A model generated the notes under the pieces. That model worked only from the letters and a program-made list of their open reading frames with translations. It was not told the origin of the DNA and ran no database searches. The position numbers and the translations under genes were made by a program. From the IMG/VR virus record IMGVR_UViG_3300032007_001569: a DNA stretch of 49,823 bases; one strand, written 5' to 3'. The stretch is from a virus. Its lineage: Duplodnaviria > Heunggongvirae > Uroviricota > Caudoviricetes. Shown piece after piece: positions 1-49,823 of the stretch. How positions within the stretch are numbered: position 1 is the first letter of the stretch; every line of letters begins with the position of its first letter.

Positions 1-49
1 ATCCTCAATGTCAATACCTTTTGACAATGTTTTTTCAATTATTTTTTTG

Positions 50-160
50 CCTGTTTTCAGAAATGCGGTTTCCCCGGCGACATAATTTAGCGGTGTTTCA
101 AAATGAAGGTTTTCTGGCGCGCATGTCAGAAAAAATGCGTATTTGAAAACGAAAAACCAT
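50..160. repeat. Intergenic degenerate 25-bp motif tract A
   Basis: gttttcagaaatgcggtttcccc; gtgtttcaaaatgaaggttttctgg; consensus GTTTTYRAAAAYGNNWWTTTYCTGG. Confidence 0.7.
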
Positions 161-168
161 CGGCATAG

Positions 169-192
169 AAAAAGGCGGGATCATTGCCCGCC
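169..192 (-). terminator. Intrinsic terminator
   Basis: GGCGGG/CCCGCC stem followed by a T-run on the minus strand, directly after the stop of ORF 193-615. Confidence 0.75.
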
Positions 193-615
193 TTACTTTG
201 AATGGATGGGAAGCGCCTCGCACCAATCCAGAAGATTCGCCAGCGCCTTTTCCTTTGCGGCGGCGTGTTCTTCCTCCGTGATGCCCGTTGGATAGGCACA
301 ATAAATCGCGTGCTTGCCCTTCATATAGCGATAGCCCAGCGGCAAATTGTCTATGATTTCAGGATAATTCGCCATGAAACAGATGTGTGTCCATGAGCCG
401 GGCATGTCGAAATGAGCTTCACAACAACCGGTGGTGACATAGCCCTTTTCATTCAGGATGCGCACTTGATCCTGAATGTGCTCATCGATGAAAATGAGCT
501 GCCAAGGTGGGAAATACTCGCATGTACACTGATTGAGCCGATGGAAGCACTTCGGACAAACGAAATTATTATACGCCTGTTTGTTCCTCCGCATGGGATG
601 CGCCGCCTTTCTCAA
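193..615 (-). CDS. Hypothetical protein with N-terminal CxxC and IDE..LN.KGY.T..CCEAH motif
   Basis: ORF track; start overlaps the upstream gene stop (ATGA). Confidence 0.75.
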   Translation of the reverse strand: MRKAAHPMRRNKQAYNNFVCPKCFHRLNQCTCEYFPPWQLIFIDEHIQDQVRILNEKGYVTTGCCEAHFDMPGSWTHICFMANYPEIIDNLPLGYRYMKGKHAIYCAYPTGITEEEHAAAKEKALANLLDWCEALPIHSK

Positions 616-1169
616 ATATTGTCTTCCATGAGCTGATCGAAATAGTCAAATATGTCATCGTCGCTGTCGTTGTAGAAGATGTTGTCATCCTCTCCCTCTT
701 CTTCTGACGCAAAATCATCCAGGTCGTCAACGATATTCCCCCATCGCGCATTATCCAGCGCGTCATAGAGATATTCTACATCAATTCCGTTTTCTTCGCA
801 ACCCTGCCGGATGATTTCAAAATAATATTCTTCTGGCTCCCGCAGAGAATTTCCGCGAATATCAGTCATGACATAGACAACTGCGTCGAAGGTCTCGCCG
901 GTTTCGTCCAGGGTGACAGGGATCGTCTTGCGGATATAATAGGCGGGATAACCCTCATAGCGGTCAAGACGCGGCCAATCTTCTGGTGCAATATCCCACA
1001 CCAGAACGGGCAGAACGTGCCCCTCAGACGGGACAATATCGGCATGATACTTGAAGACAATATCCCAATCTTTGATCTTTCCGGTTCCGATGCGCTTTGA
1101 ACGGGGACAACGATTCGCCATCTGTCCAATATTCATATTTGATCCATACGCGATATAATACATGCTCAT
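612..1169 (-). CDS. Gamma-glutamylcyclotransferase (AIG2-like) family protein
   Basis: YIAYGSNM, RCP, LDRYEGYP motifs; AAGGAG RBS; acidic tail. Confidence 0.85.
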   Translation of the reverse strand: MSMYYIAYGSNMNIGQMANRCPRSKRIGTGKIKDWDIVFKYHADIVPSEGHVLPVLVWDIAPEDWPRLDRYEGYPAYYIRKTIPVTLDETGETFDAVVYVMTDIRGNSLREPEEYYFEIIRQGCEENGIDVEYLYDALDNARWGNIVDDLDDFASEEEGEDDNIFYNDSDDDIFDYFDQLMEDNI

Positions 1170-1199
1170 TCTCCTTTCACGCTTGCCCTTTTCGCGTTC

Positions 1200-1228
1200 A
1201 GTATAACTCGGTTTTGCTACATTGTCAA
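1200..1228 (-). promoter_or_regulatory. Cassette promoter P1
   Basis: TTGACA-atgtagcaaaaCCGAGT-TATACT, 17-bp spacer. Confidence 0.9.
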
Positions 1229-1247
1229 CTACTGTTTGAAATTAAAT

Positions 1248-1508
1248 TCAGGCTCTTTTTACGGCCTTCCTCCATGAGAAATGCTTTCCATCCACATTGG
1301 CGGGCGTGGTGACAAACTCAAAGTCTGAAACCTGACGGAACAATGTAGACAAAATGCCAAGGATAGACGCCGCAGCGGTAGCGCTACACCGATAGGCTTC
1401 TCTGTCGTCGTCCTTCCAGTATGCGGCAGCAGCCGCGTTTTTGTTGTATTCTGAAATCAGCTCGTCAATTACCCGATGCGCGGGAATGGTTTGAGAATGA
1501 TTAACCAT
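1248..1508 (-). CDS. Hypothetical protein
   Basis: ORF with GGAGG RBS. Confidence 0.7.
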   Translation of the reverse strand: MVNHSQTIPAHRVIDELISEYNKNAAAAAYWKDDDREAYRCSATAAASILGILSTLFRQVSDFEFVTTPANVDGKHFSWRKAVKRA

Positions 1509-1520
1509 GTTGCCCCCTCC

Positions 1521-2363
1521 TTAAATAATATCCGGCGCGCTCCAGCGCTTGTTTTTGAAATACTTCCACTCGAATGTTCCGTTGGCGACGCGCGTTTCCA
1601 CGTTCTCCAAATCTTTGAGCGCCATCATCCAGCCGCGTAGCTTCTCCTTTTCCTGTTCAGTCTTGCCAAAGAAGAATGCCCAGCGGTCAATGTCGTGCTC
1701 GATCTGCTCCACAGACCATTCCAAATCAGTCAATTCTGACTGACGCTTCAACTCCGCTTCCTCCGCCTCCACAATAGCCTTTGCGCCCGCGTAGGTGTCG
1801 TGCGCGTCACGCCAGGGCAGAGATACAAAGGGCTGATAATACTCATTGTACTGCTTTACAATGCGATAGCCATAGCGGTTATCTATTTCCGAATTAAGCG
1901 TACAATGGTCGTTGTCTTGAACGTTGACCAAATAGCCATCCTTGTACAATTCCAAAATATTATCTGGATTTTCGACGCTCAGATTCTTCGGATTTTCAAT
2001 GCCATCATCCAAGAAAATGTTATTGCTTCCAGTCCATTGGGGCACAAGGTTTGTCTTCCATGACCAGCCTTTCGGCAGCTTGCGCCATTCCGACGCGGCG
2101 GGATAATCCTTGATGGGCACACCGTCGATCTTCCGGGTGTCCTTCGGCTCGATCATCTGGAGAATGATGCCGTCCGTGTAGTTTTCTACGACGATGCCAT
2201 ACAGCACGGTCTTGCGGCACTTCGTATACCAGGGCGTCCTGGCAAGCCCGGCAAAGTAAACCACGCTTCCCGGCGCATAAATGACGCGCGGACGGTTCAA
2301 ATAATCCTCCGAATGAAAATCAAATCGGTTTGAAATGGATGATTCCGGGTTACTGCGGGGCAT
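1521..2363 (-). CDS. Hypothetical protein (~280 aa)
   Basis: Long ORF; start refined to MPRSNP by a GGAG RBS. Confidence 0.75.
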   Translation of the reverse strand: MPRSNPESSISNRFDFHSEDYLNRPRVIYAPGSVVYFAGLARTPWYTKCRKTVLYGIVVENYTDGIILQMIEPKDTRKIDGVPIKDYPAASEWRKLPKGWSWKTNLVPQWTGSNNIFLDDGIENPKNLSVENPDNILELYKDGYLVNVQDNDHCTLNSEIDNRYGYRIVKQYNEYYQPFVSLPWRDAHDTYAGAKAIVEAEEAELKRQSELTDLEWSVEQIEHDIDRWAFFFGKTEQEKEKLRGWMMALKDLENVETRVANGTFEWKYFKNKRWSAPDII

Positions 2364-2559
2364 GATAATCACTCCAATCTTTCTTCGGTCGCTCATCGTA
2401 AATCAGGGTGTAGCCGTTCATGTACTGCGTGAAGCTCTCGCGCTGGCGCTTGTCGCACCAGTTGATGGTCTCCGTTACACCATCATTCATCCTCAAGTCC
2501 GCCATGACAGCATAGCCGACATCATAAATCCTGACAGCAATCACATACTTATCAAACAT
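2350..2559 (-). CDS. Hypothetical protein
   Basis: Start refined to MFDKYV with GGGAGG RBS. Confidence 0.65.
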   Translation of the reverse strand: MFDKYVIAVRIYDVGYAVMADLRMNDGVTETINWCDKRQRESFTQYMNGYTLIYDERPKKDWSDYHAPQ

Positions 2560-2746
2560 CAATTCCCCTCCCCTTATTGCGCGCGACAAACGTAGCGGCC
2601 AGCTCACATTCAAGTTCTTCAATCCTCCGCGTGGTCGCGCCCTGGCAAATCGTCAGGATTTCCAAGGCTTCATCGCGCGTCAAAGTGTCCTTCATGACGG
2701 CGCTGACAAAAGCGTCAATCATCTTCCGCTTGCACTCATAATCCAT
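2552..2746 (-). CDS. Hypothetical protein
   Basis: First ORF after promoter P2. Confidence 0.65.
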   Translation of the reverse strand: MDYECKRKMIDAFVSAVMKDTLTRDEALEILTICQGATTRRIEELECELAATFVARNKGRGIDV

Positions 2747-2796
2747 ATGCCTTCTTTCCTTTCTTTCCGCTCGTTGAATTTTCCTTTGATGGTGCT

Positions 2797-2825
2797 AGTA
2801 TAACTCGGCACTTCTTAATTGTCAA
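2797..2825 (-). promoter_or_regulatory. Cassette promoter P2
   Basis: TTGACA-attaagaagtgCCGAGT-TATACT. Confidence 0.9.
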
Positions 2826-2859
2826 TATCTTTTTGAAATCTTTTATAAATTTCTTTTCT

Positions 2860-2985
2860 TGCGTTTTTAACAATTCCATTTTTCTGGATCGGCCTTAAAA
2901 AAGATGTGTTTTCCAAAATGATGTTTTCCTGGCACACTGGATTCATAAACGACCTGTTTTCAAGAACGGGATTTTTCTGGCAAAC
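2860..2985. repeat. 25-bp motif tract B (3 copies)
   Basis: Copies start at 2863, 2908 and 2956. Confidence 0.8.
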
Positions 2986-3031
2986 GAAAAAGAACGCGCA
3001 GCCCCAGCAGGATTACGCATTCAATCAGCCG

Positions 3032-3319
3032 TCACGCGGCCATGCTTCGCATAAGCTCTTCGGGCATTTTCCCTTCCGCCTTATCCACCAGGAAACCGCC
3101 CAGCGAAAACAGCGACAGTTTATCGAACTTCCAGTCGTAATAGGCGCGAAGACCCACAGGCGGCATGTAAACGTCTTCTTCCGACAGGCTGTAGACATTG
3201 ACCTGATAGCTTGCTTTTTCCTCATAGGCGCGCCGCATTAACCGGCGAATGCCAAAGGCATTGAAAACCGCCGAATGAACTTTTCCGCTCTCCTTCCATC
3301 TCACCAGATACCTTTTCAC
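3032..3319 (-). CDS. Hypothetical protein
   Basis: GTG start with GGAGG RBS; overlapping gene chain. Confidence 0.65.
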   Translation of the reverse strand: MKRYLVRWKESGKVHSAVFNAFGIRRLMRRAYEEKASYQVNVYSLSEEDVYMPPVGLRAYYDWKFDKLSLFSLGGFLVDKAEGKMPEELMRSMAA

Positions 3320-3507
3320 GCTATCCCCTCCAATTTTTCCATGATGAATGCCGCGCGGCCTGTCTCGCTGGAATAGCGATCTGAAATCCTCCGCGCCTGA
3401 TTTTCCGAAAAGCTCATGCCCGCGCTGAAAGACTTTGCGGGCGTGAAATCCTCCGCCATGAGAAACACAAAACCATCTTCATCAAAGCCATAGACGCCGA
3501 ACATCAC
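3316..3507 (-). CDS. Hypothetical protein
   Basis: 4-bp overlaps with both neighbours. Confidence 0.65.
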   Translation of the reverse strand: MMFGVYGFDEDGFVFLMAEDFTPAKSFSAGMSFSENQARRISDRYSSETGRAAFIMEKLEGIA

Positions 3508-3788
3508 GCTTCAACCTCCCTCATATAAGCGTCATATTCTCCACGGCTCAAAAGACTAGACTCCTTATGGAAATTAATGTCGGTCAGGCGATACTCGATT
3601 TTTTCCATTGCGCGAATATCGTCCTTCTTGCGGGCGTTGGCGTGCTTTTTTCCAAGCTCGCGTAGCTCGTCGTAAGTGATACCCCATTCTTTCCGCGCGT
3701 TGAGACGGCTCATCTTTTCCGCGTCGCCGTAGGTCATGGCCAAGTGTCCGGGATAAACGTCGCTCTTGTTATAACTCTGATTGAACAT
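3504..3788 (-). CDS. Hypothetical protein
   Basis: ORF with AAGGAG RBS. Confidence 0.7.
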   Translation of the reverse strand: MFNQSYNKSDVYPGHLAMTYGDAEKMSRLNARKEWGITYDELRELGKKHANARKKDDIRAMEKIEYRLTDINFHKESSLLSRGEYDAYMREVEA

Positions 3789-3822
3789 GGTTTTACGCTC
3801 CTTTGCTCGCTATTCGTTTTGA

Positions 3823-4128
3823 TTAAAACTTCTTCGCCACAAGCGTCATTAACTCGCAGCCAGCCGTTAAAATGCTGTCGCCGGTCACGTTGACGACATA
3901 CAGCAAATCCGGCGCGTTTATGTCTACCTCGTCCCAAATGGTGAATACTTCTTCGCCGGGCAACAGACCATGATAACGGCGCTGGAAGTCGGTAAACCGG
4001 GCGATACTCTCATGGGTCAATACCTGATAGGTGACTACAATGCGCCGCCGCTGCTCTCTGTTGCCGCCATAAGAATGGATCATCGCTTCAATGTCGTCGG
4101 CGACACACTGCATATGAAACTCACGCAT
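3823..4128 (-). CDS. Hypothetical protein
   Basis: ORF with GGAGG RBS. Confidence 0.7.
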   Translation of the reverse strand: MREFHMQCVADDIEAMIHSYGGNREQRRRIVVTYQVLTHESIARFTDFQRRYHGLLPGEEVFTIWDEVDINAPDLLYVVNVTGDSILTAGCELMTLVAKKF

Positions 4129-4131
4129 TTG

Positions 4132-4275
4132 CTAATCCTCCTTCCACTGCGTGTAAACCTCGATGGACTCACCGCTCGCGCGGATATAGCGGGCGTTGGG
4201 AATGGCGGCGGCGATCTGCCGCGCCTGTTCGATCAGTGACAAGTCCGGGTCGCGCTTGATGAAAGTAATACTCAT
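4132..4275 (-). CDS. Small hypothetical protein (47 aa, MSITFIKRDPD...)
   Basis: Hand-translated, below the ORF-track cutoff; fills the operon gap and has a GAGG RBS. Confidence 0.55.
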   Translation of the reverse strand: MSITFIKRDPDLSLIEQARQIAAAIPNARYIRASGESIEVYTQWKED

Positions 4276-4292
4276 TTTGATTGCCTCGCTTC

Positions 4293-4538
4293 CTATTTAT
4301 ATTTCGTCCAAATTGTGATGCAATCATCCTTCACCGCGAAGAAATCAACCTTCAATTTCTTCATGTACTCAATAAACTCGGAATATCCTTCAAATACATC
4401 ATTGTGAACCTCATAGCTATCTTCAAATGATAGCAACCCTATGTCTGATTCATAGGTGTAATGTTTTGTGCAGTCCTGAATCTTAACCGTCTGGTTGTTA
4501 TTTAGTGCAATAGCCTTGAACATCTGATTAACTGTCAT
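4293..4538 (-). CDS. Hypothetical protein (AT-rich gene)
   Basis: ORF with GGAG RBS. Confidence 0.65.
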   Translation of the reverse strand: MTVNQMFKAIALNNNQTVKIQDCTKHYTYESDIGLLSFEDSYEVHNDVFEGYSEFIEYMKKLKVDFFAVKDDCITIWTKYK

Positions 4539-4604
4539 TGTCTCCGTCTCCTCTTTGTCATCAGGTGGGGCGGTTTAGCCGCCGCCCTTCGGCCTCTCTT
4601 CCTA

Positions 4605-5087
4605 TTAGAACGCCGCAGCCAATTCCACGCGGGCGTCCAGCTCGATGCGCTCGCAGCCGTACTTCATACGAATCTGATTGAGCGACTTCCTACCATGAGA
4701 AACCACGCTATCCTCGGGCGCGTGCCAGTACCACGCCTTTTTCTTGCTGGCGTAGTGATAACCAGCGGCCTTCAGCACTTCGCGGTGCTCGTAGGTATGG
4801 CCGGTGATCCAAATCCAGTTGCCCACCAGCTCGATCACAAGGCCCTTGCAGGTCGCCACGGCCTGAACCGCAGCCATGAACTCGGCGGGAACTTCCTTCG
4901 CGGCCTTCGCCTGTTCGGCCTGTTCGCCGTGAACGCGGATGAACTCGACGGCCTTTTCATACTGGTTGTTAATGGCCTTCATGGTCGCCTCGTCGCCGCC
5001 CAGGTCGGGATGGTTGGCCTTGACCAAGCGCTTGTACTCGACGCGAAGGGCCTGCATGGTTCGGATTCCCTCGAAGAAGTTTTTCAT
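4605..5087 (-). CDS. J-domain (DnaJ-like) protein
   Basis: YKRLVKANHPDLGGD..MKAINNQYE J-domain with HPD motif. Confidence 0.85.
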   Translation of the reverse strand: MKNFFEGIRTMQALRVEYKRLVKANHPDLGGDEATMKAINNQYEKAVEFIRVHGEQAEQAKAAKEVPAEFMAAVQAVATCKGLVIELVGNWIWITGHTYEHREVLKAAGYHYASKKKAWYWHAPEDSVVSHGRKSLNQIRMKYGCERIELDARVELAAAF

Positions 5088-5139
5088 GGTGTGCGCTCCT
5101 TTCAGCTCGTCGGCTTGTTGTTTCCCTTGATCTGGCTGT

Positions 5140-5168
5140 AGTATAACTCGGCCTTATTCCATTGTCAA
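5140..5168 (-). promoter_or_regulatory. Cassette promoter P3
   Basis: TTGACA-atggaataaggCCGAGT-TATACT; GAGTC box 32 bp upstream of -35. Confidence 0.9.
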
Positions 5169-5234
5169 TAGCTTTATGAAATTTTATTTGTAAAGAATCT
5201 GAGTCCATCCCGGCGCGTTTCCTCCTGGCGCACG

Positions 5235-5410
5235 GCCAGAAAATCCCCATTCTTAAAAACAATACTTCTCGGCAAAAACGGCGAAAATTGCCGAAACATA
5301 TTCCAGAAAATTCCCATTCTTAAAAACGAATCACAAATGTGAAGCGGCTTACTTCGGATTTGTTACGCCTGAAAACGCGCGTGTTTGAAAATCATATTTT
5401 TCTGGCTGGG
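5235..5410. repeat. 25-bp motif tract C (mixed orientation)
   Basis: Two reverse copies (ccagaaaatccccattcttaaaaac) and one forward copy. Confidence 0.75.
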
Positions 5411-5412
5411 CT

Positions 5413-5440
5413 GGAGGGGAAGTCTCGCGGCCTCCCCTCC
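5413..5440 (-). terminator. Terminator-like hairpin
   Basis: GGAGGGGA/TCCCCTCC stem after ORF 5450-5719; U-tract is weak. Confidence 0.5.
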
Positions 5441-5449
5441 TGTCAGCTC

Positions 5450-5719
5450 TTACGCGGCGCGGTCGATGATTTCCGCCATCATGCAGATTAACGTCGCCTT
5501 GTCTTCCGGCGTGTTCTCCCGCCAGGAAAAGTCATTCGCCAGCACCGCGAAACAGAAACTTTCCTCTCCGGTGTAGGGCTTTTCACGGGGCAGATACTTT
5601 GCCAGGATGATCTCTTGCGCGGTGTCATGCTCGTTCAGGTCGGTCAGAAAAGCGTCATTCTCCATCAGGTTGGCAATCTTCGCGGCGGTCTCCGCTTTGT
5701 ACTCCAGTCCGTTAAACAT
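5450..5719 (-). CDS. Hypothetical acidic protein
   Basis: ORF with GGAG RBS. Confidence 0.7.
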   Translation of the reverse strand: MFNGLEYKAETAAKIANLMENDAFLTDLNEHDTAQEIILAKYLPREKPYTGEESFCFAVLANDFSWRENTPEDKATLICMMAEIIDRAA

Positions 5720-5737
5720 GATCCTTTCTCCCTTCGC

Positions 5738-6487
5738 TTATTTGATCGTCTTTTTGTTCTCGCTGGTGAGCAGCTTTCCCGTATTGATTCCGGCCTCTTC
5801 ACACAATGCCGTCATGATCTTGACAGCTTGCGGCCATTCGTCCGGGTGAATGAAGTCAAGCAGCGGTCTTGCCTTGCCATTCGCGCGCGTCCTGCGGGAT
5901 TCTAGGTTGATATGTCCCTTATACAACAGTCGGTCATAAAACACTTTCCAGCCCGCGCCGGTCATGCCGCCGTACCTTTTGCCAGCATAGGCCCGCGCCA
6001 GGCGATTCAAAACCATGCGCGGCTCCCAAGTGTTCGCCTCGGCGGCTAAGGCGGCGTTTGTGCTCGTCAGCTCCTTGACGCGCGTCTGTTCGTTTACCAA
6101 GGCTTGCAGCAGCTCGATCACGCTTTCCGGCCTCGTGAGCGTTTCGGTGAGCTTGTCGGGCGTCATGTACGCGCCGTGCTTTCGGATGGATGGGATCACG
6201 TCGTGTACAATCCAGCGCTTAAAGGCTTTCGCCTCCGGCTTGCGGGAACCCAGCACCAAGGAATAAAGGCCAGGTTCGCTAACAATGATTAATTCTTGAT
6301 CTCCGCCAAGGGTGTGAATTAAATTCACTCCCTTTTCGTCGTCGTCCAATCGTTCGCACGCGCGGCCAGCTTGATTGATCTCCAACGCCCTGCAAACATC
6401 CACGGCCACAAACCACGGTTCGCCGTCTCTCTCCAACGTGCGGACACTTCCGAACGATGGATTTTCAAAGATTCTTAGCTCATCCAT
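5738..6487 (-). CDS. BRO-N domain phage antirepressor
   Basis: F.N..FG.VR....GEPWFVAVDVCRAL; VSEPGLYSLVLGSRKPEAKAFKRW...VIPSIRKHGAY. Confidence 0.9.
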   Translation of the reverse strand: MDELRIFENPSFGSVRTLERDGEPWFVAVDVCRALEINQAGRACERLDDDEKGVNLIHTLGGDQELIIVSEPGLYSLVLGSRKPEAKAFKRWIVHDVIPSIRKHGAYMTPDKLTETLTRPESVIELLQALVNEQTRVKELTSTNAALAAEANTWEPRMVLNRLARAYAGKRYGGMTGAGWKVFYDRLLYKGHINLESRRTRANGKARPLLDFIHPDEWPQAVKIMTALCEEAGINTGKLLTSENKKTIK

Positions 6488-6535
6488 TTTTCAATCCCTC
6501 CATTTGTTGGTCGGTTTCCTTTGGTTCATGGCCGA

Positions 6536-6564
6536 ATTGTACTTCAATTTTTGAAGTATGTCAA
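6536..6564 (-). promoter_or_regulatory. Antirepressor promoter whose spacer is a palindromic operator
   Basis: TTGACA-17-TACAAT with TACTTCAA-aa-TTGAAGTA between and overlapping the hexamers. Confidence 0.8.
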
Positions 6565-6614
6565 CCCGGTAATATGCAACAATATTTGAAGCATATTTTA
6601 GGCAAAATATGCAC

Positions 6615-6643
6615 TTGCTTTTGAATCATATCTATAGTATAAT
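6615..6643 (+). promoter_or_regulatory. Promoter of the HTH gene
   Basis: TTGCTT-17-TATAAT; adjacent GCATATTTT-aggc-AAAATATGC palindrome. Confidence 0.7.
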
Positions 6644-6667
6644 ACAGTCAGAAGGAGGTGATGAAAA

Positions 6668-6889
6668 ATGCCGATTAAATACAAAATTGATGTGATTGCT
6701 GCGCTAAAGGATGCCGGTTATACGTCCTACAAAATCAGAAAAGAAGGTGTAATCAATCAAATAGCGCTGCAAAAGCTCCGGGAAGGCAAACTCATTTCAT
6801 GGGAACAGCTCGACAGGATTTGCGTGATCCTCCACTGTCAGCCCGGCGATCTGGTTGAACACATCGACGATCTACCGGAACGGCCTTAA
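6668..6889 (+). CDS. Cro/C1-type helix-turn-helix regulator
   Basis: 73 aa, LQKLREGKLISWEQLDRICVILHCQPGDLVE; GGAGG RBS. Confidence 0.85.
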   Translation: MPIKYKIDVIAALKDAGYTSYKIRKEGVINQIALQKLREGKLISWEQLDRICVILHCQPGDLVEHIDDLPERP

Positions 6890-6919
6890 CTGGCCGTTTC
6901 TTTTTGCGCCCTCAGTTTC

Positions 6920-7085
6920 TCCGCGTTTTCAGAAATCAGAATTTCCTGGCAGGCGATCTCCAGAATTATTCTGTTTTAAGAATGGGAATTTTCTGGCATA
7001 CAACCATCAGCGTTTTCAAAAATCAAGATTTTTTGGCGCGCATTATCCGCAGAAATCGCGTTTTTAAGAATGCGCTTTTTCTGGA
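6920..7085. repeat. 25-bp motif tract D (4 copies)
   Basis: Copies at 6925, 6972, 7012 and 7060. Confidence 0.85.
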
Positions 7086-7090
7086 AGGGC

Positions 7091-7117
7091 AAAAGAAAAC
7101 CGCCCCAGGAAGGGCGG
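7091..7117 (-). terminator. Intrinsic terminator
   Basis: CCGCCC/GGGCGG stem plus T-rich run on the minus strand. Confidence 0.7.
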
Positions 7118-7134
7118 CTAATTGATTCGTATGA

Positions 7135-7482
7135 TTATGGCTCATCCGGCAGCAAATCGGCGCTCAATTTTACTTTTGCAATGCCTCCCATATATGGATC
7201 ATCTGGATCGATTTTTATATAGTCGATTCGTTCGATACGGCGCAATCCAAGCGCATATACACTCACATGCCCCGTGGTTCCTCGCCATCCGTGATACCGC
7301 TTAATTTGGCTATTCATGTTTCCGGGAACGCCTTCGCCGTTATCCTTTCTCAAACGGTAAATCGAATCCCCTGTGTTGATGTCGCATCGCTCCACAAGAA
7401 TATATTTGTCGCCAACCTTGATAGTATTCAAATCAACTCCATATCCAAACGGCTCCTCGGTGATCTTATAAATGGTTTTCAT
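7135..7482 (-). CDS. Hypothetical protein
   Basis: Start refined to MKTIYK with AAGGAG RBS. Confidence 0.7.
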   Translation of the reverse strand: MKTIYKITEEPFGYGVDLNTIKVGDKYILVERCDINTGDSIYRLRKDNGEGVPGNMNSQIKRYHGWRGTTGHVSVYALGLRRIERIDYIKIDPDDPYMGGIAKVKLSADLLPDEP

Positions 7483-7498
7483 AGTGTAACGCTCCTTT

Positions 7499-7762
7499 CT
7501 AGCCCTCATACCTCAGATACTTCTTCACGCGCTGGATCACTTCGTCATACGTTCCGCCCTCGTGCAGCTTCCGGGCGATCATGAAATGCTTTCCAGTCAG
7601 CACCGCGCGGATAAAATCAACAGACGCGCGGCCTGTTCCGATGTACCAGGACAGCGGCGCAATATCTTGCGCGGCCTGATCTACCCCGTAACGCTCCATC
7701 AAATAGCGCTGGATGTGCCAAAGTCCGGTTTCAATGGACACGCGATTGACTGAAATGTCCAT
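7499..7762 (-). CDS. Hypothetical protein
   Basis: ORF with GGAGG RBS. Confidence 0.7.
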   Translation of the reverse strand: MDISVNRVSIETGLWHIQRYLMERYGVDQAAQDIAPLSWYIGTGRASVDFIRAVLTGKHFMIARKLHEGGTYDEVIQRVKKYLRYEG

Positions 7763-7765
7763 GGT

Positions 7766-8038
7766 TTAATCCTCCTTGAATTTCAGAAAAATTACCCTGT
7801 CAATGGCGGCTTGCGCGGCCTTTACGGCGTCTCGATACTGTTTCACCAGCTCCGCGTGCGCCGCGTCGTCTTCCTCCGGGATGTTCCGCGCCGTGTACGC
7901 GATGGTTCCCAGGTCGTGCGCCATCAATGAGCACATGTTCTGAATCTCGATCTTGCACCGACGCTTTTCCTTCACACTCTCCGGCGCGTTTACTTCTTCC
8001 TCAAATGACATGGGCTTCAGTCCGTAAAAATCCGTCAT
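7766..8038 (-). CDS. Hypothetical protein
   Basis: First ORF after P4; GGAGG RBS. Confidence 0.7.
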   Translation of the reverse strand: MTDFYGLKPMSFEEEVNAPESVKEKRRCKIEIQNMCSLMAHDLGTIAYTARNIPEEDDAAHAELVKQYRDAVKAAQAAIDRVIFLKFKED

Positions 8039-8083
8039 GGTTTCGCCCTCCTTGCTTGTCGTTCATTCCTTCGATCTGCCTGT

Positions 8084-8112
8084 AGTGTAACTCGGTTAAT
8101 TTATATTGTCAA
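8084..8112 (-). promoter_or_regulatory. Cassette promoter P4
   Basis: TTGACA-atataaattaaCCGAGT-TACACT; GAGTC box at 32 bp. Confidence 0.9.
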
Positions 8113-8179
8113 TACCTGTTAGAAATTTTCTTAGTTAAGAAAATGAGTCCACTCAACACCAAGCCTGGAGGCACAAATC

Positions 8180-8350
8180 TATTCTGTTTTTGGAAATCGA
8201 ATTTTCCTGGCCGACTTTTCCGGCGCTTATGTGTTTTTAGAAATGACTTTTTCTTGGCGGGCTTCACATTTTCCAGACGTTTTTGAAAACTGGTTTTTCC
8301 GGCGACACCCTGCCGGATTCAACGGATTTTTAGAAACGCAAATTTTCTGG
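8180..8350. repeat. 25-bp motif tract E (4 copies, 46-47 bp period)
   Basis: Copies at 8186, 8233, 8279 and 8326. Confidence 0.85.
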
Positions 8351-8363
8351 AGGCGCTGGAGAA

Positions 8364-8388
8364 AGCCCGCGTTTTTTCCGCGCGGGCG
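8364..8388 (-). terminator. Intrinsic terminator
   Basis: GCCCGCG/CGCGGGC stem after ORF 8396-8599. Confidence 0.65.
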
Positions 8389-8395
8389 TTGATGG

Positions 8396-8599
8396 TCACT
8401 GATAGGCGTATTCCAACAGCTCCAAATTATCCAGGGATTTTGCCCAGGTCGTGCCGTGATGAATCGCGCTGCAAATGCAGATGAAACGCGCGACATTTAC
8501 CGGATTGCCAGATTTTAGCAATTTCCGAAAATCGTGGATTGTATAGCGCTCTTTTTTCGGCAGGATTAAACCGTTGTTGATAACTTCACGCATGGTCAT
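8396..8599 (-). CDS. Hypothetical protein
   Basis: ORF with GGAGG RBS. Confidence 0.65.
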   Translation of the reverse strand: MTMREVINNGLILPKKERYTIHDFRKLLKSGNPVNVARFICICSAIHHGTTWAKSLDNLELLEYAYQ

Positions 8600-8613
8600 A
8601 GCTTATCCCTCCC

Positions 8614-8763
8614 CTACTGATACCGCACAGTCACGCGCACCGCGTGCCAGGCGCACGCCTTGCGGACGCGACGACAGGCCAACGCGCGGGAAATACTCTT
8701 GACAACCTCTTCAGCCACAGCGCCCAGCGCCAACAGCGAACACAGAAACAACAGCGCGATCAT
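8614..8763 (-). CDS. Small membrane-anchored protein (49 aa, MIALLFLCSLLALGAVAEE...)
   Basis: Hand-translated; GGAGG RBS; hydrophobic N-terminus, basic C-terminus. Confidence 0.55.
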   Translation of the reverse strand: MIALLFLCSLLALGAVAEEVVKSISRALACRRVRKACAWHAVRVTVRYQ

Positions 8764-8777
8764 GATATAACCTCCCT

Positions 8778-8945
8778 TTACTCGAAAACTGTCCAGCCCT
8801 CAGCGGTCGGACTCGGCGTCTTGATAGCTTGCGCGATCTGCGCCTCGGTGAACCTTGTAGCCCTTCGCAGCCATTCAGCCGCGCCATTGTAGGAATCAAA
8901 AATCATGATCTGATTGAAACGGTTCCCCGTATATACGACAAACAT
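8778..8945 (-). CDS. Hypothetical protein
   Basis: Start refined to MFVVYT with GGAGG RBS. Confidence 0.6.
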   Translation of the reverse strand: MFVVYTGNRFNQIMIFDSYNGAAEWLRRATRFTEAQIAQAIKTPSPTAEGWTVFE

Positions 8946-8959
8946 TTCAGCGCCTCCCG

Positions 8960-9307
8960 TCAAAACGTCAGCCGCGCAAAGATATTCAGCGCGCGCAATG
9001 CCTTTTCCCTGTTCGCCTCGCTGATCCGCCGCCTCAAATACTTTTCAGTCTCGGCGTAGTTACCGCAGCCGGAACGCATGGCAAACTTCTTGATGAAAGC
9101 CCTGTCGCGGTCGTCGTCCACTCGAATGGCCTTCAGCTTGTCCATCTGAACGCTGAACGTACCGGAATAGCAGACGCACAGCGCCAGGAAATTTTCATGG
9201 CCTCGAATCGGCGGAACCTGCCAAATCCTGTAGCCCTCCGGGATTTTGTCTACAATCTCGAACACGTCTTCGCGGCCATAGTCGCGGTCAATGATGATCT
9301 TATCCAT
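8960..9307 (-). CDS. Hypothetical protein
   Basis: ORF with AAGGAGG RBS. Confidence 0.7.
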   Translation of the reverse strand: MDKIIIDRDYGREDVFEIVDKIPEGYRIWQVPPIRGHENFLALCVCYSGTFSVQMDKLKAIRVDDDRDRAFIKKFAMRSGCGNYAETEKYLRRRISEANREKALRALNIFARLTF

Positions 9308-9322
9308 TTTCAAATCCTCCTT

Positions 9323-9655
9323 TCAGCACCATGCGATTAACTTGTTCAGGTTGAACCGGTTGGAAGATTCCAGCGTCTTTTCCTCCAGCGTCTTGATAAC
9401 TGCCCATTTACCGGCGTTCTTCTCGCGCTCGAAGGTCTCCGCGATGTACTCGCCGGTGCCGTCGTAGTGCTTCATGTAGTAAACCCGGCGATATGTGGCG
9501 GTCGTTTCGGTCTCGCCGATCTTCTTCATGAACGCGGGATAGTCGTAACCATAAACAGGATTGTAAAGATAATTGGCAACGTCGAATTTGTAGCCGTTCT
9601 CGGTGGTGATCTTCAGCAGCTTGTTGATATACACCGGTTTAACATTGCGTGTCAT
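9323..9655 (-). CDS. Hypothetical protein
   Basis: First ORF after P5; AAGGAG RBS. Confidence 0.7.
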   Translation of the reverse strand: MTRNVKPVYINKLLKITTENGYKFDVANYLYNPVYGYDYPAFMKKIGETETTATYRRVYYMKHYDGTGEYIAETFEREKNAGKWAVIKTLEEKTLESSNRFNLNKLIAWC

Positions 9656-9708
9656 TGTTAGCGCTCCTTTCGGCTGGTCGGTTTGTTCCGTTCCCTTGAT
9701 CTGGCTGT

Positions 9709-9737
9709 AGTGTAACTCGGTTTTTCTCCATTGTCAA
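9709..9737 (-). promoter_or_regulatory. Cassette promoter P5
   Basis: TTGACA-atggagaaaaaCCGAGT-TACACT; GAGTC box at 33 bp. Confidence 0.9.
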
Positions 9738-9799
9738 CACCTTTTTGAAATTTTCTTTTGTAAAGAATGTGAGTCCTTCGCCCCTCATTCCAGGGATCA

Positions 9800-9965
9800 A
9801 TAATTCAATATTTTCAGAAATTGAAAAAAGCTGGAGGCAGTGCGTCAACTTTTCAGCGTATTTGAAAACGGGCGTTTCTGAATCACATTTCGGCTATTTT
9901 TGAAAACGTTTGTTTTCTGGTTCTGCAGACTTTTTCCGTTTTTGAAAATGCGGATTTTCTGGAAT
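9800..9965. repeat. 25-bp motif tract F
   Basis: atttttgaaaacgtttgttttctgg; gtttttgaaaatgcggattttctgg. Confidence 0.8.
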
Positions 9966-9969
9966 GGAC

Positions 9970-9999
9970 AAAAGAAAAGCCCGACTTTTCGCCGGGCTT
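9970..9999 (-). terminator. Intrinsic terminator
   Basis: AAGCCCG/CGGGCTT stem plus T-run. Confidence 0.8.
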
Positions 10000-10004
10000 G
10001 TCGG

Positions 10005-10187
10005 TCAATACAATGCGTTAAACGCCTCGATGATTTCCGCTCGGCGTGGTTCCAGGTGCTCAGGAATGCGGAAATACATGTCGCCGGTTCTGCCAAGATA
10101 AACATCAAAATCCGCTTGCTCTCCGTCCTTCAACTCCACACGCATGTAAATGTGATTCCCGTAGGTGTGCTCGGTGATTTTCCTCAT
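10005..10187 (-). CDS. Hypothetical protein
   Basis: Start refined to MRKITE with GGAGG RBS. Confidence 0.65.
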   Translation of the reverse strand: MRKITEHTYGNHIYMRVELKDGEQADFDVYLGRTGDMYFRIPEHLEPRRAEIIEAFNALY

Positions 10188-10189
10188 TG

Positions 10190-10393
10190 TCAAGCCCTCC
10201 CATACTCCATAATTTCCCACAGGTCGCCGACTCCCTCGATCTTGATTCCCAGGCTCTCAGCCGCAGCGCGCGCGGCCTCTTCGCTCTTGTAGCTCTTGCC
10301 GTCTGTCGGATTTGTGCCGGTGGCGATAACCTCAACGATACCATAGCGGCGGCGATTGCCATAGCCGTTAATCATGATGGCGTACTTTTTCAT
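10190..10393 (-). CDS. Hypothetical protein
   Basis: First ORF after P6; GGAGG RBS. Confidence 0.65.
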   Translation of the reverse strand: MKKYAIMINGYGNRRRYGIVEVIATGTNPTDGKSYKSEEAARAAAESLGIKIEGVGDLWEIMEYGRA

Positions 10394-10425
10394 GTGTCTC
10401 GGCCTCCTTCGTTTGATCTGGTTTG

Positions 10426-10454
10426 ATTGTAACTCGGCTTTTTTCTTTTGTCAA
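10426..10454 (-). promoter_or_regulatory. Cassette promoter P6
   Basis: TTGACA-aaagaaaaaagCCGAGT-TACAAT. Confidence 0.9.
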
Positions 10455-10499
10455 TAGGTTTTTGAAATTTATTTTTGTGATTTTTTTTGCGCCATTGTT

Positions 10500-10670
10500 T
10501 CCCTGTTTTCCGAAATGAGCTTTTCCTGGCGTGAGGCCCAGGAGACATGTGTGTTTGAAAATGCGCGTTTTCTGGTTGCCCCATGCCAATTTTCCGCAAT
10601 TTTGAAAAACGATCCTTTGTTGTCGTTGCCGGACAAAAAGCGCGCGTGTTTAGAAACGGGAATTTCCTGG
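10500..10670. repeat. 25-bp motif tract G
   Basis: gttttccgaaatgagcttttcctgg; gtgtttgaaaatgcgcgttttctgg; gtgtttagaaacgggaatttcctgg. Confidence 0.85.
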
Positions 10671-10676
10671 ACGGAC

Positions 10677-10705
10677 AAAAAAAGACGCAGCGCCCAGCCG
10701 CGTCT
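10677..10705 (-). terminator. Intrinsic terminator
   Basis: GACGC/GCGTC stem plus T7 run on the minus strand. Confidence 0.65.
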
Positions 10706-10738
10706 TAACTTTGTTTCCGGTCTATAACTTTGTTTGTG

Positions 10739-10999
10739 TTATGCTACATCTTCCAGCGCGCCCATACTTTCCAGCGCGAACATAAACGCAGCCGCTTCTC
10801 GGTCGCTTGAAATAATGTCGCCGCGAAATTTGACAAACTCGCCGACAAACGCGGCGAATTTTTCGTTTTTACAGGCTTCATCAAACGCCTTGACAGCTTC
10901 ATCATAACCGGCGACTCGGTCGTAGTTGTCATAAAGAAATTCGTATTCCTGATTGAATTTCTCGGCGAACTCCTGGATATTGACGTTAATAGCTTTCAT
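10739..10999 (-). CDS. Small acidic hypothetical protein
   Basis: ORF with GGAGG RBS. Confidence 0.7.
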   Translation of the reverse strand: MKAINVNIQEFAEKFNQEYEFLYDNYDRVAGYDEAVKAFDEACKNEKFAAFVGEFVKFRGDIISSDREAAAFMFALESMGALEDVA

Positions 11000-11012
11000 T
11001 GTTGCGCCCTCC

Positions 11013-11150
11013 TTATTTCATGATCGCGTCATTTTGCGCTTGCATGTCCTGCCAAATCTCGTTGGCCTCTTTGTCTAAATCCTTATAGGCGATTTCCCCG
11101 CGCCTATACAGGTCGATGGCAAGATTCACCGCGTCAGCATAAGTCCACAT
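11013..11150 (-). CDS. Small hypothetical protein (45 aa, MWTYADAVNL...)
   Basis: Hand-translated; AAGGAG RBS; first ORF after P7. Confidence 0.6.
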   Translation of the reverse strand: MWTYADAVNLAIDLYRRGEIAYKDLDKEANEIWQDMQAQNDAIMK

Positions 11151-11202
11151 GGTCAACGCTCCTTTCGGTCGCCGGTCGTTGTTGTTCCCTGTTGATGGCT
11201 GT

Positions 11203-11231
11203 AGTGTAACTCGGTTTACTTAACTTGTCAA
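11203..11231 (-). promoter_or_regulatory. Cassette promoter P7
   Basis: TTGACA-agttaagtaaaCCGAGT-TACACT; GAGTC box at 33 bp. Confidence 0.9.
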
Positions 11232-11299
11232 TAGCTATTTGAAATTTTGTTATGTTAATTCGATGAGTCATCCCCTGGTTCCTGGCGCGATCAGGAAGC

Positions 11300-11520
11300 G
11301 CACGTTTTCAGAAATGGCGTTTTTCTGGTTCTGCCTTAAACCGGACGCGCCAATAATTTCTCGTTGTTAAAACGTCCTTTTATTGAAAAAGTAATGCCCT
11401 ATAATAGGGGAAATATGAATGGCGGATTTTGCCCCAGCAGCCAAGAGTCGCACGTTTTTCAAAATTCGGTTTTCCTGGAGGCGAAGACTCCGCGTTTTTG
11501 AATATGGGATTTTTCTGCGC
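11300..11520. repeat. 25-bp motif tract H
   Basis: gttttcagaaatggcgtttttctgg and variants. Confidence 0.75.
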
Positions 11521-11524
11521 GGAC

Positions 11525-11551
11525 AAAAAGAAAAGCCGGATTGCTCCGGCT
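11525..11551 (-). terminator. Intrinsic terminator
   Basis: AGCCGGA/TCCGGCT stem plus T-run. Confidence 0.75.
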
Positions 11552-11757
11552 CAGTAAATCCAAATTTCATGCTGATAGGTTTCCCCGTCCAGGTCGATAT
11601 TTATGATCCAATCTCCTTTTTCGTCTTCCGGCTCTACATACTCATTTAACCAAATTTCAGATGTTGTTATTGCGTGGTTGATCCCTCCATGCCAACCAAT
11701 AGCCCAGGCGGACACCAGCGCGGCGACGATCAGTAAAGCGGCGGCAGCTCTTTTCAT
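11551..11757 (-). CDS. Small secreted or membrane-anchored protein
   Basis: MKRAAAALLIVAALVSAWAIGW signal/TM segment; GGAGG RBS. Confidence 0.7.
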   Translation of the reverse strand: MKRAAAALLIVAALVSAWAIGWHGGINHAITTSEIWLNEYVEPEDEKGDWIINIDLDGETYQHEIWIY

Positions 11758-11771
11758 TGTTTTATCCTCCC

Positions 11772-12047
11772 TTAATCCATATAGTTTTCTTGACGCTCCA
11801 AGATTCGGCCCTCCCAGTAGTCGGCCTCGGCGTTAAAGGGGCGACGTTCCAGGGGCGCGACGCGCAGCAGCTTGATACCATCCACCAGCAAGACGCCATT
11901 GTCAATCGTCCAGGCGTGGCGCGTGGGCGGCGTCTGATTCTTCCGGCAATAGTCCATGATCCCGTTGTATACATCCATCACATTAACCGGTGAATTAAAG
12001 GGAATTTCCATCTTCTCAATGATTCTTTCAATGTCTCGGCGTGCCAT
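11772..12047 (-). CDS. Hypothetical protein
   Basis: First ORF after P8; GGAGG RBS. Confidence 0.7.
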   Translation of the reverse strand: MARRDIERIIEKMEIPFNSPVNVMDVYNGIMDYCRKNQTPPTRHAWTIDNGVLLVDGIKLLRVAPLERRPFNAEADYWEGRILERQENYMD

Positions 12048-12078
12048 TGTGTTTTCCTCCCTCGCTTGATCTGTTTGA

Positions 12079-12107
12079 ATTGTAACTCGGTTTAATCAGC
12101 TTGTCAA
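12079..12107 (-). promoter_or_regulatory. Cassette promoter P8
   Basis: TTGACA-agctgattaaaCCGAGT-TACAAT. Confidence 0.9.
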
Positions 12108-12159
12108 TACCTTTTTGAAATTTTTCTTGAATTATTTATCTCTCTTCTTTCGTGCCAGG

Positions 12160-12420
12160 GATTGAACATTTTCCGAAACACGGTTTTTCCATCGGCATTT
12201 ACACAAATTTCCGCAGTTTTTCAATATTGCGGAATTTTGTAAAAGTGTCCGCAGTTTTTCCGGTTTTGCGGATGATTTTCCAAAGCCGGGCGCACAACTT
12301 TTCCGCGTTTTGAAATACGGGAATTTTCTGGATCGCCTCGCCAATTTTTCTTGATTTTGAAAAACGCAGACTTTCCGGCACCAGGCTCGGCGCGTTTTCC
12401 AATACGCAAATTTTCTGACG
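12160..12420. repeat. 25-bp motif tract I
   Basis: gttttgaaatacgggaattttctgg; gttttccaatacgcaaattttctga. Confidence 0.75.
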
Positions 12421-12425
12421 CGCAC

Positions 12426-12450
12426 AAAAAAGGCGGGCACGCGGCCCGCG
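12426..12450 (-). terminator. Intrinsic terminator
   Basis: GCGGGC/GCCCGC stem plus T6 run. Confidence 0.7.
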
Positions 12451-12459
12451 CTTTTTCCT

Positions 12460-12654
12460 CTACTCTTCGGTGTTTATGATCTCGCTAATCTCAATGGGCG
12501 TTTCCCTCAGAACGTCATGATTCAGCTTTTCCGCGTTCACCATGGCCATTGCTTCGCGCACTGTTTCCGCCTCGAATGATCTGTTAATGATGTTTCCTGT
12601 CGGTCTCAGCGTTTCCGGGTTTCGCTTGAAACATATTGTTTTAATAATATACAC
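12460..12654 (-). CDS. Hypothetical protein
   Basis: GTG start with GGAG RBS. Confidence 0.6.
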   Translation of the reverse strand: MYIIKTICFKRNPETLRPTGNIINRSFEAETVREAMAMVNAEKLNHDVLRETPIEISEIINTEE

Positions 12655-12669
12655 TCTTATTCACTCCGA

Positions 12670-13065
12670 TCAATCAATATAGCAGTTAATCACGTTGACA
12701 TTGTTTGCCTTGCACTTTTCCACAAGCTCGAGCCGCGTGTTGTAGCGCTCAATATCTCCGGCAAAAGCTCCGGCCAGGTCTTCACGTTCCGCCAGTCGTT
12801 TATAATAATCCATCGTTCGCAGGTCGTTAAAGTATATAATTTTTCCGTCGCAGATAATAACGCGGTTCATGGTTCCGTCGATTGTGCAGCCCCACAAACC
12901 AGCCGCGCGAACAGTCCTAGAATAGTCAATTTGTCTGTTTGGTTGCAGGTCGCAGAATTTCCAGGCGTTGCGGATTATTCCGCAAGTTTTCCCGTCGTCG
13001 TCTCGAACGGTGATTGAAGTTTTCCCGATCTTGACATGCTTTCCTTCAGCTCCGAAAATATCCAT
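12670..13065 (-). CDS. Hypothetical protein
   Basis: ORF with AAGGAG RBS. Confidence 0.7.
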   Translation of the reverse strand: MDIFGAEGKHVKIGKTSITVRDDDGKTCGIIRNAWKFCDLQPNRQIDYSRTVRAAGLWGCTIDGTMNRVIICDGKIIYFNDLRTMDYYKRLAEREDLAGAFAGDIERYNTRLELVEKCKANNVNVINCYID

Positions 13066-13078
13066 TGCGGTTTCTCCT

Positions 13079-13408
13079 TTACCTGTAGTCGCCGTCGTTC
13101 ATTTCTTCCGCCATCGCTTCACATTCTCCGCGCCAGGGGCAGCAGCCGCAGCCGGTTTCGTGCATCCCTTCCAGCGCAATGTGCAAATCACTCCAGCCGC
13201 TATAAAGGTCGTAGTCACGATTCACCGCGCGGGCGAATTTCTCCATCATTTCCGGCGTAACATCTCCGGTGTTGATTCCCGGCATTGTGAGTCCGACAAC
13301 CTCGCCTTCGCAGATTGCCAGCGCATAATCTCCGCTGTCGTCGGTATAGGGCCTGCACCAGCTCAGATTTTCCCCGTCGTGATTCTCCATGTACTCCAGA
13401 TACTTCAT
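13079..13408 (-). CDS. Acidic hypothetical protein with C-terminal CGCCPWRGEC cluster
   Basis: Start refined to MKYLEY with GGAGG RBS. Confidence 0.7.
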   Translation of the reverse strand: MKYLEYMENHDGENLSWCRPYTDDSGDYALAICEGEVVGLTMPGINTGDVTPEMMEKFARAVNRDYDLYSGWSDLHIALEGMHETGCGCCPWRGECEAMAEEMNDGDYR

Positions 13409-13456
13409 TTTCTCCGCGCCTCCGATCAATTCAAATTTTCCTTTGGGATTGACTGA

Positions 13457-13485
13457 AGTGTAACTCGGTTTATTTTTCTTGTCAA
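13457..13485 (-). promoter_or_regulatory. Cassette promoter P9
   Basis: TTGACA-agaaaaataaaCCGAGT-TACACT; GAGTC box at 33 bp. Confidence 0.9.
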
Positions 13486-13539
13486 TAGATTTTTGCAATT
13501 ATCCTTTGTAAAGATTCCGAGTCCTATTCGGCAGAATTT

Positions 13540-14080
13540 CCGGCAGAATTTCCCGCGCCAGGTTATCCATATTTTCTAATATCGCTTTTTCCTGCCAGGC
13601 GTGACAGTCTTCCGGCGTTTTCCAATATCGGCTTTTCCTGTTTCCGGTGCCAGAATTTCCATGTATTGCAAAACGATTCTTTCCGGCGATCCAGATTATC
13701 CGCGTATTTGAAAATGACTTTTTCCCGCGCGCGTCACGCCAGATTTTCCCGTTATTGAAAAACAATAATTTCCTGCGGATGATCGCCAGGAATGAAACGT
13801 TTTTGAAAATGGGTTTTTCCTGTCGGCGCGCCTCCAGAATTTCCATGTTTTGAAAAACGCATTTCTTCCGGCAGCGCGGCCAGGATGAAACGCGCGTCAT
13901 TTCTTCCGGTCAAAAAGACATTTTCCATTATTGGGATTTTCCCGCATATGTTTTTCAATTTTTCCCGGTTTTTGAAAATTTCCATTCCGGCGCTTCAGAA
14001 TTTCCGTGTATTCAAAAACGCCATTTCTTCCACGCATGATGCCAGATTTTCCCGATTTTCCAAAACGGAATTTTCCTGAC
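13540..14080. repeat. Longest 25-bp motif tract J (~540 bp)
   Basis: Repeating ccagaWtttcc..tWttgaaaaacg..Wttttcc units of about 40-48 bp. Confidence 0.85.
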
Positions 14081-14085
14081 AGGCA

Positions 14086-14113
14086 AAAAGAAAAGGCCGG
14101 GTTTTTCCCGGCC
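14086..14113 (-). terminator. Intrinsic terminator
   Basis: GGCCGGG/CCCGGCC stem plus T-run. Confidence 0.8.
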
Positions 14114-14126
14114 AGGTTTTCCTCGG

Positions 14127-14462
14127 TCATTCGTCCTTGTATTCCGCGTCTACGAAAACGATGTTTTTTTCCTCGGATTCAAGCATAATGCTTTCCTGAT
14201 TGAGCGCGGCGCGAAGCTCTCGAACCAGGGGCAGGATCTCAGCGCGCGTCACGCCAGCAACGTTAAACCGGATTGAAGGCTCACAGATTCGCGTGCCGTC
14301 CATGTGCTGATAGATGCCGTAGATGCCCTCGGTCTCCAGCGTGGCGCAGAAGTGATGCCGGTTAATGGCGTCAATCACGGTTTCGATGTAGTAGCTTTTG
14401 TCGTGCTCCTGCTTGTGTGTGTCCTGATCGAACAGGCCAACAGTGATAATGTGGTTCATCAT
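14127..14462 (-). CDS. Hypothetical protein, possibly SAM-lyase/PII-like (DUF3574-like) fold
   Basis: GIY....G....EPSIR...L...LNQESIML pattern; GAGGAG RBS. Confidence is for the gene; the fold is a guess. Confidence 0.65.
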   Translation of the reverse strand: MMNHIITVGLFDQDTHKQEHDKSYYIETVIDAINRHHFCATLETEGIYGIYQHMDGTRICEPSIRFNVAGVTRAEILPLVRELRAALNQESIMLESEEKNIVFVDAEYKDE

Positions 14463-14499
14463 GGTATTTCGCTCCTCTCGTTTCTCTCGATCTGTCTGG

Positions 14500-14528
14500 A
14501 TTGTAACTCGGTCTAGCTCGATTGTCAA
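14500..14528 (-). promoter_or_regulatory. Cassette promoter P10
   Basis: TTGACA-atcgagctagaCCGAGT-TACAAT; GAGTC box at 33 bp. Confidence 0.9.
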
Positions 14529-14634
14529 CAGGTTTTAGAAAATTTATTTCGTTAAGAATTTGAGTCGGTCTGTCATGCCAGGATTCAAGCGTTTTTGAAA
14601 ACCGGGATTTTTTGGCCGGAAGCACGGCGGGGGA

Positions 14635-15468
14635 TTAGATCCCCGCGTACTTCTTGAAGATTTTCACGATCTTCTCGGCGGCAACCTGCGCTTTGTGCAG
14701 CCGGTAGTCTCGGATCGTCGGATAGCGCCGGGCGTCTTTCGGCTCATCGTTGAAGTGCTCAACGAAGTTATTAACGACGGCCTCGGTTATCGCCTTGCAG
14801 CAGCGCACAGCGTTCATATACTGGTCAGCGTTTACGAATTTGACAAGCCTAAACTCCAGCGTGTTGTTGTGCTGTACGTTGATGAAATTGACGTGTTCGG
14901 TGGCGTAGGTTTCCATGTTAATCGGGGAGGCGTAGTAGGTAAAGCCGCGTCCGAACAGGCGCTCGGTGGCTTCCGGGTTCCGCTCCATTGCCTCGGACAG
15001 TGGGACGAATAGCGAGTTATAAAAGCGCCTGATGTAACCGATTGTCTCGGCGTTAATCATGTTTTTATGGCCGATGTGTGTATGTGTGCCGCATTCATCG
15101 CCGATTTTCAGCTCTCCAGCGTCAATCAAGCGGCCAAAAGTGACGGCGTGTTTGGTCAATGCGTTCATGCCCTGATAGATGGGGCTTTTGTACTCCACAT
15201 TAACCGTACAGTCAGAGGTGGGCAGGTATCCGTCCAGCAGGATCTCGGCGCGCGCCTTCTCGGTGGAAAAGCTGGTCTCCAGCTCCACGCCATAGGTGAA
15301 CGGGTTCACCTTCTCGGTGCCATGGCGGAAGTCGTTCTCGGTGGAATAACCCAACAGCCTATTGGCGTGAAAATCGCACATATACACGGCGCGCTCACCA
15401 CGACGGGCGGCGGTGGTCTTCACGGTTCCCATGTTCAGGCAGTTTTTGCAAGCGCAACGGATCATCAT
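14635..15468 (-). CDS. Putative amidoligase (COOH-NH2 ligase, Amidoligase_2-like)
   Basis: FTYGVELET, SDCTV..EYKSP, CGTHTHIG, TLEFRL motifs; N-terminal Cys cluster. Confidence 0.8.
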   Translation of the reverse strand: MMIRCACKNCLNMGTVKTTAARRGERAVYMCDFHANRLLGYSTENDFRHGTEKVNPFTYGVELETSFSTEKARAEILLDGYLPTSDCTVNVEYKSPIYQGMNALTKHAVTFGRLIDAGELKIGDECGTHTHIGHKNMINAETIGYIRRFYNSLFVPLSEAMERNPEATERLFGRGFTYYASPINMETYATEHVNFINVQHNNTLEFRLVKFVNADQYMNAVRCCKAITEAVVNNFVEHFNDEPKDARRYPTIRDYRLHKAQVAAEKIVKIFKKYAGI

Positions 15469-15535
15469 TTTCAGGCCCTCCATTCATTTTGTCGGTTTGG
15501 CTCGGCGCTCATCGCCGTAACCGGTTTATGGCTGT

Positions 15536-15564
15536 ATCTTAACTCGGCGACGCGCCATTGTCAA
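15536..15564 (-). promoter_or_regulatory. Cassette promoter P11
   Basis: TTGACA-atggcgcgtcgCCGAGT-TAAGAT. Confidence 0.85.
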
Positions 15565-15739
15565 CAGGTTTTTGCCAGATTTTTTCGATTTTACAAAACC
15601 TTTACAATTCGGTTCCTGGTGGGCCTGGACTGTCACGGGCGGATTTTTTCGCCTATAATAGTAGATATTCCCTCGGCAGCTTGCGCCTTTTTGCGCGATA
15701 TATGGAAGGGATTTTTGCGCCGAGTTTAATCAATGGCGC

Positions 15740-15850
15740 ACAACAGGACGACAGGACACAAAAAGCGCCGACAACAGGACGACAGGAAAACAGGACAGCA
15801 GGACGACAGCAGGGCAGGACGACAGCGCGCGCCGACAGGACGACGGAAAC
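15740..15850. repeat. Degenerate CAGGACGA short tandem repeats
   Basis: acaacaggacgacaggac occurs twice; caggacga recurs about 5 times with caggaa/caggac variants. Confidence 0.75.
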
Positions 15851-16169
15851 CGGAAGCGGAATTATGTTTCATGACGTGAAATATTGTCAATGTGGACGAA
15901 AACAGGGAAAAAGCGCGAAAAAACGAGGAAAAAAGACGTTTTTTGAGAATTTGCAGGATAAAATGGGAAAAATGCAGGAAATCTTGCAGGATTGAAACAG
16001 CAGGATCAGAATTATCGTTTTTCGATATGAGCAGGGACGACAGCAACAAAAAACCGTTTTCAAAAATCGTGAAAAATTGGATCACGTTTTTCAAAACGCC
16101 ATTTTTTTGTAGTGTTTAGCTGTATCATGTGATACTACTCAAGTCCATATTATGTACTATTATGGACAT

Positions 16170-16421
16170 AGGGGATATATTAACCCTACAATAGAGGGGA
16201 TATATTTACATCTTAGAGGTATTCTGTATATACTCTACTTCGTATAAGGTGTTCCCCTTCACTCTCAAAAAATTTAATCCCCCTTCTTTCTCAAATTTCT
16301 TCACTCTGAATAAAAAAGACTCGCATCCCTCTACGACATATTTCCCCTACTTTAGGCGAATATCGAAACACAATGACCGCGAATTAAATATCCCCTATTC
16401 TAGGCGAAATTTATATCCCCT
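16170..16421. repeat. Iteron-like ATATCCCCT boxes
   Basis: Reverse copies at 16170 and 16195; forward copies at 16388 and 16413; variant at 16338. Confidence 0.65.
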
Positions 16422-16605
16422 CGAAAGCACCTTCTCGAAAAATTTTGCAACCTTCTATTTTAGGGAAAATATGTATTTCCGTTTCGAGAGAATATCGAAG
16501 GGAAAATCGCGCAAAAAATCGACTCAAAATCCTTTATATTCGGTATGATTTATAATTTCTCTACAATACGCAAAATATGAATCATGCAGGAAAGTAAATA
16601 AAAAA

Positions 16606-17007
16606 AATGCTACATATCAACACGGAGTGTCAACGAAGGGTTGATATGTAGCATTATAATTGATAACACACAAATTTGTCCTATGGTACTTAGAATATAT
16701 GGAGTTCACTTGTCACCGGATTACCACCAGGGAATCCGGTGACAAACGACAAGCAATAGTTATTGCGCAGTCGTAACCAGAAGGATTTAACTGAGACAAC
16801 AGCCATATAGTAATTGTAATATGCGCTTCGTCGTACAAATCAGCCAAGGCTGAATTGAACTCCTAGCGTCACACTTCGCGTGAGTGATCTTTCTTTGATT
16901 TATGGTTTTCTAGCCTGGTACTTTTCATTGGTTTACGCCACGATTTTTCTTAAAAGAAAAAGTCGTGTCTAAAAAATCTTAAATACTATACGTATTTAAG
17001 ATTTTTT
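16606..17007. repeat. Cluster of long inverted repeats
   Basis: Perfect 16-bp IR 16606-16655, perfect 13-bp IR 16710-16745, near-perfect IR ~16939-16967, perfect 16-bp IR 16971-17007. Confidence 0.85.
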
Positions 17008-17313
17008 GTGTAACTATATATATTTATAAGAATATCTTAAAAGACTATAATCCTTTAAGGAAGCCTATAAGAATTATAGTCTATAATGATCTTTATAAGC
17101 CATTAGTAAATACGTATAGTCCTATACGAGAGTCAGTCCTATATTATATATAGTCTTTATATACTATAACGCGCGTGCGCGCGATATAGTACTATATATA
17201 TAATATAGGGAACGCCGCTCAAACCTGGCGGGAGATGCCAGAATTTCTCATTTGTTTCATGTCCATGCGCTCACCCCTACCATCTACCGCCTATTATTTT
17301 TTTCTAAAACCTA

Positions 17314-17342
17314 TTGACAATTTAATTTACCCGTGTTATAAT
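17314..17342 (+). promoter_or_regulatory. Strong rightward sigma-A-type promoter
   Basis: TTGACA-atttaatttacCCGTGT-TATAAT: full consensus, with TG extended -10. Confidence 0.9.
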
Positions 17343-17374
17343 GTCCTTGGTCAATGAGAAAGGCAGAAAGGGTG

Positions 17375-17662
17375 ATGGAAATAGCGAAGTACAATCCAAC
17401 CCGCGCGGAAACAGAAACGACCATCCGCTGGGACGCGGAAGAAAAGATCGCGCACATCTACACAGCCGACCCAATCTCAACTCGCAAACTGGACAAGCTC
17501 TGCGCAGAGAGACCGGACACATACAGGCTGGTGAGACGTGATGCGAATGGCGCATGGTACGAAGCCCCGGCGAAGATGATTAAGTTCGGAAAGCCAGCGA
17601 GTGAAGCGCGCAGAGAGGCCGGGCGCAGGAATGCCATTAATTTGCGAAATTTGCACGGATAA
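17375..17662 (+). CDS. Hypothetical phage protein
   Basis: ETETTIRWD....AHIYT; first gene after the promoter. Confidence 0.75.
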   Translation: MEIAKYNPTRAETETTIRWDAEEKIAHIYTADPISTRKLDKLCAERPDTYRLVRRDANGAWYEAPAKMIKFGKPASEARREAGRRNAINLRNLHG

Positions 17663-17805
17663 TACCGAGAAAATTTTGAACGTTACGGTTTGGATGAGTA
17701 ACCGGAAGGGTAAAAGATTAAACAGAAAAAATCACGGCAAATACCGTGAGCTGAAATGAAACATTAGCGCCCGACAAAAATGAGAAAGCTGAAAGGAGTG
17801 TAACC

Positions 17806-18678
17806 ATGAAAATCGTCGGAAACATCAACAAGGGAATTGAACTCATGAACAAGGTCGCGCCTGTACCGGAGCTGCCGAAGCTGAGAGGCTGCACTTGCGC
17901 GATGGCAAGCAGTTACTTTAAGGTGTCGCCGGTCGTTGTCAGCAGTTTTGTCAAGAGGCACGCAAAGAATCTGGAACGCCTTGGGCTTTACAAGATTGAA
18001 CCCTCCGCCCTATTCGAGGTCGGCTACATCTACCTCCGCCCCGGCAAGTGGGATTATGACGGCGACCCTTACTATCTCTATGCTGGCTATGAGCGCGAAA
18101 AGCGCGTCAGTTATATCCTGCCGCCTGAATGTTTGCTCTATATGGCGCATTACATGAGTTACAGCGAAACTGCCCTGGAAATCTGTGCCGCCACTCAGGA
18201 AATTATCTCGTTTGTTGATGCGCCGAAGGGAGTTTCTTCCTCTTATATAGGGGAAAAATGCAACGCTGAAAGCGCGTTCGTGACCGGCCTTTCCGTGAGT
18301 TCGCCCGTTTGGTCACACAACGGCATTGACTATCTGGAAATCAACGGTGTCGTGCTGTTCAATTCGCGGAGCATCCTCAATCTTCTATGGGAAGATGCCA
18401 AGCCGCAGGGCATCGAGCAGTTGGCGAAATTCCTCATGGAGAACACTCGCGCCGAACAGATAGGAAACGACGTTTTCATCGACCTTGCCGCCGTTACCAT
18501 GCTGGTCATTCGTGCAATCGATAAGGACGCGGCGAAGAAGCTGATCGACGACATCGCCATGAACATCATGCCAGAGATGTACGCGAGAATCGCCCAGAAG
18601 AGGAAGGAAGAAACCGCGCCAGCCATTACAACCGCGACAGTCGGGTCTCCTATGGAGATCAAGATGAACATAGCATAA
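17806..18678 (+). CDS. Hypothetical protein, possibly DNA-binding/antirepressor-like
   Basis: 290-aa ORF with AAGGAG RBS. Confidence 0.7.
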   Translation: MKIVGNINKGIELMNKVAPVPELPKLRGCTCAMASSYFKVSPVVVSSFVKRHAKNLERLGLYKIEPSALFEVGYIYLRPGKWDYDGDPYYLYAGYEREKRVSYILPPECLLYMAHYMSYSETALEICAATQEIISFVDAPKGVSSSYIGEKCNAESAFVTGLSVSSPVWSHNGIDYLEINGVVLFNSRSILNLLWEDAKPQGIEQLAKFLMENTRAEQIGNDVFIDLAAVTMLVIRAIDKDAAKKLIDDIAMNIMPEMYARIAQKRKEETAPAITTATVGSPMEIKMNIA

Positions 18679-18711
18679 CCACCCAAAGACAAACGTCAGG
18701 AGGCGTTAAGC

Positions 18712-18927
18712 ATGGACGGAAGTCACAGCGTTGAGGAAATTATTGAAGCCTTGAATTGTTTCAAGACGCGCCAGCCAAAGTGCGACGAATGTAAATTCAA
18801 CCCCGTCCCTGGTCATCACTGGCCGTATGGCTGCATTCGCGGGCAAGGTGAAATTGCGGAGGAAGCTCAGAAGATTTTAAGGGGTGTCGCAGATGGCATA
18901 CAAGACGCACAAACTGAATCCGCTTAG
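18712..18927 (+). CDS. Small Cys-rich protein
   Basis: EIIEALNC..CDEC..C. Confidence 0.7.
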   Translation: MDGSHSVEEIIEALNCFKTRQPKCDECKFNPVPGHHWPYGCIRGQGEIAEEAQKILRGVADGIQDAQTESA

Positions 18928-19345
18928 TATAGAGTTCGGGCAGTGCCTAGACGGCCATTACATCAACGAGTGGTGCAAAGACCAGATCGAGAACGAAGGC
19001 TCTCACATTAAAGAGGCAAAGCGTCTGCTCTCGAAGGGATATAAGGATGACAAGACATATATCAAAGCTCGCGGCGAGTGGAACGAAATTTGCTTCATGC
19101 GGGCTGACAAGAAGACGGTTGTTCCGGTCAGATGTCATGAGTGTAAGCACAGGCCATGCTACATAAAGATCGGGAAACGATGGTGTTTATATGGCCCAGG
19201 CTATAACGAGGAAACAATGGAAGAAGACAAGACATGCCCGTTCCTGTGCAGTGATTCATTCTATAATCGGCGACCGGCAGACAGTTTCTATTGCGCATAC
19301 GGTGAAAGAGGTAATTCTGATGAACAAACGCGACCTTGTGATTGA
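18893..19345 (+). CDS. Cys-rich hypothetical protein
   Basis: PVRCHECKH...DSFYCAYGER. Confidence 0.7.
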   Translation: MAYKTHKLNPLSIEFGQCLDGHYINEWCKDQIENEGSHIKEAKRLLSKGYKDDKTYIKARGEWNEICFMRADKKTVVPVRCHECKHRPCYIKIGKRWCLYGPGYNEETMEEDKTCPFLCSDSFYNRRPADSFYCAYGERGNSDEQTRPCD

Positions 19346-19742
19346 TTCTCTGGAACAATGCTTGCAGACACCCAGGTGTCAGGATTGCGGCTGGATAGAA
19401 TGCGAATCGTTCGAGTGCCAGCAGTCCCCATTCCCCATCAACCTGATTTATGCCGCGCTTGACTTCTTGAAGGAACAGAGCTGGATTAGCGTTGAAGATG
19501 AGATGCCGGAAGAACACGAAACAATCTTTGCGAAGTTGCGCGGAACGGACAAGTGGAACGGCAATATGTGCATGAGAATGTCCGATGATGTCCGTGTGTT
19601 GGTTGAGTATGATAACGGACACCGTGCAATTCGCCACGATAATACGGTAGATGGAAAGTGGAAGCTCGAAAATCCTACTCACTATCCGCATTGTCGTGTT
19701 CTGTACTGGATGAAGAATCCGACGTTTATGCCAGAGGAATGA
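19320..19742 (+). CDS. DUF551-like protein with Cys-rich N-terminus
   Basis: WISVEDEMPE...YWM motif. Confidence 0.7.
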   Translation: MNKRDLVIDSLEQCLQTPRCQDCGWIECESFECQQSPFPINLIYAALDFLKEQSWISVEDEMPEEHETIFAKLRGTDKWNGNMCMRMSDDVRVLVEYDNGHRAIRHDNTVDGKWKLENPTHYPHCRVLYWMKNPTFMPEE

Positions 19743-19753
19743 GGTGGCAAGAT

Positions 19754-20224
19754 ATGGCTGACAGAGAAAACGCCATCAAGCGACTAAAGTATCTGCATGA
19801 CGTGGAGCATGGACATTGGATATACAAAAAGAGTGGAAGAGCTGAATGTTCCGTGTGTCGCCATGATTTCGTTGGCGTATATGATTTGGATAATTCGGAT
19901 AATTTCTGCAGACATTGCGGCGCGAAGATGGATGGAAGCGAAGCAAGCGGAATGAATAACAGGATGTCTACAAAAGAGATCGTCAAAGTTCTCGATTGTC
20001 TCATTGGCGACACAGAGCCAACGGGTGAAAGCGAAAGTGACGAGAGAACCCTTTATGCTCTGAAAACCCTTATTGATATAACAAACTGGTGTCTCGATGG
20101 GGTTGAGCGAAGCGCACATTTCAGGCACGATCTGGCATCAAGCGTTCGCGAGAATGGTGAAACAGCCTTCTCTGCGATGTGTGAATGGGAAGAATGGTTA
20201 AAAACCAACACGGAGGAAATGTGA
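19754..20224 (+). CDS. Zn-ribbon hypothetical protein (possibly two fused genes)
   Basis: HGHW...CSVC...NFCRHCGAKMDG followed by a second domain. Confidence 0.7.
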   Translation: MADRENAIKRLKYLHDVEHGHWIYKKSGRAECSVCRHDFVGVYDLDNSDNFCRHCGAKMDGSEASGMNNRMSTKEIVKVLDCLIGDTEPTGESESDERTLYALKTLIDITNWCLDGVERSAHFRHDLASSVRENGETAFSAMCEWEEWLKTNTEEM

Positions 20225-20280
20225 CCGCAAGCATTGGAGTGAAAAACCGACATGAGAATAAATGAACCGGGTGAAACGCG

Positions 20281-20670
20281 ATGACATATCAACTGAAAGA
20301 TACTGACTGGCATGTATATCACTATAATTTAGCCAAATTAAAAACCAGCGCTGATGTCAACCGATACGCCAAATACTACAATCGCTGCCTAGATATATAT
20401 ATAACCGGTGTTGGAACATGGCCTCCGTCCATTATCGCCGTATATGGCAGCGATGATATTAAACGCGAGGACGTGCGCGCCCTCGAATATGCTACCACAG
20501 ACGCCATACAGGATATAACGATAACTGCGAGAGATACCCATCCAAGGCACACGGACTTTATCCTCGGAAGCGATATAAACCGATCAACAGAGGCGGCTAG
20601 GATTTGGAAAGAAGAATCAGAGGAAAACGGATGGCCTGATTTGCTCGAACAACTCAGAATTATGACGTAA
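20281..20670 (+). CDS. Hypothetical protein
   Basis: ORF track; co-oriented with the operon. Confidence 0.6.
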   Translation: MTYQLKDTDWHVYHYNLAKLKTSADVNRYAKYYNRCLDIYITGVGTWPPSIIAVYGSDDIKREDVRALEYATTDAIQDITITARDTHPRHTDFILGSDINRSTEAARIWKEESEENGWPDLLEQLRIMT

Positions 20671-20754
20671 CAGCTATAGCATCTGCGCTTGATGCAGGCG
20701 AACAATCAAACAATCAGGCATATTACGAAACGCATAGGAAGGCGGTAAATTTGG

Positions 20755-21303
20755 ATGACAGGTCTGGAGAAGGTTATCAAAGGGCTGGAGTGTTGCCACC
20801 AAATCAACCAAACGGAATGCTTCAAGTGCCCATATGCGCGAGGAAATGGATGTACGCATGCTTTAATGGGCGACCTCTTGGCCATGCTGAAAGCGCAGGA
20901 GCCTATCGAGGAGCGGTTGCATCTGTGCGAAAGCTGCGCAAATGAATATCCAGAATGTGATGCTACAGTAGACGGCATTGAGTTTGGCAGCGGCGTTGGC
21001 AACGACAATGTAATCGGGTGCATGGCGTATGTGAATCGGTGGAAAGCCCAGCAGCCGCGCGTGATGACGCCGGATGAACTGGATGATTTGCGCGGGCTGG
21101 GACAGGCAGTCTACTACGAGGATCGCGATGTGACCGCGAGATGCCAGTACGTGTTTTTTATTGCATCGGTCGGTGAATACGCATATATCAAGTGTGAAGT
21201 ATACACATTGGCAAAAAAAGTAGACGAGTACGGTATAACTTGGCGCTGCTGGACGGCAAAGCCTGATGAGAAAACGAGAGTGGAAACGCCGTGGAAAGAT
21301 TAA
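20755..21303 (+). CDS. Mosaic Cys-rich hypothetical protein
   Basis: EKVIKGLECC..CFKCPY; PRVMT..; WRCWTAKP..PW. Confidence 0.75.
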   Translation: MTGLEKVIKGLECCHQINQTECFKCPYARGNGCTHALMGDLLAMLKAQEPIEERLHLCESCANEYPECDATVDGIEFGSGVGNDNVIGCMAYVNRWKAQQPRVMTPDELDDLRGLGQAVYYEDRDVTARCQYVFFIASVGEYAYIKCEVYTLAKKVDEYGITWRCWTAKPDEKTRVETPWKD

Positions 21304-21394
21304 CATATCGTGATAACGACGGACGAGCACGTTTTACTCCATTGGGTACAAATCCAAACTATTGCTGGTTTTGCGTGAGAAAGGTGAAGTGGGA

Positions 21395-21847
21395 ATGATA
21401 TTCACGGAAGAAATGCGAGCCGAAGATGAAAAGCGATGGCACGCGCGAGACGTTGTTACTGAACTCGGTTATTGTGGGAAGTATATACGAGACCGCAAAG
21501 ATATGACGAACCTCGACATTCGGTTCTACGCCTACATCATGCGGAAGGCGCATGAGATGCTGAAAGAGCAGCAAAAGGCCATAAAATACCAGTCTGATAG
21601 GCTGGATGAATTACTAGCACCGCAGAGGCCGCGCTTACTGACAGTGGATGACTTCAAGAATAATTCAGATGTTGATATATGCGGCTACCTTCCCTGTTGG
21701 GTTGAACCGAATCCTCATAATGATGCCGCGACAGAAAAGCCAGGTTGGGGCTTGGTATCAGTCGGACAAATCGGCGGTGTCTATCATAGATATTGGACTG
21801 GGAAACCCACGCAAGAACAAATGGAGGCGATGAAGTGGGATGGCTGA
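21395..21847 (+). CDS. Hypothetical protein
   Basis: PRLLT.DD...RYWTGKPT..Q...KW, paralogous to 20755-21303. Confidence 0.7.
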   Translation: MIFTEEMRAEDEKRWHARDVVTELGYCGKYIRDRKDMTNLDIRFYAYIMRKAHEMLKEQQKAIKYQSDRLDELLAPQRPRLLTVDDFKNNSDVDICGYLPCWVEPNPHNDAATEKPGWGLVSVGQIGGVYHRYWTGKPTQEQMEAMKWDG

Positions 21848-22151
21848 AAAATGTTTTCTTTATGATGGTTGTAGTCATAAAACCGGTTGGTGCCTCGTAA
21901 CACAGCCATCCAGCGAAGAGTGCCCCGTTTATTGCTGGTTCAAGCAACGCATGAAATATGGTGCAAATGAATATATCTACTGCGCCATTGACGAAAATGA
22001 CCAGATCGTTTGGGTAAAAGGTTCATCCTCAAAAACCAGGTATTTCAAAACGCGGCATTATTTAGATAAGGCCGTGGAGTACCACAACAAGTGCAATCCA
22101 GATGACCCTTGGCGTATAGCTCGATTTGCCTTAATAGAGGAAGTATCATGA
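21840..22151 (+). CDS. Hypothetical protein
   Basis: Overlapping gene chain. Confidence 0.65.
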   Translation: MAEKCFLYDGCSHKTGWCLVTQPSSEECPVYCWFKQRMKYGANEYIYCAIDENDQIVWVKGSSSKTRYFKTRHYLDKAVEYHNKCNPDDPWRIARFALIEEVS

Positions 22152-22372
22152 CAGAAACGATTATTTCATATTACGACAACAAGGCGCTCCGCAAACGCGC
22201 CTGTATCAACTGCGGATTGCGCGACCTATGGGGCGCTGGGGGCCGATGTGGTAAGGACGGGCATTACATCGGCTATGTAGATACCTGGGATGATTGGTGT
22301 AAGCATTGGCGAAAAGACAGGAGGCCACCTGGAACAATCGGAGTTTATCAGGATGGGATTACAAAAACATGA
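22148..22372 (+). CDS. Small Cys-rich protein
   Basis: CINC...C...C; ATGA overlap. Confidence 0.6.
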   Translation: MTETIISYYDNKALRKRACINCGLRDLWGAGGRCGKDGHYIGYVDTWDDWCKHWRKDRRPPGTIGVYQDGITKT

Positions 22373-22641
22373 CTGAGTATTGCGTATGTTGTGGCCGCGA
22401 GATTCCCGAGGGGCGGCAGGTCTGTCCAATCTGTGAACGGAAGGCAGACGGACAAAAGCGGAACGAAACTGAAATGGGACTCATCATTGCAGAAGAAAAC
22501 GCGAAGTCGCAAAGAGAGAAAGATATAATCCATCTAAAGCAAATGGCGTTAAGCATTAAGCCTTATTCCAGATGGTGGCGATATGGATATTTAGGCTCGT
22601 TGCGGCGCGCAATCAAAGTGATGGAGGACACGGCTGAATGA
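22369..22641 (+). CDS. Zn-ribbon protein
   Basis: YCVCCGREIPEGRQVCPICE. Confidence 0.7.
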   Translation: MTEYCVCCGREIPEGRQVCPICERKADGQKRNETEMGLIIAEENAKSQREKDIIHLKQMALSIKPYSRWWRYGYLGSLRRAIKVMEDTAE

Positions 22642-22655
22642 TTGGAGGAAACAAA

Positions 22656-22916
22656 ATGACTACTTATACCTTTGGAACTGCATTAGAAGCAGTGAAACAA
22701 GGCCGGAAGGCAAAGCGCGTTAATTGGAATGGGAAAGATCAGTATATCGAATTGGCAACCTGTATTTCATACAAAAATCCAGATGGCGAGATCATTAATC
22801 CAGAGCATGTCTCAATGGACAATCAGGCCATTGTGTTTGTTGGCACGCAGGGTATTCAGATTGGTTGGCTGGCCTCGCAGTCTGATATGCTATCCGATGA
22901 TTGGATTATTTTCTGA
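22656..22916 (+). CDS. tad2: DUF2829 / Thoeris anti-defence Tad2-like protein
   Basis: FGTALEAVKQG.K.KR.NWNGKDQY...GWLASQSDMLSDDW. Confidence 0.8.
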   Translation: MTTYTFGTALEAVKQGRKAKRVNWNGKDQYIELATCISYKNPDGEIINPEHVSMDNQAIVFVGTQGIQIGWLASQSDMLSDDWIIF

Positions 22917-23335
22917 TGACAATGGATGAATTTAATTTAGAACCTTGCCCGGTCTGCCAGAGCAAGGCCAAATGGACACTCAGCCCGGCAGGGACAAGAC
23001 GCCGATCAAGAATGGAGTATGGCATACTATGCTCTAATGGTAAATGTTCGTGGTCTTATGCGTGTGTGACCTATCGTTCGCGCGACGAAGCAGCCAACAG
23101 ATGGAATAAGAAATGCCAAGAGCGAAAAATACTCGATATGGAATCTGAGCGCCTGAACCCTTGCACATGTGGCGGAAAAGCAAGGCTGATATATGAACGC
23201 TGGGGCGGCGCTGAAGGTTGGTTTGTCCGATGTGAAACATGCGGCAAACTATTGTCAGCCGCAAAATACAGAGAGGCAATCATCAAGGCGTGGAACAGAG
23301 AGAATGGTGAAGAGAATGGCGCTCAATCCAATTAA
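22916..23335 (+). CDS. Lar-family restriction alleviation protein with two tandem domains
   Basis: LEPCPVC..C..C..EAANRWN and LNPCTCGG..CETC..IKAWN. Confidence 0.75.
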   Translation: MTMDEFNLEPCPVCQSKAKWTLSPAGTRRRSRMEYGILCSNGKCSWSYACVTYRSRDEAANRWNKKCQERKILDMESERLNPCTCGGKARLIYERWGGAEGWFVRCETCGKLLSAAKYREAIIKAWNRENGEENGAQSN

Positions 23336-23579
23336 CGATCCACTTAAAGGTAATGCTATTATCCCACAAAAGTACATTGTCGTTTTGGAACGGCGAGGAT
23401 GGGTTAAACCAATTCGCTGCCGCGAATGTAAATATGCGAATGAAGGAGGAGCATTCGGTAAGTATTGTGACCTACATACCGTTTGGGCTGGTGCTGAAGT
23501 AGAATCTCTCTTTACCGTCCATGATGATTACTTTTGTGCGGATGGTGAAAGGTGGATGGGCGATCAAAGTGGCGAATGA
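23316..23579 (+). CDS. Cys-rich hypothetical protein
   Basis: PIRCRECKY...DDYFCADGER. Confidence 0.65.
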   Translation: MALNPINDPLKGNAIIPQKYIVVLERRGWVKPIRCRECKYANEGGAFGKYCDLHTVWAGAEVESLFTVHDDYFCADGERWMGDQSGE

Positions 23580-23787
23580 AGTTCATGGCGAACTTGTTTT
23601 AGACTTGGAGGAAACAATAGACTTTGTTTATCATATGCTCCATCCCGACGCTGAAGCAATGCGGCGAAGGGATGATTTCATGCGTGGCCTAGACGGTATG
23701 AAACTGAACTACACCAATGGTGAAATCACACTAGATGCACCTGATATTGATTTGCCATGCGAGAAAAATGAAGGGGTGATTGGTTGA
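23569..23787 (+). CDS. Hypothetical protein
   Basis: Start uncertain; stop overlaps the RNAP start. Confidence 0.6.
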   Translation: MANEVHGELVLDLEETIDFVYHMLHPDAEAMRRRDDFMRGLDGMKLNYTNGEITLDAPDIDLPCEKNEGVIG

Positions 23788-26567
23788 AACAAAAAGCATG
23801 TCACCGGCTCATATACAAGCTACACACCAAACAACTGAAAAAGGCAAACTGGAATTTGACACTTGACTTAAATACCGCACTACGGGATTATCCTGAATGT
23901 GTGGTAGCCCTGAACGACAGTCAAGTCATGCGCTGGATTGATGAGATCAACGGCGTCGAGAATGTCAGCGATGCCGTCAATGGTCTCATGCGGAAGATTA
24001 GAAGCGACAAGAAGCTACCAAGGGGACGCGAGGTTACATTCAGGATCAAGGAATACTACTCGCGCATGTACTCGCTTCAATTTCAGCGTGATTACATTTG
24101 CGTTATCATGGATAGCAATTCAGACTATGACCGCGCCAACAAAGGATTCAAGGTCAACGGGATTGAGTACCGAAGGTTCCTTGGCACGAATGGCGGAATC
24201 AAAAACTCAATCATCGTATATGTCAATGCTCAGATATATCCAGAATTAAAACGGAGATTGGATAATGGACGTGCTATGGATGTCCCGCTCGTTCCGGCGA
24301 AGCTGGAAGCATACCAAGCCCTTGTGTGCTCCGGCTCCACTCCCCTACCTCCGCCTCGCAATATCATTGTAGTCAAAGACTGTATTACGCACTTCAAAGA
24401 ATCTGTCATCCAAATCACAGATGAGGCGGACGGTGAACCCGTTCTTTCGCATCTTGACAATTTTGATATTGAGCACAATGATTCCGATGGATATGGTCTC
24501 ATGACGCCTGATTACTCGCGGCGCGTGAATGAGTATTTATCTGGCGACGGCGAACATGAAATTTCTGGCATGAACACCCGGTACTCCTGGACAAAAGGCA
24601 TGTTGTACACGTTCGACTTTGTTGACTTCGCCGAAAAGGTGGCCGGAACCTATGAGATCGTGGATGCCTGGGGCGACAAGCGTGACGTGCGTGATGCCGA
24701 CATCATCCTGACCGTCTCGATGTTGAAGCTGTGGGATTTGTACAAGAGCTGGGAAGATTACCACGAGAACTGCGAGAAGAACCATTATCAATTCTCTGTG
24801 GCGAAAACCACGCCCGATGAGTTGGAGCCTGTTCGGACGACAAATTATCAGTTCCTGCAGAACTACGTCCTATCAGACGACGACCTGAACGAATTGTGTG
24901 AGCCAACCGTCAACGAAATCAAAGACGTGCTCGGTCTGGATTATAGAAAGACGCTGGCCTACTTGCTTGGCTGTGGGATGAATGAGCGCAAGGCGGCGGC
25001 GGTTGAAGACAATTATATCAAAGCGCTGATGATTGAACCAGCAATGATAAACGACCCGTATGTGCGAAAAAGCGTTTATAGCATGATTAAGAAGCAAATT
25101 GAGTGCGCCAAGAAGGGAACCATTCGCGTTGATGCAAATTATGCTATGATTTCTGGCGATCCTTACGCATTATGCCAGTCGATGTTTGGACTGGAAGTTA
25201 CCGGGCTTCTTCGGGCTGGCGAGGTCTATCATAAATACTGGATTGACAAGGGCGCAGATGAGATTGTTTGCTTCCGTGCGCCAATGAGTGTAGCCAATAA
25301 CATCCGGCGAATGAAGCTGTGCAAGTCCAGCGATGCCGAATACTGGTATCAGTACATAAAGACAGCATTGATTTACAACGCATGGGATTCCGCGTGTGAA
25401 GCGATGAATGGCGCTGATAAAGACGGTGACACGAACATGTGTACGGATAATCCGGTGCTCGTTAAAAACACCATTAACCAGCCGACGATTATCTGCGTAC
25501 AACGAAAAGCAGAAAAGAAGATCGTTAGCGAAGAGGATATTATCACCGCGAACAAGCTGGCATTCAATGATGATATTGGAGTTGTAACAAATCATGTGAC
25601 TGCAATGATCGAACGTCAGGCCGGATATAGTAAGTCCAGCAAAGAGTATGACGTTTTGCAGTACAGAATTATGTGCGGCCAGTTACTCCAGCAGAATACC
25701 ATAGATCGCGCGAAAGGCATCATTGCAAAATCAATGCCTGAAAGCTGGTACAGCTTCTCTGCTAACAGAATAAAGGATGATGACAGCGAGGCAGAAAAAG
25801 AGCGCAAGCTATTCTATCAGGAAATAGTAGCTTCTCACAAGCCGTATTTCATGACCTATGTTTACCCTGCATTTATGAATCAAGTGGCACAATATGAGAG
25901 TTGTAATGATGAAGACGCGATGCGGAAGTTTTTCGATCTCGACGTACATACCGTCGAGGAATTGAAGGCATTTCGCGGCCAGAGCGAAGAAATCGATGCT
26001 TTCTTGGACTTCTATGAAGATCAGAAACCCTATGGCGATAATTTGTGTGTTATTAACAGAATATGTCGCTATTACGAGGCGGCATTCCCTTCTTACGCGA
26101 AAATGTTTGGCGATAATCCACCGTTCGATTATTCCATCCTCAAATCTGATCGGCAATACAGTAAAACAAATTACAGCCTGATTTCTGGCCTTTTTGCAAA
26201 GTATAAGCGTGAGTATGATGTCGAAATGCGCGACTATAAACAGCGCGTTTCCTCTGGCGATGTGGGCACAGAATACGATTACAACCACGATGAGTTTATC
26301 TCCCGTTTCCGGCGCGAGGCTTCTGAGCTTTGCACTAACAAATATGAATTGTGCGATATTGTGGTTGACATGTGCTATACACGCGAAGGAACAAAGCGGT
26401 TTGCCTGGGAAATTGCGGGCGACGTTATTGTAGAAAACCTTCTGGCGAAGAACGGCAATAGAATCTCATATCCAGAACGGGGCGGGGATGAATTTACATT
26501 TAACGGCCAGTGGTTCACGATGAGGTCATTAATCTTGGAGGAAACTGAGAATGATAATATTGAATGA
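23784..26567 (+). CDS. yonO: YonO-like single-subunit two-barrel RNA polymerase (cellular RdRP/QDE-1 homolog)
   Basis: DGYG, KGML, RAP and NGADKDGD (DxDGD) motifs; sits upstream of virion genes as in SPbeta. Confidence 0.88.
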   Translation: MKQKACHRLIYKLHTKQLKKANWNLTLDLNTALRDYPECVVALNDSQVMRWIDEINGVENVSDAVNGLMRKIRSDKKLPRGREVTFRIKEYYSRMYSLQFQRDYICVIMDSNSDYDRANKGFKVNGIEYRRFLGTNGGIKNSIIVYVNAQIYPELKRRLDNGRAMDVPLVPAKLEAYQALVCSGSTPLPPPRNIIVVKDCITHFKESVIQITDEADGEPVLSHLDNFDIEHNDSDGYGLMTPDYSRRVNEYLSGDGEHEISGMNTRYSWTKGMLYTFDFVDFAEKVAGTYEIVDAWGDKRDVRDADIILTVSMLKLWDLYKSWEDYHENCEKNHYQFSVAKTTPDELEPVRTTNYQFLQNYVLSDDDLNELCEPTVNEIKDVLGLDYRKTLAYLLGCGMNERKAAAVEDNYIKALMIEPAMINDPYVRKSVYSMIKKQIECAKKGTIRVDANYAMISGDPYALCQSMFGLEVTGLLRAGEVYHKYWIDKGADEIVCFRAPMSVANNIRRMKLCKSSDAEYWYQYIKTALIYNAWDSACEAMNGADKDGDTNMCTDNPVLVKNTINQPTIICVQRKAEKKIVSEEDIITANKLAFNDDIGVVTNHVTAMIERQAGYSKSSKEYDVLQYRIMCGQLLQQNTIDRAKGIIAKSMPESWYSFSANRIKDDDSEAEKERKLFYQEIVASHKPYFMTYVYPAFMNQVAQYESCNDEDAMRKFFDLDVHTVEELKAFRGQSEEIDAFLDFYEDQKPYGDNLCVINRICRYYEAAFPSYAKMFGDNPPFDYSILKSDRQYSKTNYSLISGLFAKYKREYDVEMRDYKQRVSSGDVGTEYDYNHDEFISRFRREASELCTNKYELCDIVVDMCYTREGTKRFAWEIAGDVIVENLLAKNGNRISYPERGGDEFTFNGQWFTMRSLILEETENDNIE

Positions 26568-27417
26568 GCGTGAGTACGCCGAGAAATGGCTTTCATCTGA
26601 GCGCATTGAAGAACAGCCATATCTGGTTCTTGGCATCCTCGCAAAATACTTTTACGCGCAAGGGCACAAGAAAAAGCAAATCTCTTCTATGCTCTTCGAT
26701 TTCTTTTGTAATCATTTCACCGTTACAAAGAAACTACAATGGGAAGAGACGTGTGACCAGCTTGCGGCCAAGGCGGACAAATACCCGCTATATGAATTTG
26801 ATGGCGTTTCTATCACACGTTCAGAACTTGAAAAAATCGCAACGGCGGATGGCGACAAAGAAAGGCGCTTGCTTTTCACGATGCTGTGCTTGGCAAAATT
26901 GGGAAACTTAAAAAGACCAAAGAATAACGGGTGGGTTAATACTGACACGAAGGAACTATTCAAGATGGCGCGCATCGACTGTCGCGTCTATCAGCGGTTT
27001 TACATGATCGGTAAGCTGGGGAGGCAAGGGTTTCTTGAGTTCCCTAAAAAGAATGGAAACCTTGCGAACAGGGTTACGTTTATTGATGACGAAAGCGAAA
27101 TGGTTTTACTTGTGTCGGACTTCCGGGAGCTAGGCTACGAATATATGAAATACTGCGGAGAGGACATAATCAGATGTCGTGAATGTGGCATCCTAACGCG
27201 GGGGAACAAGAACGGCACGAAGCAGTATTGCTCAAAGTGCGCAGGGTATACACCCATGGGTACAAAACCAGTGACGTGTATTGACTGCGGAAAAGTGTTT
27301 GAGGTTGACGCAAACAATCATAGAACAAATAGGTGCGATGATTGCTATAAGGTTTACAGGAACAATGCAGCAAAGAACAGAATGCGCAGAAGTAGAGAAT
27401 GTTCGCAGAACCATTAA
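26551..27417 (+). CDS. Hypothetical protein with C-terminal Zn-finger pairs, coupled to the RNAP gene
   Basis: CRECG..CSKC..CIDCG..CDDC; basic tail; overlaps the RNAP stop. Confidence 0.8.
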   Translation: MIILNEREYAEKWLSSERIEEQPYLVLGILAKYFYAQGHKKKQISSMLFDFFCNHFTVTKKLQWEETCDQLAAKADKYPLYEFDGVSITRSELEKIATADGDKERRLLFTMLCLAKLGNLKRPKNNGWVNTDTKELFKMARIDCRVYQRFYMIGKLGRQGFLEFPKKNGNLANRVTFIDDESEMVLLVSDFRELGYEYMKYCGEDIIRCRECGILTRGNKNGTKQYCSKCAGYTPMGTKPVTCIDCGKVFEVDANNHRTNRCDDCYKVYRNNAAKNRMRRSRECSQNH

Positions 27418-27692
27418 AAGATGAAGTAGCCCGAAATCCCTTATAATACAATGGATTTGGGCACATTGCACAAATTTTCATAAATGGGTATATAGAAGAT
27501 ATACCATGTTCTCATTTCTATCTTTCTCTTTTCCTTGCTGGTGGGCGCTGGCGTATGTCAGCGCCATTCTCTGAAAGATGTCACGCGGCTGTGAAGATCA
27601 TCCTTCTGTGTTAATTGGTAAAAAGTATTATGTTTTTGATTTTCAGATTTCCGCGTTTATCGGTTCGCAAATCCTTACAAAATTGCATTAAT

Positions 27693-27768
27693 GTACGGTT
27701 AGCTCAGTTGGTAGAGCACGCGCCTGTTAAGCGCGGCGTCACAGGATCGTTCCCTGTACCGTGCGCCA
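27693..27768 (+). tRNA. tRNA-Asn (GTT)
   Basis: 76-nt cloverleaf: acceptor GTACGGT/ACCGTGC, D arm GCTC/GAGC, anticodon loop CTGTTAA, G73, encoded CCA. Confidence 0.9.
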
Positions 27769-27770
27769 CA

Positions 27771-27797
27771 AAGCCCGTCCACTCACGGGCTGTTTTT
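27771..27797 (+). terminator. Intrinsic terminator after the tRNA
   Basis: AGCCCGT/ACGGGCT stem followed by gttttt. Confidence 0.7.
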
Positions 27798-27811
27798 ATA
27801 TTATATGAAAG

Positions 27812-28003
27812 ATGGTGTTTACCATAAAGACAATCACGAAGAGAGAAATGGAACTGTTGCTCGAAAAGAAGATTCTTTTCAATACAAGAAATGGGATCGT
27901 GGATAAGGACGGAAATCCTTCTGGTTACTATATCACCAAAAATAAGACTAGGTATATTGAAGAGAAGTATGCCGATATTGCCAAGAAACTAGCCATCGTG
28001 TGA
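27812..28003 (+). CDS. Hypothetical protein
   Basis: ORF track. Confidence 0.65.
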   Translation: MVFTIKTITKREMELLLEKKILFNTRNGIVDKDGNPSGYYITKNKTRYIEEKYADIAKKLAIV

Positions 28004-28013
28004 GGTGGCTTAT

Positions 28014-29456
28014 ATGGCGAAGAAGAAGATCAACCGTGACAGCATACAGTTTACCGGAGAATCAGCCAACGATGTGACCGGTTCGCAATACTACTTGCAA
28101 TTTGGTAAGTACAAGTGTTTGCTGGAATGTGGATTGCATCAGTCTTCCAGCAACAGCTATCTTGATTCATATAAAATCAATTCAGAGAAATTTAAGTTTA
28201 AGCCCACTGAATTGGATTTTGTTTTCGTTGCCCATCCACATATAGATCACTGTGGTCTCATTCCGCGCCTCGTCAAAGAAGGCTTCAACGGAAGGATCAT
28301 TGCGACGAAGAATACCTATCTGGTTATGAAGTCGCTACTGCGAAACTCCTGCTATATCATTCAGGAGGAAGCGTCTATTCTCTCAAAGCGATATAAGAGA
28401 GAGTACAAGCCGTTATACAGCGAAGAGGATGTAGAAAAAGCGCTACGCATGGTGCGGGTGTATAACGATTACAATTTGGTTTATCGACTGAACGACGAAA
28501 TTAAATTTCAGTGGCTTAAAAATTCTCATTGTGTCGGCGCGGCTCAATTACAGCTTATCCTTTCGGACGGTATCAAGACAAAGAAAATACTGTACTCGTC
28601 TGATATTGGTGCGCTGAAAACGAAAAATCATTATGTGGAAAACACGGAAATTCCAAACATGTACAACGATGTTGTCATCATGGAATCCACATATGGTAGC
28701 AATCCAAAGAATAAGAACATAAAACGAGAATTTGATTTGGAGCATTTGAAAGCCGCCATTGAAACCACATTTGAGCGCGGCGGCAGCGTTGTTATGCCCT
28801 GTTTTAGTTTCAGCAGAACGCAGGAGCTTTTGACTGCCCTTTATGATTTGTACGGCAATGACGAAACATTTGAAAATGAAGTCGTCATTGATTCAATGCT
28901 GAGTTGCGAGATTACAGCCCTATATGGCGAGATGTTAGAGGGCGACGATCTAGCAAAATGGGAATCAGTTTTAAGCTGGAAAAATCTGAGGCTGATTTCC
29001 GACAAGGATTTATCTCAGGCTTGTCTTGCCGACAGTAGCCCGAAGATCGTGTTATCTTCTTCCGGCTTCTGCACTAACGGCAGGATTATAAACTATCTGA
29101 AGAAATACTTGCGGGATTCAAACAGCATGATTATCTTTTCAGGGTTTACCGGGGATAATGAATCATACCTATCATATCGAATTAAGAACTATCGGAAACG
29201 GAAGTTTATTAGCATAAACAAAGAACAAATTCCCAACCGCGCGGACTGCATTACTCTATCATCTTTCAGCAGCCACGCAAATCAGAATGACTTGATTGAG
29301 TATGGAAGCTCATTGAGCACAAACAAGTTGATTCTGGTTCACGGCTCAGAGGAAAGCAAAAAACAACTTTCCGAGAGACTGTCGGAAGAAATCTCAAAGA
29401 AGGGCAAAACATATCGTGTCGTTTGTTCTACAAAAGGCATGGTTGTTTACCTGTAG
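28014..29456 (+). CDS. MBL-fold beta-CASP ribonuclease (CPSF73/YSH1-like)
   Basis: HPHIDH, SHCVG, SSD, MESTYG, SRTQE, SSSG, FSSHA motifs. Confidence 0.9.
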   Translation: MAKKKINRDSIQFTGESANDVTGSQYYLQFGKYKCLLECGLHQSSSNSYLDSYKINSEKFKFKPTELDFVFVAHPHIDHCGLIPRLVKEGFNGRIIATKNTYLVMKSLLRNSCYIIQEEASILSKRYKREYKPLYSEEDVEKALRMVRVYNDYNLVYRLNDEIKFQWLKNSHCVGAAQLQLILSDGIKTKKILYSSDIGALKTKNHYVENTEIPNMYNDVVIMESTYGSNPKNKNIKREFDLEHLKAAIETTFERGGSVVMPCFSFSRTQELLTALYDLYGNDETFENEVVIDSMLSCEITALYGEMLEGDDLAKWESVLSWKNLRLISDKDLSQACLADSSPKIVLSSSGFCTNGRIINYLKKYLRDSNSMIIFSGFTGDNESYLSYRIKNYRKRKFISINKEQIPNRADCITLSSFSSHANQNDLIEYGSSLSTNKLILVHGSEESKKQLSERLSEEISKKGKTYRVVCSTKGMVVYL

Positions 29457-29466
29457 GAGGGAAATC

Positions 29467-30078
29467 ATGGAAGGTGAAGCAGTAGTCGGTTCCTTTAACT
29501 ATACGTTTGATGACCTTTTCGCGCTGGAGGATTTAGAGACAAGACATCTATACCTCTGCGGCGAAATTGATAAAAGGGCCATTGATGAAGTAGTCTATGA
29601 CATTATGCGGTGGAATCTGATTGACAAAGATGTACACAAAAAGGATCGTCTTCCAATCAAGCTGTATATCAATTCGCCTGGCGGTGACATATCCGTTGGT
29701 TTTAGCTTGATTGACGCAATCATTACAAGCAAGACACCTGTCTATACAATCAATTTGGGAGAATGTTGTTCAATGGCCTTTTTGGTTTTCATTGCCGGGG
29801 CAAAGCGGTACTCCATGCCCCACTCGCAGTTCTTGCTACATGATGGTGAAATCATGCTTGGCAACAGTATGTCAAAAGCCAAGGACGCCTTTAATTTTCT
29901 ATATGGACAAGTAGAAAAAAATATCCAGGATTTCGTTGTTGAACATACTAACATTGATCCTGAGCTATATGCGAAGAACAGCAGATTAGAGTGGTACTTT
30001 CTCCCGGAGGAAGCGAAATCGCATGGCATTGTTGATTACATTGTCGGCAGCGATTGTAAAATAGATTCTATACTATAA
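29467..30078 (+). CDS. clpP: ClpP-family serine protease
   Basis: LYLCGEID, INSPGG, CSMA (Ser), LLHD (His), EEAKSHGIVD. Confidence 0.88.
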   Translation: MEGEAVVGSFNYTFDDLFALEDLETRHLYLCGEIDKRAIDEVVYDIMRWNLIDKDVHKKDRLPIKLYINSPGGDISVGFSLIDAIITSKTPVYTINLGECCSMAFLVFIAGAKRYSMPHSQFLLHDGEIMLGNSMSKAKDAFNFLYGQVEKNIQDFVVEHTNIDPELYAKNSRLEWYFLPEEAKSHGIVDYIVGSDCKIDSIL

Positions 30079-30090
30079 GAGGTAATACGC

Positions 30091-31302
30091 TTGGATTTGA
30101 AAAGATTAGAAAATGAGAATGAAGAACAATACCTTTGGCGTATAGGAAACGCAAAGGATAAAGGACTAATTGATATTGGCTGGGATGAAATCGCGGATAT
30201 AATGAACCGTGAGTTCAGAGCTGATGAATCTGAATACAGGACTGAAGCGTCTTATCGCAAACCGTATCAGCAAGCAAAACGCTTTGCTGATGCGGGCGTT
30301 TTTTGTAATATGACGGAGGATTCATACCTGCGCGAACTTCGTTTCCTGCGGCAGGATGTTCAGAAGGAAAAACAAAAGCTCTTTGATGAGCGGGTTGCGC
30401 TGAATAAAACCCTGCGTGAGCAAAGCCGCATTGACTCCATGTATGACATGGTTAAGCGTGCCATTGATGATTATAAGCCAATTCGGTTTGAGTATTTCCC
30501 GAATAATCATGGAGATAGTAATAACGATCTGATTATTCACCTTACAGACTTGCATTGTGGCGTTAATATAAAATCGCCGCTTAATGAGTTTAACGCCGAG
30601 ATCCTATCTGGGCGGCTTAAAAAATATCTCAATGAAATTCGAGACATTTGTGAAATACATTACCCCGAATCTGCCTACGTCATACTTGGCGGCGACATGA
30701 TTCAAGGTTTAATTCATACAAACGCTCGCATTGAATCCAAGGAAAACGTTGTGCTCCAGATCATGACAGTTTCTGATCTAATAAGCAATTTCGTCTTTGA
30801 ATTGAGCAAGATGTTCAAGGGTGTAGAGGTTCACACAACGGCTGGCAATCACTCGCGTGCAGTTGCCTCAAAAGAAGAAGCGGCACATGGTGAAAACTTT
30901 GACCTGCTTATCCCATATGTCTGCAAGAAAGATTTGAAAAATGTCGAGAACGTTGTGTTCATCGACAACTATCTGGATTCTGATATTGCCACTTTTTCAG
31001 TGCGCGGTCATATGGTTTACGCAACACATGGAGACAAGGACACAGCGGCGAATGTAGTTTATCACATGACGCAGTTCGCCCGTCGAACCGGCCTTCCCCT
31101 CCCCGACCTTTGTTATTTGGGCCATAGGCATTGTAATGGCCTAACAACGGTTGACGGAGTGAAAGTCATTGAAAGTGGTTGTGTTGACGGATCAGATACT
31201 TACGCGATTGAAAAGCGTCTACTTAACTCTCCTGAGCAAACCGTAACGGTTGTGACAAAAAACCACAGGATCAAGGCGCTTTATGATATTCAACTTGATT
31301 AA
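30091..31302 (+). CDS. Calcineurin-like metallophosphoesterase with N-terminal helical region
   Basis: TDLHCG, GGD, GNH, HGD, GHRH motifs. Confidence 0.85.
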   Translation: MDLKRLENENEEQYLWRIGNAKDKGLIDIGWDEIADIMNREFRADESEYRTEASYRKPYQQAKRFADAGVFCNMTEDSYLRELRFLRQDVQKEKQKLFDERVALNKTLREQSRIDSMYDMVKRAIDDYKPIRFEYFPNNHGDSNNDLIIHLTDLHCGVNIKSPLNEFNAEILSGRLKKYLNEIRDICEIHYPESAYVILGGDMIQGLIHTNARIESKENVVLQIMTVSDLISNFVFELSKMFKGVEVHTTAGNHSRAVASKEEAAHGENFDLLIPYVCKKDLKNVENVVFIDNYLDSDIATFSVRGHMVYATHGDKDTAANVVYHMTQFARRTGLPLPDLCYLGHRHCNGLTTVDGVKVIESGCVDGSDTYAIEKRLLNSPEQTVTVVTKNHRIKALYDIQLD

Positions 31303-31328
31303 TTAAATATTGGAAGTAGAGAAAGAAA

Positions 31329-31616
31329 ATGAGGAAATCAAAGCTCGTTAGTCTGGTTGTGAAAGATACCGGACTAACCAAAGAACAGTGCGACATTTTT
31401 TTGGATGCTCTTACCTATGAAATAACCCAGGCTTTAGCAAGGGGCGAAAAGGTTTGCATATCCAATTTTATGAGCCTGGAGGTTTCGGAACGCGGAGAGA
31501 GATACGCACGCAATCCAGCGACCGGAATTGTAGCACTTAATCCGGCGATGAAGACGGTGCGGTGCAGAATCAGCCAGAGGGTTAAAGATACCATAAATGG
31601 CAGAGAGGTAGAATAA
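31329..31616 (+). CDS. hup: HU-family DNA-binding protein
   Basis: L..GEKV.I.NF.SLEV.ER.ER.ARNPATG. Confidence 0.88.
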   Translation: MRKSKLVSLVVKDTGLTKEQCDIFLDALTYEITQALARGEKVCISNFMSLEVSERGERYARNPATGIVALNPAMKTVRCRISQRVKDTINGREVE

Positions 31617-32485
31617 TGGAAAGAATATATTTTGAGAACGCGCTAGATTTAGCCAAGCTGATGCTATATGACATCAATAATGACAAAGATTCTTCTGCCG
31701 TGCTTTTTTACGACGATGCAGTGGAACTTATTGCAGAGCTTCAGCTAATCGGCGATGCGCACCCAATTTCGCTTGATATTTCCCATCCTGATTATAGTGG
31801 GTATAATGGCGTGTATTATGTAGACATGACGCCTGTTTCCGAAAATGGATTTGAACTCTTCGTTTGCCCCGCCAAAGAAGCTGACAACACCGAATATAGC
31901 TATAATACGGCTGATGTTATCTATGTGGATGGCGACGCAGATTCTTGTATTTTGAAAAACATCGAGGCTCCTGCAATTTATGAGATTGACATTGAGCATG
32001 AGGTTTACGATGAAGATGATGAAGAATGCGATTTGAATTGCGATGATTGTCCGTTTTCTGACATTGAAGACGATGACGACTTCGACGAAATTGAGGAAGA
32101 GCCTGATGATGCAGATTATTTTGAGCCGTTACTCGATCTTGTTCATGACATAATTGATGGGCTGTGCGGTTTTCTGCGGGAACACGAGAAGTATACAAGT
32201 GAGGAAATTATTGACTTCATCCATCGTAGGTTTGGCCCATTTGATGAGAATAGCGATTGGATGACTTGCAACTGTTTTTGGTTTGCGCAAATCCTGAATG
32301 ATCGTTTTCCGGGCGGACGGCTATACTATGACGTTGTGGTCGGTCATTTTGTCTTTGAGTACGACGGCATATATTACGATTATTCTGGTATTGTCACACC
32401 AAACGATGACCTCGTTGCGTGGGATGAGTTTGATAAATACGACGCATATCAGAAAGAGCGCATCATTAGAGATTGCATTCGGTAA
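31616..32485 (+). CDS. Acidic protein with C-terminal putative Cys-His-Asp (papain/transglutaminase-like) domain
   Basis: D/E-rich middle; CNCFWFA..L...GH....G.YYD.SG. Confidence 0.7.
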   Translation: MERIYFENALDLAKLMLYDINNDKDSSAVLFYDDAVELIAELQLIGDAHPISLDISHPDYSGYNGVYYVDMTPVSENGFELFVCPAKEADNTEYSYNTADVIYVDGDADSCILKNIEAPAIYEIDIEHEVYDEDDEECDLNCDDCPFSDIEDDDDFDEIEEEPDDADYFEPLLDLVHDIIDGLCGFLREHEKYTSEEIIDFIHRRFGPFDENSDWMTCNCFWFAQILNDRFPGGRLYYDVVVGHFVFEYDGIYYDYSGIVTPNDDLVAWDEFDKYDAYQKERIIRDCIR

Positions 32486-32509
32486 AATAAATCTGATGGA
32501 GTCCTGGTA

Positions 32510-33418
32510 ATGGCAAAAGAGAAAACAAAGATAGACGGTCATGTGTGTTGCAGATGTGGCTCTTTACTGCCAACGACTTCTTTTTATAAAACGATAAGTG
32601 ATACATTTGGCGGTATAGGTCATCTGCCAATCTGCAAAACGTGTTTGAATGACCTGTACAAAAAATACAAAATTCAATATATGAATCCGGTACGGGCAAT
32701 TTGGCGTATTTGTATGACGTTCGATCTATATTTTGACGAACGTATTGCGCAGTCCTGTACCAATAACGATCAGGCCGTTATTGGCGATTACTACAAAAAG
32801 CTCAATCTCGGCCAATGTCGAGGCAAGACATTTGATACAAATATTGAAGAAGGAATTTTCGAGCGTGCAGAGCAAGCCACCGAAAAACCCGATGATATTC
32901 CACCAGAAATACCGGCACAGATTATTGACCCACAGCTCGTTGAAAAATGGGGCGAGGGCTTACAATACATCGATTATCTGGAATTGGAAAAGCATTACAA
33001 ATATTTGAAGTCGGCAAATCCGAATGGCGATAATAACCAAGAGATTTTCATTATCGACTTATGCTACACGAAGATGCAGCAAATGAAAGCTGTCCGTGAA
33101 GGCCGTGTCGATGATTATAACAAACTCACTGAATCCTATCGTAAATCGTTCCAGCAAGCAGGGCTGAAAACTGTCCGCGATCCAAACATGACAGAAGGAT
33201 TCCTGCTTGGTGTCAATGCGGAAACGATTGAGAAATATACCCCGGCAGAGTATTACAAAAACAAGGCGCTCTATAAGGATTATGACGGAATTGGCGATTA
33301 CATCGACCGCTTCATGCTTCGTCCGCTCAGAAATCTCATGCACGGGACTACAGATAGAGACACTGAGTTTTATGTGAAAGACGAGGCTGAATCCGATGAG
33401 TACAGCGACGACGAATAA
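32510..33418 (+). CDS. Probable terminase small subunit / packaging-associated protein
   Basis: N-terminal CxxC..CxxC; directly upstream of and overlapping the large terminase gene. Confidence 0.6.
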   Translation: MAKEKTKIDGHVCCRCGSLLPTTSFYKTISDTFGGIGHLPICKTCLNDLYKKYKIQYMNPVRAIWRICMTFDLYFDERIAQSCTNNDQAVIGDYYKKLNLGQCRGKTFDTNIEEGIFERAEQATEKPDDIPPEIPAQIIDPQLVEKWGEGLQYIDYLELEKHYKYLKSANPNGDNNQEIFIIDLCYTKMQQMKAVREGRVDDYNKLTESYRKSFQQAGLKTVRDPNMTEGFLLGVNAETIEKYTPAEYYKNKALYKDYDGIGDYIDRFMLRPLRNLMHGTTDRDTEFYVKDEAESDEYSDDE

Positions 33419-35246
33419 AGGCGTTGCGCGGAAGCCATATAAAAACCGCGACGCGGATGATCGGCAAGCTCAACTTTATTCGATGTTCCCGTCAGACACA
33501 TTCCTTGGTGACGATGTGCGTGTTGACCATCTGATACAGTGGATCACTTTTTTCAGAAGGAATCTACACCGCTGCGCAATGGATTATCTTGGGATAAAGT
33601 TACATCTTTATCAGATAATCATGCTTTATCTGATGGGTATTTGCAATTTCATTGTGACGATTGCAAGCCGCGCGGCAGCAAAATCATTTATCATTGCGCT
33701 CTATGCTTGTTGTAGATGTATATTGTACCCTCATTCAATGATTGTGTTGTCGTCGAGTACGAAGGGTCAATCAAAGCTACTTGTCTCAGAGAAAATAGAG
33801 AAAGAGCTTATGAACTTGTCACCTGTGCTACGAAAAGAGATTCTAAAAATAAAGGATAATCAAAACGAGGTAATCGTTTATTTCAGGAACCACAGTACAA
33901 TTACAGTTGTTCCTGCCAGTGAAAACGGGCGTGGTTATCGCTCAAATGTTATTGTCAGAGAAGAGTTCAGACAAATTAAGAAGAGTATAGATGATAGTAT
34001 TCTTTCTCCATTCCAAATTGTCAGACAGACTCCCTATATGACAAATGACTATTATGCGATTATTGATGATCTGCAAGAAGAGCCGGTTGACATTTACATT
34101 AGTTCAAGCTGGTATGATGATGGGAAACACTGGATGTGGAAAATCGTCGATCAGACCTATGCTGATATGATGGCAGGAAAACCGTCTTGCCTATTGGCAT
34201 TTGACGAATCCATCGCTTTGAAGCATAAAATCAAAACCATGCGCTATTTCCAGACGGAAAAGCGGAAGCAAGACCCGTTGACCTGGCGGCTCGAATTTAT
34301 GAATGAGCGCTTGAAAGAAAACACCGCAGCGTTCTTTACTTTGGGGATGCTGACACAAAATCAGCGGGCGAAGAAGCCGTTCTATCCGAGGACGCTGATT
34401 GATTTCAAAATGGGCAAGAAGAACCCATATGATATTCCGAAGCAAAACGGCGAAGTGCGAATTGTTTCCTGCGATATGGCTTTTGTTGAGAATAAGAATA
34501 ATGATAATTCCATCTTTTCGTGTATTCGTTTGCTACCTGAATGCAAAACATACAATCGAGGCGACAATGATGAACTTGTTGTTGATAATGGCTACCGTCG
34601 AATTGTTGCCTATATGATGCCAATACAAGGCGGAGATGTTGTAAATCAGTCTACAAAAATACGTGAATTGTACGAGGATTTTAATGCTGATTATATCGTA
34701 CTCGACTGCCGAAACGCCGGTATCTCATGCTATGACATGCTTGCAAGAGTTATGTATGATGAAGAACGTGGTGTAGAATACGCTCCGCTATCCTGCATGA
34801 ATGATGATTCAATCGCAAATCGAATCAAAATTGATGGCGCAAAACCATGTATATTTGCCATTAATGCAAGTCAAAAGCTAAATAGTGATATAGCGCTGGA
34901 CTTCAGAAGAGTCCTTGAAGATAAGAAAATTGACTTCCTTATCAATTTTGAACAAGCAAATGAGGAAGTCCTTCCATCCATCAAGGAGTATATGGCTACT
35001 CCGAGTGCAGATGAACAATACTTCTACGAATCCCCGTTCTTTGAGACGCAATCGTTTATCAGTGAAACAACTGGGCTGGTCTATGAAAAGAAGCCAGATA
35101 CGGGCGTTATTGTTGTCAGAGAACAAGGAAACAATCGTAAGGATAGATATACAAGCGTAAGCTATGGTTCTTACTTTGCATCGCTTCTCGAAAAAGATTT
35201 GGTGTCTCATAATGAGGATTATGAGTTCACCACATTTATAAACTGA
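33396..35246 (+). CDS. terL: Terminase large subunit
   Basis: ASRAAAKS Walker A, G.R..EEFR Walker B, SCD/VLD nuclease motifs, RKDRYTS. Confidence 0.88.
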   Translation: MSTATTNKGVARKPYKNRDADDRQAQLYSMFPSDTFLGDDVRVDHLIQWITFFRRNLHRCAMDYLGIKLHLYQIIMLYLMGICNFIVTIASRAAAKSFIIALYACCRCILYPHSMIVLSSSTKGQSKLLVSEKIEKELMNLSPVLRKEILKIKDNQNEVIVYFRNHSTITVVPASENGRGYRSNVIVREEFRQIKKSIDDSILSPFQIVRQTPYMTNDYYAIIDDLQEEPVDIYISSSWYDDGKHWMWKIVDQTYADMMAGKPSCLLAFDESIALKHKIKTMRYFQTEKRKQDPLTWRLEFMNERLKENTAAFFTLGMLTQNQRAKKPFYPRTLIDFKMGKKNPYDIPKQNGEVRIVSCDMAFVENKNNDNSIFSCIRLLPECKTYNRGDNDELVVDNGYRRIVAYMMPIQGGDVVNQSTKIRELYEDFNADYIVLDCRNAGISCYDMLARVMYDEERGVEYAPLSCMNDDSIANRIKIDGAKPCIFAINASQKLNSDIALDFRRVLEDKKIDFLINFEQANEEVLPSIKEYMATPSADEQYFYESPFFETQSFISETTGLVYEKKPDTGVIVVREQGNNRKDRYTSVSYGSYFASLLEKDLVSHNEDYEFTTFIN

Positions 35247-35259
35247 AAGGAGGACGAGA

Positions 35260-36906
35260 ATGGAAAAAGAAAAATCCTCTAACACCACACACAAGGGGAA
35301 TCGTCCTCCGAAAAATGTGGTTTTTGAAAACAATAGCCAAGCACAACAAGCTCCAAAGAATGAGTTTTGTAGCCTGTATAGTTATAGTAGCTTGAATAGA
35401 TGTAATTACTATTTTGGTATGAACATTTTCGATTTATATAAACCGGAAGAGCTTACCGAATTAGTAAGGAATCCAATGCTAAATAACAAACAGTTACGCG
35501 ACTTATCATTGATGCTTTATGGTACGAATGGTAGCTATACTAATGTAGTTGACTATATGACATCCATGCCGACATTAAGCAATATAATCGTTCCACATGG
35601 CGAAAGCGAAAAGAAGAAAGCACGGAACAAGAAGCTAATGTCAGCTACGCTAAAGGCAATCAAAGATAAAGAGCTTATACGTGATGCTTTGTTCAAAGGA
35701 ATGGTCGAAGGACTTGCGTTCTATTATTTTGAAACAACAGCAATGCCGAACTCCCAGCGGAGATTTTTAGACGACTTCGATGTAAACTCGCTGTGGGAGA
35801 TCAACGATGTTGGGATTAATGCGAGTGTTATCCCATTACCCGTTGACTATACGCGAATTGTCGGTCGTAAAAACTCATGTTATGTCATTGCCTTCAACCT
35901 CGATTATTTCACCATCGATTCTGTTGAACCCGTTGAGCGCAGGTTAAAGAAATTCCCGAAGGAAATCCGTGATGCTTACGCAAAATACAGTAACGGGAAG
36001 CAAAGCGCTAAAGATACTGGGAATTGGGTTATCTTGGATTCAAGTAAGACGATTGTTCACAAAATACGCTCGAAAATGGATGAACCATTTGGTAGACCGC
36101 TTGTCTTGGCGGCAATCGCTGACATTTTATACAGGGACTACTTTGTCGATACCAAACGCGGCGTTCTGGACGATCTTAATAATCGAATCGTCTACCAGAC
36201 TTTCCCGGAGGGTAAAGACAAGGGAACATCCGCTCTAACGCAAAAGCAACAGGAAACTCAGCATAATGCTGTCAAGAAGGCTGTCATTAACAAGAATAAT
36301 CGTGGCGGCATTTCTTTCTTCTCCGTGGCGGCGGGCACGAAAATCAATGCGCTCGATACGACCAACACAGATATTTTCGACGAGAAGAATGAATCCAATC
36401 TCGACGACAAGATTTCTTTGGCCCTTGGCTTTGCAGGGAATGCACTCTCTGGCACGGGTAGTGGTAGTTATGCTGCGCAGGAATCCAACCTCGAACTTGT
36501 TACCTCACAAATCTTTCAATGGGTTGAGCAGATTGAGAATGAAATCAATAAGTGCATCAACGAAAACATCATTAAGGATAGAAAGAATCCTGTAGAGGTT
36601 AAGTATCTGCCGATTACTCATCTCAATAAGAAGAGTATGGTCGGCTATGCCAAAGAGCTATACCTTCAGGGTTGTGGTAGCCTATCATTGTGGATTGCGG
36701 CCACTGGTGTATCGCTAGAAGCGTACTATGCTCTACTTGATGAAGAGATTGACGCCGGTATATACGATAAGTATAAGCCACATGCCACATCATTTAATAC
36801 ATCTGGCAAAGAGGCTGGCAGACCAACCACAGATGAGCCGTCTGAAAAGACAATAGCTAGTCGAAGTAATAGGGGTAATGATCTCCCAAGCCCTTCTGAT
36901 AACTAA
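35260..36906 (+). CDS. Portal protein
   Basis: 548 aa, directly after the terminase; PFGRPL motif. Confidence 0.8.
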   Translation: MEKEKSSNTTHKGNRPPKNVVFENNSQAQQAPKNEFCSLYSYSSLNRCNYYFGMNIFDLYKPEELTELVRNPMLNNKQLRDLSLMLYGTNGSYTNVVDYMTSMPTLSNIIVPHGESEKKKARNKKLMSATLKAIKDKELIRDALFKGMVEGLAFYYFETTAMPNSQRRFLDDFDVNSLWEINDVGINASVIPLPVDYTRIVGRKNSCYVIAFNLDYFTIDSVEPVERRLKKFPKEIRDAYAKYSNGKQSAKDTGNWVILDSSKTIVHKIRSKMDEPFGRPLVLAAIADILYRDYFVDTKRGVLDDLNNRIVYQTFPEGKDKGTSALTQKQQETQHNAVKKAVINKNNRGGISFFSVAAGTKINALDTTNTDIFDEKNESNLDDKISLALGFAGNALSGTGSGSYAAQESNLELVTSQIFQWVEQIENEINKCINENIIKDRKNPVEVKYLPITHLNKKSMVGYAKELYLQGCGSLSLWIAATGVSLEAYYALLDEEIDAGIYDKYKPHATSFNTSGKEAGRPTTDEPSEKTIASRSNRGNDLPSPSDN

Positions 36907-36982
36907 TTGGCTATGCTATATAAAAGGGTAATAAGAAGATAGCTTCTTTTACAAAAAATCTTGCTGGAAAGGTGGTGGTAAC

Positions 36983-38173
36983 ATGAAAACATTTGAACTG
37001 TCTGAGCGTAAAAATAAAAACGGTCGAAGGAAATTCAAGATGGTTCTACATGAGATTTATCCAGACTCTTGCGTAAATGATGTAGAACAAAAAGGTGAGC
37101 AGTATAACACCAATGGTATTACATGGATTCGACAGTATTGTGAAAATGCAGAAGAAACCATAAAAGACATGAGTTTGCGTGCTGAATTTTTGGACGACGA
37201 CAAAACTGAAATATGTGGACACGGAGAAACAGGCCAAATCGATGGGCTTCCTCTTTTTGAAGATGCTGAAGTTATTGGACACTTCACCAACGGCTATGTC
37301 GATACAATCAAAGACGATGATGAAGTTGAACATACAGTCATGGTTGGCGAAGGCTACATCGATGAAATGTGTTATAAAAACCTCGTTGACAAACTTGAAA
37401 GCGATATTGCAAATGGCGAACCGCCTTTCGGTAGCGTAGAAATTTATCGAGCAGAGAATAACGATGGAATAGTATATAAATATGGCTATATCCCGCAGGG
37501 CAGAATCCCGACCGAATTTATATATAGCGGATATGCTTTGTTAGGTGTTACTCCCGCTGATCGCCAGGCAAAAATACTAGAACTAAATGAAAGTAAGGAG
37601 GACGTGTGCGAAATGAATGAGACTGAAATCATGGCTCTTGTGACAAAGGTTGTTGAAGAGCATGATGCACATATCAATGAAATAAATAAGTGCAAGGAAG
37701 AGTGCGCTGCTCAGGTTGCGGAAGTCAATGCTGAGAAGGAAGCGGTTATCGCTGAAAAGAATGAAATCCAGGCTAATTCTGCCAAGATTCAGGAAGCCCT
37801 AGACGGTGCGCGTGCTGAACTCGAACAGAAGTACCAGGAGATTGATGCGCTACATGAAGAGATTTGTACTCTGCGTGATGCCCTTGGCGAAGCAAAGGCT
37901 AAGGAGCGCCTGGGCGAAATGAATGCCGCTATCGCCAATTTCACAGATGAAGAGCGTGAGTATGCGAAGGATGAAATCGCGGCTTTCGAGGCCGATCCTG
38001 TCAATTCCGAAATCAACTCTATCGTTGATAAGATTTGGAAGGGCATTGGCATGAAGTCAAAGGCTGAGGCTGCTATCATTTCTGAGCAGAATGATGCGCA
38101 TGAGACCCCGGAGGATATTTTCTCTGGCGTTGAAATCGTTGACAATGACAAGGAAGATACAAACATCTTTTAA
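36983..38173 (+). CDS. Prohead protease/scaffold protein
   Basis: Globular N-terminal half plus acidic coiled-coil C-terminal half; between portal and capsid genes. Confidence 0.7.
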   Translation: MKTFELSERKNKNGRRKFKMVLHEIYPDSCVNDVEQKGEQYNTNGITWIRQYCENAEETIKDMSLRAEFLDDDKTEICGHGETGQIDGLPLFEDAEVIGHFTNGYVDTIKDDDEVEHTVMVGEGYIDEMCYKNLVDKLESDIANGEPPFGSVEIYRAENNDGIVYKYGYIPQGRIPTEFIYSGYALLGVTPADRQAKILELNESKEDVCEMNETEIMALVTKVVEEHDAHINEINKCKEECAAQVAEVNAEKEAVIAEKNEIQANSAKIQEALDGARAELEQKYQEIDALHEEICTLRDALGEAKAKERLGEMNAAIANFTDEEREYAKDEIAAFEADPVNSEINSIVDKIWKGIGMKSKAEAAIISEQNDAHETPEDIFSGVEIVDNDKEDTNIF

Positions 38174-38196
38174 TTAAAGAAAGGAAGTAAACAAAA

Positions 38197-38622
38197 ATGA
38201 TTAAGTGTGAAACCGTTGGCATGTTTGAAATTGCCAAGCTGAATCCCGTTCTTACCTCTGAGAATGCTGTTGCTAATTATGACTTTTTGACTAAGAATGA
38301 CATCACCTATCTGATCTGCAACACCACTCTTGGTGACGATGCCTACCGCGATGATGTTACCTTCGCCGCTGGCGAATATCTGAATGGCTATCAGGTCGAT
38401 GTTTGGGCGGGTCAGAAGCTCGTTATCGACGAGAAGCATATCGCCTATGGTTCCGGCGAGGATTATGACGACATTACCGCTGGTACTACCCTGCTGACCA
38501 TCAACGCCGCTGGCAAGCTGGCTATTGCCGAAGCGGCTCCCGAAACCGGCGTCTATTTCAAGGTTACTGACAAGACCACTCTGACTGGCAAGGCTGTAAA
38601 GGCTATGGTCATGGTCGCCTAA
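38197..38622 (+). CDS. Head decoration / minor capsid protein
   Basis: Position before the capsid gene; strongly biased codons. Confidence 0.65.
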   Translation: MIKCETVGMFEIAKLNPVLTSENAVANYDFLTKNDITYLICNTTLGDDAYRDDVTFAAGEYLNGYQVDVWAGQKLVIDEKHIAYGSGEDYDDITAGTTLLTINAAGKLAIAEAAPETGVYFKVTDKTTLTGKAVKAMVMVA

Positions 38623-38652
38623 TTACAATTCTGACGAAAGGAAGTAAAAAAT

Positions 38653-39750
38653 ATGAATACTTTTGAGCTTAACAACATCCGTAAGGATAGCGATAACTTC
38701 TCTGGCAAATTCAACAAGACTTCCCCTGTGGTTGAAATCTTCTCCGCAATGGTTAATGGCGAGGAACTCTCTAAGTTCGGCGCTAAGGCTGATGAGGCCG
38801 TTAAGTACATCAAGTCTCTTGGCGAGCGCGCCGAGAATGGCGACACTGTTGCCGTCTCTGAGCTGAACACCCTGCGTCGCTTTGTGATTGAGCAGCCCGT
38901 CATGGAAGAGATCAAGATGCTGGGCATCTTTGGCACCTACACTCCTATGGGCTATGACGAGACCATCGAGCGCGAAGTTTATATCGAGGCTGGCGAACAC
39001 TCTCGTGTTCAGGCGGCTCGCGGCGATGTCGTGTTCCCCGCTCTGACCAAGATCACATATCCTGTGCCGACATTCACTGTGGCTGGCGGCTACGAGGTTG
39101 ACTATCGTCGTGTGGCCCTAGGCGACATGTCCAAGGAAAATATCGGCATGGCTAACGTGCGCACCAGCATCATGAACCAGGCCAAGCTGGAGATCATCAA
39201 GCGTGTTTACAACGCTGTTAAGAATGCGACTGGCGTTAAGTACGTTCTGGAGGCTGCTACTCTGACCAAGCCCGACGTTGACGCTATCCTGACCAAGGTT
39301 CGTCGCAATGGCCGTCCTACCGTCGCTGGCGATTACGCTGTGCTGTCTCAGTTCACTCCGTGGGCTGGCTACGTTGGCTCCATCAACAGCAACACTATTA
39401 CCGGTGTTTCTGAGCGTGTCATGAACGAGCTTCAGGCTAATGGCGCTCTGAGCATGTACAACGGCGCTGTGCTGGCTGAGATCGAGAATCCCTACAACCT
39501 GTATGAGCTGAATGCTGATGGCACCAATTATCAGACCCTGCTGCCCGCTGGCCTGGCTTTCGTGATCCCGGCCGGCGTCAAGTCTCCTATCGCAACTTAT
39601 ACTCGCGGCGGTCTGACTTCTCTGACCGGCACCGACGTTAAGACCGGCAAGTATCTTACTCGCTTTGATCTGGAAGTCGGCTGCGATGTTGCCAAGACCC
39701 ACGAGCATGAGATCGGCATGATCTACGACACCACCATCGGTGGACTTTAA
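38653..39750 (+). CDS. Major capsid protein
   Basis: 365 aa, position, high-expression codon bias. Confidence 0.8.
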   Translation: MNTFELNNIRKDSDNFSGKFNKTSPVVEIFSAMVNGEELSKFGAKADEAVKYIKSLGERAENGDTVAVSELNTLRRFVIEQPVMEEIKMLGIFGTYTPMGYDETIEREVYIEAGEHSRVQAARGDVVFPALTKITYPVPTFTVAGGYEVDYRRVALGDMSKENIGMANVRTSIMNQAKLEIIKRVYNAVKNATGVKYVLEAATLTKPDVDAILTKVRRNGRPTVAGDYAVLSQFTPWAGYVGSINSNTITGVSERVMNELQANGALSMYNGAVLAEIENPYNLYELNADGTNYQTLLPAGLAFVIPAGVKSPIATYTRGGLTSLTGTDVKTGKYLTRFDLEVGCDVAKTHEHEIGMIYDTTIGGL

Positions 39751-39768
39751 TCTAAAGTAATTCCATAG

Positions 39769-39797
39769 CATGGGCTATCACAACTTGGTAGCCCATG
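39769..39797 (+). terminator. Hairpin after the capsid gene
   Basis: GCATGGGCTA/TAGCCCATGC 10-bp stem. Confidence 0.7.
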
Positions 39798-39840
39798 CGG
39801 TTTATATAGATAGAATTGAGAATATTTTGCGAGGTATCAT

Positions 39841-40347
39841 ATGGCTAAAACAACTAATGAGAATACCAAGAAGGAACTTAACCTTGACACAAAGGTCACT
39901 GTGCGCAGCATCAGTACATGGCCGATTACTTTTCCGCGCAGAGCAGATGGAGCCGGTACAAATGTTGGGGTAAGTATTCCTCCCCTTGGCGCAACACGGA
40001 TTTCGCGCAATGAAATTATTATGCAGATTCAGTCTGGTAACAAGTTGCTTGGCGGAATTGACGGCCAGGGTAATCATGCCTCATTAATCATTGAAGATAC
40101 TCCAACTAGGGTTGAAGTTGGTTTTGAAAGTGAAGATGGGGCGCATAAAGCATTTGTCCTAACAAATGATATTGTTAAAGAGCTGTTCGATATTCGTAGC
40201 CAGCAGGAATTTGAGAACAAAGTGAAAGACAGTATTATTACGCGAGATGAGAAGGATTATATTATTCAGGCCATCCGCGATTTAGGTCTAAATGACTATA
40301 ATAAAATTCGATACATTGAAAAATACGTCGAACGCGAAGTCATGTAA
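39841..40347 (+). CDS. Virion morphogenesis protein
   Basis: Position in the structural module. Confidence 0.6.
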   Translation: MAKTTNENTKKELNLDTKVTVRSISTWPITFPRRADGAGTNVGVSIPPLGATRISRNEIIMQIQSGNKLLGGIDGQGNHASLIIEDTPTRVEVGFESEDGAHKAFVLTNDIVKELFDIRSQQEFENKVKDSIITRDEKDYIIQAIRDLGLNDYNKIRYIEKYVEREVM

Positions 40348-40373
40348 CAATTTAGTAAGGAGGATGATGTAAC

Positions 40374-40763
40374 ATGGCGACAGAAATAGCGGGTGTTATC
40401 GACAGCTTTGAGTCATCCTTCCGCGATAAAGCAAGAATACCATTAGAGCTAGAAATCGTATGGCTCAAAAAGGCCATTGCGCGATATAGTATTGAACTTA
40501 GTGAGCTTCACTATGATGAAGATAAAGCTATAATCGAAGAGGACATAGATCAATATGTGATTGATACTCTTGCGGCATTTATGAAGCAAATGTATCAAGA
40601 GCGCGAGTTGTCAAAAGTGAACAAGCGCGTTTCTATTGTAAGCAAAGATATTAGCATCAATGGTAATGGTGCCATATATTCTGCGGCAAGAAATGAACTT
40701 GACTATGTGACAAGCAAAGCAGAATACATGATAGAACATCAAATGCCAACGGCATACACATAA
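40374..40763 (+). CDS. Head-tail adaptor (putative)
   Basis: Size and position. Confidence 0.55.
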   Translation: MATEIAGVIDSFESSFRDKARIPLELEIVWLKKAIARYSIELSELHYDEDKAIIEEDIDQYVIDTLAAFMKQMYQERELSKVNKRVSIVSKDISINGNGAIYSAARNELDYVTSKAEYMIEHQMPTAYT

Positions 40764-40775
40764 GGTGGTGCTATA

Positions 40776-41843
40776 ATGGCAGAAGAATGGTATCTATTAT
40801 CTGGAAAACATGATATTGTGAGTGGCTTTGAAGCTGAAGCCCTATTCGACTACGGCCCGGAATCATTTCTCGAATTGCTCGATTCAGACATTGCAGACGA
40901 TGTTGTTATATGCAATTATGATCTGTCCATTTGTGTTAAGCGTAAAGCAATCATACAGAACAATCTGCAAGATACAAAATTAAAGACATTATCGCGTGCA
41001 ATGCTTGTGCCGATTGGCAGTTGCAAGGCTGGTATGTACGTTAAGTATAAAGAAAAGTATTGGCTGATTGTGGGTCTTGTGGACGATAATAAAGTATATG
41101 AAAAGGCCATCATGCACATCTGCAATTATAGACTAGATTGGATAGGTCGTGATGGAAATCCAGTTAGCCGTTGGGCGCATGTTGAATCAGCTTCACAGTA
41201 TAATAACGGTGAAACAAATGTCAAGAATTACTTCATCAGGACAGACCAACTAATGATCCATATACCAGATGATGATGAAAGCCTTATGATTAATTCTGGG
41301 ACAAGATTCATCATAGATCGGCGTTGTCAGATTTATGAAAGAAAATTTGCAAAGAATATCATTTTTGACACAAGTAATCCAGTAGTATGTTATGATGTCA
41401 CACGAACAGACAGCGTATTGTATAACTATCAAGGCAGCGGCTACTTTCAATTACTTGCTACTCAAGATGAACAACGTGAAGACGATGGCTATTATATGAT
41501 TGATGGTGTTGGATATTGGCTTTGTCAAAAACCAGTACCACAAACAGAAGTTATACTACCATCTGCCAAAATCGAATATGAATCCAATGTAATTTATGTT
41601 GGCATGGATGCAAGTGTGTTTGTTGGAAAATTCTACAACGATGCTGGTGAAGAAATCTCAGCCACTCCGATTTGGACAATCGCTCCAGATATGGGCGATA
41701 AATTAGAAGTTCAATATGTGGATGATTCAATACTATTGTACACAAATGATGAATCGCTGGCAAGCAAGTCATTCACGCTAACGCTATCATCCGATGGGGT
41801 AAACCCTGTCAGCATTGTAGTAAGCATTAGATTATTTATCTAA
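40776..41843 (+). CDS. Neck/stopper protein with C-terminal Ig-like region (putative)
   Basis: G.YV.YK..YWLI..; position. Confidence 0.55.
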   Translation: MAEEWYLLSGKHDIVSGFEAEALFDYGPESFLELLDSDIADDVVICNYDLSICVKRKAIIQNNLQDTKLKTLSRAMLVPIGSCKAGMYVKYKEKYWLIVGLVDDNKVYEKAIMHICNYRLDWIGRDGNPVSRWAHVESASQYNNGETNVKNYFIRTDQLMIHIPDDDESLMINSGTRFIIDRRCQIYERKFAKNIIFDTSNPVVCYDVTRTDSVLYNYQGSGYFQLLATQDEQREDDGYYMIDGVGYWLCQKPVPQTEVILPSAKIEYESNVIYVGMDASVFVGKFYNDAGEEISATPIWTIAPDMGDKLEVQYVDDSILLYTNDESLASKSFTLTLSSDGVNPVSIVVSIRLFI

Positions 41844-41855
41844 GAGGCAAAGGAA

Positions 41856-42344
41856 ATGGCAAGAAAGAAAACATTGAGAGAACGCGGCCAATTTAAGAAA
41901 GAAATACACTCAGCATTATATAAGAGTGCGGATATAAGAGAGTTGTTGCTGGGTGATACCTCTGAAATGAGTGCTGTCCAAACAATGGAAGCGTTTAAGA
42001 ATCATGTGAAATCACACTTGTTTATTGATGACACGATTACCGACGCAACCACTTATATCTTCTATGATGTCATTATGCCTGAACTTCGGGCACAGACAAA
42101 ACATTGTCAAGTTATCATGTATTTGATATGTCATAGAGATATTCTTGATAACTATGAAAAAGAGGGGTATATTGGTGATAGAATTGATATACTTTCTCAG
42201 ATGGTTGAAGACGCGCTCATTAACGATGATGATAGAGTCAATAAGTTTGGCATTGGTAATCTGGATATAACAGATGTTGGTTTTTATAACGCCTCTCGCT
42301 TTTATGGGTGTATAATTACATTCGAGGTTACATCGTTTAGATGA
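41856..42344 (+). CDS. Tail terminator/completion protein (putative)
   Basis: Size and position. Confidence 0.5.
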   Translation: MARKKTLRERGQFKKEIHSALYKSADIRELLLGDTSEMSAVQTMEAFKNHVKSHLFIDDTITDATTYIFYDVIMPELRAQTKHCQVIMYLICHRDILDNYEKEGYIGDRIDILSQMVEDALINDDDRVNKFGIGNLDITDVGFYNASRFYGCIITFEVTSFR

Positions 42345-43135
42345 TACTAGATTATGGCGATCTGCTTAGTCCAGAACCTATTCAAACATCTATTGGCAAA
42401 ATCAAAAAGCATACTCTAAGAGAAATTTCACGCCTCACTTTTGATCGATTTGGGCTGTATGAAACCTTATTAAAAGCCACTCCAGAAGACATATATTCAA
42501 AATTCTTCGAGGAAGATAAAAAGGCTATATGGGATTCTCTTGACAATGAAACAAAAGATGGCATGAGTTTGTTCGACATAATAACAAATGAAGAATCTAT
42601 TAGGTCATTGTATTGTACTGTGTTAGACTTCTTTTTTGTAGAACACGTTTCGTTCTTTGATGGGGCTTTTATTATTACAAAGATCCCATTTTCTGAGAAT
42701 AAAGAATTATCTGAAGACGACATTGTTGGTTTCATTACAAGAAATCAGTTTCAAGAAGTTGTCGAAATAATACAGCAGGTTTGCTGTATATATGCCAAGA
42801 AGCAAGCACATGTTGAGCAGAAGTTTAAGAATGAAGTCGCACGTAAGATGTTTGAGAAGATGCAAAAAGCAAAAGAAGAAGAGGAAGCTCGAAAATCAAA
42901 GAAACTTCAAAAAGAATATTCTATTCCAAACATCATATCATCAATATCCAATAAGCACCCATCGATTAATCCAATTAATGTATGGGACATGACGCTATTT
43001 GAATTGATAGATTCGTTCAACCGCACTCAGATTAATGCTGTTTATGATATAGAGTCGACCCGCGTTTCAGTGTGGGGCGATGAGAAGAACGCCTTTGATG
43101 AAACGCTATGGTTTAAGTATAACCATGATAAATAA
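42341..43135 (+). CDS. Tail-region protein
   Basis: INVWDMTLFELIDSFNR; position before the tail tube gene. Confidence 0.55.
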   Translation: MILDYGDLLSPEPIQTSIGKIKKHTLREISRLTFDRFGLYETLLKATPEDIYSKFFEEDKKAIWDSLDNETKDGMSLFDIITNEESIRSLYCTVLDFFFVEHVSFFDGAFIITKIPFSENKELSEDDIVGFITRNQFQEVVEIIQQVCCIYAKKQAHVEQKFKNEVARKMFEKMQKAKEEEEARKSKKLQKEYSIPNIISSISNKHPSINPINVWDMTLFELIDSFNRTQINAVYDIESTRVSVWGDEKNAFDETLWFKYNHDK

Positions 43136-43152
43136 AATAGGAGGAATTGAAA

Positions 43153-43920
43153 ATGCCTGAACTCAACAAAGCTAATCGAATGGTTTGTGACGTTGATATT
43201 CGCGATTTGAAAACAAAGACCCCTTTCCTGAATTTCGACACCGCAAACACCACAACTGCTGGCATCACTGGTGATAGTGTTTACGCACGCGCCAAGGGTG
43301 TTAATCGTATTCCCTTCCCGAATCCCATTCAGGGCACAATGACAATCGAGGCTCAAGTTTATCCCTTCAAGCTGTTCGCTCTGTTCTCCGATGGCACTCT
43401 GGAGACCACTGCCGCACAGCCTGTGCATACAACCGTCAAATGCACTGCCGCTGGCAAACTGCCGCTGGCAATTACTGGTGGCACTCTTGTTGAAGGTACG
43501 CTTTTCGTGTTTAAGAAAGGCGAGTATGGCGATGAGGACAAGGTGATTAAGGGCACTTATGCAACAAACGAATTTACCGCCACCACCGAGGCAGACATCG
43601 AAGTAAACAATGAGTATGAAGTTGGCTTTATTGTGACCCGTAATGCCGGTGTGAAGCGCGTCGCATTCAACAATAAGAAGATCCCGCGTGACTACTTTAT
43701 CACCATGTCCACACTGGATAAGGACGAGGAAGGCACGCTGACTCCTTTCCTGATGACCGCTTACAAGGCATATGTCCAGCGCACATTCGAGCTGTCTTTC
43801 TCTTCTGACGGGGATCCTGCTACTGTCACCATGAACTTTGACCTGATGGAGGACAAAGACGGCAATTTCTTCGATATGACTGAGATTACTGAAGAACTTG
43901 CCATTAATGCTGGTGCCTAA
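43153..43920 (+). CDS. Major tail tube protein
   Basis: FSSDGDPATVTMNFDLM; high-expression codons; followed by a terminator. Confidence 0.75.
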   Translation: MPELNKANRMVCDVDIRDLKTKTPFLNFDTANTTTAGITGDSVYARAKGVNRIPFPNPIQGTMTIEAQVYPFKLFALFSDGTLETTAAQPVHTTVKCTAAGKLPLAITGGTLVEGTLFVFKKGEYGDEDKVIKGTYATNEFTATTEADIEVNNEYEVGFIVTRNAGVKRVAFNNKKIPRDYFITMSTLDKDEEGTLTPFLMTAYKAYVQRTFELSFSSDGDPATVTMNFDLMEDKDGNFFDMTEITEELAINAGA

Positions 43921-43934
43921 TATCTAAGTTAATT

Positions 43935-43970
43935 GTGGCGCAAGTCGTTTATAACTTGCGCCACTTTTTG
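43935..43970 (+). terminator. Intrinsic terminator
   Basis: GTGGCGCAAGT/ACTTGCGCCAC stem plus TTTTT. Confidence 0.85.
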
Positions 43971-43993
43971 TATTAGATGACGGAGGGTTAGAC

Positions 43994-44275
43994 ATGGTGA
44001 AGAAATGTCCGGTTCTTCTGAATAACAGCGCTGTTACTGTTTTCAAGTATGACGACATTACAGTACAGGCCCCTAGCATCAATCGAGACGCAAATTATGT
44101 CAATGTCTTGTTTGATAAGGATCATTTCTACACAATAGTTGATGACAATTACGAAGAAGAATCCAGAACAGAAGAATTAGCTACTGCTAAGAAAAAGAAA
44201 TCTGAAAAGAAAACAACAAAAGAAGAAGTCGAAACCGAGGCTAGTGTACATAAGAGCGCGGAGTATAGCGAGTAA
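43994..44275 (+). CDS. Hypothetical protein
   Basis: GGAGG RBS; charged C-terminus. Confidence 0.65.
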   Translation: MVKKCPVLLNNSAVTVFKYDDITVQAPSINRDANYVNVLFDKDHFYTIVDDNYEEESRTEELATAKKKKSEKKTTKEEVETEASVHKSAEYSE

Positions 44276-44303
44276 TTTTCGGGTTGTTATTGTATTTTAT
44301 TTT

Positions 44304-44350
44304 GGGGAGATAACACCTTTGAAAACGAAAGTGTTGTCTCCCCTATTTTT
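44304..44350 (+). terminator. Intrinsic terminator-like hairpin
   Basis: GGGGAGATAACAC/GTGTTGTCTCCCC stem plus attttt. Confidence 0.7.
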
Positions 44351-44375
44351 TACGCATTTAGGGAGATAAATAGAA

Positions 44376-44624
44376 ATGAATCAAATTCAGTTCAAATGTC
44401 TTGATGAAGCAATCGAGTGTTATGGACGAGAGAATTTAATAGCAATAGATAATATAAAGCAAATCATTTTCTATACATCGCATGGGTGTCAACCTAAGTT
44501 TGTTTGGGAAAAAGAAAATGCGCCTGGCAAACTTACATGTTGGTTTCACAAAGGCGAGACCAAATATATCTATGCGAAATGGATGAGCAATCGTCCTAAA
44601 GCACAAAAAGAGTCAATGGAATAA
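44376..44624 (+). CDS. Hypothetical protein
   Basis: ORF with GGAG RBS. Confidence 0.7.
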   Translation: MNQIQFKCLDEAIECYGRENLIAIDNIKQIIFYTSHGCQPKFVWEKENAPGKLTCWFHKGETKYIYAKWMSNRPKAQKESME

Positions 44625-44638
44625 AGGAGACAAATGAA

Positions 44639-44920
44639 ATGTATAGAGTCGTTGGTTATACCCGTGAAGGGAAACCTTTCAACTATATGGAGTTTCAATG
44701 TGACACCGAAGATGATGTTAAGGATTTACCGCATTTCGCTAATGGCGGATGCGCAATAGGCTCAAAGGCATTTATTGAATCCACAAAGCACACATGGAAT
44801 CTTGGCAATGATGACGAGTGGAAAGATATTGGAGAGTCTGGATCAGGCGGTGGCGGCGGTGACGGTTCTGCGCTATATATTGCGACCGCCGCAGAGACGA
44901 AAGAGTTCCTGGGAATTTGA
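44639..44920 (+). CDS. Hypothetical tail-region protein
   Basis: AAGGAG RBS; Gly-rich linker. Confidence 0.65.
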   Translation: MYRVVGYTREGKPFNYMEFQCDTEDDVKDLPHFANGGCAIGSKAFIESTKHTWNLGNDDEWKDIGESGSGGGGGDGSALYIATAAETKEFLGI

Positions 44921-44929
44921 GGTACGAAT

Positions 44930-45982
44930 ATGGCAGAAAATAAAAATAAACTCGCAAATCTTGAAGATTTGAAAATTGTTCACGATTATCAGGAACAAAA
45001 AAGTAAGTACAGAATTACTGCACTGGCAAACTCGGAAGTCGCCAATGAGAGTATTATCGAAGCTGTCGGCATTCCGATTTATTTGAATGATTTTACTGAT
45101 TATTCAGCATATGGGCTAAGTGAGGCTGGATGGTATGTTTTTGGCAGAGTAAACGCACGCCCAGGTGATGCTGTAACGGCAGAGACCACTGTCGAAGGTG
45201 CTGCCGGGTACATTTCCGAAGTCGGCGAAACGCATATTGATCTCGCAATTAGGTTTGGTGTCACGGCGGCATCTCAAAGGGTGACAATTAGTTGGGGTAA
45301 TTCTATTGATACCTATGTATTCAAAGCAACAGATTTAGCGATCCGTAATCTTGATTATAGGACGACGTTCTATATTTATGACGCGGCTCCATATGTCACT
45401 TGGACATATGCTCTGGAGACAAGTGCGACCTTTGAGTCTGGCATACATTACTACACTAAAAATGGCGACGTGTATTCTCAGGCCGATGTTCCTCAGGGCA
45501 ATGCCGGTGCCGATGCTAACGTGCCAGCCTATTACATACTCGTGGATGAGACCTATACCCAGGCCACCGGCGTATTTGAGAGTGGCGTCACCTATTACAC
45601 AAAGGTCAATAATGACTATGCAGAAGCTGAAGTTACAGTTGGAGACCCTATTCCAGCCTATTACAAGCATTCAAAAGTTACAATCTCTGGACTGGCTCGG
45701 AATATCACTTATCGACTAAACGATTTGATAGACTGCCCAATGGAGTTTATTTTGCCAAACATTGAAGATGAAACCCATGGCTGTTGGTTTGAAATCCGTT
45801 GTCGTCACGCTGGCGAGTATAGTATGACTTTAGTTCCACCTTCAAGTGATGTGAAAGTGGCAACAGAACACACTCAAAAGGAAACCGCTGGCATCAATGT
45901 TATCGACCTGCATTACACAAGCATTGACGGAGTAAAACTGTGGCGTTTCCTAAATACGCATTCCAGTATTCCGACAACTTAA
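44930..45982 (+). CDS. Tail fibre/baseplate-related protein with FESG..YYTK repeats
   Basis: TFESGIHYYTK and VFESGVTYYTK internal repeat. Confidence 0.6.
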   Translation: MAENKNKLANLEDLKIVHDYQEQKSKYRITALANSEVANESIIEAVGIPIYLNDFTDYSAYGLSEAGWYVFGRVNARPGDAVTAETTVEGAAGYISEVGETHIDLAIRFGVTAASQRVTISWGNSIDTYVFKATDLAIRNLDYRTTFYIYDAAPYVTWTYALETSATFESGIHYYTKNGDVYSQADVPQGNAGADANVPAYYILVDETYTQATGVFESGVTYYTKVNNDYAEAEVTVGDPIPAYYKHSKVTISGLARNITYRLNDLIDCPMEFILPNIEDETHGCWFEIRCRHAGEYSMTLVPPSSDVKVATEHTQKETAGINVIDLHYTSIDGVKLWRFLNTHSSIPTT

Positions 45983-45997
45983 TGGGGGTGAATCAAT

Positions 45998-46280
45998 ATG
46001 GCCGATAGAAATTGGAGCTACGAAAAAATGGGAGAGGATATGGACATCATTACATGTCCTATAGATGATAAAGACGGCAGTGTAACAGGCAAAATAATTC
46101 TTAATGTTCCCGCTTATTTTGATGAAAACCCACAAGAAAGAATCCGTCTTGGTTGGACTAAACATATATTTCATAATACAGATGATATTGATTACAACAG
46201 GCAGACGCAGTTTCTCGTAAAAACCACAAAACAGATAGATGACTTTACCATTGAGGACGAATATCATATCCTTAATAAGA
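45998..46280 (+). pseudogene. 5' part of a gene split by the transposon (3' part at 49417-49490)
   Basis: Removing the element and one TSD copy restores a 357-nt ORF ending ...HILNKSEDQLLFEDMLDVAMSGSGGFMFF*. Confidence 0.85.
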
Positions 46281-46399
46281 TGTTATTGCTCCCGTAGCCT
46301 GTCACAGAACTGCTCTATCGGCCTGACATGAAACTGCTCCGCAAGCTGTCACAGGCTGGAAATCCGGAAGGGGCCAGGCAGAGCGAGGCCCCATCACGG

Positions 46400-47206
46400 T
46401 CAGTGAGCGATTTCATGTTCAAGAACAAAGTTCACCATGTAGTCATCAACCAGCTTGCGCTGAAGCTGGAAAGCGTACATTAGGCTTTTCTCGCAAATCC
46501 TGTTAATCACGCGGGGGATTCCGGCAGATTCCTTGGCAATGACATCCAGGGCCTTCATGGTGAAAATCTCGGTCGGGCCTTCGGCGTACTCCAGATGTGA
46601 ACGGACATAGCGCTCGGTTTCAGCACGGTCCAGGTGCGGGATCACGCAATTCACATCAATACGCTGCCGTATGGCGGCATAACGCTGGAGACGGAGCTTC
46701 TCGGCCCACAATTCCGTCTGTCCCACAAGAATCAGCGCCATGGGACTCGTGGAATCGAATTCAAAGTTCAGCAGGAACCGAAATTCTTCCAGAGTTTCCT
46801 TGTCAAGCAGATGCGCCTCGTCCAGGACACAGACGATTTTCTTCTTGTCGTTTGCCCGAATCCTCCTGATTTCATTCTGCAACTGGTCTTTTGCTTCGCT
46901 GCGGTAGAATTTCGGTTCCAGGCCCAACTGCCGGAGCATCCCCTTGTAAAGCCAGCTTGGGGTGAGCTTGGAATCGGAAAGGTACAGCAGGATGTACTCG
47001 TCCCGGCTCAGACTGTCGGCAAACTTGCGGATCATGGTGGATTTCCCGCATCCGGCATCCGACGTGAGCACGGCGAAAAGCTGCCGGTCCGCCACATAGC
47101 CGAGCCGTCCAAGAATGTTCGCGGTGGATGCGGATTCATACAGCCTCTCTGGCGGCACGTTCCTGGTGAATGGCGTATGCTTCATGCCGAAGAAGTCTTC
47201 AAACAT
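46400..47206 (-). CDS. ExeA-family AAA ATPase (transposition helper)
   Basis: FFGMKHTPF start, SDAGCGKST Walker A, VLDEAH Walker B, GIPRVIN. Confidence 0.88.
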   Translation of the reverse strand: MFEDFFGMKHTPFTRNVPPERLYESASTANILGRLGYVADRQLFAVLTSDAGCGKSTMIRKFADSLSRDEYILLYLSDSKLTPSWLYKGMLRQLGLEPKFYRSEAKDQLQNEIRRIRANDKKKIVCVLDEAHLLDKETLEEFRFLLNFEFDSTSPMALILVGQTELWAEKLRLQRYAAIRQRIDVNCVIPHLDRAETERYVRSHLEYAEGPTEIFTMKALDVIAKESAGIPRVINRICEKSLMYAFQLQRKLVDDYMVNFVLEHEIAH

Positions 47207-48623
47207 CCGTCTCACCGCCCTTCGGAGCATCTTTGCGGAAGCTGCTGAACGAGATGGCGTTTGCCTGAACCTGCTGCCGGGCGTTGTGCTTCTTTTCCAG
47301 CACATCCAGCATGCGGGACGTCTGCGGCTCAACCGGCAGCATGGAAACGGGCACGGCCGGTTTCGGGTCGCAATACTCGCCAATGGTGAGCTGCCTGGCC
47401 TGAACCGGCTCAATCCCGGGGTAACGAACGGTTACAGTGTCCAGGCACATCGGGTTGTAGGAGACCTCAACCTTTGCGCCAATGAGCGCGGCGCTGACTT
47501 CAAACTGCCGCCCTTCCAGGCTAATGCAGCCGCCTTTGTCCACGTTGCGCATGACGTGGTGGAGAAAGGCTTCCGCAACAACGGCCGTGTCGAGAAAGGT
47601 AAGGCGGCGGGAGTCCCGGTTCCACTCCTGCAGCGGAGAGATACCGCCCTGGGGCACTTCCCATCCCTGGCTGCGGTAGTATTCCGCCAACCCGCCATGG
47701 GGTCTGTTGTGGTAGTATTCGTCTACCCACAGATGCCACATACGGTTCATCTCTTCCAAGGTGGTAATCTTCTTGGCCTTGGCTTCCCGCAGGAAAGCGT
47801 CCACGAAGCTGTTATAGGCTTCAATCTTTCCCTTGGACTGCGCGGAATAGGGCTGACAGTGGAGGATGCGGATGCTGAGCCGCCCCAGAGCGTCCTTGAG
47901 ATCCTTGGAAATGTACTGCGTACCGTTATCCAGGTAGAAAGCGTCCGGCTTGCCGAACTGGAGAATGGCCTTGTGAAAAGTATCCTCCACAATCTGAGCT
48001 TCCTGGTTGTCGTACCAGTCCGAGGAAAGAATCCTGCGGCTATGGTCGTCAATGAGGGCAGAAAGATAGGTCTGGATTTTCTTCCCGCCGGGGCCAACAG
48101 GCAGCACAGGGCCAAACTTAATGTCCCCTTGGACAAGCATCATCCTGTGCGGCTTGCAGAAACGCTTGGACGATGAGTACTTCACCTCACTGTACTTCTT
48201 CATCTGCTTCTTGCCGTATCCGGCATTGTACAGATACCGCTGCAGCGTAGAGCGCTTCAGTTCTCCATGTCCGACCCACCCCTCGCCCTCCAGGATGTAG
48301 ATGATCTGCTCCACCGAGCGCAGTGGCACCTCGCGCTTCAGCAGGATCGCTTGCTGAAGCACTTCGCTGAAGTTCTTCGGCAGCTTTGCGGAACGGCGCT
48401 GCGCGCGATTCGCAGGTTTCAGCGCTGAAAAACCGCCCGCAGTATGCAGCTTTTCCCAACGGTACAGGGTGCGGATGGAAATGTCCTTGTCCTGGGCAAT
48501 TTGTTGGCGCAATGTATTCTTCTTCTTGGCGTCCAGTTCCGTGTCCAGCAGCGGTGAAATCATCTGGAACCGGAACAAAGCCTGTTCGTCCTGCCATTTC
48601 TGGGAATTTGGAATGTCGCTCAT
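47199..48623 (-). CDS. DDE transposase (rve core, Mu-like C-terminus)
   Basis: QGD, IDDHS, YLDNG, KGKIE; HNRPH; N-terminal HTH. Confidence 0.92.
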   Translation of the reverse strand: MSDIPNSQKWQDEQALFRFQMISPLLDTELDAKKKNTLRQQIAQDKDISIRTLYRWEKLHTAGGFSALKPANRAQRRSAKLPKNFSEVLQQAILLKREVPLRSVEQIIYILEGEGWVGHGELKRSTLQRYLYNAGYGKKQMKKYSEVKYSSSKRFCKPHRMMLVQGDIKFGPVLPVGPGGKKIQTYLSALIDDHSRRILSSDWYDNQEAQIVEDTFHKAILQFGKPDAFYLDNGTQYISKDLKDALGRLSIRILHCQPYSAQSKGKIEAYNSFVDAFLREAKAKKITTLEEMNRMWHLWVDEYYHNRPHGGLAEYYRSQGWEVPQGGISPLQEWNRDSRRLTFLDTAVVAEAFLHHVMRNVDKGGCISLEGRQFEVSAALIGAKVEVSYNPMCLDTVTVRYPGIEPVQARQLTIGEYCDPKPAVPVSMLPVEPQTSRMLDVLEKKHNARQQVQANAISFSSFRKDAPKGGETDV

Positions 48624-48697
48624 GGCATTAGCCCCCTTTCGGGACTAATGATACACATTTTCCCCTTTGACAGCGAAACAAAGTAGGTGCATGCCCC

Positions 48698-49345
48698 TTA
48701 AGGGGCAGATGGCGGCCAGGGCTCCAGGGAAGCGCCGGTATTGTACACCAGACGATTGATGATGGTAAGCCAGTGGTTTTCCCGGTCACGGAACTTATCC
48801 CGCAGGTAATCCAACATACTTTCCTGGGCTTTCAGGAACTCCACTCCCAGCTTCAGCAACCGGAAACCAACGGAGCGGACATATCCCTCTATGAATGGGC
48901 GATTATGTTCGATCCATAGCTTCCAGCGTTCCATGGTTCTCGCACAGGGATAATCCTCGCTCTCCAAATCGTCCTGCGTGATGACCCCATCCACGACGCC
49001 CTCAATGACTTCGACCTCATAGTGCTTGTGGGGACTTAAATTGGTAGGAAGTTCATTGTGCAGCCTATGGCAATTCTTGCAAAACAGGCGGCGGATACGG
49101 CCCCACAGCTTCACTCCGCCTTCCCGCCGGATATGACGCAGGCGAGTATCCCGGTACTTCATGGGAGCCTGGCACTCAGGGCAAACCGGAAATTCGTCTC
49201 CACGGCATTTCCATTCGCCTAAAAGGTTGAAATCTGCCTCGCAATTTGATATAATACACATGGCACATGCCATGAGGTCATTGCGAAGCAGGTCCGCCAA
49301 GACACGCAGCTCGCAATGACCTTTCCTTTCGTCGCTTTTTGTCAT
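48698..49345 (-). CDS. Zn-finger accessory protein (DUF6431-like); start uncertain
   Basis: CPEC, RRLFCKNC..LHNELP..L.PHKHY. Confidence 0.75.
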   Translation of the reverse strand: MTKSDERKGHCELRVLADLLRNDLMACAMCIISNCEADFNLLGEWKCRGDEFPVCPECQAPMKYRDTRLRHIRREGGVKLWGRIRRLFCKNCHRLHNELPTNLSPHKHYEVEVIEGVVDGVITQDDLESEDYPCARTMERWKLWIEHNRPFIEGYVRSVGFRLLKLGVEFLKAQESMLDYLRDKFRDRENHWLTIINRLVYNTGASLEPWPPSAP

Positions 49346-49416
49346 TATAGCGAGCAATTCCCTGTCAGTCAAGCAGAGCAGTTTTCGGACGGCCTATGCG
49401 GGCAGAAACAATAAGA

Positions 49417-49490
49417 GTGAAGACCAACTGCTATTTGAAGATATGCTGGATGTCGCAATGAGCGGAAGCGGCGGATTTATGTTTTTCTGA
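49417..49490 (+). pseudogene. 3' remnant of the split gene
   Basis: In frame with 45998-46280 after TSD removal. Confidence 0.8.
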
Positions 49491-49510
49491 GAATTAGGAG
49501 GCAATGAAAA

Positions 49511-49672
49511 ATGGAAAGAGATTTGAATATTATGGACACTATTCAGCAAGAAAAAGCTCGTGAAATCCAAGAACAGGAGCTTCAACCTCTCGATGCTGAA
49601 GGTCGGAAGATGGCCGAATACAAGCGTTTTACTTTTGATGTGATCGATATTCCTACCGATCCACTTCGGTAA
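49511..49672 (+). CDS. Small hypothetical protein (53 aa, MERDLNIMD...)
   Basis: Hand-translated; GGAGG RBS. Confidence 0.6.
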   Translation: MERDLNIMDTIQQEKAREIQEQELQPLDAEGRKMAEYKRFTFDVIDIPTDPLR

Positions 49673-49684
49673 GGAGGGCGGCAT

Positions 49685-49823
49685 ATGTTTGATATTGAGG
49701 CTATTACCTCGCCGAAGCCTACTGATTGCGGCGCAACATGCCTGAAAATGTTGCTTGCTTACTATGGTGTAGATGTTCCGCTGGCTCAGCTAGTCAAAGA
49801 TTGCAACACTCGCATTTCTGGTT
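49685..49823 (+). CDS. Peptidase C39-like protein (partial, runs off the window)
   Basis: DCGATCLKMLLAYYG motif; GGAGG RBS. Confidence 0.75.
   Translation, partial: MFDIEAITSPKPTDCGATCLKMLLAYYGVDVPLAQLVKDCNTRISG

Follow-up and report, generated by a model that had tools for sequence, protein, structure and literature searches.

Two described systems come closest to the locus studied here. One is the PeSL (promoter-early stem-loop) cassettes known from T4-type phages (Arbiol et al. 2010, PMC2839356; Comeau et al. 2014, PMC4122927), the other the early region of SPbeta-type phages with its multiple promoters (PMC10516654). The protein MrpR recognises its SPBRE element at about 10 early promoters (PMC10516654), and SroF, acting as a monomer, occupies many copies of a 26-bp A-tract box (bioRxiv 10.1101/2025.11.27.690993). 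The array analysed here, seen in a window of 49,823 nt (the whole stretch of viral DNA under study, IMG/VR record IMGVR_UViG_3300032007_001569), is a Gram-positive counterpart of the PeSL cassettes, in a phage built like SPbeta.

Two further systems have to be considered. The host-takeover module of SPO1, which Stewart et al. are said to have described in 1998 (Virology 246:329), reportedly comprises about two dozen small genes in about a dozen operons, with strong early sigma-A promoters and terminators; SPO1 itself is virulent and controlled by a sigma cascade. In integrons, the gene for the IntI recombinase stands beside attI and a common promoter; the cassettes lack promoters, each closes with a folded attC site, and IntI moves them through a single fixed crossover point.

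Results

Repeated promoter module

The array repeats one unit on the minus strand, in which a promoter is followed by genes, a terminator and a tract of short boxes that precedes the next promoter. The promoter, TTGACA-N11-CCGAGTTA, occurs in 11 exact copies, all on the minus strand, with 0.03 expected by chance. The exact-pattern search placed them at 1200-1228 (P1), 2797-2825 (P2), 5140-5168 (P3), 8084-8112 (P5), 9709-9737 (P6), 10426-10454 (P7), 11203-11231 (P8), 12079-12107 (P9), 13457-13485 (P10), 14500-14528 (P11) and 15536-15564 (P12, the first of the leftward array), the -35 element of each starting at the higher coordinate. Two further copies complete the minus-strand set in the window: a variant without CCGAGT that has a palindrome with 7-bp arms in its spacer (P4v, 6536-6564, minus strand), and the -35 end of a copy cut by the window start (1-14, minus strand), which is entire in the contig L114 (11151-11179) and is likewise a variant, TTGACA-17-TAAGAT, without the CCGAGT box. 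The consensus is of the sigma-A (host) type with an A/T-rich upstream part, and conservation extends over about 90 bp, from about -70, where GGACTCA forms the upstream end in 8 of the 13 copies, through an UP-like element at -52 to -41 in every copy, to about +20, taking in the leader CAGCCAGATCAAGG. A search for the promoter pattern in 185,579 species genomes gave no match.

The same promoter family is also found outside the leftward array. A rightward copy with one mismatch (17314-17342, plus strand; exact in the relative L116) heads an operon that reaches the gene for a YonO-type RNA polymerase (23784-26567), and the same promoter recurs to the left of the window, more sparsely and ahead of larger genes (L114, L121).

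Cassettes and cargo

Between these promoters lie 35 genes, one to seven per unit, and Pfam, PHROGs and PDB sequence searches assigned a recognisable family to five of them, leaving 30 without one. The 12 cassettes, all on the minus strand, are followed by eight clear and three weak predicted terminators, and by none in one case; terminators are situated 60-600 bp upstream of the next promoter, with the box tracts between. Cassette 1 (193-1163; terminator 172-194) encodes a GGACT/AIG2-fold protein (612-1163; Pfam GGACT, E 2e-14) and a Cys-rich protein of 133-140 aa. Cassette 2 (1248-2746) has four genes without a family (64, 69, 280 and 86 aa) and is followed directly by P1, with neither terminator nor tract between them. 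The first of the seven genes of cassette 3 (3032-5087) encodes a 160-aa protein (4605-5087) with an N-terminal J-domain and HPD motif (PDB sequence matches to J-domains; phrog_15863), and cassette 4 (5450-6487) contains a Bro-N/Ant-type antirepressor of 249 aa (Pfam Bro-N, 6e-22; phrog_130 Ant, 9e-52) and an 89-aa gene. A divergent HTH_26 (Cro/C1-type) regulator of 73 aa (6668-6889, plus strand; Pfam HTH_26, 6e-10) probably controls P4v.

The remaining cassettes are mostly short. Cassette 5 (7135-8038; terminator 7098-7119) has three genes (90, 87 and 124 aa), of which relatives have replaced or deleted the first and the third; cassette 6 (8396-9655; terminator about 8358-8388), with products of 110, 115, 55, 49 and 67 aa, is present in all relatives, its third gene being swapped in L123. 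Cassettes 7 (10005-10393; 67 and 60 aa; terminator 9977-9999), 8 (10739-11150; 45 and 86 aa; terminator 10682-10706) and 9 (11551-12047; 91 and 68 aa; terminator 11533-11552) have two genes each. Cassette 10 (12460-13408; terminator 12433-12449) encodes 109, 131 and 64 aa, and its first slot holds a 77-aa gene, a 109-aa gene or both, depending on the relative. Cassette 11 (14127-14462; terminator 14095-14113) encodes a single acidic protein of 111 aa, 87% identical in the distant relative L122, and cassette 12 (14635-15468) an Amidoligase_2 protein of 277 aa (Pfam, 1e-6). The only recognisable cargo products are the J-domain protein, the Ant-type antirepressor, the amidoligase and the GGACT-fold protein, and none of the 35 genes matched a known anti-defence family. 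The cargo probably serves host takeover or accessory functions, for example as a J-domain co-chaperone or an Ant-type antirepressor; the anti-defence role that the preliminary description proposed for this library is a candidate function.

Box tracts

The boxes are copies of a degenerate A-tract motif of 26-28 bp with an informative span of about 24 bp, centred on TTTTYRAAAA and flanked by a conserved CCAG arm and a CG flank. A position weight matrix found 42 non-overlapping sites of at least 20 bits, all within 1-16200, and none in 16201-49823 or in shuffles; it should be noted that these repeats also served to train the matrix, and that an independent repeat search recovered the families as well. 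Each gap holds 1 to 10 boxes, spaced in two clusters of 40-42 bp and 45-48 bp, and the rows are located 45-600 bp upstream of promoters, with some boxes flipped. The box centre resembles the UP-like element of the promoters, but the matrix detects no box in the promoter-proximal region.

Tracts of three boxes are found at 47-156, at 2857-2983 (beside a weak hairpin with a T-run, about 2985-3021), at 5233-5408 (two boxes flipped, beside a hairpin without a T-tail at 5414-5439), at 9842-9965 and at 11298-11521; there are three to four boxes at 8180-8353 and 10499-10673, and four at 6919-7087 and 12152-12421. The longest tract (13565-14082) has nine to ten boxes in mixed orientation, and the open reading frames called there in the source (13499-14130) are probably spurious and are not kept in relatives. 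A single minus-strand box (14585-14618) lies next to a weak hairpin (14627-14646) that spans the cassette 12 stop codon, and two to three more (16050-16113, minus strand) mark the edge of an AT-rich non-coding divergence region.

All relatives have retained the boxes, L122 among them. This relative is 70-80% identical, and 87% of the informative box positions are conserved in it vs 58% of the uninformative ones (Fisher 2e-10); judged from such sequence comparison, the box is shown to be under selection.

These counts bear on the preliminary description of the locus. The repeated minus-strand architecture that it reported is borne out, its 25-bp motif was approximately right, and its estimate of about 35 mostly unannotated genes agrees with the count. 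The array is indeed present in the span of 1-15600 given for it, but that span is too narrow, as the promoter continues to the left of the window.

Cassette turnover among relatives

Comparison with four related contigs (L115, L119, L122, L123) and four cattle-gut runs (X3-X6) revealed that whole cassettes are missing, present or extra. L115 lacks cassettes 8 and 7, and its hybrid promoter changes parent within the invariant core, P8 and P6 being the crossover partners. L119 lacks cassettes 9 and 8, and the parent switch falls within one box, at the box centre, the partners being the tracts at 10499-10673 and 12152-12421. L119 and run X6 share an extra cassette of about 960 bp, inserted at the terminator of cassette 7 and bounded by a duplicated terminator plus box. 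The mapped crossovers are confined to an identical stretch of 13-26 bp. In addition, a reciprocal (go-back) promoter joint, 11215->9731, was present in three runs from three studies (X3, X4 and X5) and is compatible with a circle, a duplication or a reordering.

Cassette exchange is not the only source of variation. Single genes are swapped at their start and stop codons, away from the repeats, roughly as often as whole cassettes change, and about half of all indels are gene-level; one deletion, in L123, involves no homology at all, and indels within tracts are not clean, leaving extra letters. The uneven identity of the L122 orthologues (55-98%) points to mosaicism. The enrichment of breakpoints in the flanks is in part a survivorship effect, because selection would remove breakpoints inside genes. 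The earlier proposal that shared flanks allow cassettes to be gained, lost or shuffled is supported by the switches in L115 and L119 and by the extra cassette: aligned relatives differ in content by cassettes, with breakpoints in the shared flanks, rather than keeping the same content with breakpoints unrelated to the repeats.

Phage context

The RNA polymerase is related to those of phage c-st and Enterocloster phages and to SPbeta YonO (Pfam RdRP, tblastn to yonO), and the gene order matches that of the SPbeta-like phage Goe12 (map comparison). The phage, a large one from the cattle gut, appears to be temperate; no arbitrium genes were seen in the parts of it that were read. About 17 kb to the left of the window start, a protein of 329 aa (L114, 17715-18704) is a candidate SroF/MrpR-like repressor. 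Its model (pLDDT 94.7) has DNA-bound phi3T SroF (9rd5) as best structural match (Z 18.6, rmsd 4.0 A, 287 residues); YopR and MrpR (8a0a, Z 15.0) come next, and generic recombinases lower (Z 12-14); the top seven Foldseek matches are all SroF, YopR or MrpR, and hhalign with Goe12 YopR gave a probability of 72% (E 3e-5). By eye, GFSKSTE stands at the position of the first Arg of recombinases, and there is no HxxR. On the basis of the model, the protein is structurally homologous to SroF/MrpR, the master repressor of SPbeta and phi3T. In a further relative, L127, the repressor is only 50% identical and the promoter core is unchanged, so the core may serve another factor.

Adjoining the repressor gene, in the position of SPbeta YopP/SroD and under one of the same promoters, lies the gene for a tyrosine recombinase of 306 aa (P0006) with a Phage_integrase domain (E 3e-12). 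Its catalytic motifs are apparently intact (RRVGD, HSAR and NHSS..TTRSY are visible), and its matches to lambda Int and IntI4 reach no better than E 0.07-0.15. It is encoded about 15 kb to the left of the window start, and no recombinase was found in the 49,823 nt, as the preliminary description had said of integrases.

Discussion

The locus is probably best explained as the early region, read leftward, of a large phage that resembles SPbeta and infects Firmicutes of the ruminant gut, regulated through its promoters and boxes and remodelled by recombination. Host sigma-A RNA polymerase would start at a dozen copies of one strong module, in which an UP-like A/T element precedes TTGACA, the 17-bp spacer closes with CCGAGT, and TAYAMT and an invariant leader follow, and each copy would drive a short operon of small accessory genes, usually closed by an intrinsic terminator. 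From the sequence we infer early timing, separate transcription of the units and functional terminators. The boxes would bind a protein and in this way set how active each unit is or insulate it. Their likeliest reader might be the monomeric integrase-fold repressor of the phage, for which they are candidate operators; this assignment is put at somewhat less than an even chance. Relatives of the repressor recognise A-tract boxes of 24-26 bp.

Since promoter modules and boxes recur as direct repeats that are almost identical, homologous or short-homology recombination between them deletes, inserts and reorders whole cassettes, as the comparison with relatives shows. Single genes also turn over at start and stop codons.

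The tracts might instead act independently of a dedicated protein or through RNA polymerase only, either as UP-like A/T rows for the alpha subunit or by their DNA shape, and thereby boost the downstream promoter. The likeness of the box centre to the UP-like element of every promoter copy would fit, and upstream A-tract DNA is said to enhance Bacillus phage early promoters (reportedly in work of McAllister and Achberger on SP82 Alu156/Bal129). However, boxes reach 500 bp upstream and flip orientation, the CCAG arm and CG flank are foreign to A/T tracts, and A/T tracts 11, 5 and 11 bp apart, as deduced from the consensus, should cancel net curvature, so that this explanation is unlikely.

Binding of a host global regulator or nucleoid protein, which would couple early expression to host physiology, is less likely still. 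The palindromic A-tract centre superficially resembles several Firmicute operator types and boxes are retained in all relatives, but the CodY consensus is not enriched (7 sites vs 4.9 expected), a LexA-type box was looked for without success, and the promoter pattern is absent from the species genomes searched.

Least probable is integron-like exchange, in which P0006 would cut and join at the boxes and cassettes would move as circles: the enzyme has the domain and visible catalytic motifs, of the cassette junctions, one lies inside a box and a second covers both a box and its terminator, and the joint 11215->9731 is the expected circle junction, but other crossovers lie in the promoter core outside boxes, tract indels carry extra letters, cassettes have their own promoters, no attC-like fold is apparent (z -1.96), gaps hold 1-10 boxes, P0006 occupies the YopP/SroD position, and the alleles of the joint have diverged between the three studies, as would suit a rearrangement or duplication that has become fixed. 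A dual use of the boxes, as operator rows for an SroF-like pseudo-recombinase and recombination sites for P0006, is equally improbable; if true, the same DNA would regulate early cassettes and allow their site-specific excision and insertion, as a phage-borne, promoter-carrying counterpart of integrons.

Reading the array as a recombining early region extends PeSL-type cassette shuffling from T4-like phages of Gram-negatives to a YonO-polymerase phage of gut Firmicutes, with crossovers resolved to short identical stretches and population variants from several cattle-gut studies. It also places an SroF/MrpR-type integrase-fold repressor outside the Bacillus SPbeta group, and if this repressor reads the rows, up to ten long boxes in a row would give a monomeric repressor a novel means of grading its effect. 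The roughly 30 small predicted early genes without a family are candidates for host-takeover or counter-defence screens.

Comparison with known systems

Like an integron array, the locus lines up exchangeable units of small genes that all face the same way. The label integron-like, used in the preliminary description, nevertheless has to be given up: every unit has its own promoter, the tracts fold no better than shuffles, and crossovers fall in the promoter core, the box centre and the terminator plus box instead of at a single fixed point. Like SPO1, this Firmicute phage packs small genes into about a dozen operons headed by strong early sigma-A promoters and equipped with terminators; the cargo shows no homology (PHROGs), and the boxes stand in rows, which to our knowledge have not been described in SPO1.

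As in SPbeta and phi3T, a leftward early region diverges from yonO, with a recombinase-like gene and a repressor at its far end, and the structural homologue of that repressor is encoded here; the long asymmetric A-tract box near many early promoter regions may be a further parallel. The boxes, however, have no detectable sequence identity to Bacillus boxes (Phi3TRE included), number 42 or more in upstream rows vs about 10 single boxes that overlap core promoters once per promoter, and are accompanied by a second conserved element in the promoter core (CCGAGT plus leader).

PeSL cassettes differ in that the stem-loop terminator lies inside the promoter motif of about 100 bp, within the -35/-10 region or adjoining it, whereas here it lies outside, with rows of 26-28-bp boxes, which PeSLs lack, in between; operons of up to seven genes, a Firmicute host, a YonO-type polymerase and an apparently temperate phage set the present locus further apart. 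Common to both are numerous early promoters of host type, nearly identical to one another, A/T-rich in their upstream part and associated with terminators; their position ahead of small orphan genes where the genome is plastic; and insertion, deletion and replacement at the repeats between close relatives. The reciprocal joint may also be of the circle type seen with PeSLs. Thus, what had been proposed as an undescribed system matches in its architecture the PeSL cassettes (PMC2839356, PMC4122927) together with the SPbeta-type multi-promoter early region (PMC10516654).

The phage and its relatives

The window lies within a JGI contig of 143 kb, obtained from a bovine sample, and carries, at 23784-26567, a gene for a 927-aa YonO-type single-chain RNA polymerase. 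This enzyme shares 39-40% identity with the Clostridium phage c-st and Enterocloster phage polymerases and 26% with YonO proteins of the SPbeta group. The gene order is that of the SPbeta-like phage Goe12, with leftward small genes divergent from yonO and structural genes running rightward; the phage is thus of the SPbeta type and probably temperate. Enterocloster phage PMBT24, which has a related polymerase, contains no comparable repeats upstream of the polymerase gene.

In two related contigs (L115, 14011-17812; L116, 6723-10524), the polymerase is called as two parts of 547 and 376 aa with a gene for a 148-aa HNH_3 endonuclease between them, an arrangement suggestive of an insertion of intron or intein type; in the window, the same polymerase is a single 927-aa frame. 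A GC-rich segment (46400-49400, 54-58%) with a minus-strand gene for a 474-aa rve/Mu-transposase-C protein (47199-48623) looks like a transposable element inserted into the phage.

The region left of the window (L114) has the same promoter ahead of larger genes, including those for a clamp-like protein and a 628-aa protein. One operon under this promoter encodes a 306-aa tyrosine recombinase (P0006, 16421-17341 of L114) and two further proteins, of 95 aa and 329 aa (the latter at 17715-18704). The recombinase retains the recombinase motifs, occupies the YopP/SroD position and aligns weakly with YopP of Goe12 (E 0.024). Only about 50 residues precede its catalytic domain, an 80-residue tail follows, and its nearest phage matches are 'integrase' genes in Streptococcus prophage replication modules (28-34% identity).

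Promoters, cassettes and terminators

One architecture is repeated along the minus strand of bases 1-16200, and the succession of promoter, genes, terminator and repeat tract proposed in the preliminary description stands. The pattern TTGACA-N11-CCGAGTTA has 11 copies in the window, every one of them on the minus strand, compared with an expectation of 0.03. The array is real and statistically solid, but the extent first assigned to it was too short, since it runs on past the left window edge.

In the alignment, the promoter copies are alike over about 90 bp, which comprise a GGACTCA box at about -70, present in eight of the 13, an UP-like AAATTTCAAAAA element immediately 5' of the -35 sequence TTGACAA, a 17-bp spacer with CCGAGT at its end, the -10 hexamer TAYAMT and, downstream of it, a fixed leader, CAGCCAGATCAAGG. 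A variant minus-strand promoter at 6564 lacks CCGAGT, another copy is truncated by the window start, and a plus-strand copy with one mismatch (17314) heads the operon leading to the RNA polymerase gene. The cassettes hold 35 short genes, one to seven per promoter, and end in eight clear predicted intrinsic terminators and three weak hairpins, with none at the remaining end.

A scan of IMG/VR with the promoter pattern gave single chance matches only, and there was no match in 185,579 species genomes, so that neither host nor prophage was found. No close relative appeared when 50,697 phage records were searched by megablast with the block.

Upstream of the promoter of cassette 12, about seven copies of an 8-bp tandem repeat, GACGACAG, lie at 15739-15849 inside a doubtful 97-aa plus-strand ORF. 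Further on, 1.3 kb between divergent early promoters (15995-17300) is AT-rich (36% GC), contains no called gene, and combines iteron-like repeats (ATATCCCCT ... TAGGCGAA) with several palindromes and runs made up of A and T alone; this stretch may be an origin or genome-end region.

Box tracts between the cassettes

The gaps between terminators and promoters are filled by rows of a degenerate A-tract box with the minus-strand consensus of about CCAGAAAA-N6-TTTTCAAAAACG. A weight matrix derived from the repeats themselves placed 42 non-overlapping sites of at least 20 bits, all in 1-16200, and none in the remaining 33.6 kb or in shuffled sequences. Each gap holds from one to nine or ten boxes, flipped in orientation in places, with spacings concentrated at 40-42 and 45-48 bp. 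The tracts described initially are thus present, but the informative span of the motif, given as 25 bp, is about 24 bp. Tandem Repeats Finder did not detect them because the units are too degenerate.

Sequence conservation indicates that the boxes are under selection. In a relative with 70-80% nucleotide identity (L122), 87% of the informative box positions are conserved versus 58% of the uninformative positions of the same boxes (Fisher test, 2e-10), and conservation rises with information content (Spearman rho 0.75), figures that are possibly inflated by the aligning of repeats and mean, at the minimum, that the motif has been retained in both lineages. In the three closer relatives, too, informative positions rank above uninformative ones. 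Folding of the longest tract as RNA was not convincing (z -1.96), and an Rfam search of the array returned no family.

Two genes annotated in the source for proteins of 77 and 133 aa (13499-14130) fall inside the longest tract; they are probably spurious, because the box is stop-free in every frame of that strand and the ORFs are absent from L115 and L122.

Recombination at the shared flanks

Relatives were retrieved by exact-protein look-ups and a 21-base promoter pattern. Three contigs (L115, L119 and L123) are about 90% identical to the window and L122 is 70-80% identical, while L120 and L121 cover the region to its left. All relatives retain the promoter core and the box tracts, and cassette content varies. 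Cassettes 8 and 7 are missing from L115; in L119, 9 and 8 are missing, and one cassette encoding proteins of 143 and 70 aa is added between 7 and 6; L122 has additional cassettes and opposite-strand genes.

The crossovers could be located in two cases, and both bear out the earlier proposal that the shared flanks allow cassettes to recombine. The hybrid promoter of L115 consists of the upstream part of the cassette 8 promoter (P8) and the downstream part of the cassette 6 promoter (P6), with the switch within the invariant stretch from CCGAGT to CAGCCA in the promoter core, and at the L119 junction the parents switch within the centre of one box. The extra L119 cassette is flanked by a duplicated 67 bp consisting of the terminator and the first box.

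Contigs from four bovine-gut runs of four studies add to this picture. One run has the same extra cassette as L119, unit-level indels occur within tracts (13886-14009 and 11308-11369), and contigs depart from the window sequence in mid-promoter, leaving loose ends near 10440, 12096 and 9754. A go-back joint from 11215 to 9731, found in three runs, is the reciprocal hybrid, with P6 upstream and P8 downstream, and is compatible with reordering, duplication or a circle. The identity of L122 orthologues varies along the array from 55% to 98%, an unevenness that reads as a mosaic signature.

However, genes also turn over singly at start and stop codons, unlinked to the repeats: this affects the first gene position in cassettes 10 and 5, the third in cassettes 5 and 6, and the second in cassette 3. 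One deletion in L123 has zero homology. Part of the enrichment at the flanks arises because selection removes breaks inside genes. The compared sequences thus indicate that the shared flanks are real recombination seams, yet not the sole route of change.

Cargo genes

Only five cargo genes are recognisable, encoding an Amidoligase_2 protein, a GGACT-fold protein, an Ant/Bro-N antirepressor and a divergent HTH_26 regulator with their own palindromic control region, and a J-domain protein with an HPD motif. The last (160 aa, 4605-5087, N-terminal J-domain with HPDLGGD) was missed by Pfam (E 0.01), and its PDB sequence matches are the J-domains of SV40 T antigens and TIM14; its J-domain makes it a candidate for hijacking DnaK. 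Both this protein and the antirepressor would suit host takeover or lifecycle control. The cargo gave no match to known anti-defence families, and a scan of viral contigs with the amidoligase protein gave no relatives.

The control region of the HTH_26 and Ant-type genes (6536-6667) has the palindrome ACTTCAA-AAA-TTGAAGT in the promoter spacer, a palindrome with 9-bp arms upstream, and no box; together, the two genes resemble an autonomous repressor-antirepressor module embedded among the cassettes. Outside the array, on the other strand, the rightward early operon encodes a 92-aa protein (22638-22916) with a precomputed Pfam match to the Tad2-like (anti-Thoeris) family.

Candidate binders of the boxes

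The 329-aa protein encoded left of the window belongs to a family with at least 186 cluster representatives and is, judged from its predicted fold and profile, a homologue of SroF/MrpR-type repressors. Its profile matches Goe12 YopR collinearly from the N-terminus (hhalign probability 72%, E 3e-5), and the seven best Foldseek matches of its AlphaFold model (pLDDT 94.7) are SroF, YopR and MrpR proteins. VIA-align ranks DNA-bound phi3T SroF first (Z 18.6 over 287 residues, rmsd 4.0 A), compared with Z 12-14 for generic recombinases. By eye, the first catalytic Arg and an HxxR motif appear to be missing from the protein, as they are from MrpR (PMC10516654). The relationship is visible only by profile-profile and fold comparison: BLASTP against Goe12 YopR gave no match, and 8A0A did not come up when PDB sequences were searched with a profile.

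At about ten SPbeta early promoters, MrpR binds its SPBRE element (PMC10516654), and in phi3T a SroF monomer binds a 26-bp A-tract box, of which it reads 24 bp, at sites genome-wide (bioRxiv 10.1101/2025.11.27.690993). The size, asymmetry and A-tract content of the present boxes would fit the kind of site read by SroF, and a spacing of 40-48 bp would leave room for repressor monomers on adjacent boxes. Binding of the boxes by the SroF-like protein is a tentative proposal, to which we give slightly less than an even chance. Several points count against it: the Goe12 box is single and lies over the -10 region, whereas here rows of boxes lie upstream; promoter-proximal DNA scores too low for a box; and the invariant promoter core, which is placed like SPBRE, is unchanged in a related contig (L127) despite a repressor only 50% identical, a comparison of the core only and uninformative on boxes, since that contig does not cover the array.

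The HTH_26 protein is a less likely binder, its own divergent promoter region having different palindromes and no box. A hidden box in the promoter-proximal region was rejected, scores being -11 to +3 bits (13.5 at P12) and not above background; that DNA has only the central TTTCAAAAA in common with the box. CodY (seven sites versus 4.9 expected) and LexA (no GAAC-N4-GTTC box) were dismissed.

Two promoters of L127 (1405-1480 and 2517-2590) lack CCGAGT and have a common upstream element, GAAARATCRT..AA..AAGGTA, before TTGACA; one of them immediately precedes the SroF-like gene. The same contig encodes a 485-aa Cas12f1/TnpB-like protein as well as a reverse transcriptase with a DUF6273 protein close by (4447-5904 and 9102-10028).

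Comparison with known systems

The likening of the array to an integron does not hold: its cassettes have their own promoters, the tracts have no attC-like fold, and there is more than one crossover point. The closer parallel is with the promoter-early stem-loop (PeSL) cassettes of T4-type phages, in which repeated early promoters and terminators precede orphan genes, mediate indels and replacements, and can yield mini-circles (PMC2839356, PMC4122927). The array shows the same recombination behaviour, and the suggestion of an undescribed system was therefore given up, mechanism and architecture being of a known kind. In contrast to PeSL cassettes, however, the terminator stands apart from the promoter motif, rows of boxes occupy the gap between the two, the units are operons, and the phage is SPbeta-like and probably temperate. 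The novelty lies in the rows of boxes and in their possible connection with a repressor of integrase fold outside Bacillus phages.

Follow-up and report, generated by a model that had tools for sequence, protein, structure and literature searches.

Tandem arrays of a roughly two-fold-symmetric DNA unit between the early cassettes of a large cattle-gut phage: possible operators for a putative DNA-binding protein

Iterated operator or centromere arrays, such as those of omega of pSM19035, sopC of F, and the KorB sites of RK2, are sets of sites for small dimeric proteins, in which one protein binds cooperatively and thereby governs many units together. Anti-CRISPR-associated (Aca) repressors of strong early anti-defense promoters are helix-turn-helix proteins whose sites consist of one or two inverted repeats inside the promoter. 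In cluster A mycobacteriophages, stoperator sites are bound by one phage repressor (gp71 in L5) that blocks both initiation and elongation; the L5 sites are single asymmetric 13-mers, are bound by a monomer, and occur in both genome arms (PMC9283540, PMC6550527). In T4-type phages, PeSL cassettes pair a promoter with a stem-loop and are associated with small accessory genes in hyperplastic regions (PMC2839356, PMC4122927). Here we describe a set of arrays in the early block of a large cattle-gut phage, represented by a 49,823-nucleotide stretch of DNA (the window; IMG/VR record IMGVR_UViG_3300032007_001569), in which a 27- to 40-bp, roughly two-fold-symmetric unit occurs in ~50 copies. The phages concerned are uncultured, have genomes of 130 to 170 kb, and belong to gut and rumen Clostridia.

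Anatomy and placement of the array unit

The original prediction described a degenerate 25-bp motif in 30 to 40 copies, with none to the right of ~16.1 kb. Allowing up to 3 mismatches, this pattern gave 34 matches in the window, compared to 0.01 expected from 100 dinucleotide shuffles, and 33 of the 34 fall at 126-16110. An iterated 29-nucleotide weight matrix gave 91 strand-hits of at least 12 bits, compared to 1.85 in Markov shuffles. These hits merge into 51 to 54 units, all of them intergenic and nearly all inside 50-16112, which are grouped as 12 tracts of 2 to 11 units plus single units. The enrichment of a real, many-copy motif was therefore confirmed, but the predicted number was too low (the count is about 50) and the unit is larger than proposed. 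To the right of 16.1 kb, the only matrix hits of at least 18 bits are two isolated ones, at 22025 and 35305.

Each unit contains a 14-bp palindromic core, CGTTTTYRAAAAYG, and a WTTTTCTGG arm, with a mirrored CAG arm on the opposite side in many units. The CTG- or CAG-bearing arm lies ~17 bp to either side of the core with an A/T tract between, and A/T tracts within the unit are centered at about +/-3.5 and +/-12.5. The unit as a whole is more than an asymmetric 25-mer, being an imperfect palindrome of ~40 bp that produces matrix hits on both strands with an offset of 13 nucleotides. Among 51 units, G is found at +18 in 50, C at +16 in 41, G at -6 in 40, and the mirrored C at -18 in 39. Near-invariant G/C letters of this kind go beyond what the physics of A/T tracts can explain.

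The tracts are noncoding and lie between a terminator and a promoter, as originally described. Seven start 5 to 10 bp past a minus-strand intrinsic terminator, 7 of the 12 tallied tracts end 43 to 91 bp upstream of a conserved minus-strand promoter, and the distance from the terminator T-run to the distal unit is fixed in 8 tracts. The order terminator, array, promoter is repeated in the window, in two relatives (G006 and G010), and at a divergent locus (L137). Twelve conserved leftward promoters of the sigma-A type (TTGACAA, 10 nucleotides, CCGAGT, then TAYAMT) are found on the minus strand at 1200-15564, and all of them have a core-like TTTCAAAAAG element around -37 to -47. The spans from -35 to -10 are listed below with the adjoining tracts; the remaining promoters are at 1228-1200 and 6564-6536.

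The leftmost tract (38-165; three units centered at 58, 98, and 144) has a terminator at 194-172 on one side and, on the other, a promoter truncated by the left edge of the window. The next (2848-2982) has three units and ends 43 bp upstream of the -35 element of the promoter at 2825-2797. The three units at 5234-5407, upstream of the promoter at 5168-5140, are spaced by 67 and 65 bp, and two of them are inverted; these are the inverted copies that had been reported, present at 5236-5405. Four units at 6910-7086 begin right after a terminator (7119-7098), and another four at 8171-8352 lie upstream of the promoter at 8112-8084. The spacings previously measured in three of these tracts were reproduced exactly (45 and 48 bp at 2868-2961; 47, 40, and 48 bp at 6930-7065; 47, 46, and 47 bp at 8191-8331). 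Further tracts are flanked by a terminator and a promoter on either side: four units at 9795-9964 (terminator 9999-9977, promoter 9737-9709), four at 10490-10672 with spacings of 46, 48, and 47 bp (10706-10682 and 10454-10426), a single unit at 11309 with a pair at 11459 and 11499 spanning 11289-11520 (11552-11533 and 11231-11203), five or six units at 12153-12420 (12449-12433 and 12107-12079), and the largest tract, with 11 units mostly 46 to 48 bp apart, at 13556-14081 (14113-14095 and 13485-13457). Open reading frames called across this largest tract are repeat artifacts. A strongly two-armed single unit (14576-14617) directly follows the amidoligase gene described below and is upstream of the promoter at 14528-14500, while another single unit (15573-15614) abuts the -35 element of the amidoligase promoter (15564-15536). 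A pair of units with a spacing of 30 bp (16041-16112) marks the right-hand start of the leftward early block.

Across eight phages, the spacings between units form two ladders with steps of ~10.3 bp, one at 30 and 40.5 bp and the other at 47, 57.5, and 68 bp. The 273 neighbor spacings peak at 29 to 30 bp (39 spacings), 40 to 41 bp (23), 46 to 48 bp (92), 57 to 58 bp (16), and 67 to 68 bp (8). Steps of one helical turn would be expected if adjacent bound proteins must hold a fixed rotational setting. The units are also oriented: in the same eight phages, the stronger arm faces away from the promoter downstream in 164 cases and toward it in 81.

Array-bearing relatives and exchange of the early block

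Arrays are present in at least 12 other phage contigs (L128, L133, L135, L137, G006 to G010, and three genome-collection contigs), whose GC content ranges from 25 to 47%; the arms vary among them, and the core is the same. A pattern scan of the genome collection gave at least three array loci among the matches listed (L220, L237, and L248), the other matches being mostly chance singles. Since the bin labels of these three disagree (Bacteroidales, Ruminococcus, and Gastranaerophilales), they were not used for naming hosts. Among GenBank phages, neither a nucleotide search nor a search with the zinc-ribbon protein discussed below gave a match. In IMG/VR, the exact motif pattern had no matches and the promoter pattern had 20 single chance matches, none with arrays. 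A search with the 290-amino-acid protein encoded at 17806 recovered no relatives. The nearest cultured phages by RNA polymerase (~39%) are Clostridium phage c-st and Enterocloster phages.

The early block in its entirety is exchanged as a module, which accounts for the dispersal of the array-bearing contigs over the RNA-polymerase tree, and close relatives exist that have no arrays at all. Two contigs, L048 and L061, share ~96% identity as far as the precise boundary of the array block, past which they are unrelated. Together, the scatter over the tree and this sharp edge indicate that arrays and cargo move as one module, like immunity or regulatory modules. Relatives retain the repeats but have almost entirely different genes in the block. 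Related blocks carry ArdA, AcrIC5-like, and SAM-lyase-like genes. Exchangeable cassettes of accessory genes have their borders at the arrays, and many of these cassettes are probably directed against host defenses.

In natural variants recovered from further cattle-gut metagenomes, joints fall within units and within promoters (11324 to 5380, 11214 to 9731, 13886 to 14009, and 11308 to 11369). Some joints link units of different tracts and some link promoters, and variant joints from other samples are located at promoters, units, and terminators. Within tracts, variants differ in length by 32, 60, and 122 bp, the last being absent from inside the 13556-14081 tract in one variant. Their repetition makes the units and promoters the sites of cassette gain, loss, and shuffling. 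Copy number per tract varies from 1 to 41. In G009, nearly all units are in one 1.8-kb, 41-unit array rather than in one array per promoter, and a titration or structural role therefore fits this phage as well as an operator role does. A role in DNA entry or packaging, which had also been suggested, gained no support, and in two relatives with direct terminal repeats the arrays are located mid-genome.

Putative binders and rival explanations

The conserved G/C positions, the dyad symmetry, the helical-turn ladders, and the recurrence in ~12 other contigs all argue for the protein-binding array that was originally proposed, but not for HU or CodY, two of the candidates then named. We put at about even the chance that the arrays are operator-like, serving a sequence-specific, face-of-helix-dependent putative binder that controls or insulates the early cassettes; they are recombination joints as well. 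In the operator reading, the tandem units would all be occupied by one DNA-binding protein that recognizes their sequence, probably as a dimer or higher oligomer, and that is most likely encoded in the exchangeable early block itself. By filling the sites between cassettes, such a protein would be present at all early transcription units simultaneously. Most likely, the strong early promoters would be shut off or insulated in a coordinated way once the first minutes of infection have passed, or else silenced in a carrier state. Helical-turn ladders and a depth of up to 41 units are unusual among phage operators, and their combination suggests a filament-like nucleoprotein structure. With the same site repeated at every early cassette, the arrays offer a direct experimental handle, and proteins pulled down with one tract should include the putative master regulator of early expression.

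No helix-turn-helix or other known DNA-binding gene is common to the array blocks, and the early block yielded neither ParA/ParB-like nor ribbon-helix-helix genes. Just three genes are shared among the array blocks and missing from relatives without arrays. One encodes a 140-amino-acid zinc-ribbon protein (193-615, minus strand; CxxC, 6 residues, CxC, then a CCExH motif), the second an AIG2/GGCT-like cyclotransferase (612-1169, minus strand) that overlaps the start of the zinc-ribbon gene by 4 nucleotides, and the third an Amidoligase_2 (PF12224) enzyme (14635-15483, minus strand). The amidoligase is found in 7 of 9 array blocks and in 0 of the 17 larger array-less relatives searched, a count from which 9 more array-less relatives were left out as short fragments. 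Two further open reading frames taken from the gene profile of G006 were discarded, one encoding a dUTPase and the other a 108-amino-acid protein missing from G008.

The zinc-ribbon protein, co-inherited with the arrays, is the best candidate binder. Tentatively, and with a low probability in our estimation, it could represent a novel type of small regulator that binds DNA, occupies as many as 41 sites in tandem, and switches an entire exchangeable block of early and anti-defense cassettes, either alone or with the amidoligase and AIG2/GGCT enzymes, which might in that case modify the protein or the DNA. If it does bind the arrays, it would represent a new DNA-binding family. The protein has no recognizable DNA-binding fold and belongs to no known family (no Pfam or PHROG hits). 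Foldseek comparison with the PDB gave no match at an E value of 0.001 or better, AlphaFold clusters contained just unnamed proteins and one Imm1-named entry, and the best VIA-align result (Z of 7.8, to TYW3-like proteins) is at the noise level of the tool. Since its gene is translationally coupled to the enzyme gene, the protein may instead be an enzyme partner; complex prediction with the GGCT enzyme scored 0.00, a value obtained without controls that counts neither way. A distant, three-domain homologue is found in a 58% GC contig without arrays, and the co-inheritance with arrays may reflect mere common descent of one module lineage.

The partner could also be a conserved host protein, such as a global regulator of Clostridia or the C-terminal domain of the RNA polymerase alpha subunit, with the arrays acting as a host-state sensor, a titrating decoy, or a polymerase antenna. 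The core is kept from 25 to 47% GC, as if its partner hardly changes, the A/T-rich core-like element beside the -35 is found at every early promoter, including those of array-less relatives, and resembles an UP element, and the 41-unit array of G009 suits titration. We nevertheless consider a host factor unlikely. The alpha C-terminal domain reads A/T minor grooves, which leaves the near-invariant CTG, CAG, and CG positions unexplained, the arrays extend 500 to 1,800 bp from the promoter, beyond the reach of a bound polymerase, and close relatives with presumably similar hosts are entirely without arrays. For CodY, to which some copies had been likened, the half-sites ATTTTC and GAAAAT equal the CodY half-site consensus, but the resemblance does not extend to the full site. 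Compared with the 15-bp CodY palindrome AATTTTCWGAAAATT, from which CodY sites usually deviate at few positions, every unit has at least 3 mismatches and most commonly 6 or 7 (best match per unit: 3 mismatches in 1 unit, 4 in 5, 5 in 11, 6 in 16, 7 in 16, and 8 in 2). The palindrome of the array core has an even length, 14 bp, which is one base less than the CodY 15-mer; CodY-like sites with up to 3 mismatches number 5 in the left block versus 1 in the right. The phage's own HU-family protein (31329-31616), a clear Bac_DNA_binding member (E value of 3.4e-20), could coat the arrays, as TF1 of SPO1 does at early promoters, and bend each ~40-bp unit; a 38- to 40-bp unit with internal A/T tracts resembles an HU or IHF footprint. 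This is very improbable as the specific interaction, given that homologues are found in the array-less G002, G003, and G004, none was found in the array-bearing G010, and the gene sits in the conserved right-hand block, outside the exchanged module.

Other explanations dispense with a dedicated binder. The units could be repeats that spread by slippage or unequal exchange and persist as homology for cassette shuffling, a phage counterpart of PeSL or of bacterial REP/BIME arrays; the wide range in copy number, the length differences and joints of the natural variants, and the retention of repeats while gene content turns over are all consistent with this. Neutral or selfish repeats of that sort would not be expected to keep single G/C positions at 98% while spacers drift, helical-turn steps across eight phages, the orientation of the arm relative to the promoter, or the same core at 25% as at 47% GC, and no transposase of the REP-associated type was seen in the block, which makes this account improbable. 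We regard as least probable of all that DNA shape or RNA structure suffices, with curved upstream DNA stimulating promoters or hairpins forming in read-through transcripts. Bacillus phages are known to have curved A-tract DNA ahead of their early promoters, the units here are in part palindromic, and folding of the largest tract as RNA gave a z score of -1.9. However, the phased A/T tracts of the original prediction were not found: AA/TT power at 10.0 to 10.8 bp gave z scores of -0.6 to -0.1 (about -0.5) relative to shuffles, and just 47 bp and its harmonics at 15.7 and 11.75 bp stand out. With a 47-bp repeat, equal to 4.5 turns, the bends of neighboring units would offset one another, and because the arms are often direct rather than inverted repeats, the units form no hairpins of their own. 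The tracts are also positioned after terminators, and positions 1-17800 have no Rfam covariance-model match at the gathering score on either strand. Among known repeat classes, a CRISPR array, in which nearly identical repeats alternate with unique spacers of about 30 bp or longer, was rejected since the units are just 60 to 80% alike, with gaps of 7 to 20 bp between conserved parts, and replication iterons since there are too many loci. Cre and ComK boxes were also rejected, as comparison by eye with their consensus sequences showed spacing that is off by one or more bases.

Comparison with known systems

Like the arrays, the omega, sopC, and KorB systems place a short site in tandem copies ahead of several promoters within the same replicon. 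Their sites, in contrast, are 7-bp heptads, sopC repeats of 43 bp confined to one locus, or individual 13-bp palindromes, while here there are at least 12 tracts. With Aca systems, the shared features are an early accessory or anti-defense block and very strong promoters for which prompt shut-off is probably needed; unlike Aca sites, the arrays are upstream of the promoter, and the blocks have no helix-turn-helix gene in common. The stoperators are similar in that many copies of one short site lie in short intergenic spaces and are oriented relative to transcription, as are the 51 to 54 units here (164 versus 81 over the eight phages), and the L5 sites co-vary with their repressor as an immunity module. 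The array units differ in being 27 to 40 bp long, largely two-fold symmetric, 2 to 41 deep, spaced by helical turns, and confined to the early block. Like PeSL cassettes, the early cassettes have a strong host-type early promoter and a terminator for each small accessory gene, and the repeated regulatory sequences are points of recombination; here, this is seen in the twelve promoters and seven terminators of the window and in joints at these elements in variants from other samples. PeSL cassettes have no third element, whereas the arrays add one, placed between terminator and promoter, with a conserved sequence and spacing of its own. The arrays are thus an element additional to the PeSL definition.

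A two-fold symmetric repeat with helical-turn spacing

The original prediction described a degenerate 25-bp motif repeated at a period of about 47 bp between positions 50 and 16110. Allowing up to three mismatches, we found 34 copies of this 25-mer in the window, compared to 0.01 expected, with 33 of the 34 lying to the left of 16.1 kb; the spacings measured in that prediction were exactly reproduced. A weight matrix refined from these copies gave 91 strand-hits at 12 bits, compared to 1.85 in shuffles. Matrix hits on opposite strands were paired at an offset of 13 nt, indicating that each unit is centered on a 14-bp palindrome, and merging the strand-hits yielded 51 to 54 units, arranged as 12 tracts of 2 to 11 units plus single units. 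To describe the anatomy of the unit, we aligned 51 units by their centers and oriented each by its stronger arm. The core reads C(-7) G(-6) TTTT Y, the center, then R AAAA Y(+6) G(+7). It is followed by three loosely G-rich positions and an arm, W(+11) TTTT C(+16) T(+17) G(+18) G(+19) C(+20), in which all but one of the 51 units (50/51) have G(+18). Many units also carry a mirror-image second arm (C(-18) in 39/51, then A, then R), and the A/T tract toward this mirror arm occurs in either polarity. The full unit is about 40 bp long, and its G/C letters show two-fold symmetry; the 25-mer corresponds to the core together with the better arm.

Across eight phages, 273 distances between neighboring units fell into sharp peaks at 29 to 30, 40 to 41, 46 to 48, 57 to 58, and 67 to 68 bp. 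These peaks form two ladders, each with steps of ~10.3 bp and shifted by 7 bp relative to one another, a shift that corresponds to whether or not the second arm is present. In these phages, the stronger arm was directed away from the downstream promoter by 164 to 81. Steps of one helical turn are expected if adjacent bound proteins must hold a set rotational relation, and we consider this spacing the strongest piece of indirect evidence that a protein binds.

Arrays between early cassettes in the window and its relatives

The window belongs to a cattle-gut phage whose genome exceeds 130 kb, and its DNA is contained in bovine gut metagenome runs. Its left 16 kb is a single block of small leftward genes, and its right-hand two thirds consists of rightward genes, among them those for a YonO-like two-barrel RNA polymerase (PF05183; 23784-26567), an HU-family protein (31329-31616), and a beta-CASP nuclease. 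Judged by the polymerase, the closest relatives in culture are Clostridium phage c-st and Enterocloster phages (~39% identity). A GC-rich (53%) insert at 46281-49410, containing an rve/Mu-type transposase gene (47199-48623), looks like a small transposon within the phage.

In the left block, 12 leftward promoters share TTGACAA, 10 nt, CCGAGT, and TAYAMT, along with ~86 bp of surrounding similarity, and seven intrinsic terminators are recognizable on the minus strand. Along the direction of transcription, each cassette consists of a promoter, one to four small genes, a terminator, and an array, followed by the next promoter. The distance from the terminator T-run to the distal unit is nearly fixed in eight tracts, the center of the proximal unit lies 43 to 91 bp from the -35 element, and a core-like TTTCAAAAAG element adjoins the -35 of each promoter. 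The tract at 6910-7086 is ~360 bp away from the nearest leftward promoter (6564-6536), and the gap at 6564-6900 holds a possible rightward 73-amino-acid ORF (6668-6889) that has a terminator of its own on the plus strand (6877-6900). The CCGAGT in the promoter spacer (1200-15564) is invariant here and absent from the loci of all 41 relatives, whose early promoters still share the -35 and an upstream A/T element. The ORFs called within the largest tract (13499-13900 and others) are repeat artifacts; a natural variant is short of 122 bp there, a length not divisible by three.

A related polymerase is encoded by 41 IMG/VR contigs. Seven of these (L025, L040, L042/L043, L048, L050, and L057) have 28 to 66 matrix hits each adjoining the polymerase gene, while the matrix scan detected no arrays by the polymerase in the remaining contigs. 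In L036, L039, L040, L046, L047, L048, L051, and L061, the polymerase gene is interrupted by an insertion of ~0.3 to 1.3 kb, deduced from a match span of 3.0 to 4.2 kb versus 2.8 kb, which may be an intron or intein.

G006 and G010, both complete genomes, likewise have tracts 21 to 143 bp upstream of host-type promoters. Another related genome, G009, has nearly all of its units in one array, 1.8 kb long and 41 units deep (70611-72416; L073:10611-12416), rather than in many short tracts. The units of this array occur in both orientations, mostly spaced 46 to 47 bp apart; the array lies directly after the amidoligase gene and ~220 bp before the next promoter. Further contigs were found via a co-inherited protein. 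L135 carries the unit form of the window, L133 has CATTTTTCAAAATG cores spaced 47, 39, and 30 bp, L137 has GTTTTGAAAAAC pairs 36 to 37 bp apart immediately after each terminator, and in L128 (25% GC) every gap contains GTTTTTAACAACTG as well as its inverse. The few units of L136 are single, and one lies immediately upstream of the operon encoding GGCT and the Zn-ribbon protein. At least three further contigs in the genome collection have arrays. The arrays are real, strongly nonrandom, and conserved. The early blocks of L136 and L137 carry antidefense genes (ArdA, an AcrIC5-like protein, DpnD/PcfM, and a weak SAM-lyase match), which suggests that the early cassettes of the window are likewise mostly counterdefense cargo.

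Exchange of the early block and genes inherited with the arrays

In the polymerase tree, array-bearing contigs are scattered among array-less ones. Contigs L048 (with arrays) and L061 (with none) are ~96% identical from L048 position 3115 on, across the polymerase region, and unrelated leftward of it (L048:1-3115 versus L061:1-7570). Since position 3115 is the exact end of the last array, the early block is an exchangeable module that moves as a whole. We also compared the left block to strain variants, which are cattle-gut contigs from other samples with 90 to 99% identity to it. Among the differences listed (40 of 1459) were gene replacements between fixed borders (4302-4568 and 7775-8046), a gene deletion (7128-7515), tract-internal length changes of 32, 60, and 122 bp, a joint between different promoters (11214 to 9731, in three runs), and a joint between units of separate tracts (11324 to 5380). 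The joints at promoters and units identify the repeated regulatory DNA as the site of cassette shuffling. Such shuffling is a demonstrated consequence of the repeats and need not explain why the units persist.

The gene content of array-type blocks is almost wholly variable, and only three genes recur. They encode a 140-amino-acid Zn-ribbon protein (193-615, minus strand), an AIG2/GGCT enzyme (612-1169, minus strand) whose gene overlaps the start of the Zn-ribbon gene and is translationally coupled to it, and an Amidoligase_2 enzyme (PF12224; 14635-15483, minus strand). The first two are present in all eight array blocks in which the region is complete, and the amidoligase gene is present in seven of nine. 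None of the three was found in the 17 larger array-less records searched, a set that leaves out nine short fragments (5 to 22% complete). The pairing of amidoligase with AIG2 is a known gene neighborhood in phages and Firmicutes (PMC11318856, citing Iyer et al. 2009). Searches with the Zn-ribbon protein matched no Pfam or PHROG family and gave no structural relative that was convincing; its 65 homologs are nearly all unnamed and metagenomic. In one distant homolog, the Zn-ribbon domain is tandemly repeated in two or three copies, and its gene adjoins that of an RNase T-like exonuclease on a contig of 58% GC without arrays.

Candidate functions of the arrays

Phased A/T tracts had been proposed, but AA/TT dinucleotides in the tracts show no periodicity at the helical repeat, indicating that this is not curved DNA of the classical kind; with a 47-bp period, or 4.5 turns, the bends of successive units, if any, would oppose one another. 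An RNA-level role is not supported: the tracts gave no Rfam match, and folding of the largest one (z of -1.9) did not yield a hairpin per unit. As for the proteins named in the original prediction, CodY boxes match the units poorly, and HU is disfavored as the binder, given that relatives lacking arrays keep its gene and that no copy was found in one array-bearing relative. The phyletic pattern leaves the Zn-ribbon protein as the only candidate binder. That it binds the arrays is nonetheless unlikely in our estimation, and its association within the module is possibly mere shared descent.

The likeliest mechanism is that a putative sequence-specific protein, encoded by either the module or the host, fills the arrays, which would place every early cassette under joint control or insulation. 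The shuffling of cassettes at repeated regulatory DNA is likewise seen at the promoter-early stem-loop (PeSL) elements of T4-type phages (PMC2839356). As a whole, the proposed mechanism most closely resembles the repressor of cluster A mycobacteriophages with its many sites (PMC9283540); the arrays are set apart from that system by the size and symmetry of their units, their tandem depth, and their helical-turn spacing.
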